DNA from: Auanema rhodensis
Lineage: Eukaryota; Animalia; Nematoda
Reading direction: 5' to 3'
DNA: 64,000 nt
Assembly (NCBI GenBank): GCA_964057225.1
Contig: OZ059899.1
Span: 20,770,001-20,834,000, forward strand
A program made the position numbers and the translations under genes. The notes under the pieces were generated by a model. It was not told the DNA's origin, did not search any database, and saw only the letters and a program-made list of their open reading frames with translations. Shown here in pieces: positions 1 through 64,000 of this stretch (the first letter of the stretch is position 1; each line of letters starts with the position of its first letter).

Positions 1-3000
1 TTTTTCATACGATCATAACTAATTTTTGTATTAAGCGTTTCTCAATGTAGTATAGTGCTTTCGATGCGGATTTTTAAGTTGCGTCGATCTGTGTTATCAG
101 ATTTGCGCTAGCTTAAAAATGCACCGAGATATCAACTGATATAAGTTCACACTTATATCCTCGATTTTCACCCTGAAGAATTAATTTTTTCGTTGAATAA
201 CTTTGTCCATCGTCTTTGCCTTGAAAAAAGTAATCTAAAAACATCTACTTTTTGTGAAATTATTTTGAAATTTTTAGGGAAAATTTTGGTCAAAATGTTT
301 TTGGAAGCAATGTTGAGTGTACATGGAATCTCAACATACACTAAGGCATCATTTTTCAAACGATCATAACTAATTTTTGTATTAAGCGTTTCTCAATGTA
401 GTATAGTGCATTCAATGCGGATTTTTAAGCTGCGTCGATCTGTGTTATCAGATTTGCGCTAGCTTAAAAATGCACCGAGATATCAACTGATATAAGTTCA
501 CAATTATATCCTCGATTTTCACATTGAAGAACTAATTTTTTCGTTGAATAACATTGTCCATCGTCTTTGCCTTGAAAGAAGGAATCTAAAAACATCTACT
601 TTTTGCTAAATTATTTTGAAATTTTTCGAAAAAATTTTTGTCAAAATGTTTTTGGAAGCAATGTTGAGTGTACATGGAATCTCAACATACACTAAGGCAT
701 CATTTTTCAAACGATCATAACTAATTTTTGTATTAAGCGTTTCTCAATGTAGTATAGTGCTTTCGATGCGGATTTTTAAGTTGCGTCGATCTGTGTTATC
801 AGATTTGCGCTAGCTTAAAAATGCACCGAGATATCAACTGATATAAGTTCACACTTATATCCTCGATTTTCACCCTGAAGAATTAATTTTTTCGTTGAAT
901 AACTTTGTCCATCGTCTTTGCCTTGAAAAAAGGAATCTAAAAACATCTACTATTTGCGAAATTATTTTGAATTTTTTCGGAAACATTTTTGTCAAAATGT
1001 TTTTGGAAGCAATGTTGAGTGTACATGGAAACTCAACATACACTAATGCATCTTTTTTCAAACGATCATAACTAATTTTTGTAATAAGCGTTTCTCAATG
1101 TTGTATAGTGCATTCGATGCGGATTTTTAAGCTGCGTCGATCTGTGTTATCAGATTTGCGCTAGCTTAAAAATGCACCGAGATATCAACTGATATAAGTT
1201 CACACTTATATCCTCGATTTTCACATTGAAGAACTAATTTTTTCGTTGAATAACATTGTCCATCGTCTTTGCCTTGAAAGAAGGAATCTAAAAACATCTA
1301 CTTTTTGCTAAATTATTTTGAAATTTTTCGAAAAAATTTTTGTCAAAATGTTTTTGGAAGCAATGTTGAGTGTACATGGAATCTCAACATACACTAAGGC
1401 ATCATTTTTCAAACGATCATAACTAATTTTTGTATTAAGCGTTTCTCAATGTAGTATAGTGCTTTCGATGCGGATTTTTAAGTTGCGTCGATCTGTGTTA
1501 TCAGATTTGCGCTAGCTTAAAAATGCACCGAGATATCAACTGATATAAGTTCACACTTATATCCTCGATTTTCACCCTGAAGAATTAATTTTTTCGTTGA
1601 ATAACTTTGTCCATCGTCTTTGCCTTGAAAAAAGGAATCTAAAAACATCTACTATTTGCGAAATTATTTTGAATTTTTTCGGAAACATTTTTGTCAAAAT
1701 GTTTTTGGAAGCAATGTTGAGTGTACATGGAAACTCAACATACACTAATGCATCTTTTTTCAAACGATCATAACTAATTTTTGTAATAAGCGTTTCTCAA
1801 TGTTGTATAGTGCATTCGATGCGGATTTTTAAGCTGCGTCGATCTGTGTTATCAGATTTGCGCTAGCTTAAAAATGCACCGAGATATCAACTGATATAAG
1901 TTCACACTTATATCCTCGATTTTCACATTGAAGAACTAATTTTTTCGTTGAATAACATTGTCCATCGTCTTTGCCTTGAAAAAAGGAATCTAAAAACATC
2001 TACTTTTTGCTAAATTATTTTGAAATTTTTCGAAAAAATTTTTGTCAAAATGTTTTTGGAAGCAATGTTGAGTGTACATGGAATCTCAACATACACTAAG
2101 GCATCATTTTTCAAACGATCATGACTAATTTTTGTATTGAGGGTTTCTCAATGTAATATAGTGCATTCGATGCGGATTTTTAAGCTGCGTCGATCTGTGT
2201 TATCAGATTTGCGCTAGCTTAAAAATGCACCGAGATATCAACTGATATAAGTTCACAATTATATCCTCGATTTTCACATTGAAGAACTAATTTTTTCGTT
2301 GAATAACATTGTCCATCGTCTTTGCCTTGAAAGAAGGAATCTAAAAACATCTACTTTTTGCTAAATTATTTTGAAATTTTTCGAAAAAATTTTTGTCAAA
2401 ATGTTTTTGGAAGCAATGTTGAGTGTACATGGAATCTCAACATACACTAAGGCATCATTTTTCATACGATCATAACTAATTTTTGTATTAAGCGTTTCTC
2501 AATGTAGTATAGTGCTTTCGATGCGGATTTTTAAGTTGCGTCGATCTGTGTTATCAGATTTGCGCTAGCTTAAAAATGCACCGAGATATCAACTGATATA
2601 AGTTCACACTTATATCCTCGATTTTCACCCTGAAGAATTAATTTTTTCGTTGAATAACTTTGTCCATCGTCTTTGCCTTGAAAAAAGTAATCTAAAAACA
2701 TCTACTTTTTGTGAAATTATTTTGAAATTTTTAGGGAAAATTTTGGTCAAAATGTTTTTGGAAGCAATGTTGAGTGTACATGGAATCTCAACATACACTA
2801 AGGCATCATTTTTCAAACGATCATAACTAATTTTTGTATTAAGCGTTTCTCAATGTAGTATAGTGCATTCAATGCGGATTTTTAAGCTGCGTCGATCTGT
2901 GTTATCAGATTTGCGCTAGCTTAAAAATGCACCGAGATATCAACTGATATAAGTTCACAATTATATCCTCGATTTTCACATTGAAGAACTAATTTTTTCG

Positions 3001-4650
3001 TTGAATAACATTGTCCATCGTCTTTGCCTTGAAAGAAGGAATCTAAAAACATCTACTTTTTGCTAAATTATTTTGAAATTTTTCGAAAAAATTTTTGTCA
3101 AAATGTTTTTGGAAGCAATGTTGAGTGTACATGGAATCTCAACATACACTAAGGCATCATTTTTCAAACGATCATAACTAATTTTTGTATTAAGCGTTTC
3201 TCAATGTAGTATAGTGCTTTCGATGCGGATTTTTAAGTTGCGTCGATCTGTGTTATCAGATTTGCGCTAGCTTAAAAATGCACCGAGATATCAACTGATA
3301 TAAGTTCACACTTATATCCTCGATTTTCACCCTGAAGAATTAATTTTTTCGTTGAATAACTTTGTCCATCGTCTTTGCCTTGAAAAAAGGAATCTAAAAA
3401 CATCTACTATTTGCGAAATTATTTTGAATTTTTTCGGAAACATTTTTGTCAAAATGTTTTTGGAAGCAATGTTGAGTGTACATGGAAACTCAACATACAC
3501 TAATGCATCTTTTTTCAAACGATCATAACTAATTTTTGTAATAAGCGTTTCTCAATGTTGTATAGTGCATTCGATGCGGATTTTTAAGCTGCGTCGATCT
3601 GTGTTATCAGATTTGCGCTAGCTTAAAAATGCACCGAGATATCAACTGATATAAGTTCACACTTATATCCTCGATTTTCACATTGAAGAACTAATTTTTT
3701 CGTTGAATAACATTGTCCATCGTCTTTGCCTTGAAAGAAGGAATCTAAAAACATCTACTTTTTGCTAAATTATTTTGAAATTTTTCGAAAAAATTTTTGT
3801 CAAAATGTTTTTGGAAGCAATGTTGAGTGTACATGGAATCTCAACATACACTAAGGCATCATTTTTCAAACGATCATAACTAATTTTTGTATTAAGCGTT
3901 TCTCAATGTAGTATAGTGCTTTCGATGCGGATTTTTAAGTTGCGTCGATCTGTGTTATCAGATTTGCGCTAGCTTAAAAATGCACCGAGATATCAACTGA
4001 TATAAGTTCACACTTATATCCTCGATTTTCACCCTGAAGAATTAATTTTTTCGTTGAATAACTTTGTCCATCGTCTTTGCCTTGAAAAAAGGAATCTAAA
4101 AACATCTACTATTTGCGAAATTATTTTGAATTTTTTCGGAAACATTTTTGTCAAAATGTTTTTGGAAGCAATGTTGAGTGTACATGGAAACTCAACATAC
4201 ACTAATGCATCTTTTTTCAAACGATCATAACTAATTTTTGTAATAAGCGTTTCTCAATGTTGTATAGTGCATTCGATGCGGATTTTTAAGCTGCGTCGAT
4301 CTGTGTTATCAGATTTGCGCTAGCTTAAAAATGCACCGAGATATCAACTGATATAAGTTCACACTTATATCCTCGATTTTCACATTGAAGAACTAATTTT
4401 TTCGTTGAATAACATTGTCCATCGTCTTTGCCTTGAAAAAAGGAATCTAAAAACATCTACTTTTTGCTAAATTATTTTGAAATTTTTCGAAAAAATTTTT
4501 GTCAAAATGTTTTTGGAAGCAATGTTGAGTGTACATGGAATCTCAACATACACTAAGGCATCATTTTTCAAACGATCATGACTAATTTTTGTATTGAGGG
4601 TTTCTCAATGTAATATAGTGCATTCGATGCGGATTTTTAAGCTGCGTCGA
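1..4650 (+). repeat. 7-monomer higher-order repeat (2457 bp, pattern A-B-C-B-C-B'-B), about 1.9 copies, with an internal 702-bp dimer
   Basis: The rare variant tttttcatacgatc occurs at 1 and 2458. ORF variants 168/2625, 870/3327 and 1572/4029 are all offset by 2457 = 7x351. Confidence 0.9.
61..127. other. About 30-bp-arm imperfect inverted repeat present in every 351-bp monomer (first copy shown)
   Basis: Consensus tcgatgc-gg-atttttaagct-gcgtcgatctg [tgttat] cagatttgcgc-t-agcttaaaaat-gcaccga, with an 11-bp perfect core atttttaagct/agcttaaaaat. This first copy carries one mismatch (aagtt). Confidence 0.85.
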
Positions 4651-5989
4651 TTTGTGTTATCAGATTTGCGCTAGCTTAAAAATGCACCGAGATATCAACT
4701 GATATAAGTTCACACTTATATCCTCGATTTTCACCCTGAAAAATTGATTTTTTCGTTGAATAACACTGTCCATCGTCTTTGCCTTGAAAAAAGGAATCTA
4801 AAAACATCTACTTTTTGTGAAATTATTTTGAAATTTTCAGGGAAAATTTTTGTCAAAATGTTTTTGGAAGCAATGTTGAGTGTACATGGAAACTCAACAT
4901 ACACTAATGCATCATTTTTCAAACGATCATAACTAATTTTTGTATTGAGGGTTTCTCAATGTAGTATAGTGCATTCGATGCGGATTTGTAAGCTGCGTCG
5001 ATCTGTGTTATCAGATTTGCGCTAGCTTAAAAAAGCACCGAGATATCAACTGATATAAGTTCACACTTATATCCTCGATTTTCACCCTGAAGAATTAATT
5101 TTTTTGTTGAATAACATTGTCCATCGTCTTCGCCTTGAAAAAAGGAATCTAAAAACATCTACTTTTTGTGAAATTATTTCGAAATTTTTAGGTAAAATTT
5201 TTGTCAAAATGTTTTTGAAAGCAATGTTGAGTGTACATGGAAACTCAACATACACTAATGCATCATTTTTCAAACGATCATGACTAATTTTTGTATTGAG
5301 GGTTTCTCAATGTAGTATAGTGCATTCGATGCGGATTTTTAAGCTGCGTCGATCTGTGTTATCAGATTTGCGCTAGCTTAAAAATGCACCGAGATATCAA
5401 CTGATATAAGTTTACACTTATATCCTCGATTTTCACCCTGGAGAATTAATTTTTTTGTTGTATAACATTGTCCATCGTCTTCGCCTTGAAAAAAGGAATC
5501 TAAAAACATCTACTTTTTGTGAAATTATTTCGAAATTTTTAGGTAAAATTTTTGTCAAAATGTTTTTGAAAGCAATGTTGAGTGTACATGGAAACTCAAC
5601 ATACACTAATGCATCATTTTTCAAACGATCATGACTAATTTTTGTATTAAGCGTTTCTCAATGTTGTATAGTGCATTCGATGCGGATTTTTAAGCTGCGT
5701 CGATCTATGTTATCAGATTTGCGCTATCTTAAAAATGCACCGAGATATCAACTGATATAAGTTCACACTTATATCCTCGATTTTCACCCTGAAAAATTAA
5801 TTTTTTGTGTTGAATAACATTGTCCATCGTCTTCACCTTGAAAAAAGGAATCTAAAAACAACTACTTTTTGTGAAATTATTTCGAAATTTTTAGGGAAAA
5901 TTTTTGTCAAAATGTTTTTGGAAGCAATGTTGAGTGTACATGGAAACTCAACATACACTAATGCATCATTTTTCAAACGATCATGACTA

Positions 5990-8900
5990 ATTTTTGTATT
6001 GAGGGTTTCTCAATGTAGTATAGTGCATTCGATGCGGATTTTTAAGCTGCGTCGATCTGTGTTATCAGATTTGCGCTAGCTTAAAAATGCACCGAGATAT
6101 CAACTGATATAAGTTCACACTTATATCCTCGATTTTCACCCTGAAAAATTGATTTTTTCGTTGAATAACATTGTCCATCGTCTTTGCCTTGAAAAAAGGA
6201 ATCTAAAAACAACTACTTTTTGTGAAATTATTTCGAAATTTTTAGGGAAAATTTTTGTCAAAATGTTTTTGGAAGCAATGTTGAGTGTACATGGAAACTC
6301 AACATACACTAATACATCATTTTTTAAACGATCATAACTAATTTTTGTATTGAGGGTTTCTCAATGTAGTATAGTGCATTCGATGCGGATTTTGAAGCTG
6401 CGTCGATCTGTGTTATCAGATTTGCGCTAGCTTAAAAATGCACCGAGATATCAACTGATATAAGTTAACACATATATCCTCGATTTTCACCCTGAAGAAT
6501 TAATTTTTTTGTTGAATAACATTGTCCATCGTCTTCGCCTTGAAAAAAGGAATCTAAAAACATCTACTTTTTGTGAAATTATTTTGAAATTTTTAGGGAA
6601 AATTTTGGTCAAAATGTTTTTGGAAGCAATGTTGAGTGTACATGGAAACTCAACATACACTAATGCATCATTTTTCAAACGATCATGACTAATTTTTGTG
6701 GAAACTCAACATACACTAATACATCATTTTTTAAACGATCATAACTAATTTTTGTATTGAGGGTTTCTCAATGTAGTATAGTGCATTCGATGCGGATTTT
6801 TAAGCTGCGTCCATCTGTGTTATCAGATTTGCGCTAGCTTAAAAATGCACCGAGATATCAACTGATATAAGTTCACACTTATATCCTCGATTTTCACCCT
6901 GAAAAATTGATTTTTTCGTTGAATAACATTGTCCATCGTCTTTGCCTTGAAAAAAGGAATCTAAAAACAACTACTTTTTGTGAAATTATTTCGAAATTTT
7001 TAGGGAAAATTTTTGTCAAAATGTTTTTGGAAGCAATGTTGAGTGTACATGGAAACTCAACATACACTAATACATCATTTTTCAAACGATCATAACTAAT
7101 TTTTGTATTAAGCGTTTCTCAATGTTGTATAGTGCATTCGATGCGGATTTTTAAGCTGCGTCGATCTATGTTATCAGATTTGCGCTATCTTAAAAATGCA
7201 CCGAGATATCAACTGATATAAGTTTACACTTATATCCTCGATTTTCACCCTGAAGAATTAATTTTTTTGTTGAATAACATTGTCCATCGTCTTCACCTTG
7301 AAAAAAGGAATCTAAAAACATCTACTTTTTGTAAAATTATTTTGAAATTTTTAGGGAAAATTTTTGTCAAAATGTTTTTGGAAGCAATGTTGAGTGTACA
7401 TGGAAACTCAACATACACTAATGCAACATTTTTCAAACGATCATAACTAATTTTTGTATTGAGGGTTTCTCAATGTAGTATAGTGCATTCGATGCGGATT
7501 TTTAAGCTGCGTCGATCTGTGTTATCAGATTTGCGCTAGCTTAAAAAAGCACCGAGATATCAACTGATATAAGTTAACACATATATCCTCGATTTTCACC
7601 CTGAAGAATTAATTTTTTTGTTGAATAACATTGTCCATCGTCTTCGCCTTGAAAAAAGGAATCTAAAAACATCTACTTTTTGTGAAATTATTTTGAAATT
7701 TTTAGGGAAAATTTTTGTCAAAATGTTTTTGGAAGCAATGTTGAGTGTACATGGAAACTCAACATACACTAATGCATCATTTTTCAAACGATCATGACTA
7801 ATTTTTGTATTGAGGGTTTCTCAATGTAGTATAGTGCATTCGATGCGGATTTTTAAGCTGCGTCGATCTGTGTTATCAGATTTGCGCTAGCTTAAAAATG
7901 CACCGAGATATCAACTGATATAAGTTCACACTTATATCCTCGATTTTCACCCTGAAAAATTGATTTTTTCGTTGAATAACATTGTCCATCGTCTTTGCCT
8001 TGAAAAAAGGAATCTAAAAACAACTACTTTTTGTGAAATTATTTCGAAATTTTTAGGGAAAATTTTTGTCAAAATGTTTTTGGAAGCAATGTTGAGTGTA
8101 CATGGAAACTCAACATACACTAATACATCATTTTTTAAACGATCATAACTAATTTTTGTATTGAGGGTTTCTCAATGTAGTATAGTGCATTCGATGCGGA
8201 TTTTGAAGCTGCGTCGATCTGTGTTATCAGATTTGCGCTAGCTTAAAAATGCACCGAGATATCAACTGATATAAGTTAACACATATATCCTCGATTTTCA
8301 CCCTGAAGAATTAATTTTTTTGTTGAATAACATTGTCCATCGTCTTCGCCTTGAAAAAAGGAATCTAAAAACATCTACTTTTTGTGAAATTATTTTGAAA
8401 TTTTTAGGGAAAATTTTGGTCAAAATGTTTTTGGAAGCAATGTTGAGTGTACATGGAAACTCAACATACACTAATGCATCATTTTTCAAACGATCATGAC
8501 TAATTTTTGTGGAAACTCAACATACACTAATACATCATTTTTTAAACGATCATAACTAATTTTTGTATTGAGGGTTTCTCAATGTAGTATAGTGCATTCG
8601 ATGCGGATTTTTAAGCTGCGTCCATCTGTGTTATCAGATTTGCGCTAGCTTAAAAATGCACCGAGATATCAACTGATATAAGTTCACACTTATATCCTCG
8701 ATTTTCACCCTGAAAAATTGATTTTTTCGTTGAATAACATTGTCCATCGTCTTTGCCTTGAAAAAAGGAATCTAAAAACAACTACTTTTTGTGAAATTAT
8801 TTCGAAATTTTTAGGGAAAATTTTTGTCAAAATGTTTTTGGAAGCAATGTTGAGTGTACATGGAAACTCAACATACACTAATACATCATTTTTCAAACGA

Positions 8901-9480
8901 TCATAACTAATTTTTGTATTAAGCGTTTCTCAATGTTGTATAGTGCATTCGATGCGGATTTTTAAGCTGCGTCGATCTATGTTATCAGATTTGCGCTATC
9001 TTAAAAATGCACCGAGATATCAACTGATATAAGTTTACACTTATATCCTCGATTTTCACCCTGAAGAATTAATTTTTTTGTTGAATAACATTGTCCATCG
9101 TCTTCACCTTGAAAAAAGGAATCTAAAAACATCTACTTTTTGTAAAATTATTTTGAAATTTTTAGGGAAAATTTTTGTCAAAATGTTTTTGGAAGCAATG
9201 TTGAGTGTACATGGAAACTCAACATACACTAATGCAACATTTTTCAAACGATCATAACTAATTTTTGTATTGAGGGTTTCTCAATGTAGTATAGTGCATT
9301 CGATGCGGATTTTTAAGCTGCGTCGATCTGTGTTATCAGATTTGCGCTAGCTTAAAAAAGCACCGAGATATCAACTGATATAAGTTAACACATATATCCT
9401 CGATTTTCACCCTGAAGAATTAATTTTTTTGTTGAATAACATTGTCCATCGTCTTCGCCTTGAAAAAAGGAATCTAAAAA
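5990..9480 (+). repeat. 1811-bp higher-order repeat (5 monomers plus a 56-bp insertion), about 2 copies
   Basis: ORF variants 6149/7960, 6487/8298 and 6894/8705 are offset by 1811 = 5x351+56. The same 56-bp duplication is present at 6643-6754 and 8454-8565. Confidence 0.9.
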
Positions 9481-12400
9481 CATCTACTTTTTGTAAAATT
9501 ATTTTGAAATTTTTAGGGAAAATTTTTGTCAAAATGTTTTTGGAAGCAATGTTGAGTGTACATGGAATCTCAACATACACTAAGGCATCATTTTTCATAC
9601 GATCATAACTAATTTTTGTATTAAGCGTTTCTCAATGTAGTATAGTGCATTCGATGCGGATTTTTAAGCTGCGTCGATCTGTGTTATCAGATTTGCGCTA
9701 GCTTAAAAAAGCACCGAGATATCAACTGATATAAGTTAACACATATATCCTCGATTTTCACCCTGAAGAATTAATTTTTTTGTTGAATAACATAGTCCAT
9801 CGTCTTCGCCTTGAAAAAAGGAATCTAAAAACATCTACTTTTTGTGAAATTATTTTGAAATTTTTAGGGAAAATTTTTGTCAAAATGTTTTTGGAAGCAA
9901 TGTTGAGTGTACATGGAAACTCAACATACACTAATACATCATTTTTTAAACGATCATAACTAATTTTTGTATTGAGGGTTTCTCAATGTAGTATAGTGCA
10001 TTCGATGCGGATTTTTAAGCTGCGTCGATCTGTGTTATCAGATTTGCGCTAGCTTAAAAAAGCACCGAGATATCAACTGATATAAGTTAACACATATATC
10101 CTCGATTTTCACCCTGAAGAATTAATTTTTTTGTTGAATAACATTGTCCATCGTCTTTGCCTTGAAAAAAGGAATCTAAAAACATCTACTTTTCGCGAAA
10201 TTATTTTGAAATTTTTCGGAAAAATTTTTGTCAAAATGTTTTTGGAAGCAATGTTGAGTGTACATGGAAACTCAACATACACTAATACATCATTTTTTAA
10301 ACGATCATAACTAATTTTTGTATTGAGGGTTTCTCAATGTAGTATAGTGCATTCGATGCGGATTTTTAAGCTGCGTCGATCTGTGTTATCAGATTTGCGC
10401 TAGCTTAAAAAAGCACCGAGATATCAACTGATATAAGTTAACACATATATCCTCGATTTTCACCCTGAAGAATTAATTTTTTTGTTGAATAACATAGTCC
10501 ATCGTTTTCGCCTTGAAAAAAGGAATCTAAAAACATCTACTTTTTGTGAAATTATTTTGAAATTTTTAGGGAAAATTTTTGTCAAAATGTTTTTGGAAGC
10601 AATGTTGAGTGTACATGGAAACTCAACATACACTAATACATCATTTTTTAAACGATCATAACTAATTTTTGTATTGAGGGTTTCTCAATGTAGTATAGTG
10701 CATTCGATGCGGATTTTTAAGCTGCGTCGATCTGTGTTATCAGATTTGCGCTAGCTTAAAAAAGCACCGAGATATCAACTGATATAAGTTAACACATATA
10801 TCCTCGATTTTCACCCTGAAGAATTAATTTTTTTGTTGAATAACATTGTCCATCGTCTTTGCCTTGAAAAAAGGAATCTAAAAACAATTACTTTTTGTGA
10901 AATTATTTTGAAATTTTTAGGGAAAATTTTTGTCAAAATGTTTTTGGAAGCAATGTTGAGTGTACATGGAAACTCAACATACACTAATACATCATTTTTT
11001 AAACGATCATAACTAATTTTTGTATTGAGGGTTTCTCAATGTAGTATAGTGCATTCGATGCGGATTTTTAAGCTGCGTCGATCTGTGTTATCAGATTTGC
11101 GCTAGCTTAAAAAAGCACCGAGATATCAACTGATATAAGTTCACACTTATATCCTCGATTTTCACCCTGAAAAATTGATTTTTTCGTTGAATAACATTGT
11201 CCATCGTCTTTGCCTTGAAAAAAGGAATCTAAAAACAACTACTTTTTGTGAAATTATTTCGAAATTTTTAGGTAAAATTTTTGTCAAAATGTTTTTGAAA
11301 GCAATGTTGAGTGTACATGGAAACTCAACATACACTAATGCATCTTTTTTCAAACGATCATGACTAATTTTTGTATTAAGAGTTTCTCAATGTAGTATAG
11401 TGCATTCGATGCGGATTTTTAAGCTGCGTCGATCTGTGTTATCAGATTTGCGCTAGCTTAAAAATGCACCGAGATATCAACTGATATAAGTTTACACTTA
11501 TATCCTCGATTTTCACCCTGGAGAATTGATTTTTTCGTTGAATAACAATGTCCATCGTCTTCGCCTTAAAAAAAAATCTAAAAACATCTACTTTTTGTGA
11601 AATTATTTTGAAATTTTTAGGGAAAATTTTGGCAAAATGTTTTTGGAAGCAATGTTGAGTGTACATGGAAACTCAACATACACTAATGCATCATTTTTCA
11701 AACGATCATAACTAATTTTTGTATTGAGCGTTTCTCAATGTAGTATAGTGCATTCGATGCGGATTTTTAAGCTGCGTCGATCTATGTTATCAGATTTGCG
11801 CTATCTTAAAAATGCACCGAGATATCAACTGATATAAGTTCACACTTATAATCTCGATTTTCACCCTGAAGAATTAATTTTTTTGTTGAATAACATTGTC
11901 CATCGTCTTCACCTTGAAAAAAGAAATCTAAAAACATCTACTTTTTGTAAAATTATTTTGAAATTTTTAGGGAAAATTTTTGTCAAAATGTTTTTGGAAG
12001 CAATGTTGAGTGTACATGGAAACTCAACATACACTAATACATCATTTTTTAAACGATCATAACTAATTTTTGTATTGAGGGTTTCTCAGTGTAGTATAGT
12101 GCATTCGATGCGGATTTTTAAGCTGCGTCGATCTGTGTTATCAGATTTGCGCTAGCTTAAAAAAGCACCGAGATATCAACTGATATAAGTTCACACTTAT
12201 ATCCTCGATTTTCACCCTGAAAAATTGATTTTTTCGTTGAATAACATTGTCCATCGTCTTTGCCTTGAAAAAAGGAATCTAAAAACAACTACTTTTTGTG
12301 AAATTATTTCGAAATTTTTAGGTAAAATTTTTGTCAAAATGTTTTTGAAAGCAATGTTGAGTGTACATGGAAACTCAACATACACTAATGCATCTTTTTT

Positions 12401-13099
12401 CAAACGATCATGACTAATTTTTGTATTGAGGGTTTCTCAATGTAGTATAGTGCATTCGATGCGGATTTTTAAGCTGCGTCGATCTGTGTTATCAGATTTG
12501 CGCTAGCTTAAAAATGCACCGAGATATCAACTGATATAAGTTTACACTTATATCCTCGATTTTCACCCTGGAGAATTAATTTTTTCGTTGAATAACATTG
12601 TCCATCGTCTTTGCCTTGAAAAAAGGAATCTAAAAACATCTACTTTTTGTGAAATTATTTTGAAATTTTTAGGGAAAATTTTGGCAAAATGTTTTTGGAA
12701 GCAATGTTGAGTGTACATGGAAACTCAACATACACTAATGCATCATTTTTCAAACGATCATAACTAATTTTTGTATTGAGCGTTTCTCAATGTAGTATAG
12801 TGCATTCGATGCGGATTTTTAAGCTGCGTCGATCTATGTTATCAGATTTGCGCTATCTTAAAAATGCACCGAGATATCAACTGATATAAGTTCACACTTA
12901 TAATCTCGATTTTCACCCTGAAGAATTAATTTTTTTGTTGAATAACATTGTCCATCGTCTTCACCTTGAAAAAAGGAATCTAAAAACATCTACTTTTTGT
13001 AAAATTATCTTGAAATTTTTAGGGAAAATTTTTGTCAAAATGTTTTTGGAAGCAATGTTGAGTGTACATGGAAACTCAACATACACTAATGCATCATTT

Positions 13100-16000
13100 T
13101 TCAAACGATCATAACTAATTTTTGTATTGAGCGTTTCTCAATGTAGTATAGTGCATTCGATGCGGATTTTTAAGCTGCGTCGATCTATGTTATCAGATTT
13201 GCGCTATCTTAAAAATGCACCGAGATATCAACTGATATAAGTTCACACTTATAATCTCGATTTTCACCCTGAAGAATTAATTTTTTTGTTGAATAACATT
13301 GTCCATCGTCTTCACCTTGAAAAAAGAAATCTAAAAACATCTACTTTTTGTAAAATTATTTTGAAATTTTTAGGGAAAATTTTTGTCAAAATGTTTTTGG
13401 AAGCAATGTTGAGTGTGCATGGAAACTCAACATACACTAATGCAACATTTTTCAAACGATCATAACTAATTTTTGTATTGAGGGTTTCTCAATGTAGTAT
13501 AGTGCATTCGATGCGGATTTTTAAGCTGCGTCGATCTGTGTTATCAGATTTGCGCTAGCTTAAAAAAGCACCGAGATATCAACTGATATAAGTTAACACA
13601 TATATCCTCGATTTTCACCCTGAAGAATTAATTTTTTTGTTGAATAACATAGTCCATCGTCTTCGCCTTGAAAAAAGGAATCTAAAAACATCTACTTTTT
13701 GTGAAATTATTTTGAAATTTTTAGGGAAAATTTTTGTCAAAATGTTTTTGGAAGCAATGTTGAGTGTACATGGAAACTCAACATACACTAATACATCATT
13801 TTTTAAACGATCATAACTAATTTTTGTATTGAGGGTTTCTCAATGTAGTATAGTGCATTCGATGCGGATTTTTAAGCTGCGTCGATCTGTGTTATCAGAT
13901 TTGCGCTAGCTTAAAAAAGCACCGAGATATCAACTGATATAAGTTAACACATATATCCTCGATTTTCACCCTGAAGAATTAATTTTTTTGTTGAATAACA
14001 TAGTCCATCGTCTTCGCCTTGAAAAAAGGAATCTAAAAACATCTACTTTTTGTGAAATTATTTTGAAATTTTTAGGGAAAATTTTTGTCAAAATGTTTTT
14101 GGAAGCAATGTTGAGTGTACATGGAAACTCAACATACACTAATACATCATTTTTTAAACGATCATAACTAATTTTTGTATTGAGGGTTTCTCAATGTAGT
14201 ATAGTGCATTCGATGCGGATTTTTAAGCTGCGTCGATCTGTGTTATCAGATTTGCGCTAGCTTAAAAAAGCACCGAGATATCAACTGATATAAGTTAACA
14301 CATATATCCTCGATTTTCACCCTGAAGAATTAATTTTTTTGTTGAATAACATAGTCCATCGTCTTCGCCTTGAAAAAAGGAATCTAAAAACATCTACTTT
14401 TTGTGAAATTATTTTGAAATTTTTAGGGAAAATTTTTGTCAAAATGTTTTTGGAAGCAATGTTGAGTGTACATGGAAACTCAACATACACTAATACATCA
14501 TTTTTTAAACGATCATAACTAATTTTTGTATTGAGGGTTTTTCAATGTAGTATAGTGCATTCGATGCGGATTTTTAAGCTGCGTCCATCTGTGTTATCAG
14601 ATTTGCACTAGCTTAAAAATGAACCGAGATATCAACTGATATAAGTTCACACTTATATCCTCGATTTTCACCCTGAAAAATTGATTTTTTCGTTGAATAA
14701 CATTGTCCATCGTCTTTGCCTTGAAAAAAGGAATCTAAAAACATCTACTTTTTGTAAAATTATCTTGAAATTTTTAGGGAAAATTTTTGTCAAAATGTTT
14801 TTGGAAGCAATGTTGAGTGTACATGGAAACTCAACATACACTAATGCATCATTTTTCAAACGATCATAACTAATTTTTGTATTGAGCGTTTCTCAATGTA
14901 GTATAGTGCATTCGATGCGGATTTTTAAGCTGCGTCGATCTATGTTATCAGATTTGCGCTATCTTAAAAATGCACCGAGATATCAACTGATATAAGTTCA
15001 CACTTATAATCTCGATTTTCACCCTGAAGAATTAATTTTTTTGTTGAATAACATTGTCCATCGTCTTCACCTTGAAAAAAGAAATCTAAAAACAGCTACT
15101 TTTTGTAAAATTATTTTGAAATTTTTAGGGAAAATTTTTGTCAAAATGTTTTTGGAAGCAATGTTGAGTGTACATGGAAACTCAACATACACTAATGCAA
15201 CATTTTTCAAACGATCATAACTAATTTTTGTATTGAGGGTTTCTCAATGTAGTATAGTGCATTCGATGCGGATTTTTAAGCTGCGTCGATCTGTGTTATC
15301 AGATTTGCGCTAGCTTAAAAAAGCACCGAGATATCAACTGATATAAGTTAACACATATATCCTCGATTTTCACCCTGAAGAATTAATTTTTTTGTTGAAT
15401 AACATAGTCCATCGTCTTCGCCTTGAAAAAAGGAATCTAAAAACATCTACTTTTTGTGAAATTATTTTGAAATTTTTAGGGAAAATTTTTGTCAAAATGT
15501 TTTTGGAAGCAATGTTGAGTGTACATGGAAACTCAACATACACTAATACATCATTTTTTAAACGATCATAACTAATTTTTGTATTGAGGGTTTCTCGATG
15601 TAGTATAGTGCATTCGATGCGGATTTTTAAGCTGCGTCGATCTGTGTTATCAGATTTGCGCTAGCTTAAAAAAGCACCGAGATATCAACTGATATAAGTT
15701 AACACATATATCCTCGATTTTCACCCTGAAGAATTAATTTTTTTGTTGAATAACATAGTCCATCGTCTTCGCCTTGAAAAAAGGAATCTAAAAACATCTA
15801 CTTTTTGTGAAATTATTTTGAAATTTTTAGGGAAAATTTTTGTCAAAATGTTTTTGGAAGCAATGTTGAGTGTACATGGAAACTCAACATACACTAATAC
15901 ATCATTTTTTAAACGATCATAACTAATTTTTGTATTGAGGGTTTCTCAATGTAGTATAGTGCATTCGATGCGGATTTTTAAGCTGCGTCGATCTGTGTTA

Positions 16001-16480
16001 TCAGATTTGCGCTAGCTTAAAAAAGCACCGAGATATCAACTGATATAAGTTAACACATATATCCTCGATTTTCACCCTGAAGAATTAATTTTTTTGTTGA
16101 ATAACATAGTCCATCGTCTTCGCCTTGAAAAAAGGAATCTAAAAACATCTACTTTTTGTGAAATTATTTTGAAATTTTTAGGGAAAATTTTTGTCAAAAT
16201 GTTTTTGGAAGCAATGTTGAGTGTACATGGAAACTCAACATACACTAATACATCATTTTTTAAACGATCATAACTAATTTTTGTATTGAGGGTTTCTCAA
16301 TGTAGTATAGTGCATTCGATGCGGATTTTTAAGCTGCGTCCATCTGTGTTATCAGATTTGCACTAGCTTAAAAATGAACCGAGATATCAACTGATATAAG
16401 TTCACACTTATATCCTCGATTTTCACCCTGAAAAATTGATTTTTTCGTTGAATAACATTGTCCATCGTCTTTGCCTTGAA
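13100..16480 (+). repeat. 5-monomer higher-order repeat (1755 bp), 2 copies, each containing three near-identical monomers
   Basis: The linked variants gcgtccatct...tgcactagc...gaaccg occur at 14581 and 16336 (offset 1755). ORFs at 14681 and 16436 show the same offset. Boundaries are approximate. Confidence 0.8.
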
Positions 16481-19400
16481 AAAAGGAATCTAAAAACAAC
16501 TACTTTTTGTGAAATTATTTTGAAATTTTTAGGGAAAATTTTTGTCAAAATGTTTTTGGAAGCAATGTTGAGTGTACATGGAAACTCAACATACACTAAT
16601 ACATCATTTTTTAAACGATCATAACTAATTTTTGTATTGAGGGTTTCTCAATGTAGTATAGTGCATTCGATGCGGATTTTTAAGCTGCGTCGATCTGTGT
16701 TATCAGATTTGCGCTAGCTTAAAAATGCACCGAGATATCAACTGATATAAGTTCACACTTATATCCTCGATTTTCACCCTGAAAAATTGATTTTTTCGTT
16801 GAATAACATTGTCCATCGTCTTTGCCTTGAAAAAAGGAATCTAAAAACAACTACTTTTTGTGAAATTATTTCGAAATTTTTAGGTAAAATTTTTGTCAAA
16901 ATGTTTTTGAAAGCAATGTTGAGTGTACATGGAAACTCAACATACACTAATGCATCATTTTTCAAACGATCATGACTAATTTTTGTATTGAGGGTTTCTC
17001 AATGTAGTATAGTGCATTCGATGGGGATGTTTAAGCTGCGTCGATCTGTGTTATCAGATTTGCGCTAGCTTAAAAATGCACCGAGATATCAACTGATATA
17101 AGTTCACACTTATATCCTCGATTTTCACCCTGGAGAATTAATTTTTTCGTTGAATAACAATGTCCATCGTCTTCGCCTTAAAAAAAAATCTAAAAACATC
17201 TACTTTTTGTGAAATTATTTTGAAATTTTTAGGGAAAATTTTGGTCAAAATGTTTTTGGAAGCAATGTTGAGTGTACATGGAAACTCAACATACACTAAT
17301 GCATCATTTTTCAAACGATCATAACTAATTTTTGTATTGAGCGTTTCTCAATGTAGTATAGTGCATTCGATGCGGATTTTTAAGCTGCGTCGATCTATGT
17401 TATCAGATTTGCGCTATCTTAAAAATGCACCGAGATATCAACTGATATAAGTTCACACTTATAATCTCGATTTTCACCCTGAAGAATTAATTTTTTCGTT
17501 GAATAACATTGTCCATCGTTTTTGCCTTGAAAAAAGGAATCTAAAAACATCTACTTTTTGTGAAATTATTTTGAAATTTTTAGGCAAAATTTTTGTCAAA
17601 ATGTTTTTGAAAGCAATGTTGAGTGTACATGGAAACTCAACATACACTAATGCATCATTTTTCAAACAATCATAAATAATTTTTGTATTGAGCGTTTCTC
17701 AATGTAGTATAATGCACTCGATGCGGATTTTTAAGCTGCGTCGATCTGTGTTATCAGATTTGCACTAGCTTAAAAATGCACCGAGATATCAACTGATATA
17801 AGTTCACACTTATATCCTCGATTTTCACCCTGAAGAATTAATTTTTTCGTTGAATAACATTGTCCATCATCTTCGCCTTGAAAAAGGGAATCTAAAAACA
17901 ACTACTTTTTGTGAAATTATTTCGAAATTTTTAGGTAAAATTTTTGTCAAAATGTTTTTGAAAGCAATGTTGAGTGTACATGGAAACTCAACATACACTA
18001 ATGCATCATTTTTCAAACGATCATAACTAATTTTTGTATTGAGCGTTTCTCAATGTAGTATAATGCACTCGATGCGGATTTTTAAGCTGCGTCGATCTGT
18101 GTTATCAGATTTGCACTAGCTTAAAAATGAACCGAGATATCAACTGATATAAGTTCACACTTATATCCTCGATTTTCACCCTGAAGAATTAATTTTTTCG
18201 TTGAGTAACATTGTCCATCATCTTCGCCTTGAAAAAAGGAATCTAAAAACATCTACTTTTTGTGAAATTATTTTGAAATTTTTAGGGAAAATTTTGGTCA
18301 AAATGTTTTTGGAAGCAATGTTGAGTGTACATGGAAACTCAACATACACTAATGCATCATTTTTCAAACGATCATAACTAATTTTTGTATTGAGCGTTTC
18401 TCAATGTAGTATAGTGCATTCGATGCGGATTTTTAAGCTGCGTCGATCTATGTTATCAGATTTGCGCTATCTTAAAAATGCACCGAGATATCAACTGATA
18501 TAAGTTCACACTTATAATCTCGATTTTCACCCTGAAGAATTAATTTTTTCGTTGAATAACATTGTCCATCGTTTTTGCCTTGAAAAAAGGAATCTAAAAA
18601 CATCTACTTTTTGTGAAATTATTTTGAAATTTTTAGGCAAAATTTTTGTCAAAATGTTTTTGAAAGCAATGTTGAGTGTACATGGAAACTCAACATACAC
18701 TAATGCATCATTTTTCAAACAATCATAAATAATTTTTGTATTGAGCGTTTCTCAATGTAGTATAATGCACTCGATGCGGATTTTTAAGCTGCGTCGATCT
18801 GTGTTATCAGATTTGCACTAGCTTAAAAATGCACCGAGATATCAACTGATATAAGTTCACACTTATATCCTCGATTTTCACCCTGAAGAATTAATTTTTT
18901 CGTTGAATAACATTGTCCATCATCTTCGCCTTGAAAAAGGGAATCTAAAAACAACTACTTTTTGTGAAATTATTTCGAAATTTTTAGGTAAAATTTTTGT
19001 CAAAATGTTTTTGAAAGCAATGTTGAGTGTACATGGAAACTCAACATACACTAATGCATCATTTTTCAAACGATCATAACTAATTTTTGTATTAAGCGTT
19101 TCTCAATGTTGTATAGTGCATTTGATGCGGATTTTTAAGCTGCGTCGATCTATGTTATCAGATTTGCGCTATCTTAAAAATGCACCGAGATATCAACTGA
19201 TATAAGTTCACACTTATAATCTCGATTTTCACCCTGAAGAATTAATTTTTTCGTTGAATAACATTGTCCATCGTTTTTGCCTTGAAAAAAGGAATCTAAA
19301 AACATCTACTTTTTGTGAAATTATTTTGAAATTTTTAGGCAAAATTTTTGTCAAAATGTTTTTGAAAGCAATGTTGAGTGTACATGGAAACTCAACATAC

Positions 19401-22400
19401 ACTAATGCATCATTTTTCAAACAATCATAAATAATTTTTGTATTGAGCGTTTCTCAATGTAGTATAATGCACTCGATGCGGATTTTTAAGCTGCGTCGAT
19501 CTGTGTTATCAGATTTGCACTAGCTTAAAAATGCACCGAGATATCAACTGATATAAGTTCACACTTATATCCTCGATTTTCACCCTGAAGAATTAATTTT
19601 TTCGTTGAGTAACATTGTCCATCATCTTCGCCTTGAAAAAAGGAATCTAAAAACAACTACTTTTTGTGAAATTATTTCGAAATTTTTAGGCAAAATTTTT
19701 GTCAAAATGTTTTTGAAAGCAATGTTGAGTGTACATGGAAACTCAACATACACTAATGCATCATTTTTCAAACGATCATGACTAATTTTTGTATTGAGCG
19801 TTTCTCAATGTAGTATAATGCACTCGATGCGGATTTTTAAGCTGCGTCGATCTGTGTTATCAGATTTGCACTAGCTTAAAAATGAACCGAGATATCAACT
19901 GATATAAGTTCACACTTATATCCTCGATTTTCACCCTGAAGAATTAATTTTTTCGTTGAGTAACATTGTCCATCATCTTCGCCTTGAAAAAAGAAATCTA
20001 AAAACAACTACTTTTTGTGAAATTATTTCGAAATTTTTAGGCAAAATTTTTGTCAAAATGTTTTTGAAAGCAATGTTGAGTGTACATGGAAACTCAACAT
20101 ACACTAATGCATCATTTTTCAAACGATCATGACTAATTTTTGTATTGAGCGTTTCTGTTAGCTTTATGATTTTTGCTACTACATGTCATGTGTTTACTGC
20201 TCTAGCTGGTTTTCAATTTTTATGAGATATTTCATCATCTTACAACAAATTCAATTGAATCTAACATGAGTTATTTTTTCGTTTTGAAAAGCATTGAATA
20301 TCATTGTTCCTTGTAATATTGGATTTGATTATTGCTTTGTTAGCTTTATGATTTTTGCTACTGTGTAGCTTCAGTTTGCTGCTCTAGCTGGTTTTCAATT
20401 TTTATGAGATATTTCATCATCTTACAACAAATTCATTTAAATCTAACATGAAATGTTTTTTCGTTTTGAAAAGCATTGAATATCATTGTTCCTTATAATA
20501 TTGGATTTGATTATTGCTTTGTTAGCTTTATGATTTTTGCTACTACATGTCATGTGTTTACTGCTCTAGCTGGTTTTCAATTTTTATGAGATATTTCATC
20601 ATCTTACAACAAATTCAATTGAATCTAACATGAAATATTTTTTCGTTTTGAAAAGCATTGAATATCATTGTTCCTTATAATATTGGATTTGAATATTGCT
20701 TCGATAGTTTTATGATTTTTGCTACTACATGTCATGTGTTTACTGCTCTAGCTGGTTTTCAATTTTTATGAGATTTTTCATCATCTTACAACAAATTCAA
20801 TTGAATCTAACATGAGTTATTTTTCCGTTTTGAAAAGCATTGAATATCATTGTTCCTTGTAATATTGGATTTGATTATTGCTTTGTTAGCTTTATGATTT
20901 TTGCTACTGTATAGCTTCAGTTTGCTGCTCTAGCTGGTTTTCAATTTTTATGAGATTTTGCATCATCTTACAACAAATTCAATTAAATCTAACATGAAAT
21001 ATTTTTTCGTTTTGAAAAGCATTGAATATCATTGTTCCTTATAATATTGGATTTGAATATTGCTTCGTTAGTTTTATGATTTTTGCTACTACATGTCATG
21101 TGTTTACTGCTCTAGCTGGATTTCAATTTTTATGAGATTTTTCATCATCTTACAACAAATTCAATTGAATCTAACATGAGTTATTTTTTCGTTTTGAAAA
21201 GCATTGAATATCATTGTTCCTTGTAATATTGGATTTGATTATTGCTTTGTTAGCTTTATGATTTTTGCTACTGTGTAGCTTCAGTTTGCTGCTCTAGCTG
21301 GTTTTCAATTTTTATGAGATATTTCATCATCTTACAACAAATTCAATTGAATCTAACATGAAATATTTTTTCGTTTTGAAAAGCATTGAATATCATTGTT
21401 CCTTGTAATATTGGATTTGATTATTGCTTTGTTAGCTTTATGATTTTTGCTACTGTGTAGCTTCAGTTTGCTGCTCTAGCTGGTTTTCAATTTTTATGAG
21501 ATTTTTCATCATCTTACAACAAATTCAATTGAATCTAACATGAAATATTTTTTCGTTTTGAAAAGCATTGAATATCATTGTTCCTTGTAATATTGGATTT
21601 GATTATTGCTTTGTTAGCTTCATGATTTTTGCTACTGTATAGCTTCAGTTTGCTGCTCTAGCTGGTTTTCAATTTTTATGAGATTTTTCATCATCTTACA
21701 AGAAATTCAATTGAATCTAACATGAATTATTTTTTCGTTTTGAAAAGCATTGAATATCATTGTTCCTTGTAATATTGGATTTGAATATTGCTTTGTTAGC
21801 TTTAAGATGTTTGCTTATGCATAGCTTCAGTTTGCTGCTCTAGCTGGTTTTCAATTTTTATGAGATTTTTCATCATCTTACAACAAATTCAATTGAATCT
21901 AACATGAAATATTTTTTCGTTTTGAAAAGCATTGAATATCATTGTTCCTTATAATATTGGATTTGAATATTGCTTCGTTAGTTTTATGATTTTTGCTACT
22001 ACATGCCCTGTGTTTACTGCTCTAGCTAGTTTTCAATTTTTATGAGATTTTTCATCATCTTACAACAAATTCATTTGAATCTCATGTGAATTATTTTTTT
22101 TTTTTAAAAAGCATTGAATTTCATTGTTTCTTGTAATGATGGATTTGAATATTGCTTCGTTAGTTTTATGATTTTTGCTACTGTGTAGCTTCAGTTTGCT
22201 GCTCTAGCTGGTTTTCAATTTTTATGAGATATTTCATCATCTTACAACAAATTCAATTGAATCTAACATGAAATATTTTTTCGTTTTGAAAAGCATTGAA
22301 TATCATTGTTCCTTGTAATATTGGATTTGATTATTGCTTTGTTAGCTTTATGATTTTTGCTACTGTGTAGCTTCAGTTTGCTGCTCTAGCTGGTTTTCAA

Positions 22401-23299
22401 TTTTTATGAGATATTTCATCATCTTACAACAAATTCAATTGAATCTAACATGAAATATTTTTTCGTTTTGAAAAGCATTGAATATCATTGTTCCTTGTAA
22501 TATTGGATTTGAATATTGCTTTGTTAGCTTTAAGATGTTTGCTTATGCATAGCTTCAGTTTGCTGCTCTAGCTGGTTTTCACTTTTTATGAGATTTTTCA
22601 TCATCTTACAACAAATTCATTTGAATCTAACATGAACTATTTTTTCGTTTCAAATAGTAGTGAATATCATTGTTTCTTGTAATATTGGATTTGAATATTG
22701 CTTTGTTTGCTTTAAGATTTTTGCTACTACATGTCATGTGTTTACTGCTCTAGCTGGTTTTCAATTTTTATGAGATTTTTCATCATCTTACAACAAATTC
22801 AATTGAATCTAACATGAATTATTTTTTCGTTTTGAAAAGCATTGAATATCATTGTTCCTTGTAATATTGGATTTGAATATTGCTTTGTTAGCTTTAAGAT
22901 GTTTGCTTATGCATAGCTTCAGTTTGCTGCTCTAGCTGGTTTTCACTTTTTATGAGATTTTTCATCATCTTACAACAAATTCAATTGAATCTCATGTGAA
23001 TTATTTTTTTTTTTAAAAAAGCATTGAATTTCATTGTTTCTTGTAATGATGGATTTGAATATTGCTTTGTTTGCTTTAAGATTTTTGCTACTACATGCCC
23101 TGTGTTTACTGCTCTAGCTAGTTTTCAATTTTTATGAGATTTTTCATCATCTTACAACAAATTCATTTGAATCTCATGTGAATTATTTTTTTTTTAAAAA
23201 AGCATTGAATTTCATTGTTTCTTGTAATGATGGATTTGAATATTGCTTTGTTAGCTTTATGATTTTTGCTACTGTATAGCTTCAGTTTGCTGCTCTAGC

Positions 23300-26200
23300 T
23301 GGTTTTCAATTTTTATGAGATTTTTCATCATCTTACAACAAATTCATTTGAATCTAACATGAACTATTTTTTCGTTTCAAATAGTAGTGAATATCATTGT
23401 TTCTTGTAATATTGGATTTGAATATTGCTTTGTTTGCTTTAAGATTTTTGCTACTACATGTCATGTGTTTACTGCTCTAGCTGGTTTTCAATTTTTATGA
23501 GATTTTTCATCATCTTACAACAAATTCAATTGAATCTAACATGAATTATTTTTTCGTTTTGAAAAGCATTGAATATCATTGTTCCTTGTAATATTGGATT
23601 TGAATATTGCTTTGTTAGCTTTAAGATGTTTGCTTATGCATAGCTTCAGTTTGCTGCTCTAGCTGGTTTTCACTTTTTATGAGATTTTTCATCATCTTAC
23701 AACAAATTCAATTGAATCTCATGTGAATTATTTTTTTTTTTAAAAAAGCATTGAATTTCATTGTTTCTTGTAATGATGGATTTGAATATTGCTTTGTTTG
23801 CTTTAAGATTTTTGCTACTACATGCCCTGTGTTTACTGCTCTAGCTAGTTTTCAATTTTTATGAGATTTTTCATCATCTTACAACAAATTCATTTGAATC
23901 TCATGTGAATTATTTTTTTTTTTAAAAAAGCATTGAATTTCATTGTTTCTTGTAATGATGGATTTGAATATTGCTTTGTTAGCTTTATGATTTTTGCTAC
24001 TGTATAGCTTCAGTTTGCTGCTCTAGCTGGTTTTCAATTTTTATGAGATTTTTCATCATCTTACAACAAATTCAATTGAATCTAACATGAAATATTTTTT
24101 CGTTTTGAAAAGCATTGAATATCATTGTTCCTTGTAATATTGGATTTGAATATTGCTTTGTTAGCTTTAAGATGTTTGCTTATGCATAGCTTCAGTTTGC
24201 TGCTCTAGCTGGTTTTCAATTTTTATGAGATTTTTCATCATCTTACAACAAATTCAATTGAATCTAACATGAAATATTTTTTCGTTTTGAAAAGCATTGA
24301 ATATCATTGTTCCTTGTAATATTGGATTTGAATATTGCTTTGTTAGCTTTATGATTTTTGCTACTGTATAGCTTCAGTTTGCTGCTCTAGCTGGTTTTCA
24401 ATTTTTATGAGATTTTTCATCATCTTACAACAAATTCATTTGAATCTAACATGAAATATTTTTTCGTTTTGAAAAGCATTGAATATCATTGTTCCTTGTA
24501 ATATTGGATTTGAATATTGCTTTGTTAGCTTTATGATTTTTGCTACTGTATAGCTTCAGTTTGCTGCTCTAGCTGGTTTTCAATTTTTATGAGATTTTTC
24601 ATCATCTTACAACAAATTCATTTGAATCTAACATGAACTATTTTTTCGTTTCAAATAGTAGTGAATATCATTGTTTCTTGTAATATTGGATTTGAATATT
24701 GCTTTGTTTGCTTTAAGATTTTTGCTACTACATGCCCTGTGTTTACTGCTCTAGCTAGTTTTCAATTTTTATGAGATTTTTCATCATCTTACAACAAATT
24801 CATTTGAATCTCATGTGAATTATTTTTTTTTTTAAAAAAGCATTGAATTTCATTGTTTCTTGTAATGATGGATTTGAATATTGCTTTGTTAGCTTTATGA
24901 TTTTTGCTACTGTATAGCTTCAGTTTGCTGCTCTAGCTGGTTTTCAATTTTTATGAGATTTTTCATCGTCTTACAACAAATTCAATTGAATCTAACATGA
25001 AATATTTTTTCGTTTTGAAAAGCATTGAATATCATTGTTCCTTGTAATATTGGATTTGAATATTGCTTTGTTAGCTTTAAGATTTTTGCTACTACATGCC
25101 CTGTGTTTACTGCTCTAGCTAGTTTTCAATTTTTATGAGATTTTTCATCATCTTACAACAAATTCATTTGAATCTCATGTGAATTATTTTTTTTTTTAAA
25201 AAAGCATTGAATTTCATTGTTTCTTGTAATGATGGATTTGAATATTGCTTTGTTAGCTTTATGATTTTTGCTACTGTATAGCTTCAGTTTGCTGCTCTAG
25301 CTGGTTTTCAATTTTTATGAGATTTTTCATCGTCTTACAACAAATTCAATTGAATCTAACATGAAATATTTTTTCGTTTTGAAAAGCATTGAATTTCATT
25401 GTTCCTTGTAATATTGGATTTGAATATTGCTTTGTTAGCTTTATGATTTTTGCTACTGTATAGCTTCAGTTTGCTGCTCTAGCTGGTTTTCAATTTTTAT
25501 TAGATTTTTCATCATCTTGCAACAAATTCATTTGAATCTAATATGAACTATTTTTTCGTTTCAAATAGTAGTGAATATAATTGTTTCTTGTAATATTGGA
25601 TTTGAATATTGCTTTGTTTGCTTTAAGATTTTTGCTACTACATGCCCTGTGTTTACTGCTCTAGCTAGTTTTCCATTTTTATGAGAATAATCGTCCTGTG
25701 ACAACAAATTCATTTGAATCTAATATGAATTTTTTTTTTTTGAAAAGCATTGAATTTCATTGTTTCTTGTAATGATGGATTTGAATATTGCTTCGTTAGC
25801 TTTATGATTTTTGCTTCTGCATAGCTTCAGTTTGCTGCTTTAGCTGGTTTTCACTTTTTATTAGATTTTTCATAATCTTACAACAAATTCAATTGAATCT
25901 AAGATGAATTATTTTTTCGTTTTGAAAAGCATTGAATATCATTGTTTCTTGTAATAATTGATTTGAATATTGCTTTGTTACCTTTAACATTTTTGCTTCT
26001 GCATAGCTTCAGTTTGCTGCTTTAGCTGGTTTTCAATTTTTATGAGATTTTTCATCATCTTACAACAAATTCATTTGAATCTAACATGAACTATTTTTTC
26101 GTTTCAAATAGTAGTGAATATCATTGTTTCTTGTAATATTGGATTTGAATATTGCTTTGTTTGCTTTAAGATTTTTGCTACTACATGTCATGTGTTTACT

Positions 26201-28600
26201 GCTCTAGCTGGTTTTCAATTTTTATGAGATTTTTCATCATCTTACAACAAATTCAATTGAATCTAACATGAATTATTTTTTCGTTTTGAAAAGCATTGAA
26301 TATCATTGTTCCTTGTAATATTGGATTTGAATATTGCTTTGTTAGCTTTAAGATGTTTGCTTATGCATAGCTTCAGTTTGCTGCTCTAGCTGGTTTTCAC
26401 TTTTTATGAGATTTTTCATCATCTTACAACAAATTCAATTGAATCTCATGTGAATTATTTTTTTTTTTAAAAAAGCATTGAATTTCATTGTTTCTTGTAA
26501 TGATGGATTTGAATATTGCTTTGTTTGCTTTAAGATTTTTGCTACTACATGCCCTGTGTTTACTGCTCTAGCTAGTTTTCAATTTTTATGAGATTTTTCA
26601 TCATCTTACAACAAATTCATTTGAATCTCATGTGAATTATTTTTTTTTTTAAAAAAGCATTGAATTTCATTGTTTCTTGTAATGATGGATTTGAATATTG
26701 CTTTGTTAGCTTTATGATTTTTGCTACTGTATAGCTTCAGTTTGCTGCTCTAGCTGGTTTTCAATTTTTATGAGATTTTTCATCATCTTACAACAAATTC
26801 AATTGAATCTAACATGAAATATTTTTTCGTTTTGAAAAGCATTGAATATCATTGTTCCTTGTAATATTGGATTTGAATATTGCTTTGTTAGCTTTAAGAT
26901 GTTTGCTTATGCATAGCTTCAGTTTGCTGCTCTAGCTGGTTTTCAATTTTTATGAGATTTTTCATCATCTTACAACAAATTCAATTGAATCTAACATGAA
27001 ATATTTTTTCGTTTTGAAAAGCATTGAATATCATTGTTCCTTGTAATATTGGATTTGAATATTGCTTTGTTAGCTTTATGATTTTTGCTACTGTATAGCT
27101 TCAGTTTGCTGCTCTAGCTGGTTTTCAATTTTTATGAGATTTTTCATCATCTTACAACAAATTCATTTGAATCTAACATGAAATATTTTTTCTTTTTAAA
27201 AAGCATTGAATATCATTGTTCCTTGTAATATTGGATTTGAATATTGCTTTGTTAGCTTTATGATTTTTGCTACTGTATAGCTTCAGTTTGCTGCTCTAGC
27301 TGGTTTTCAATTTTTATGAGATTTTTCATCATCTTACAACAAATTCATTTGAATCTAACATGAACTATTTTTTCGTTTCAAATAGTAGTGAATATCATTG
27401 TTTCTTGTAATATTGGATTTGAATATTGCTTTGTTTGCTTTAAGATTTTTGCTACTACATGCCCTGTGTTTACTGCTCTAGCTAGTTTTCAATTTTTATG
27501 AGATTTTTCATCATCTTACAACAAATTCATTTGAATCTCATGTGAATTATTTTTTTTTTTAAAAAAGCATTGAATTTCATTGTTTCTTGTAATGATGGAT
27601 TTGAATATTGCTTTGTTAGCTTTATGATTTTTGCTACTGTATAGCTTCAGTTTGCTGCTCTAGCTGGTTTTCAATTTTTATGAGATTTTTCATCGTCTTA
27701 CAACAAATTCAATTGAATCTAACATGAAATATTTTTTCGTTTTGAAAAGCATTGAATATCATTGTTCCTTGTAATATTGGATTTGAATATTGCTTTGTTA
27801 GCTTTAAGATTTTTGCTACTACATGCCCTGTGTTTACTGCTCTAGCTAGTTTTCAATTTTTATGAGATTTTTCATCATCTTACAACAAATTCATTTGAAT
27901 CTCATGTGAATTAATTTTTTTTTTAAAAAAGCATTGAATTTCATTGTTCCTTGTAATATTGGATTTGAATATTGCTTTGTTAGCTTTATGATTTTTGCTA
28001 CTGTATAGCTTCAGTTTGCTGCTCTAGCTGGTTTTCAATTTTTATTAGATTTTTCATCATCTTGCAACAAATTCATTTGAATCTAATATGAACTATTTTT
28101 TCGTTTCAAATAGTAGTGAATATAATTGTTTCTTGTAATATTGGATTTGAATATTGCTTTGTTTGCTTTAAGATTTTTGCTACTACATGCCCTGTGTTTA
28201 CTGCTCTAGCTAGTTTTCCATTTTTATGAGAATAATCGTCCTGTGACAACAAATTCATTTGAATCTAATATGAATTTTTTTTTTTTGAAAAGCATTGAAT
28301 TTCATTGTTTCTTGTAATGATGGATTTGAATATTGCTTCGTTAGCTTTATGATTTTTGCTTCTGCATAGCTTCAGTTTGCTGCTTTAGCTGGTTTTCACT
28401 TTTTATTAGATTTTTCATAATCTTACAACAAATTCAATTGAATCTAAGATGAATTATTTTTTCGTTTTGAAAAGCATTGAATATCATTGTTTCTTGTAAT
28501 AATTGATTTGAATATTGCTTTGTTACCTTTAACATTTTTGCTTCTGCATAGCTTCAGTTTGCTGCTTTAGCTGGTTTTCACTTTTTATTAGATTTTTCAT
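23300..28600 (+). repeat. About 15-monomer (2727 bp) higher-order duplication in the 182-bp array
   Basis: The marker block gaactattttttcgtttcaaatagtagtg occurs at 23361/26088 and 24635/27362 (offset 2727), with the same order of intervening variants. Confidence 0.8.
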
Positions 28601-30418
28601 AATCTTACAACAAATTCAATTGAATCTAAGATGAAATATTTTTTCGTTTTGAAAAGCATTGAATATCATTGTTTCTTGTAATAATTGATTTGAATATTGC
28701 TTTGTTAGCTTTATGATTTTTGCTACTGTATAGCTTCAGTTTGCTGCTCTAGCTGGTTTTCAATTTTTATTAGATTTTTCACCATCTTGCAACAAATTCA
28801 TTTGAATCTAATATGAACTATTTTTTCGTTTCAAATAGTAGTGAATATAATTGTTTCTTGTAATATTGGATTTGAATATTGCTTTGTTTGCTTTAAGATT
28901 TTTGCTACTACATGCCCTGTGTTTACTGCTCTAGCTAGTTTTCCATTTTTATGAGAATAATCGTCCTGTGACAACAAATTCATTTGAATCTAATATGAAT
29001 TTTTTTTTTTTAAAAAGCATTGAATTTCATTGTTTCTTGTAATGATGGATTTGAATATTGCTTTGTTACCTTTAACATTTTTGCTTCTGCATAGCTTCAG
29101 TTTGCTGCTTTAGCTGGTTTTCACTTTTTATTAGATTTTTCATAATCTCACAACAAATTCAATTGAATCTAAGATGAATTATTTTTTCTTTTTAAAAAGC
29201 ATTGAATATCATTATTTCTTGTAATAATTGATTTGAATATTGCTTCGTTTGTTTTAAGATTTTGCTACTGCATAGCTTCAGTTTGCTGCTCTAGCTGGTT
29301 TTCTATTATTATGAGATTTTTCATAATCTTGCAACAAATTCATTTGAATCTAATATGAACTATTTTTTCGTTTCAAATAGTAGTGAATATAATTGTTTCT
29401 TGTAATATTGGATTTGAATATTACTTTGATAGTTATAAGATTTTTGCTACTATATGCCCTGTGTTTACTGCTCTAGCTAGTTTTCAATTTTTATTAGATT
29501 TTTCATAATCTTACAACAAATTCAATTGAATCTAAGATGAAATATTTTTTCGTTTTGAAAAGCATTGAATATCATTGTTTCTTGTAATAATTGATTTGAA
29601 TATTGCTTTGTTAGCTTTATGATTTTTGCTACTGTATAGCTTCAGTTTGCTGCTCTAGCTGGTTTTCAATTTTTATTAGATTTTTCACCATCTTGCAACA
29701 AATTCATTTGAATCTAATATGAACTATTTTTTCGTTTCAAATAGTAGTGAATATAATTGTTTCTTGTAATATTGGATTTGAATATTGCTTTGTTTGCTTT
29801 AAGATTTTTGCTACTACATGCCCTGTGTTTACTGCTCTAGCTAGTTTTCCATTTTTATGAGAATAATCGTCCTGTGACAACAAATTCATTTGAATCTAAT
29901 ATGAATTTTTTTTTTTTAAAAAGCATTGAATTTCATTGTTTCTTGTAATGATGGATTTGAATATTGCTTTGTTACCTTTAACATTTTTGCTTCTGCATAG
30001 CTTCAGTTTGCTGCTTTAGCTGGTTTTCACTTTTTATTAGATTTTTCATAATCTCACAACAAATTCAATTGAATCTAAGATGAATTATTTTTTCTTTTTA
30101 AAAAGCATTGAATATCATTATTTCTTGTAATAATTGATTTGAATATTGCTTCGTTTGTTTTAAGATTTTGCTACTGCATAGCTTCAGTTTGCTGCTCTAG
30201 CTGGTTTTCTATTATTATGAGATTTTTCATAATCTTGCAACAAATTCATTTGAATCTAATATGAACTATTTTTTCGTTTCAAATAGTAGTGAATATAATT
30301 GTTTCTTGTAATATTGGATTTGAATATTACTTTGATAGTTATAAGATTTTTGCTACTATATGCCCTGTGTTTACTGCTCTAGCTAGTTTTCAATTTTTAT
30401 TAGATTTTTCATAATCTT
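28582..30418 (+). repeat. 5-monomer (906 bp) higher-order repeat in the 182-bp array, 2 copies
   Basis: Marker pairs 28815/29721, 29357/30263 and 28582/29488 are all offset by 906. Confidence 0.85.
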
Positions 30419-31589
30419 GCAACAAATTCATTTGAATCTAATATGAACTATTTTTTCGTTTCAAATAGTAGTGAATATCATTGTTTCTTGTAATATTGGA
30501 TTTGAATATTACTTTGATAGTTATAAGATTTTTGCTACTACATGCCCTGTGTTTACTGCTCTAGCTAGTTTTCCATTTTTATGAGAATAATAGTCCTGTG
30601 ACAACAAATTCATTTGAATCTAATATGAATTATTTTTTCTTTTTAAGAAGCATTGAATATCATTGTTTCTTGTGATGATGGATTTGAATATTGCTTCGTT
30701 AGCTTTATGATTTTTGCTACTACATGCCCTGTGTTTACTGCTCTAGCTGGTTTTCCATTTTTATTAGATTTTTCATCATCTTGCTACAAATTCATTTAAA
30801 TCTAATATGAACTATTTTTTCGTTTAGTAGTGAGTATCATTGTTTCTTGTAATATTGGATTTGATTATTGCTTCGTTTGTTTTAAGATTTTCCTTCTGCA
30901 TAGCTTCAGTGCTCTAGCTGGTTTTCCATTTTTATGAGATTTTTCATCATCTTACAACAAATTCATTTAAATCTAACATGAATTATTTTTTCGTTTGAAA
31001 AAGCATTGAATTTCATTGTTTCTTGTAATATTGGATTTGATTATTGCTTTGTTAGCTTTAAAATTTTTGCTACTACATGTCCTGTGTTTACTGCTCTAGC
31101 TGGTTTTCACTTTTTATGAGATTTTTCATCATCTTACAAGAAATTCATTTAAATCTAACATGAATTGTTTTTTCGTTTTAAAAAGCATTGAATTTCATTG
31201 TTTCTGGTAATATTGGATTTGATTATTGCTTTGTTAGCTTTAAAATTTTTGCTACTACATGTCCTGTGTTTACTGCTCTAGCTGGTTTTCACTTTTTATG
31301 AGATTTTTCATCATTTTACAACAAATTCATTTAAATCTAACATGAATTGTTTTTTTCGTTTTAAAAAGCATTGAATTTCATTGTTTCTGGTAATATTGGA
31401 TTTGATTATTGCTTCGTTTGTTTTAAGATTTTGCTTCTGCATAGCTTCAGTGCTCTAGCTGGTTTTCCATTTTTATGAGATTTTTCATCATCTTACAAGA
31501 AATTCAATTGAATCTAACATGAATTATTTTTTCGTTTTAAAAAGCATTGAATTTCATTGTTTCTTGTAATATTGGATTTGATTATTGCT

Positions 31590-31650
31590 TTGTTAGCTTT
31601 AAGATTTTTGCTACACTGAAGCTATGCAAAAGCAAAATCTTAAAACAAAC
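31590..31650. other. Inversion (fold-back) breakpoint at 31614/31615 inside the 182-bp array
   Basis: aagatttttgctac|actgaagctatgcaaaagcaaaatctt: the arms aagatttt(t)gc and gcaaaatctt flank a spacer of about 20 nt. T/A strand skew flips at this point. Confidence 0.95.
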
Positions 31651-32660
31651 GAAGTAATAATCAAATCCAATATTACAAGAAACAATGAAATTCAATGCTT
31701 TTTAAAACGAAAAAATAATTCATGTTAGATTTAAATGAATTTGTTGTAAGACGATGAAAAATCTCATAAAAAGTGAAAACCAGCTAGAGTAGTAAACACA
31801 GGACATGCAGAAGCAAAATCTTAAAACAAACGAAGCAATAATCAAATCCAATATTACAAGAAACAATGAAATTCAATGCTTTTTAAAACGAAAAAATAAT
31901 TCATATTAGATTCAATTGAATTTCTTGTAAGATGATGAAAAATCTCATAAAAATGGAAAACCAGCTAGAGCACTGAAGCTATGCAAAAGCAAAATCTTAA
32001 AACAAACGAAGTAATAATCAAATCCAATATTACAAGAAACAATGAAATTCAATGCTTTTTAAAACGAAAAAATAATTCATGTTAGATTTAAATGAATTTG
32101 TTGTAAGATGATGAAAAATCTCATAAAAAGTGAAAACCAGCTAGAGTAGTAAACACAGGACATGCAGAAGCAAAATCTTAAAACAAACGAAGTAATAATC
32201 AAATCCAATATTACAAGAAACAATGAAATTCAATGCTTTTTAAAACGAAAAAATAATTCATGTTAGATTTAAATGAATTTGTTGTAAGATGATGAAAATT
32301 CTCATAAAAAGTGAAAACCAGCTAGAGCAGTAAACACAGGACATGTAGTAGCAAAAATTTTAAAGCTAACAAAGCAATAATCAAATCCAATATTACAAGA
32401 AACAATGAAATTCAATGCTTTTTCAAACGAAAAAATAATTCATGTTAGATTTAAATGAATTTGTTGTAAGATGATGAAAAATCTCATAAAAAGTGAAAAC
32501 CAGCTAGAGCAGTAAACACAGCACATGTAGTAGCAAAAATCTAAAAGCTAACAAAGCAATAATCAAATCCAATATTACAAGAAACATAGAAATTCAATGC
32601 TTTTTAAAACGAAAAAATAATTCATATTAGATTCAATTGAATTTGTTGTCACATGACGAT
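31615..32660 (-). repeat. 182-bp satellite in inverted orientation, about 5.8 monomers
   Basis: From 31615 the sequence actgaagctatgc...aatcaaatccaatattacaagaaacaatgaaattcaatgc is the reverse complement of the 182-bp monomer. It ends at ...tttgttgtcacatgacgat (32660). Confidence 0.97.
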
Positions 32661-33149
32661 AAGTATAAGTGTGAACTTATATCAGTTGATATCTCGGTTC
32701 CTTTTTAAGCTAGCGCATATCTGATAACATAGATCGACGCAGCTTAAAAATCCGCATCAAAAGCACTATATTACATTGAAAAACGCTCAATACAAAAATT
32801 AGTTATGATCGTTTGAAAAATGATGCATTAGTGTATGTTGAGTTTCCATGTACACTCAACATTGCTTCCAAAAACATTTTGACAAAAATTTTCCCGAAAA
32901 ATTTCAGAATAATTGCACAAAAAGTAGATGGTTTTAAATTCTTTTTTTGAGGCAAAGACGATGAACAATGTTATTCAACGAAAAAATTAATTCTTCAGGG
33001 TGAAAATCGAGGATATAAGTGTGAACTTATATCAGTTGATATCTCGGTGCATTTTCAAGCTAGCGCAAATCTGATAACATAGATCGACGCAGCTTAAAAA
33101 TCCGCATCAAAAGCACTATATTACATTGAAAAACGCTTGATACAAAAAT

Positions 33150-36100
33150 TAGGTATGATCGTTTGAAAAATGATGCATTAGTGTATGTTGAGTTTCCATG
33201 TACACTCAACATTGCTTCCAAAAACATTTTGACAAAAATTTTTCCGAAAAATTTCGAAAAAATTTCGCGAAAAGTAGATGTTTTTAGATTCCTTTTTTCA
33301 AGGCAAAGACGATGGACAATGTTATTCAACGAAAAAATTATTTCTGCAGGGTGAAAATCGAGGATATAAGTGTGAACTTATATCAGTTGATATCTCGGTG
33401 CATTTTCAAGCTAGCGCAAATCTGATAACACAGATCGACGCAGCTTAAAAATCCGCATCGAATGCACTATACAACATTGAGAAACGCTTAATACAAAAAT
33501 TAGTTATGATCGTTTGAAAAATGATGCATTAGTGTATGTTGAGTTTCCATGTACACTCAACATAGCTTCCAAAAACATTTTGACAAAAATTTTTCCAAAA
33601 AATTTCGAAATAAATTCGCAAAAAGTAGATGTTTTTAGATTCCTTTTTTCAAGGCAAAGACGATGGACAATGTTATTCAACGAAAAAATTAATTCTGCAG
33701 GGTGAAAATCGAGGATATAAGTGTGAACTTATATCAGTTGATATCTCGGTGCATTTTTAAGCTAGCGCAAATCTGATAACACAGATCGACGCAGCTTAAA
33801 AATCCGCATCGAATGCACTATACTGCATTGAGAAACGCTTAATACAAAAGTTAGTTATGATCGTTTGAAAAATGATGCATTAGTGTATGTTGAGTTTCCA
33901 TGTACACTCAACATTGCTTCCAAAAACATTTTGACAAAAATTTTTCCGAAAAATTTTAAAATAATTTCGCAAAAAGTAGATGTTTTTAGATTCCTTTGTT
34001 CAAGGCAAAGACGATGGACAATGTTATTCAACGAAAAAATTAATTCTGCAGGGTGAAAATCGAGGATATAAGTGTGAACTTATATCAGTTGATATCTCGG
34101 TGCATTTTTAAGCTAGCGCAAATCTGATAACACAGATCGACGCAGCTTAAAAATCCGCATCGAATGCACTCTATTACATTGAGAAACGCTTGATACAAAA
34201 ATTAGGTATGATCGTTTGAAAAATGATGCATTAGTGTATGTTGAGTTTCCATGTACACTCAACATTGCTTTCAAAAACATTTTGACAAAAATTTTTCCGA
34301 AAAATTTCAAAATAATTTCGCAAAAAGTAGATGTTTTTAGATTCCTTTTTTCAAGGCAAAGACGATGGACAATGTTATTCAACGAAAAAAAATTCTGCAG
34401 GGTGAAAATCGAGGATATAAGTGTGAACTTATATCAGTTGATATCTCGGTGCATTTTTAAGCTAGCGCAAATCTGATAACACAGATCGACGCAGCTTAAA
34501 AATCCGCATCGAATGCACTATACTACATTGAGAAACGCTTGATACAAAAATTAGGTATGATCGTTTGAAAAATGATGCATTAGTGTATGTTGAGTTTCCA
34601 TGTACACTCAACATTGCTTCCTAAAACATTTTGACAAAAATTTTTCCGAAAAATTTCGAAAAAATTTCGCGAAAAGTAGATGTTTTTAGATTCCTTTTTT
34701 CAAGGCAAAGACGATGGACAATGTTATTCAACGAAAAAATTATTTCTGCAGGGTGAAAATCGAGGATATAAGTGTGAACTTATATCAGTTGATATCTCGG
34801 TGCATTTTTAAGCTAGCGCAAATCTGATAACACAGATCGACGCAGCTTAAAAATCCGCATCGAATGCACTATACAACATTGAGAAACGCTCAATACAAAA
34901 ATTAGTTATGATCGTTTGAAAAATGATGCATTAGTGTATGTTGAGTTTCCATGTACACTCAACATTGCTTCCAAAAACATTTTGATAAAAATTTTTCCGA
35001 AAAATTTCGAAAAAATTTCGCGAAAAGTAGATGTTTTTAGATTCCTTTTTTCAAGTCAAAGACGATGGACAATGTTATTCAACGAAAAAATTATTTCTGC
35101 AGGGTGAAAATCGAGGATATAAGTGTGAACTTATATCAGTTGATATCTCGGTGCATTTTTAAGCTAGCGCAAATCTGATAACACAGATCGACGCAGCTTA
35201 AAAATCCGCATTGAATGCACTATACAACATTGAGAAACGCTCAATACAAAAATTAGTTATGATCGTTTGAAAAATGATGCATTAGTGTATGTTGAGTTTC
35301 CATGTACACTCAACATTGCTTCCAAAAACATTTTGACAAAAATTTTTCCGAGAAATTTCAAAATAATTTCGCGAAAAGTAGATGTTTTTAGATTCCTTTT
35401 TTCAAGTCAAAGACGATGGACAATGTTATTCAACGAAAAAATTATTTCTGCAGGGTGAAAATCGAGGATATAAGTGTGAACTTATATCAGTTGATATCTC
35501 GGTGCATTTTTAAGCTAGCGCAAATCTGATAACACAGATCGACGCAGCTTAAAAATCCGCATCGAATGCACTATACAACATTGAGAAACGCTCAATACAA
35601 AAATTAGTTATGATCGTTTGAAAAATGATGCATTAGTGTATGTTGAGTTTCCATGTACACTCAACATTGCTTCCAAAAACATTTTGACAAAAATTTTTCC
35701 GAAAAATTTCGAAAAAATTTCGCGAAAAGTAGATGTTTTTAGATTCCTTTTTTCAAGGCAAAGACGATGGACAATGTTATTCAACGAAAAAATTATTTCT
35801 GCAGGGTGAAAATCGAGGATATAAGTGTGAACTTATATCAGTTGATATCTCGGTGCATTTTCAAGCTAGCGCAAATCTGATAACACAGATCGACGCAGCT
35901 TAAAAATCCGCATCGAATGCACTATACAACATTGAGAAACGCTTAATACAAAAATTAGTTATGATCGTTTGAAAAATGATGCATTAGTGTATGTTGAGTT
36001 TCCATGTACACTCAACATAGCTTCCAAAAACATTTTGACAAAAATTTTTCCAAAAAATTTCGAAATAAATTCGCAAAAAGTAGATGTTTTTAGATTCCTT

Positions 36101-38400
36101 TTTTCAAGGCAAAGACGATGGACAATGTTATTCAACGAAAAAATTAATTCTGCAGGGTGAAAATCGAGGATATAAGTGTGAACTTATATCAGTTGATATC
36201 TCGGTGCATTTTTAAGCTAGCGCAAATCTGATAACACAGATCGACGCAGCTTGAAAATCCGCATCGAATGCACTATACTGCATTGAGAAACGCTTATTAC
36301 AAAAGTTAGTTATGATCGTTTGAAAAATGATGCATTAGTGTATGTTGAGTTTCCATGTACACTCAACATTGCTTCCAAAAACATTTTGACAAAAATTTTT
36401 CCGAAAAATTTTAAAATAATTTCGCAAAAAGTAGATGTTTTTAGATTCCTTTTTTCAAGGCAAAGACGATGGACAATGTTATTCAACGAAAAAATTAATT
36501 CTGCAGGGTGAAAATCGAGGATATAAGTGTGAACTTATATCAGTTGATATCTCGGTGCAATTTTAAGCTAGCGCAAATCTGATAACACAGATCGACGCAG
36601 CTTAAAAATCCGCATCGAATGCACTATACTGCATTGAGAAACGCTTAATACAAAAGTTAGTTATGATCGTTTGAAAAATGATGCATTAGTGTATGTTGAG
36701 TTTCCATGTACACTCAACATTGCTTCCAAAAACATTTTGACAAAAATTTTTCCGAAAAATTTTAAAATAATTTCGCAAAAAGTAGATGTTTTTAGATTCC
36801 TTTTTTCAAGGCAAAGACGATGGACAATGTTATTCAACGAAAAAATTAATTCTGCAGGGTGAAAATCGAGGATATAAGTGTGAACTTATATCAGTTGATA
36901 TCTCGGTGCATTTTTAAGCTAGCGCAAATCTGATAACACAGATCGACGCAGCTTAAAAATCCGCATCGAATGCACTCTATTACATTGAGAAACGCGTGAT
37001 ACAAAAATTAGGTATGATCGTTTGAAAAATGATGCATTAGTGTATGTTGAGTTTCCATGTACACTCAACATTGCTTTCAAAAACATTTTGACAAAAATTT
37101 TTCCGAAAAATTTCAAAATAATTTCGCAAAAAGTAGATGTTTTTAGATTCCTTTTTTCAAGGCAAAGACGATGGACAATGTTATTCAACGAAAAAAAATT
37201 CTGCAGGGTGAAAATCGAGGATATAAGTGTGAACTTATATCAGTTGATATCTCGGTGCATTTTTAAGCTAGCGCAAATCTGATAACACAGATCGACGCAG
37301 CTTAAAAATCCGCATCGAATGCACTATACTACATTGAGAAACGCTTGATACAAAAATTAGGTATGATCGTTTGAAAAATGATGCATTAGTGTATGTTGAG
37401 TTTCCATGTACACTCAACATTGCTTCCTAAAACATTTTGACAAAAATTTTTCCGAAAAATTTCGAAAAAATTTCGCGAAAAGTAGATGTTTTTAGATTCC
37501 TTTTTTCAAGGCAAAGACGATGGACAATGTTATTCAACGAAAAAATCATTTCTGCAGGGTGAAAATCGAGGATATAAGTGTGAACTTATATCAGTTGATA
37601 TCTCGGTGCATTTTTAAGCTAGCGCAAATCTGATAACACAGATCGACGCAGCTTAAAAATCCGCATCGAATGCACTATACAACATTGAGAAACGCTTAAT
37701 ACAAAAATTAGTTATGATCGTTTGAAAAATGATGCATTAGTGTATGTTGAGTTTCCATGTACACTCAACATTGCTTCCAAAAACATTTTGATAAAAATTT
37801 TTCCGAAAAATTTCGAAAAAATTTCGCGAAAAGTAGATGTTTTTAGATTCCTTTTTTCAAGTCAAAGACGATGGACAATGTTATTCAACGAAAAAATTAT
37901 TTCTGCAGGGTGAAAATCGAGGATATAAGTGTGAACTTATATCAGTTGATATCTCGGTGCATTTTTAAGCTAGCGCAAATCTGATAACACAGATCGACGC
38001 AGCTTAAAAATCCGCATTGAATGCACTATACAACATTGAGAAACGCTCAATACAAAAATTAGTTATGATCGTTTGAAAAATGATGCATTAGTGTATGTTG
38101 AGTTTCCATGTACACTCAACATTGCTTCCAAAAACATTTTGACAAAAATTTTTCCGAGAAATTTCAAAATAATTTCGCGAAAAGTAGATGTTTTTAGATT
38201 CCTTTTTTCAAGTCAAAGACGATGGACAATGTTATTCAACGAAAAAATTATTTCTGCAGGGTGAAAATCGAGGATATAAGTGTGAACTTATATCAGTTGA
38301 TATCTCGGTGCATTTTTAAGCTAGCGCAAATCTGATAACACAGATCGACGCAGCTTAAAAATCCGCATCGAATGCACTATACAACATTGAGAAACGCTCA
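33150..38400 (-). repeat. 7-mer higher-order repeat (2455 bp) whose second copy is expanded to an 8-mer
   Basis: 33514/35969 are offset by 2455. After duplication of one monomer (36320 and 36671, both matching 33865) the offset becomes 2806 (34216/37022, 34916/37722, 35267/38073). Confidence 0.85.
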
Positions 38401-41400
38401 ATACAAAAATTAGTTATGATCGTTTGAAAAATGATGCATTAGTGTATGTTGAGTTTCCATGTACACTCAACATTGCTTCCAAAAACATTTTGACAAAAAT
38501 TTTTCCGAGAAATTTCAAAATAATTTCGCGAAAAGTAGATGTTTTTAGATTCCTTTTTTCAAGGCAAAGACGATGGACAATGTTATTCAACGAAAAAATT
38601 ATTTCTGCAGGGTGAAAATCGAGGATATAAGTGTGAACTTATATCAGTTGATATCTCGGTGCATTTTTAAGCTAGCGCAAATCTGATAATACAGATCGAC
38701 GCAGCTTAAAAATCCGCATCGAATGCACTATACTGCATTGAGAAACGCTTAATACAAAAGTTAGTTATGATCGTTTGAAAAATGATGCATTAGTGTATGT
38801 TGAGTTTCCATGTACACTCAACATTGCTTCCAAAAACATTTTGACAAAAATTTTTCCGAAAAATTTTAAAATAATTTCGCAAAAAGTAGATGTTTTTAGA
38901 TTCCTTTTTTCAAGGCAAAGACGATGGACAATGTTATTCAACGAAAAAATTAATTCTGCAGGGTGAAAATCGAGGATATAAGTGTGAACTTATATCAGTT
39001 GATATCTCGGTGCATTTTTAAGCTAGCGCAAATCTGATAACACAGATCGACGCAGCTTAAAAATCCGCATCGAATGCACTATACTACATTGAGAAACGCT
39101 TGATACAAAAATTAGGTATGATCGTTTGAAAAATGATGCATTAGTGTATGTTGAGTTTCCATGTACACTCAACATTGCTTTCAAAAACATTTTGACAAAA
39201 ATTTTTCCGAAAAATTTCGAGAAAATTTCGCGAAAAGTAGATGTTTTTAGATTCCTTTTTTCAAGGCAAAGACGATGGACAATGTTATTCAACGAAAAAA
39301 TTAATTCTGCAGGGTGAAAATCGAGGATATAAGTGTGAACTTATATCAGTTGATATCTTGGTGCATTTTTAAGCTAGCGCAAATCTGATAACACAGATCG
39401 ACGCAGCTTAAAAATCCGCATTGAATGCACTATACTGCATTGAGAAACGCTTAATACAAAAATTAGGTATGATCGTTTGAAAAATGATGCATTAGTGTAT
39501 GTTGAGTTTCCATGTACACTCAACATTGCTTTCAAAAACATTTTGACAAAAATTTTTCCGAAAAATTTCAAAATAATTTCGCAAAAAGTAGATGTTTTTA
39601 GATTCCTTTTTTCAAGGCAAAGACGATGGACAATGTTATTCAACGAAAAAAAATTCTGCAGGGTGAAAATCGAGGATATAAGTGTGAACTTATATCAGTT
39701 GATATCTCGGTGCATTTTTAAGCTAGCGCAAATCTGATAACACAGATCGACGCAGCTTAAAAATCCGCATCGAATGCACTATACTACATTGAGAAACGCT
39801 TGATACAAAAATTAGGTATGATCGTTTGAAAAATGATGCATTAGTGTATGTTGAGTCTCCATGTACACTCAACATTGCTTTCAAAAACATTTTGACAAAA
39901 ATTTTTCCGAAAAATTTCAAAATAATTTCGCAAAAAGTAGATGTTTTTAGATTCCTTTTTTCAAAGCAAAGACGATGGACAATGTTATTCAACGAAAAAA
40001 AATTCTGCAGGGTGAAAATCGAGGATATAAGTTTGAACTTATATCAGTTGATATCTCGGTGCATTTTAAAGCTAGCGCAAATCTGATAACACAGATCGAC
40101 GCAGCTTAAAAATCCGCATCGAATGCACTATACTACATTGAGAAACGCTTGATACAAAAATTAGGTATGATCGTTTGAAAAATGATGCATTAGTGTATGT
40201 TGAGTTTCCATGTACACTCAACATTGCTTCCAAAAACATTTTGACAAAAATTTTTCCGAAAAATTTCAAAATAATTTTGCAAAAAGTAGATGTTTTCAGA
40301 TTCCTTTTTTCAAGGCAAAGACGATGGACAATGTTATTCAACGAAAAAATTAATTCTGCAGGGTGAAAATCGAGGATATAAGTGTGAACTTATATCAGTT
40401 GATATCTCGGTGCATTTTTAAGCTAGCGCAAATCTGATAACACAGATCGACGCAGCTTAAAAATCCGCATCGAATGCACTATACTACATTGAGAAACGCT
40501 TGATACAAAAATTAGGTATGATCGTTTGAAAAATGATGCATTAGTGTATGTTGAGTTTCCATGTACACTCAACATTGCTTTCAAAAACATTTTGACAAAA
40601 ATTTTTCCGAAAAATTTCAAAATAATTTCGCAAAAAGTAGATGTTTTTAGATTCCTTTTTTCAAGGCAAAGACGATGGACAATGTTATTCAACGAAAAAA
40701 AATTCTGCAGGGTGAAAATCGAGGATATAAGTGTGAACTTATATCAGTTGATATCTCGGTGCATTTTTAAGCTAGCGCAAATCTGATAACACAGATCGAC
40801 GCAGCTTAAAAATCCGCATCGAATGCACTATACAACATTGAGAAACGCTCAATACAAAAATTAGTTATGATCGTTTGAAAAATGATGCATTAGTGTATGT
40901 TGAGTTTCCATGTACACTCAACATTGCTTCCAAAAACATTTTGATAAAAATTTTTCCGAAAAATTTCAAAATAATTTCGCGAAAAGTAGATGTTTTTAGA
41001 TTCCTTTTTTCAAGGCAAAGACGATGGACAATGTTATTCAACGAAAAAATTAATTCTCCAGGGTGAAAATCGAGGATATAAGTGTGAACTTATATCAGTT
41101 GATATCTCGGTGCATTTTTAAGCTAGCGCAAATCTGATAACACAGATCGACGCAGCTTGAAAATCCGCATCGAATGCACTATACAACATTGAGAAACGCT
41201 TTATACAAAAATTAGTTATGATCGTTTGAAAAATGATGCATTAGTGTATGTTGAGTTTCCATGTACACTCAACATTGCTTTCAAAAACATTTTGACAAAA
41301 ATTTTTCCGAAAAATTTCAAAATAATTTCGCGAAAAGTAGATGTTTTTAGATTCCTTTTTTTAAGGCAAAGACGATGGACAATGTTATTCAACGAAAAAA

Positions 41401-44400
41401 TTATTTCTGCAGGGTGAAAATCGAGGATATAAGTGTGAACTTATATCAGTTGATATCTCGGTGCATTTTTAAGCTAGCGCAAATCTGATAACACAGATCG
41501 ACGCAGCTTGAAAATCCGCATCGAATTCACTATACTACATTGAGAAACGCTTGATACAAAAATTAGGTATGATCGTTTGAAAAATGATGCATTAGTGTAT
41601 GTTGAGTTTCCATGTACACTCAACATTACTTTCAAAAACATTTTGACAAAAATTTTTCCGAAAAATTTCAAAATAATTTCGCGAAAAGTAGATGTTTTTA
41701 GATTCCTTTTTTCAAGGCAAAGACGATGGACAATGTTATTCAACGAAAAAATTATTTCTGCAGGGTGAAAATCGAGGATATAAGTGTGAACTTATATCAG
41801 TTGATATCTCGGTGCATTTTTAAGCTAGCGCAAATCTGATAACACAGATCGACGCAGCTTAAAAATCCGCATCGAATGCACTATACAACATTGAGAAACG
41901 CTCAATACAAAAATTAGTTATGATCGTTTGAAAAATGATGCATTAGTGTATGTTGAGTTTCCATGTACACTCAACATTGCTTTCAAAAACATTTTGACAA
42001 AAATTTTTCCGAAAAATTTCAAAATAATTTCGCGAAAAGTAGATGTTTTTAGATTCCTTTTTTCAAGGCAAAGACGATGGACAATGTTATTCAACGAAAA
42101 AATTATTTCTGCAGGGTGAAAATCGAGGATATAAGTGTGAACTTATATCAGTTGATATCTCGGTGCATTTTTAAGCTAGCGCAAATCTGATAACACAGAT
42201 CGACGCAGCTTGAAAATCCGCATCGAATTCACTATACTACATTGAGAAACGCTTGATACAAAAATTAGGTATGATCGTTTGAAAAATGATGCATTAGTGT
42301 ATGTTGAGTTTCCATGTACACTCAACATTACTTTCAAAAACATTTTGACAAAAATTTTTCCGAAAAATTTCAAAATAATTTCGCGAAAAGTAGATGTTTT
42401 TAGATTCCTTTTTTCAAGGCAAAGACGATGGACAATGTTATTCAACGAAAAAATTATTTCTGCAGGGTGAAAATCGAGGATATAAGTGTGAACTTATATC
42501 AGTTGATATCTCGGTGCATTTTTAAGCTAGCGCAAATCTGATAACACAGATCGACGCAGCTTAAAAATCCGCATCGAATGCACTATACAACATTGAGAAA
42601 CGCTCAATACAAAAATTAGTTATGATCGTTTGAAAAATGATGCATTAGTGTATGTTGAGTTTCCATGTACACTCAACATTGCTTCCAAAAACATTTTGAT
42701 AAAAATTTTTCCGAAAAATTTCAAAATAATTTTGCGAAAAGTAGATGTTTTTAGATTCCTTTTTTCAAGGCAAAGACGATGGACAATGTTATTCAACGAA
42801 AAAATTAATTCTCCAGGGTGAAAATCGAGGATATAAGTGTGAACTTATATCAGTTGATATCTCGGTGCATTTTTAAGCTAGCGCAAATCTGATAACACAG
42901 ATCGACGCAGCTTAAAAATCCGCATCGAATTCACTATACTACATTGAGAAACGCTTGATACAAAAATTAGGTATGATCGTTTGAAAAATGATGCATTAGT
43001 GTATGTTGAGTTTCCATGTACACTCAACATTGCTTTCAAAAACATTTTGACAAAAATTTTTCCGAAAAATTTCAAAATAATTTCGCAAAAAGTAGATGTT
43101 TTTAGATTCCTTTTTGCAAGGCAAAGACGATGGACAATGTTATTCAACGAAAAAAAATTCTGCAGGGTGAAAATCGAGGATATAAGTGTGAACTTATATC
43201 AGTTGATATCTCGGTGCATTTTTAAGCTAGCGCAAATCTGATAACACAGATCGACGCAGCTTAAAAATCCGCATCGAATTCACTATACTACATTGAGAAA
43301 CGCTTGATACAAAAATTAGGTATGATCGTTTGAAAAATGATGCATTAGTGTATGTTGAGTTTCCATGTACACTCAACATTGCTTTCAAAAACATTTTGAC
43401 AAAAATTTTTCCGAAAAATTTCAAAATAATTTCGCAAAAAGTAGATGTTTTTAGATTCCTTTTTTCAAGACAAAGACGATGGACAATGTTATTCAACGAA
43501 AAAAAATTCTGCAGGGTGAAAATCGAGGATATAAGTGTGAACTTATATCAGTTGATATCTCGGTGCATTTTTAAGCTAGCGCAAATCTGATAACACAGAT
43601 CGACGCAGCTTAAAAATCCACATCGAATGCACTATACTACATTGAGAAACGCTTGATACAAAAATTAGGTATGATCGTTTGAAAAATGATGCATTAGTGT
43701 ATGTTGAGTTTCCATGTACACTCAACATTGCTTCCAAAAACATTTTGACAAAAATTTTTCCGAAAAATTTCGAAAAAATTTCGCGAAAAGTAGATGTTTT
43801 TAGATTCCTTTTTTCAAGGCAAAGACGATGGACAATGTTATTCAACGAAAAAATTATTTCTGCAGGGTGAAAATCGAGGATATAAGTGTGAACTTATATC
43901 AGTTGATATCTCGGTGCATTTTTAAGCTAGCGCAAATCTGATAACACAGATCGACGCAGCTTAAAAATCCGCATCGAATGCACTATACTACATTGAGAAA
44001 CGCTTTATACAAAAATTAGTTATGATCGTTTGAAAAATGATGCATTAGTGTATGTTGAGTTTCCATGTACACTCAACATTGCTTCCAAAAACATTTTGAC
44101 AAAAATTTTTCCGAAAAATTTCAAAATAATTTCGCGAAAAGTAGATGTTTTTAGATTCCTTTTTTCAAGGCAAAGACGATGGACAATGTTATTCAACGAA
44201 AAAATTATTTCTGCAGGGTGAAAATCGAGGATATAAGTGTGAACTTATATCAGTTGATATCTCGGTGCATTTTTAAGCTAGCGCAAATCTGATAACACAG
44301 ATCGACGCAGCTTAAAAATCCGCATCGAATTCACTATACTACATTGAGAAACGCTTGATACAAAAATTAGGTATGATCGTTTGAAAAATGATGCATTAGT

Positions 44401-47400
44401 GTATGTTGAGTTTCCATGTACACTCAACATTGCTTCCAAAAACATTTTGATAAAAATTTTTCCGAAAAATTTCAAAATAATTTCGCGAAAAGTAGATGTT
44501 TTTAGATTCCTTTTTTCAAGGCAAAGACGATGGACAATGTTATTCAACGAAAAAATTAATTCTCCAGGGTGAAAATCGAGGATATAAGTGTGAACTTATA
44601 TCAGTTGATATCTCGGTGCATTTTTAAGCTAGCGCAAATCTGATAACACAGATCGACGCAGCTTAAAAATCCGCATCGAATTCACTATACTACATTGAGA
44701 AACGCTTGATACAAAAATTAGGTATGATCGTTTGAAAAATGATGCATTAGTGTATGTTGAGTTTCCATGTACACTCAACATTGCTTTCAAAAACATTTTG
44801 ACAAAAATTTTTCCGAAAAATTTCAAAATAATTTCGCAAAAAGTAGATGTTTTTAGATTCCTTTTTTCAAGGCAAAGACGATGGACAATGTTATTCAACG
44901 AAAAAAAATTCTGCAGGGTGAAAATCGAGGATATAAGTGTGAACTTATATCAGTTGATATCTCGGTGCATTTTTAAGCTAGCGCAAATCTGATAACACAG
45001 ATCGACGCAGCTTAAAAATCCGCATCGAATTCACTATACTACATTGAGAAACGCTTGATACAAAAATTAGGTATGATCGTTTGAAAAATGATGCATTAGT
45101 GTATGTTGAGTTTCCATGTACACTCAACATTGCTTCCAAAAACATTTTGATAAAAATTTTTCCGAAAAATTTCAAAATAATTTCGCGAAAAGTAGATGTT
45201 TTTAGATTCCTTTTTTCAAGGCAAAGACGATGGACAATGTTATTCAACGAAAAAATTAATTCTCCAGGGTGAAAATCGAGGATATAAGTGTGAACTTATA
45301 TCAGTTGATATCTCGGTGCATTTTTAAGCTAGCGCAAATCTGATAACACAGATCGACGCAGCTTAAAAATCCGCATCGAATGCACTATACTACATCGAGA
45401 AACGCTTGATACAAAAATTAGGTATGATCGTATGAAAAATGATGCATTAGTGTATGTTGAGTTTCCATGTACACTCAACATTGCTTCCAAAAACATTTTG
45501 ACAAAAATTTTTCCGAAAAATTTCAAAATAATTTCGCGAAAAGTAGATGTTTTTAGATTCCTTTTTTCAAGGCAAAGACGATGGACAATGTTATTCAACG
45601 AAAAAATTAATTCTGCAGGGTGAAAATCGAGGATATAAGTGTGAACTTATATCAGTTGATATCTCGGTGCATTTTTAAGCTAGCGCAAATCTGATAACAC
45701 AGATCGACGCAGCTTAAAAATCCGCATCGAATGCACTATACAACATTGAGAAACGCTCAATACGAAAATTAGTTATGATCGTTTGAAAAATGATGCATTA
45801 GTGTATGTTGAGTTTCCATGTACACTCAACATTGCTTCCAAAAACATTTTGATAAAAATTTTTCCGAAAAATTTCAAAATAATTTCGCGAAAAGTAGATG
45901 TTTTTAGATTCCTTTTTTCAAGGCAAAGACGATGGACAATGTTATTCAACGAAAAAATTAATTCTCCAGGGTGAAAATCGAGGATATAAGTGTGAACTTA
46001 TATCAGTTGATATCTCGGTGCATTTTTAAGCTAGCGCAAATCTGATAACACAGATCGACGCAGCTTAAAAATCCGCATCGAATTCACTATACTACATTGA
46101 GAAACGCTTGATACAAAAATTAGGTATGATCGTTTGAAAAATGATGCATTAGTGTATGTTGAGTTTCCATGTACACTCAACATTGCTTTCAAAAACATTT
46201 TGACAAAAATTTTTCCGAAAAATTTCAAAATAATTTCGCAAAAAGTAGATGTTTTTAGATTCCTTTTTTGAAGGCAAAGACGATGGACAATGTTATTCAA
46301 CGAAAAAAAATTCTGCAGGGTGAAAATCGAGGATATAAGTGTGAACTTATATCAGTTGATATCTCGGTGCATTTTTAAGCTAGCGCAAATCTGATAACAC
46401 AGATCGACGCAGCTTAAAAATCCGCATCGAATGCACTATACAACATTGAGAAACGCTTGATACAAAAATTAGTTATGATCGTTTGAAAAATGATGCATTA
46501 GTGTATGTTGAGTTTCCATGTACACTCAACATTGCTTCCAAAAACATTTTGACAAAAATTTTTCCGAAAAATTTCAAAATAATTTCGCGAAAAGTAGATG
46601 TTTTTAGATTCCATTTTTCAAGGCAAAGACGATGGACAATGTTATTCAACGAAAAAATTATTTCTGCAGGGTGAAAATCGAGGATATAAGTGTGAACTTA
46701 TATCAGTTGATATCTCGGTGCATTTTTAAGCTAGCGCAAATCTGATAACACAGATCGACGCAGCTTAAAAATCCGCATCGAATTCACTATACTACATTGA
46801 GAAACGCTTGATACAAAAATTAGGTATGATCGTTTGAAAAATGATGCATTAGTGTATGTTGAGTTTCCATGTACACTCAACATTGCTTCCAAAAACATTT
46901 TGATAAAAATTTTTCCGAAAAATTTCAAAATAATTTCGCGAAAAGTAGATGTTTTTAGATTCCTTTTTTCAAGGCAAAGACGATGGACAATGTTATTCAA
47001 CGAAAAAAAATTCTGCAGGGTGAAAATCGAGGATATAAGTGTGAACTTATATCAGTTGATATCTCGGTGCATTTTTAAGCTAGCGCAAATCTGATAACAC
47101 AGATCGACGCAGCTTAAAAATCCGCATCGAATGCACTATACTACATCGAGAAACGCTTGATACAAAAATTAGGTATGATCGTATGAAAAATGATGCATTA
47201 GTGTATGTTGAGTTTCCATGTACACTCAACATTGCTTCCAAAAACATTTTGACAAAAATTTTTCCGAAAAATTTCAAAATAATTTCGCGAAAAGTAGATG
47301 TTTTTAGATTCCTTTTTTCAAGGCAAAGACGATGGACAATGTTATTCAACGAAAAAATTATTTCTGCAGGGTGAAAATCGAGGATATAAGTGTGAACTTA

Positions 47401-48479
47401 TATCAGTTGATATCTCGGTGCATTTTTAAGCTAGCGCAAATCTGATAACACAGATCGACGCAGCTTAAAAATCCGCATCGAATTCACTATACTACATTGA
47501 GAAACGCTTGATACAAAAATTAGGTATGATCGTTTGAAAAATGATGCATTAGTGTATGTTGAGTTTCCATGTACACTCAACATTGCTTCCAAAAACATTT
47601 TGATAAAAATTTTTCCGAAAAATTTCAAAATAATTTCGCGAAAAGTAGATGTTTTTAGATTCCTTTTTTCAAGGCAAAGACGATGGACAATGTTATTCAA
47701 CGAAAAAATTAATTCTCCAGGGTGAAAATCGAGGATATAAGTGTGAACTTATATCAGTTGATATCTCGGTGCATTTTTAAGCTAGCGCAAATCTGATAAC
47801 ACAGATCGACGCAGCTTAAAAATCCGCATCGAATTCACTATACTACATTGAGAAACGCTTGATACAAAAATTAGGTATGATCGTTTGAAAAATGATGCAT
47901 TAGTGTATGTTGAGTTTCCATGTACACTCAACATTGCTTTCAAAAACATTTTGACAAAAATTTTTCCGAAAAATTTCAAAATAATTTCGCAAAAAGTAGA
48001 TGTTTTTAGATTCCTTTTTTCAAGGCAAAGACGATGGACAATGTTATTCAACGAAAAAAAATTCTGCAGGGTGAAAATCGAGGATATAAGTGTGAACTTA
48101 TATCAGTTGATATCTCGGTGCATTTTTAAGCTAGCGCAAATCTGATAACACAGATCGACGCAGCTTAAAAATCCGCATCGAATTCACTATACTACATTGA
48201 GAAACGCTTGATACAAAAATTAGGTATGATCGTTTGAAAAATGATGCATTAGTGTATGTTGAGTTTCCATGTACACTCAACATTGCTTTCAAAAACATTT
48301 TGACAAAAATTTTTCCGAAAAATTTCAAAATAATTTCGCAAAAAATAGATGTTTTTAGATTCCTTTTCTCAAGGCAAAGACGATGGACAATGTTGTTCAA
48401 CGAAAAAATTATTTCTGCAGGGTGAAAATCGAGGATATAAGTGTGAACTTATATCAGTTGATATCTCGGTGCATTTTTA

Positions 48480-50570
48480 AGCTAGCGCAAATCTGATAAC
48501 ACAGATCGACGCAGCTTAAAAATCCGCATCGAATGCACTATACTACATTGAGAAACGCTTGATACAAAAATTAGGTATGATCGTTTGAAAAATGATGCAT
48601 TAGTGTATGTTGAGTTTCCATGTACACTCAACATTGCTTCCAAAAACATTTTGACAAAAATTTTTCCGAAAAATTTCGAAAAAATTTCGCGAAAAGTAGA
48701 TGTTTTTAGATTCCTTTTTTCAAGGCAAAGACGATGGACAATGTTATTCAACGAAAAAATTATTTCTGCAGGGTGAAAATCGAGGATATAAGTGTGAACT
48801 TATATCAGTTGATATCTCGGTGCATTTTTAAGCTAGCGCAAATCTGATAACACAGATCGATGCAGCTTAAAAATCCGCATCGAATGCACTATACAACATT
48901 GAGAAACGCTCAATACAAAAATTAGTTATGATCGTTTGAAAAATGATGCATTAGTGTATGTTGAGTTTCCATGTACACTCAACATTGCTTCCAAAAACAT
49001 TTTGATAAAAATTTTTCCGAAAAATTTCGAAAAAATTTCGCGAAAAGTAGATGTTTTTAGATTCCTTTTTTCAAGGCAAAGACGATGGACAATGTTATTC
49101 AACGAAAAAATTATTTCTGCAGGGTGAAAATCGAGGATATAAGTGTGAACTTATATCAGTTGATATCTCGGTGCATTTTTAAGCTAGCGCAAATCTGATA
49201 ACACAGATCGACGCAGCTTAAAAATCCGCATCGAATGCACTATACAACATTGAGAAACGCTCAATACAAAAATTAGTTGTGATCGTTTGAAAAATGATGC
49301 ATTAGTGTATGTTGAGTTTCCATGTACACTCAACATTGCTTCCAAAAACATTTTGATAAAAATTTTTCCGAAAAATTTCAAGATAATTTCGCGAAAAGTA
49401 GATGTTTTTAGATTCCTTTTTTCAAGGCAAAGACGATGGACAATGTTATTCAACGAAAAAATTAATTCTCCAGGGTGAAAATCGAGGATATAAGTGTGAA
49501 CTTATATCAGTTGATATCTCGGTGCATTTTTAAGCTAGCGCAAATCTGATAACACAGATCGACGCAGCTTAAAAATCCGCATCGAATGCACTATACTACA
49601 TTGAGAAACGCTTGATACAAAAATTAGGTATGATCGTTTGAAAAATGATGCATTAGTGTATGTTGAGTTTCCATGTACACTCAACATTGCTTCCAAAAAC
49701 ATTTTGACAAAAATTTTTCCGAAAAATTTCGAAAAAATTTCGCGAAAAGTAGATGTTTTTAGATTCCTTTTTTCAAGGCAAAGACGATGGACAATGTTAT
49801 TCAACGAAAAAATTATTTCTGCAGGGTGAAAATCGAGGATATAAGTGTGAACTTATATCAGTTGATATCTCGGTGCATTTTTAAGCTAGCGCAAATCTGA
49901 TAACACAGATCGATGCAGCTTAAAAATCCGCATCGAATGCACTATACAACATTGAGAAACGCTCAATACAAAAATTAGTTATGATCGTTTGAAAAATGAT
50001 GCATTAGTGTATGTTGAGTTTCCATGTACACTCAACATTGCTTCCAAAAACATTTTGATAAAAATTTTTCCGAAAAATTTCGAAAAAATTTCGCGAAAAG
50101 TAGATGTTTTTAGATTCCTTTTTTCAAGGCAAAGACGATGGACAATGTTATTCAACGAAAAAATTATTTCTGCAGGGTGAAAATCGAGGATATAAGTGTG
50201 AACTTATATCAGTTGATATCTCGGTGCATTTTTAAGCTAGCGCAAATCTGATAACACAGATCGACGCAGCTTAAAAATCCGCATCGAATGCACTATACAA
50301 CATTGAGAAACGCTCAATACAAAAATTAGTTGTGATCGTTTGAAAAATGATGCATTAGTGTATGTTGAGTTTCCATGTACACTCAACATTGCTTCCAAAA
50401 ACATTTTGATAAAAATTTTTCCGAAAAATTTCAAGATAATTTCGCGAAAAGTAGATGTTTTTAGATTCCTTTTTTCAAGGCAAAGACGATGGACAATGTT
50501 ATTCAACGAAAAAATTAATTCTCCAGGGTGAAAATCGAGGATATAAGTGTGAACTTATATCAGTTGATAT
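48480..50570 (-). repeat. 3-monomer higher-order repeat (1053 bp), 2 copies
   Basis: ORF variants 48585/49638, 48936/49989 and 49287/50340 are offset by 1053 and share rare SNPs (gatcgatgcag, ttgtgatcg, ttcaagata). Confidence 0.85.
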
Positions 50571-52499
50571 CTCGGTACATTTTTAAGCTAGCGCAAATCT
50601 GATAACACAGATCGACGCAGCTTAAAAATCCGCATCGAATGCACTATACAACATTGAGAAACGCTTAATACAAAAATTAGTTATGATCGTTTGAAAAATG
50701 ATGCATTAGTGTATGTTGAGTTTCCATGTACACTCAACATTGCTTCCAAAAACATTTTGATAAAAATTTTTCCGAAAAATTTCGAAAAAATTTCGCGAAA
50801 AGTAGATGTTTTTAGATTCCTTTTTTCAAGGCAAAGACGATGGACAATGTTATTCAACGAAAAAATTATTTCTGCAGGGTGAAAATCGAGGATATAAGTG
50901 TGAACTTATATCAGTTGATATCTCGGTGCATTTTTAAGCTAGCGCAAATCTGATAACACAGATCGACGCAGCTTAAAAATCCGCATCGAATGCACTATAC
51001 AACATTGAGAAACGCTCAATACAAAAATTAGTTATGATCGTTTGAAAAATGATGCATTAGTGTATGTTGAGTTTCCATGTACACTCAACATTGCTTCCAA
51101 AAACATTTTGATAAAAATTTTTCCGAAAAATTTCAAAATAATTTCGCGAAAAGTAGATGTTTTTAGATTCCTTTTTTCAAGGCAAAGACGATGGACAATG
51201 TTATTCAACGAAAAAATTAATTCTGCAGGGTGAAAATCGAGGATATAAGTGTGAACTTATATCAGTTGATATCTCGGTGCATTTTTAAGCTAGCGCAAAT
51301 CTGATAACACAGATCGACGCAGCTTAAAAATCCGCATCGAATGCACTATACAACATTGAGAAACGCTTAATACAAAAATAAGTTATGATCGTTTGAAAAA
51401 TGATGCATTAGTGTATGTTGAGTTTCCATGTACACTCAACATTGCTTCCAAAAACATTTTGACAAAAATTTTTCCGAAAAATTTCAAAATAATTTCGCGA
51501 AAAGTAGATGTTTTTAGATTCCTTTTTTCAAGGCAAAGACGATGGACAATGTTATTCAACGAAAAAATTAATTCTGCAGGGTGAAAATCGAGGATATAAG
51601 TGTGAACTTATATCAGTTGATATCTCGGTGCATTTTGAAGCTAGCGCAAATCTGATAACACAGATCGACGCAGCTTAAAAATCCGCATCGAATGCACTAT
51701 ACTGCATTGAGAAACGCTTAATACAAAAGTTAGTTATGATCGTTTGAAAAATGATGCATTAGTGTATGTTGAGTTTCCATGTACACTCAACATTGCTTCC
51801 AAAAACATTTTGACAAAAATTTTTCCGAAAAATTTTAAAATAATTTCGCAAAAAGTAGATGTTTTTAGATTCCTTTTTTCAAGGCAAAGACGATGGACAA
51901 TGTTATTCAACGAAAAAATTAATTCTGCAGGGTGAAAATCGAGGATATAAGTGTGAACTTATATCAGTTGATATCTCGGTGCATTTTTAAGCTAGCGCAA
52001 ATCTGATAACACAGATCGACGCAGCTTAAAAATCCGCATCGAATGCACTATACTACATTGAGAAACGCTTGATACAAAAATTAGGTATGATCGTTTGAAA
52101 AATGATGCATTAGTGTATGTTGAGTTTCCATGTACACTCAACATTGCTTCCAAAAACATTTTGACAAAAATTTTTCTGAAAAATTTCGAAAAAATTTCGC
52201 AAAAAGTAGATGTTTTTAGATTCCTTTTTTCAAGGCAAAGACGATGGACAATGTTATTCAACGAAAAAATTATTTCTGCAGGGTGAAAATCGAGGATATA
52301 TGTGTGAACTTATATCAGTTGATATCTCGGTGCATTTTTAAGCTAGCGCAAATCTGATAACACAGATCGACGCAGCTTGAAAATCCGCATCAAATGCACT
52401 ATACAACATTGAGAAACGCTTAATACAAAAATTAGTTATGATCGTTTGAAAAATGATGCATTAGTGTATGTTGAGTTTCCATGTACACTCAACATTGCT

Positions 52500-55400
52500 T
52501 CCAAAAACATTTTGACAAAAATTTTTCCGAAAAATTTCAAAATAATTTCGCGAAAAGTAGATGTTTTTAGATTCCTTTTTTCAAGGCAAAGACGATGGAC
52601 AATGTTATTCAACGAAAAAATTATTTCTGCAGGGTGAAAATCGAGGATATAAGTGTGAACTTATATCAGTTGATATCTCGGTGCATTTTTAAGCTAGCGC
52701 AAATCTGATAACACAGATCGACGCAGCTTAAAAATCCGCATCGAATGCACTATACAACATTGAGAAACGCTCAATACAAAAATTAGTTATGATCGTTTGA
52801 AAAATGATGCATTAGTGTATGTTGAGTTTCCATGTACACTCAACATTGCTTCCAAAAACATTTTGATAAAAATTTTTCCGAAAAATTTCAAAATAATTTC
52901 GCGAAAAGTAGATGTTTTTAGATTCCTTTTTTCAAGGCAAAGACGATGGACAATGTTATTCAACGAAAAAATTAATTCTCCAGGGTGAAAATCGAGGATA
53001 TAAGTGTGAACTTATATCAGTTGATATCTCGGTGCATTTTTAAGCTAGCGCAAATCTGATAACACAGATCGACGCAGCTTAAAAATCCGCATCGAATGCA
53101 CTATACAACATTGAGAAACGCTTAATACAAAAATTAGTTATGATTGTTTGAAAAATGATGCATTAGTGTATGTTGAGTTTCCATGTACACTCAACATAGC
53201 TTCCAAAAACATTTTGACAAAAATTTTTCCGAAAAATTTCGAAATAAATTTGCAAAAAGTAGATGTTTTTAGATTCCTTTTTCCAAGGCAAAGACGATGG
53301 ACAATGTTATTCAACGAAAAAATTAATTCTGCAGGGTGAAAATCGAGGATATAAGTGTGAACTTATATCAGTTGATATCTCGGTGCATTTTTAAGCTAGC
53401 GCAAATCTGATAACACAGATCGACGCAGCTTAAAAATCCGCATCGAATGCACTATACTACATTGAGAAACGCTTGATACAAAAATTAGTTATGATCGTTT
53501 AAAAATTATGCATTAGTGTATGTTGAGTTTCCATGTACACTCAACATTGCTTCCAAAAACATTTTGACAAAAATTTTTCCGAAAAATTTCAAAATAATTT
53601 CGCGAAAAGTAGATGTTTTTAGATTCCTTTTTTCAAGGCAAAGACGATGGACAATGTTATTCAACGAAAAAATTATTTCTGCAGGGTGAAAATCGAGGAT
53701 ATAAGTGTGAACTTATATCAGTTGATATCTCGGTGCATTTTTAAGCTAGCGCAAATCTGATAACACAGATCGACGCAGCTTAAAAATCCGCATCGAATGC
53801 ACTATACAACATTGAGAAACGCTCAATACAAAAATTAGTTATGATCGTTTGAAAAATGATGCATTAGTGTATGTTGAGTTTCCATGTACACTCAACATTG
53901 CTTCCAAAAACATTTTGATAAAAATTTTTCCGAAAAATTTCAAAATAATTTCGCGAAAAGTAGATGTTTTTAGATTCCTTTTTTCAAGGCAAAGACGATG
54001 GACAATGTTATTCAACGAAAAAATTAATTCTCCAGGGTGAAAATCGAGGATATAAGTGTGAACTTATATCAGTTGATATCTCGGTGCATTTTTAAGCTAG
54101 CGCAAATCTGATAACACAGATCGACGCAGCTTAAAAATCCGCATCGAATGCACTATACAACATTGAGAAACGCTTAATACAAAAATTAGTTATGATTGTT
54201 TGAAAAATGATGCATTAGTGTATGTTGAGTTTCCATGTACACTCAACATAGCTTCCAAAAACATTTTGACAAAAATTTTTCCGAAAAATTTCGAAATAAA
54301 TTTGCAAAAAGTAGATGTTTTTAGATTCCTTTTTCCAAGGCAAAGACGATGGACAATGTTATTCAACGAAAAAATTAATTCTGCAGGGTGAAAATCGAGG
54401 ATATAAGTGTGAACTTATATCAGTTGATATCTCGGTGCATTTTTAAGCTAGCGCAAATCTGATAACACAGATCGACGCAGCTTAAAAATCCGCATCGAAT
54501 GCACTATACTACATTGAGAAACGCTTGATACAAAAATTAGTTATGATCGTTTAAAAATTATGCATTAGTGTATGTTGAGTTTCCATGTACACTCAACATT
54601 GCTTCCAAAAACATTTTGACAAAAATTTTTCCGAAAAATTTCAAAATAATTTCGCGAAAAGTAGATGTTTTTAGATTCCTTTTTTCAAGGCAAAGACGAT
54701 GGACAATGTTATTCAACGAAAAAATTATTTCTGCAGGGTGAAAATCGAGGATATAAGTGTGAACTTATATCAGTTGATATCTCGGTGCATTTTTAAGCTA
54801 GCGCAAATCTGATAACACAGATCGACGCAGCTTAAAAATCCGCATCGAATGCACTATACAACATTGAGAAACGCTCAATACAAAAATTAGTTATGATCGT
54901 TTGAAAAATGATGCATTAGTGTATGTTGAGTTTCCATGTACACTCAACATTGCTTCCAAAAACATTTTGATAAAAATTTTTCCGAAAAATTTCAAAATAA
55001 TTTCGCGAAAAGTAGATGTTTTTAGATTCCTTTTTTCAAGGCAAAGACGATGGACAATGTTATTCAACGAAAAAATTAATTCTCCAGGGTGAAAATCGAG
55101 GATATAAGTGTGAACTTATATCAGTTGATATCTCGGTGCATTTTTAAGCTAGCGCAAATCTGATAACACAGATCGACGCAGCTTAAAAATCCGCATCGAA
55201 TGCACTATACTACATTGAGAAACGCTTGATACAAAAATTAGTTATGATCGTTTAAAAATTATGCATTAGTGTATGTTGAGTTTCCATGTACACTCAACAT
55301 TGCTTCCAAAAACATTTTGACAAAAATTTTTCCGAAAAATTTCAAAATAATTTCGCGAAAAGTAGATGTTTTTAGATTCCTTTTTTCAAGGCAAAGACGA

Positions 55401-55900
55401 TGGACAATGTTATTCAACGAAAAAATTATTTCTGCAGGGTGAAAATCGAGGATATAAGTGTGAACTTATATCAGTTGATATCTCGGTGCATTTTTAAGCT
55501 AGCGCAAATCTGATAACACAGATCGACGCAGCTTAAAAATCCGCATCGAATGCACTATACAACATTGAGAAACGCTCAATACAAAAATTAGTTATGATCG
55601 TTTGAAAAATGATGCATTAGTGTATGTTGAGTTTCCATGTACACTCAACATTGCTTCCAAAAACATTTTGATAAAAATTTTTCCGAAAAATTTCAAAATA
55701 ATTTCGCGAAAAGTAGATGTTTTTAGATTCCTTTTTTCAAGGCAAAGACGATGGACAATGTTATTCAACGAAAAAATTAATTCTCCAGGGTGAAAATCGA
55801 GGATATAAGTGTGAACTTATATCAGTTGATATCTCGGTGCATTTTTAAGCTAGCGCAAATCTGATAACACAGATCGACGCAGCTTAAAAATCCGCATCGA
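52500..55900 (-). repeat. 3-monomer higher-order repeat (1052 bp, containing a 350-bp monomer), about 3 copies, the last lacking one monomer
   Basis: 52797/53849/54901 are offset by 1052, then 701 to 55602. The variant cgtttaaaaattatgc occurs at about 53497, 54548 and 55249. Confidence 0.85.
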
Positions 55901-58900
55901 ATGCACTATACAACATTGAGAAACGCTTAATACAAAAATTAGTTATGATCGTTTGAAAAATGATGCATTAGTGTATGTTGAGTTTCCATGTACACTCAAC
56001 ATAGCTTCCAAAAACATTTTGACAAAAATTTTTCCGAAAAATTTCGAAATAAATTTGCAAAAAGTAGATGTTTTTAGATTCCTTTTTCCAAGGCAAAGAC
56101 GATGGACAATGTTATTCAACGAAAAAATTAATTCTGCAGGGTGAAAATCGAGGATATAAGTGTGAACTTATATCAGTTGATATCTCGGTGCATTTTTAAG
56201 CTAGCGCAAATCTGATAACACAGATCGACGCAGCTTAAAAATCCGCATCGAATGCACTATACAACATTGAGAAACGCTCAATACAAAAATTAGTTATGAT
56301 CGTTTGAAAAATGATGCATTAGTGTATGTTGAGTTTCCATGTACACTCAACATTGCTTCCAAAAACATTTTGATAAAAATTTTTCCGAAAAATTTCAAAA
56401 TAATTTCGCGAAAAGTAGATGTTTTTAGATTCCTTTTTTCAAGGCAAAGACGATGGACAATGTTATTCAACGAAAAAATTAATTCTCCAGGGTGAAAATC
56501 GAGGATATAAGTGTGAACTTATATCAGTTGATATCTCGGTGCATTTTTAAGCTAGCGCAAATCTGATAACACAGATCGACGCAGCTTAAAAATCCGCATC
56601 GAATGCACTATACAACATTGAGAAACGCTTAATACAAAAATTAGTTATGATCGTTTGAAAAATGATGCATTAGTGTATGTTGAGTTTCCATGTACACTCA
56701 ACATAGCTTCCAAAAACATTTTGACAAAAATTTTTCCGAAAAATTTCGAAATAAATTTGCAAAAAGTAGATGTTTTTAGATTCCTTTTTCCAAGGCAAAG
56801 ACGATGGACAATGTTATTCAACGAAAAAATTAATTCTGCAGGGTGAAAATCGAGGATATAAGTGTGAACTTATATCAGTTGATATCTCGGTGCATTTTTA
56901 AGCTAGCGCAAATCTGATAACACAGATCGACGCAGCTTAAAAATCCGCATCGAATGCACTATACTACATTGAGAAACGCTTGATACAAAAATTAGTCATG
57001 ATCGTTTGAAAAATGATGCATTAGTGTATGTTGAGTTTCCATGTACACTCAACATTGCTTCCAAAAACATTTTGACAAAAATTTTTCCGAAAAATTTCAA
57101 AACAATTTCGCGAAAAGTAGATGTTTTTAGATTCCTTTTTTCAAGGCAAAGACGATGGACAATGTTATTCAACGAAAAAATTATTTCTGCAGGGTGAAAA
57201 TCGAGGATATAAGTGTGAACTTATATCAGTTGATATCTCGGTGCATTTTTAAGCTAGCGCAAATCTGATAACACAGATCGACGCAGCTTAAAAATCCGCA
57301 TCGAATGCACTATACTACATTGAGAAACGCTTGATACAAAAATTAGGTATGATCGTTTGAAAAATGATGCATTAATGTATGTTGAGTTTCCATGTACACT
57401 CAACATTGCTTCCAAAAACATTTTGACAAAAATTTTTCCGAAAAATTTCGAAAAAATTTCGCGAAAAGTAGATGTTTTTAGGTTCCTTTTTTCAAGGCAA
57501 AGACGATGGACAATGTTATTCAACGAAAAAATTATTTCTGCAGGGTGAAAATCGAGGATATAAGTGTGAACTTATATCAGTTGATATCTCGGTGCATTTT
57601 TAAGCTAGCGCAAATCTGATAACACAGATCGACGCAGCTTAAAAATCCGCATCAAATGCACTATACTACATTGAGAAACGCTTGATACAAAAATTAGTCA
57701 TGATCGTTTGAAAAATGATGCATTAGTGTATGTTGAGTTTCCATGTACACTCAACATTGCTTCCAAAAACATTTTGACAAAAATTTTTCCGAAAAATTTC
57801 AAAATAATTTCGCGAAAAGTAGATGTTTTTAGATTCCTTTTTTCAAGGCAAAGACGATGGACAATGTTATTCAACGAAAAAATTATTTCTGCAGGGTGAA
57901 AATCGAGGATATAAGTGTGAACTTATATCAGTTGATATCTCGGTGCATTTTTAAGCTAGCGCAAATCTGATAATACAGATCGACGCAGCTTAAAAATCCG
58001 CATCGAATGCACTATACAACATTGAGAAACGCTTAATACAAAAATTAGTTATGATCGTTTGAAAAATGATGCATTAGTGTATGTTGAGTTTCCATGTACA
58101 CTCAACATTGCTTCCAAAAACATTTTGACAAAAATTTTTCCGAAAAATTTCAAAATAATTTCGCGAAAAGTAGATGTTTTTAGATTCCTTTTTTCAAGGC
58201 AAAGACGATGGACAATGTTATTCAACGAAAAAATTATTTCTGCAGGGTGAAAATCGAGGATATAAGTGTGAACTTATATCAGTTGATATCTCGGTGCATT
58301 TTTAAGCTAGCGCAAATCTGATAATACAGATCGACGCAGCTTAAAAATCCGCATCGAATGCACTATACAACATTGAGAAACGCTTAATACAAAAATTAGT
58401 TATGATCGTTTGAAAAATGATGCATTAGTGTATGTTGAGTTTCCATGTACACTCAACATTGCTTCCAAAAACATTTTGACAAAAATTTTTCCGAAAAATT
58501 TCAAAATAATTTCGCGAAAAGTAGATGTTTTTAGATTCCTTTTTTCAAGGCAAAGACGATGGACAATGTTATTCAACGAAAAAATTATTTCTGCAGGGTG
58601 AAAATCGAGGATATAAGTGTGAACTTATATCAGTTGATATCTCGGTGCATTTTTAAGCTAGCGCAAATCTGATAATACAGATCGACGCAGCTTAAAAATC
58701 CGCATCGAATGCACTATACAACATTGAGAAACGCTTGATACAAAAATTAGTTATGATCGTTTGAAAAATGATGCATTAGTGTATGTTGAGTTTCCATGTA
58801 CACTCAACATTGCTTCCAAAAACATTTTGACAAAAATTTTTCCGAAAAATTTCAAAATAATTTCGCGAAAAGTAGATGTTTTTAGATTCCTTTTTTCAAG

Positions 58901-59999
58901 GCAAAGACGATGGACAATGTTATTCAACGAAAAAATTATTTCTGCAGGGTGAAAATCGAGGATATAAGTGTGAACTTATATCAGTTGATATCTCGGTGCA
59001 TTTTTAAGCTAGCGCAAATCTGATAACACAGATCGACGCAGCTTGAAAATCCGCATCAAATGCACTATACAACATTGAGAAACGCTTAATACAAAAATTA
59101 GTTATGATCGTTTGAAAAATGATGCATTAGTGTATGTTGAGTTTCCATGTACACTCAACATTGCTTCCAAAAACATTTTGATAAAAATTTTTCCGAAAAA
59201 TTTCAAAATAATTTCGCGAAAAGTAGATGTTTTTAGATTCCTTTTTTCAAGGCAAAGACGATGGACAATGTTATTCAACGAAAAAATTAATTCTCCAGGG
59301 TGAAAATCGAGGATATAAGTGTGAACTTATATCAGTTGATATCTCGGTGCATTTTTAAGCTAGCGCAAATCTGATAACACAGATCGACGCAGCTTAAAAA
59401 TCCGCATCGAATGCACTATACAACATTGAGAAACGCTTAATACAAAAATTAGTTATGATCGTTTGAAAAATGATGCATTAGTGTATGTTGAGTTTCCATG
59501 TACACTCAACATAGCTTCCAAAAACATTTTGACAAAAATTTTTCCGAAAAATTTCGAAATAAATTTGCAAAAAGTAGATGTTTTTAGATTCCTTTTTCCA
59601 AGGCAAAGACGATGGACAATGTTATTCAACGAAAAAATTAATTCTGCAGGGTGAAAATCGAGGATATAAGTGTGAACTTATATCAGTTGATATCTCGGTG
59701 CATTTTTAAGCTAGCGCAAATCTGATAACACAGATCGACGCAGCTTAAAAATCCGCATCGAATGCACTATACTACATTGAGAAACGCTTGATACAAAAAT
59801 TAGTCATGATCGTTTGAAAAATGATGCATTAGTGTATGTTGAGTTTCCATGTACACTCAACATTGCTTCCAAAAACATTTTGACAAAAATTTTTCCGAAA
59901 AATTTCAAAATAATTTCGCGAAAAGTAGATGTTTTTAGATTCCTTTTTTCAAGCCAAAGACGATGGACAATGTTATTCAACGAAAAAATTATTTCTGCA

Positions 60000-62900
60000 G
60001 GGTGAAAATCGAGGATATAAGTGTGAACTTATATCAGTTGATATCTCGGTGCATTTTTAAGCTAGCGCAAATCTGATAACACAGATCGACGCAGCTTAAA
60101 AATCCGCATCGAATGCACTATACAACATTGAGAAACGCTTAATACAAAAATTAGTTATGATCGTTTGAAAAATGATGCATTAGTGTATGTTGAGTTTCCA
60201 TGTACACTCAACATAGCTTCCAAAAACATTTTGACAAAAATTTTTCCGAAAAATTTCGAAATAAATTTGCAAAAAGTAGATGTTTTTAGATTCCTTTTTC
60301 CAAGGCAAAGACGATGGACAATGTTATTCAACGAAAAAATTAATTCTGCAGGGTGAAAATCGAGGATATAAGTGTGAACTTATATCAGTTGATATCTCGG
60401 TGCATTTTTAAGCTAGCGCAAATCTGATAACACAGATCGACGCAGCTTAAAAATCCGCATCGAATGCACTATACTACATTGAGAAACGCTTGATACAAAA
60501 ATTAGTCATGATCGTTTGAAAAATGATGCATTAGTGTATGTTGAGTTTCCATGTACACTCAACATTGCTTCCAAAAACATTTTGACAAAAATTTTTCCGA
60601 AAAATTTCAAAATAATTTCGCGAAAAGTAGATGTTTTTAGATTCCTTTTTTCAAGGCAAAGACGATGGACAATGTTATTCAACGAAAAAATTATTTCTGC
60701 AGGGTGAAAATCGAGGATATAAGTGTGAACTTATATCAGTTGATATCTCGGTGCATTTTTAAGCTAGCGCAAATCTGATAACACAGATCGACGCAGCTTA
60801 AAAATCCGCATCGAATGCACTATACTACATTGAGAAACGCTTGATACAAAAATTAGGTATGATCGTTTGAAAAATGATGCATTAATGTATGTTGAGTTTC
60901 CATGTACACTCAACATTGCTTCCAAAAACATTTTGACAAAAATTTTTCCGAAAAATTTCGAAAAAATTTCGCGAAAAGTAGATGTTTTTAGGTTCCTTTT
61001 TTCAAGGCAAAGACGATGGACAATGTTATTCAACGAAAAAATTATTTCTGCAGGGTGAAAATCGAGGATATAAGTGTGAACTTATATCAGTTGATATCTC
61101 GGTGCATTTTTAAGCTAGCGCAAATCTGATAACACAGATCGACGCAGCTTAAAAATCCGCATCGAATGCACTATACAACATTGAGAAACGCTCAATACAA
61201 AAATTAGTTATGATCGTTTGAAAAATGATGCATTAGTGTATGTTGAGTTTCCATGTACACTCAACATTGCTTCCAAAAACATTTTGATAAAAATTTTTCC
61301 GAAAAATTTCAAAATAATTTCGCGAAAAGTAGATGTTTTTAGATTCCTTTTTTCAAGGCAAAGACGATGGACAATGTTATTCAACGAAAAAATTAATTCT
61401 GCAGGGTGAAAATCGAGGATATAAGTGTGAACTTATATCAGTTGATATCTCGGTGCATTTTTAAGCTAGCGCAAATCTGATAACACAGATCGACGCAGCT
61501 TAAAAATCCGCATCGAATGCACTATACAACATTGAGAAACGCTTAATACAAAAATTAGTTATGATCGTTTGAAAAATGATGCATTAGTGTATGTTGAGTT
61601 TCCATGTACACTCAACATTGCTTCCAAAAACATTTTGACAAAAATTTTTCCGAAAAATTTCAAAATAATTTCGCGAAAAGTAGATGTTTTTAGATTCCTT
61701 TTTTCAAGGCAAAGACGATGGACAATGTTATTCAACGAAAAAATTATTTCTGCAGGGTGAAAATCGAGGATATAAGTGTGAACTTATATCAGTTGATATC
61801 TCGGTGCATTTTTAAGCTAGCGCAAATCTGATAACACAGATCGACGCAGCTTGAAAATCCGCATCAAATGCACTATACAACATTGAGAAACGCTTAATAC
61901 AAAAATTAGTTATGATCGTTTGAAAAATGATGCATTAGTGTATGTTGAGTTTCCATGTACACTCAACATTGCTTCCAAAAACATTTTGACAAAAATTTTT
62001 CCGAAAAATTTCGAAAAAATTTCGCGAAAAGTAGATGTTTTTAGGTTCCTTTTTTCAAGGCAAAGACGATGGACAATGTTATTCAACGAAAAAATTATTT
62101 CTGCAGGGTGAAAATCGAGGATATAAGTGTGAACTTATATCAGTTGATATCTCGGTGCATTTTTAAGCTAGCGCAAATCTGATAACACAGATCGACGCAG
62201 CTTAAAAATCCGCATCGAATGCACTATACAACATTGAGAAACGCTTAATACAAAAATTAGTTATGATCGTTTGAAAAATGATGCATTAGTGTATGTTGAG
62301 TTTCCATGTACACTCAACATAGCTTCCAAAAACATTTTGACAAAAATTTTTCCGAAAAATTTCGAAATAAATTTGCAAAAAGTAGATGTTTTTAGATTCC
62401 TTTTTCCAAGGCAAAGACGATGGACAATGTTATTCAACGAAAAAATTAATTCTGCAGGGTGAAAATCGAGGATATAAGTGTGAACTTATATCAGTTGATA
62501 TCTCGGTGCATTTTTAAGCTAGCGCAAATCTGATAACACAGATCGACGCAGCTTAAAAATCCGCATCGAATGCACTATACTACATTGAGAAACGCTTGAT
62601 ACAAAAATTAGTCATGATCGTTTGAAAAATGATGCATTAGTGTATGTTGAGTTTCCATGTACACTCAACATTGCTTCCAAAAACATTTTGACAAAAATTT
62701 TTCCGAAAAATTTCAAAATAATTTCGCGAAAAGTAGATGTTTTTAGATTCCTTTTTTCAAGGCAAAGACGATGGACAATGTTATTCAACGAAAAAATTAT
62801 TTCTGCAGGGTGAAAATCGAGGATATAAGTGTGAACTTATATCAGTTGATATCTCGGTGCATTTTTAAGCTAGCGCAAATCTGATAACACAGATCGACGC

Positions 62901-64000
62901 AGCTTAAAAATCCGCATCGAATGCACTATACTACATTGAGAAACGCTTGATACAAAAATTAGGTATGATCGTTTGAAAAATGATGCATTAATGTATGTTG
63001 AGTTTCCATGTACACTCAACATTGCTTCCAAAAACATTTTGACAAAAATTTTTCCGAAAAATTTCGAAAAAATTTCGCGAAAAGTAGATGTTTTTAGGTT
63101 CCTTTTTTCAAGGCAAAGACGATGGACAATGTTATTCAACGAAAAAATTATTTCTGCAGGGTGAAAATCGAGGATATAAGTGTGAACTTATATCAGTTGA
63201 TATCTCGGTGCATTTTTAAGCTAGCGCAAATCTGATAACACAGATCGACGCAGCTTAAAAATCCGCATCGAATGCACTATACAACATTGAGAAACGCTCA
63301 ATACAAAAATTAGTTATGATCGTTTGAAAAATGATGCATTAGTGTATGTTGAGTTTCCATGTACACTCAACATTGCTTCCAAAAACATTTTGATAAAAAT
63401 TTTTCCGAAAAATTTCAAAATAATTTCGCGAAAAGTAGATGTTTTTAGATTCCTTTTTTCAAGGCAAAGACGATGGACAATGTTATTCAACGAAAAAATT
63501 AATTCTGCAGGGTGAAAATCGAGGATATAAGTGTGAACTTATATCAGTTGATATCTCGGTGCATTTTTAAGCTAGCGCAAATCTGATAACACAGATCGAC
63601 GCAGCTTAAAAATCCGCATCGAATGCACTATACAACATTGAGAAACGCTTAATACAAAAATTAGTTATGATCGTTTGAAAAATGATGCATTAGTGTATGT
63701 TGAGTTTCCATGTACACTCAACATTGCTTCCAAAAACATTTTGACAAAAATTTTTCCGAAAAATTTCAAAATAATTTCGCGAAAAGTAGATGTTTTTAGA
63801 TTCCTTTTTTCAAGGCAAAGACGATGGACAATGTTATTCAACGAAAAAATTATTTCTGCAGGGTGAAAATCGAGGATATAAGTGTGAACTTATATCAGTT
63901 GATATCTCGGTGCATTTTTAAGCTAGCGCAAATCTGATAACACAGATCGACGCAGCTTGAGAATCCGCATCAAATGCACTATACAACATTGAGAAACGCT
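60000..64000 (-). repeat. 6-monomer higher-order repeat (2106 bp), about 1.9 copies
   Basis: ORF variants 60165/62271, 60516/62622, 60867/62973, 61218/63324 and 61569/63675 are all offset by 2106 = 6x351. Confidence 0.85.

Follow-up and report, generated by a model that had tools for sequence, protein, structure and literature searches.

The 64,000-nucleotide stretch of the Auanema rhodense genome analyzed here (the window) probably represents one copy of an old fold-back scar that was spread by segmental duplication and locally remodelled, and this is the reading that best accounts for its structure. Tandem Repeats Finder (TRF) and BLAST searches with the repeat monomers confirm that the window is built of two satellites arranged in the order 351> 182> | <182 <351, where the numbers are monomer lengths in base pairs and the arrowheads indicate polarity. 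A 12,508-bp island of the 182-bp satellite thus lies between two converging arrays of the 351-bp satellite (Table 1). The window is located on the contig denoted C7, within a terminal block of repeats, a class of DNA reported to be restricted to the germline. The exact sequence of one of its two satellite junctions recurs elsewhere on the same contig with collinear surroundings, and the polarity switch itself is present in 182-bp islands on three contigs.

Layout of the window and its two satellites

The first-pass annotation had proposed that the 351-bp array reverses its polarity across the 12.5-kb island and that the switch point proper lies inside the island. Both proposals are borne out: the array is forward before position 20156 and inverted from 32664 onwards, and the switch falls between 31614 and 31615. 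The layout had also been described as asymmetric. This is correct for the 182-bp island, which has 11,459 bp in the forward and 1,049 bp in the inverted orientation, and only partly so for the 351-bp arms, which extend past the window, so that their apparent asymmetry is in part an effect of the window edges. A polarity survey of 264 kb around the window places the start of the forward arm (40.6 kb) at a switch termed A (C7:20749604/07), 20.4 kb upstream of the window, and the end of the inverted arm (83.7 kb) 52.4 kb past the window, at a switch termed B (C7:20886402).

Table 1. Positions of the satellite arrays, junctions and polarity switch in the window.
Feature	Position	Strand	Basis
351-bp satellite, forward polarity	1–20156	+	TRF, monomer BLAST
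Junction J1 (351/182)	20142–20169	+	Phase mapping to consensus monomers
182-bp satellite, forward polarity (63 units, several subtypes)	20156–31614	+	TRF, monomer BLAST
Domain of 182-bp subtypes M, N and O	30874–32553		Subtype comparison
Polarity switch in the 182-bp island	31602–31633	+	Phase mapping
182-bp satellite, inverted (5 full and 2 partial units)	31615–32663	-	TRF, monomer BLAST
Junction J2 (182/351)	32643–32676	+	Phase mapping, pattern matches
351-bp satellite, inverted	32664–64000	-	TRF

Three polarity switches of the 351-bp family are found in the 264 kb, and two of them, A and B, have no 182-bp island. The 351-bp array also flips by separate events that do not involve 182-bp DNA. 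The phase gaps are 14, 49 and 61 nt at the 182-bp switch, A and B, respectively, with 0–2 nt of microhomology or filler. No mirror identity between the 351-bp arms is detected around the island, A or B in any register. The monomers of the 351-bp family differ by 2–5%. The forward arm is more heterogeneous than its neighbors, with an identity of 0.96–0.97 to the global consensus, compared to ∼0.98 in the flanking blocks, and the first full unit adjoining junction J2, at the edge of the array, is unhomogenised, with an identity of 0.949 to the consensus. Lag profiles of the 351-bp blocks are flat, with no fixed multi-monomer period indicative of a higher-order repeat, and the two halves of the 351-bp unit are unrelated to each other. 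A common ancestry of the 351-bp and 182-bp units was also considered and rejected, as their collinear alignment is weak (z = 2.4) and some shuffled sequences score better. Young retrotransposons are carried within the repeat arrays. No Rfam family matches within the window, and telomere repeats are absent from the surrounding 264 kb.

The forward part of the 182-bp island contains recent internal duplications at shifts of 2,727, 906 and 727 bp, in which up to 1,170 bp match without a difference, and the short inverted arm includes a 357-bp duplication of an O-M dimer. A regular higher-order repeat was not found in the island, where duplications are few and comprise two or three copies each. 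Subtypes M, N and O are confined to the two flanks of the switch. Comparison across the switch gives identities of 98.9% for M units and 96–97% for N units; the order of the subtypes is not mirrored. At the switch itself, phase 24 of the monomer abuts inverted phase 38 in a blunt join, leaving an unpaired stretch of 14 nt. Two arms of the same sequence thus meet head-to-head with a short spacer, which is the geometry of a fold-back. The 301 nt centered on the switch are predicted to fold into one hairpin (z = -26.9). The exact switch sequence is unique in the genome (a 32-nt pattern, allowing up to three mismatches, gives one match).

The mirror identity of the 182-bp arms is not above the family background: the inverted arm has an identity of 0.895 to the adjacent forward arm and of 0.86–0.90 to distant parts of the array. 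A local alignment shifted by 163 bp and a centre-anchored alignment (spacer of ∼20 nt) are about equally good. The term "1-kb palindrome" therefore describes a geometry and is no proof of recent copying.

Junctions and paralogous islands

Phase mapping bears out the observation in the first-pass annotation that the two satellites keep the same relative polarity at both junctions, which cut both monomers at different points. At J1, phase 334 of the 351-bp unit meets phase 1 of the 182-bp unit with a single nucleotide of microhomology (T). At J2, read on the minus strand, phase 98 of the 351-bp unit meets phase 80 of the 182-bp unit via a 7-nt filler. The related claim that the junctions are not copies of one another also stands: J1 is unique genome-wide (a 28-nt pattern with up to three mismatches gives one forward and no reverse match in 181 Mb), while J2 has four letter-perfect copies, all on C7 and in the same orientation (a 34-nt pattern gives no reverse and no control matches). 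The J2 copies are located at C7:17410190, 18384523, 19512136 and 20802643, and a stretch of 120 nt is 100% identical among them. Since J1 differs from J2, the flanking features are not mirror-duplicated in the window itself. Being unique, both J1 and the precise sequence at the switch are probably later changes to the window's copy.

At least eight 182-bp islands are present on C7, at approximately 17.40, 17.62, 17.77, 18.38, 19.51, 19.64, 20.48 and 20.80 Mb, and further islands are found on contigs C3, C5 and C6, giving at least four contigs in total. The 182>|<182 switch is present in islands on C3, C6 and C7. The inverted 182-bp repeats adjoining J2 (∼315 bp) are collinear in all four J2 copies. 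The copies of the switch module at 17.41, 18.38, 19.64 and 20.48 Mb have offsets to each other that are constant within 1 bp. The offset between the 17.41 and 18.38 Mb copies is 974,333 over at least 1.4 kb (17408820–17410223), and those for the 19.64 and 20.48 Mb copies are 1,261,105 (1,261,106 at two outer matches) and 2,099,475, respectively. In the window's copy, left-arm matches are offset by 2,418,043, and those in the right arm and at J2 by 2,418,120; this copy thus carries 77 bp extra between the arms relative to the other copies. The recurrence of a unique-type junction (J2), together with collinearity that extends beyond it, identifies these regions as segmental duplications.

The polarity of the neighboring 351-bp repeats was sampled at several islands. 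All units sampled 2–53 kb to the right of the 18.38, 19.51, 19.64 and 20.48 Mb islands are inverted, and the units to the left of the 17.40 and 17.62 Mb islands are forward. The island copies differ freely in the lengths of their arms, in their centres and in their left junctions; for the other copies on C7, left junctions and centres are known from match tables with 26–40 scored candidates. An island on C6 (18.425–18.432 Mb) has a J2-like junction spanned in both orientations, flanking a 182>|<182 switch (88–90% identity). This alignment comes from a 3.1-kb query covering the switch together with J2, for which the sole scored candidate lies on C6, so that the query is uninformative for C7. 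The C6 copy is only 88–92% identical to that of the window.

Origin of the inverted arrangement

The features above are consistent with the following order of events. A DNA end produced at a 351/182 boundary or in its vicinity, by an old break or an error of replication, would have folded back and copied itself, yielding 351> 182> | <182 <351 with a J2 boundary on both sides, a form that the C6 island appears to retain. The module, together with flanking 351-bp array, may then have been disseminated through large segmental duplications and ectopic exchange, both along the end of the C7 chromosome and to other chromosomes. In the window's copy, unequal exchange would have reshaped the forward 182-bp arm, the new junction J1 would have taken the place of the left boundary, and the centre of the palindrome would have been altered. 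The result would be a neutral scar without a function of its own. As neither the 182-bp nor the 351-bp arms display mirror identity, the fold-back origin rests on the junction geometry, the sharing of subtypes across the switch and the C6 copy.

Two origins had been offered in the first-pass annotation. Of the first, in which the 351-bp family would have overgrown an older, inversion-bearing 182-bp array from both sides, the greater age of the 182-bp array relative to what now surrounds it is upheld, since the switch module and J2 are common to several paralogous islands. The alternative of an inversion that joined two independent 351/182 boundaries is unlikely because both boundaries of the C6 island are of the J2 type, which points to fold-back copying of one boundary, with J1 arising later here. 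Features of fold-back inversion scars recognizable in these switches include head-to-head arms, spacers of 14–61 nt and very short microhomology or filler, as well as duplication of the breakpoint itself (J2, four times). However, the arms here no longer show mirror identity above the family background.

A simple two-break inversion, of either a 52-kb block between A and the 182-bp switch or an 85-kb block between the 182-bp switch and B, would leave alternating switches such as those observed, and the left block, if flipped, corresponds to a distinct 351-bp domain of higher heterogeneity whose edge coincides with switch A. However, every switch connects units of the same family (351 with 351, and 182 with 182), so that a single inversion requires each of its two breaks to coincide precisely with a family boundary that already existed. 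Paralogues at a distance of more than 1 Mb also have the 182-bp switch, which therefore predates its local context, and the mirror form on C6, with J2-like junctions on both sides, is explained by fold-back but not by a simple inversion, which we consider unlikely. It is quite unlikely that misjoining of near-identical repeats during assembly produced the switch or a junction. Satellite arrays are difficult to assemble, and J1 and the exact switch sequence are single-copy, without a second copy as a cross-check. On the other hand, exactly collinear copies of J2 and of the switch module exist at several loci, 182-bp switches are present on three contigs, and the junctions are sharp, with breaks in unit phase and an unhomogenised edge unit. 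A monomer divergence of the size seen here (2–5%) should suffice for accurate long reads to resolve the arrays. HiFi and Hi-C data were used, according to the paper on the A. rhodense repeat blocks (10.64898/2026.08.27.747507).

The 182-bp islands could also be regarded as functional punctuation of germline-restricted blocks, with roles in homologue pairing or chromatin organization, or as sources of hairpin or double-stranded RNA at converging 351-bp arrays. All islands for which strand information is available lie at converging 351-bp arrays, each of these holds a 182>|<182 switch (on three contigs), and the centre is predicted to form a long hairpin. The same paper speculates that some repeat blocks might aid meiotic pairing (10.64898/2026.08.27.747507), but that idea concerns chromosome-specific central blocks rather than repeats common to all autosomes. 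Moreover, a hairpin is expected of any inverted tandem array, the shared junctions indicate that the islands are copies of one event rather than independent recurrences, and arm lengths, centres and left junctions are free to vary among copies. A punctuating function is thus very unlikely, and it is highly improbable that the islands would be maintained, always at converging 351-bp arrays, with a palindromic centre that yields hairpin or double-stranded RNA feeding small RNAs by which the blocks are marked, or that serves as a fixed chromatin or replication boundary in DNA due to be eliminated. An old fold-back scar, copied and remodelled, remains our preferred explanation of the window.

Relation to centromeres, other satellites and germline-restricted DNA

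Centromere islands of the Drosophila type are complex islands within satellite DNA that are bound by the centromere histone. The arrangement in the window resembles them in having a short, distinct island between long simple arrays. In contrast to those islands, the 182-bp islands consist of satellite and are not transposon-rich, are present in multiple copies per chromosome and belong to a holocentric group. The suggestion in the first-pass annotation that the island is a candidate functional landmark, such as a centromere core, is not upheld, as at least eight islands are present on C7 alone, with more on C3, C5 and C6. It had named in advance, as evidence against the landmark reading, 351-bp polarity switches that lack a 182-bp island, together with uniform chromatin, and two of the three switches in the 264 kb lack such an island. 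Rhabditid nematodes, the group to which A. rhodense belongs, have holocentric chromosomes (10.1101/2020.09.04.283127). A core island as the single localized centromere of a chromosome was thus rejected, given the number of islands on C7 and the holocentric group. In Ascaris, the DNA being eliminated is without CENP-A at the time of elimination (PMC9894435), which for A. rhodense is an analogy only. Nothing found here marks the island as a centromere or a unique landmark.

Strand switches within pericentromeric satellites are known from human HSat3B5 on chromosome 9 and from beta satellite, which has more than 200 breakpoints, and a 1.7-Mb inversion is present in the alpha-satellite array of chromosome 1 (10.1101/2021.07.12.452052). 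The 351-bp family is similar to these in that the flips lie inside continuous arrays and are frequent in some families: three flips occur in 264 kb, one of them across the 182-bp island, and the genome-wide counts on the two strands are nearly equal. It differs in belonging to a holocentric nematode and to DNA reported as germline-restricted, and in that one class of its switches is linked to a second satellite. Another parallel is provided by the HSat1A arrays that are inserted into the active alpha-satellite arrays of human chromosomes 3 and 4 (10.1101/2021.07.12.452052), namely an island of a second satellite inside a far larger array of another family. There, however, the strand does not change from one flank to the other, which speaks for insertion, whereas the 351-bp flanks converge and the switch lies inside a multi-copy island.

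Based on matches to a conserved 26-mer (61,313 forward and 56,617 reverse), the 351-bp family has ∼118,000 copies and occupies ∼41 Mb; the 182-bp family has ∼1,600 copies (a 27-mer with 1,263 forward and 363 reverse matches). Sampled matches place the 351-bp family on C1, C3, C4, C5, C6 and C7, mostly close to the contig ends. The AT-1 FISH probe (10.64898/2026.08.27.747507) matches the 180.9-Mb assembly 138,553 times at a 176-bp period, which identifies the assembly as the A. rhodense germline genome, given as 180 Mb in that paper. The probe has no match in the window, and so neither the 351-bp nor the 182-bp family is AT-1. According to the same paper, the terminal repeat blocks (AT-1 and AT-2) are germline-restricted and lost from somatic cells (10.64898/2026.08.27.747507), and from this general statement on terminal blocks we infer that the block containing the window is eliminated as well. 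The 351-bp family shares with the AT-1 and AT-2 blocks a very high abundance, a position near contig ends and its presence on at least six contigs, and is probably the second autosomal terminal family (AT-2), an assignment based on abundance and distribution only. The text of the paper is silent on polarity switches, a minor 182-bp family and the internal structure of the arrays.

The arrangement described here is no new kind of element, and a centromere-like role is unsupported. It offers a first look within the huge repeat blocks that are reportedly removed from the body cells of A. rhodense. The arrays are not uniform: their polarity flips every few tens of kilobases, and they include islands of a minor satellite. 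They form a record of how the blocks have grown, through the repair of breaks, unequal exchange and the duplication of large segments, and the unique junction sequences at J1, J2, A and B can serve as markers for checking assemblies and comparing strains.

Anatomy of the window and its junctions

Tandem Repeats Finder and monomer BLAST agreed on the block borders in the window and confirm the proposal of the first-pass annotation that the array of 351-bp units reverses polarity across a ~12.5-kb island of a second, 182-bp satellite. The island measures 12,508 bp, its polarity switch lies within it, as had been described, and the sign of the AT skew reverses across it.

Features of the window, its surroundings and related junctions (phase, position within the consensus monomer; percentages, identity)
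Feature	Position	Strand	Details
351-bp array	window 1-20156	+	
182-bp array	window 20156-31614	+	63 units
182-bp array, inverted	window 31615-32663	-	5 full and 2 partial units
351-bp array, inverted	window 32664-64000	-	
Switch A	C7:20749604/07		head-to-head 351: inverted phase 208, 2-nt filler, forward phase 257
Switch B	C7:20886402		head-to-head 351: inverted phase 162, forward phase 223, 2-nt microhomology
J2 copies	C7:17410190, 18384523, 19512136, 20802643	+	
J2-like junction	C6:18426623-18428228 (alignment span)	-	90%
J2-like junction	C6:18430350-18431997 (alignment span)	+	88%

The junctions were aligned to consensus monomers made from our own data. At the left 351/182 junction (J1), 351 phase 334 passes into 182 phase 1 with 1 nt of microhomology. 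The right junction (J2), read on the minus strand, leads from 351 phase 98 through a 7-nt filler to 182 phase 80, so that the two cut both monomers at different phases (334/1 versus 98/80), as claimed; the earlier description is correct on every testable point. At the switch, 182 phase 24 is bluntly joined to inverted phase 38. A strong hairpin is predicted for this centre (z = -26.9), which would follow from any inverted tandem array. At J2, the 351 unit is broken where a short perfect inverted repeat ends (ATATAAGT ... ACTTATAT; window 32664-32690, phases 98 to ~78), which may form a hairpin and a breakage-prone site. The 351 unit nearest to J2, at the array edge, is not homogenised (0.949 to consensus), as expected where a junction is old.

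Shared descent of the two families is not supported at this level: on the same strand, the whole 182-bp unit gave a weak collinear alignment with 351 phases 32-180 (consensus monomers, window 19780-20520; z = 2.4), and some shuffles scored higher.

Polarity switches and array turnover

The addition of 120 kb upstream and 80 kb downstream brought the annotated sequence to 264 kb, which is the part read directly of a satellite block of roughly 4 Mb. The forward 351 arm (40.6 kb) ends upstream at switch A, and the inverted arm (83.7 kb) ends downstream at switch B. No 182-bp DNA is present at either, and two of the three polarity switches in the 264 kb thus do not coincide with 182-bp islands. 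All three join like with like, with phase gaps of 14, 49 and 61 nt at the 182 switch, A and B, respectively, and 0-2 nt of microhomology or filler. Such geometry is that of a broken end that folds back and copies itself, or a replication template switch. On its right side, switch A breaks within a short inverted repeat of the 351 unit that forms a hairpin.

None of the arms, taken whole, mirrors its partner. Identity between the inverted 182 arm and the forward arm next to it is 0.895, no better than with distant parts of the array (0.86-0.90), and no mirror signal was found for the 351 arms at the island, A or B. From this lack of mirror identity we conclude that the events forming the switches are old relative to array turnover. 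Two subtypes of the 182-bp unit, M and N, are confined to ~0.75 kb on either side of the 182 switch, with identities across it of 98.9% (M) and 96-97% (N). Turnover is visible in direct duplications and local homogenisation: the 182 array contains perfect direct duplications of up to 1,170 bp (shifts of 2,727, 906 and 727 bp), the right 351 arm contains an eight-unit (2,806-bp) direct duplication (window 34165-35566 and 36971-38372, 99.7-100% per unit), and for most units the best match (~99.7%) lies in the same block as the unit itself. Units of the forward 351 arm vary more (0.96-0.97 to consensus versus ~0.98 elsewhere), which sets this arm apart as a domain of its own; the domain edge coincides with switch A. 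Two identical 351 units (window 6643-6755 and 8454-8566) each carry a 56-bp internal tandem duplication, and their 1,811-bp spacing shows a local five-unit duplication.

Apart from an LTR retrotransposon of 11,460 bp (C7:20707905-20719364), the 264 kb consists of satellite. The element is of the Ty3/Gypsy type and is inserted in the inverted 351 array, outside the window. Its 337-bp LTRs are 99.4% identical, the target duplication is 4 bp (CCAT), and the frames for gag (753 aa) and pol (1,525 aa; protease, RT, RNase H and integrase) are open. At its N-terminus, the second frame matches a viral fusion glycoprotein domain (PF24664) at a borderline score (27.9 bits versus a cut-off of 27). The element looks young, and its host DNA is probably germline-only.

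Related islands on C7 and other contigs

Across the genome, a 27-mer of the 182-bp unit is found 1,263 times in forward and 363 times in reverse orientation. Islands occur on C7 (~17.40, 17.62, 17.77, 18.38, 19.51, 19.64, 20.48 and 20.80 Mb), C5 (0.94, 1.22 and 1.62 Mb), C6 (18.43 Mb) and C3 (20.42, 20.72 and 21.96 Mb). Counts for J1, J2, the switch, the AT-1 probe and the 351 and 182 patterns are whole-genome, and the other islands were seen among the best-scored matches (1-40 scored), where absences mean little.

Searched genome-wide, a 34-nt pattern across J2 is matched at exactly four places, each time perfectly and in forward orientation on C7; the 120 nt around the junction are identical in all four copies, and the final ~315 bp before it are collinear in each. 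The inverted arm is longer in the 19.51-Mb copy (~2.9 kb). Whole-genome searches allowing up to 3 mismatches returned a single match each for J1 (28-nt pattern) and the switch centre (32-nt pattern) and found neither elsewhere; being unique, they offer no assembly cross-check. Among the copies of the switch module at 17.41, 18.38, 19.64 and 20.48 Mb, mutual offsets agree to 1 bp across a span of 1.1 kb or more, and the window copy has an extra 77 bp in the offset between left-arm and right-arm markers. Since J1 and the centre are unique and J2 and the module offsets are shared, the best reading is that the window copy inherited the module and that its centre and left junction were altered locally afterwards.

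In sampled matches, 351 units are inverted to the right of the 18.38, 19.51, 19.64 and 20.48 Mb islands (2-53 kb off) and forward to the left of those at 17.40 and 17.62 Mb. An island on C3 (G000:C3:20421243-20433807) has its own forward-to-inverted 182 switch between 20428797 and 20428920. With a 3.1-kb query across the window's switch and J2, C6 gave two alignments over a J2-like junction in opposite orientations, flanking a forward-to-inverted 182 switch near 18428.25 kb. This island (G000:C6:18425251-18431997) is a diverged copy of the window's, 88-96% identical, and its layout (351> J2' 182> / <182 J2 <351) is mirrored in full, which is exactly what fold-back copying of a 351/182 boundary would leave. 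Its forward 182 arm spans ~0.9 kb versus ~3.1 kb for the inverted arm, with a 720-bp register repeat.

Reported germline repeat blocks and functional implications

The germline genome of Auanema rhodense is reported to span 180 Mb and to comprise seven germline chromosomes, and all its autosomes to carry at both ends multi-megabase tandem-repeat blocks consisting nearly entirely of the families AT-1 and AT-2; these blocks are reportedly gone from somatic cells, with the 12-cell stage as the start of their loss (10.64898/2026.08.27.747507). The AT-1 FISH probe of that study (10.64898/2026.08.27.747507) has 138,553 matches in the assembly, with a 176-bp period, and none in the window. We take the assembly to be the germline genome of that study. 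In the whole genome, a 26-mer conserved in the 351 unit is matched 61,313 times in forward and 56,617 times in reverse orientation (~41 Mb); hits of the family are located on C1, C3, C4, C5, C6 and C7, mainly near contig ends. Based on this abundance and distribution, the 351 family is probably AT-2. The window (C7:20770001-20834000) stops 0.63 Mb short of the end of C7, a 21.47-Mb contig of the 180.9-Mb assembly, and falls within a satellite block starting near 17.3 Mb, for which we infer somatic elimination from the same study (10.64898/2026.08.27.747507).

The island had been put forward as a candidate centromere core or landmark, a role not borne out by islands that are multi-copy on one chromosome end and present on several chromosomes. 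It is also disfavoured by the absence of islands at two of the three polarity switches in the 264 kb, by the holocentric chromosomes of rhabditid nematodes (10.1101/2020.09.04.283127) and by the reported germline restriction of this kind of block. In Ascaris, DNA due for elimination is without CENP-A at the elimination divisions (PMC9894435), which, as an analogy only, would count against a centromere role. Sequence leaves room for any function; however, arm lengths, centres and left junctions vary freely from copy to copy, which speaks against constraint on the islands.

Strand switches in satellite arrays and satellite-in-satellite islands are already well documented in the complete human centromere maps (10.1101/2021.07.12.452052). 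There, HSat3B5 and beta satellite (>200 breakpoints) similarly switch strand inside arrays, a 1.7-Mb inversion in the chromosome 1 alpha-satellite array is a comparable polarity flip, and the HSat1A arrays within arrays of chromosomes 3 and 4 resemble an island inside another satellite (10.1101/2021.07.12.452052). Array polarity, the 182-bp family and the islands are undescribed in the text of the A. rhodense preprint (10.64898/2026.08.27.747507). What is modestly new is that the islands of the minor satellite sit where the major family switches convergently and are paralogous copies of a single, probably fold-back, module.
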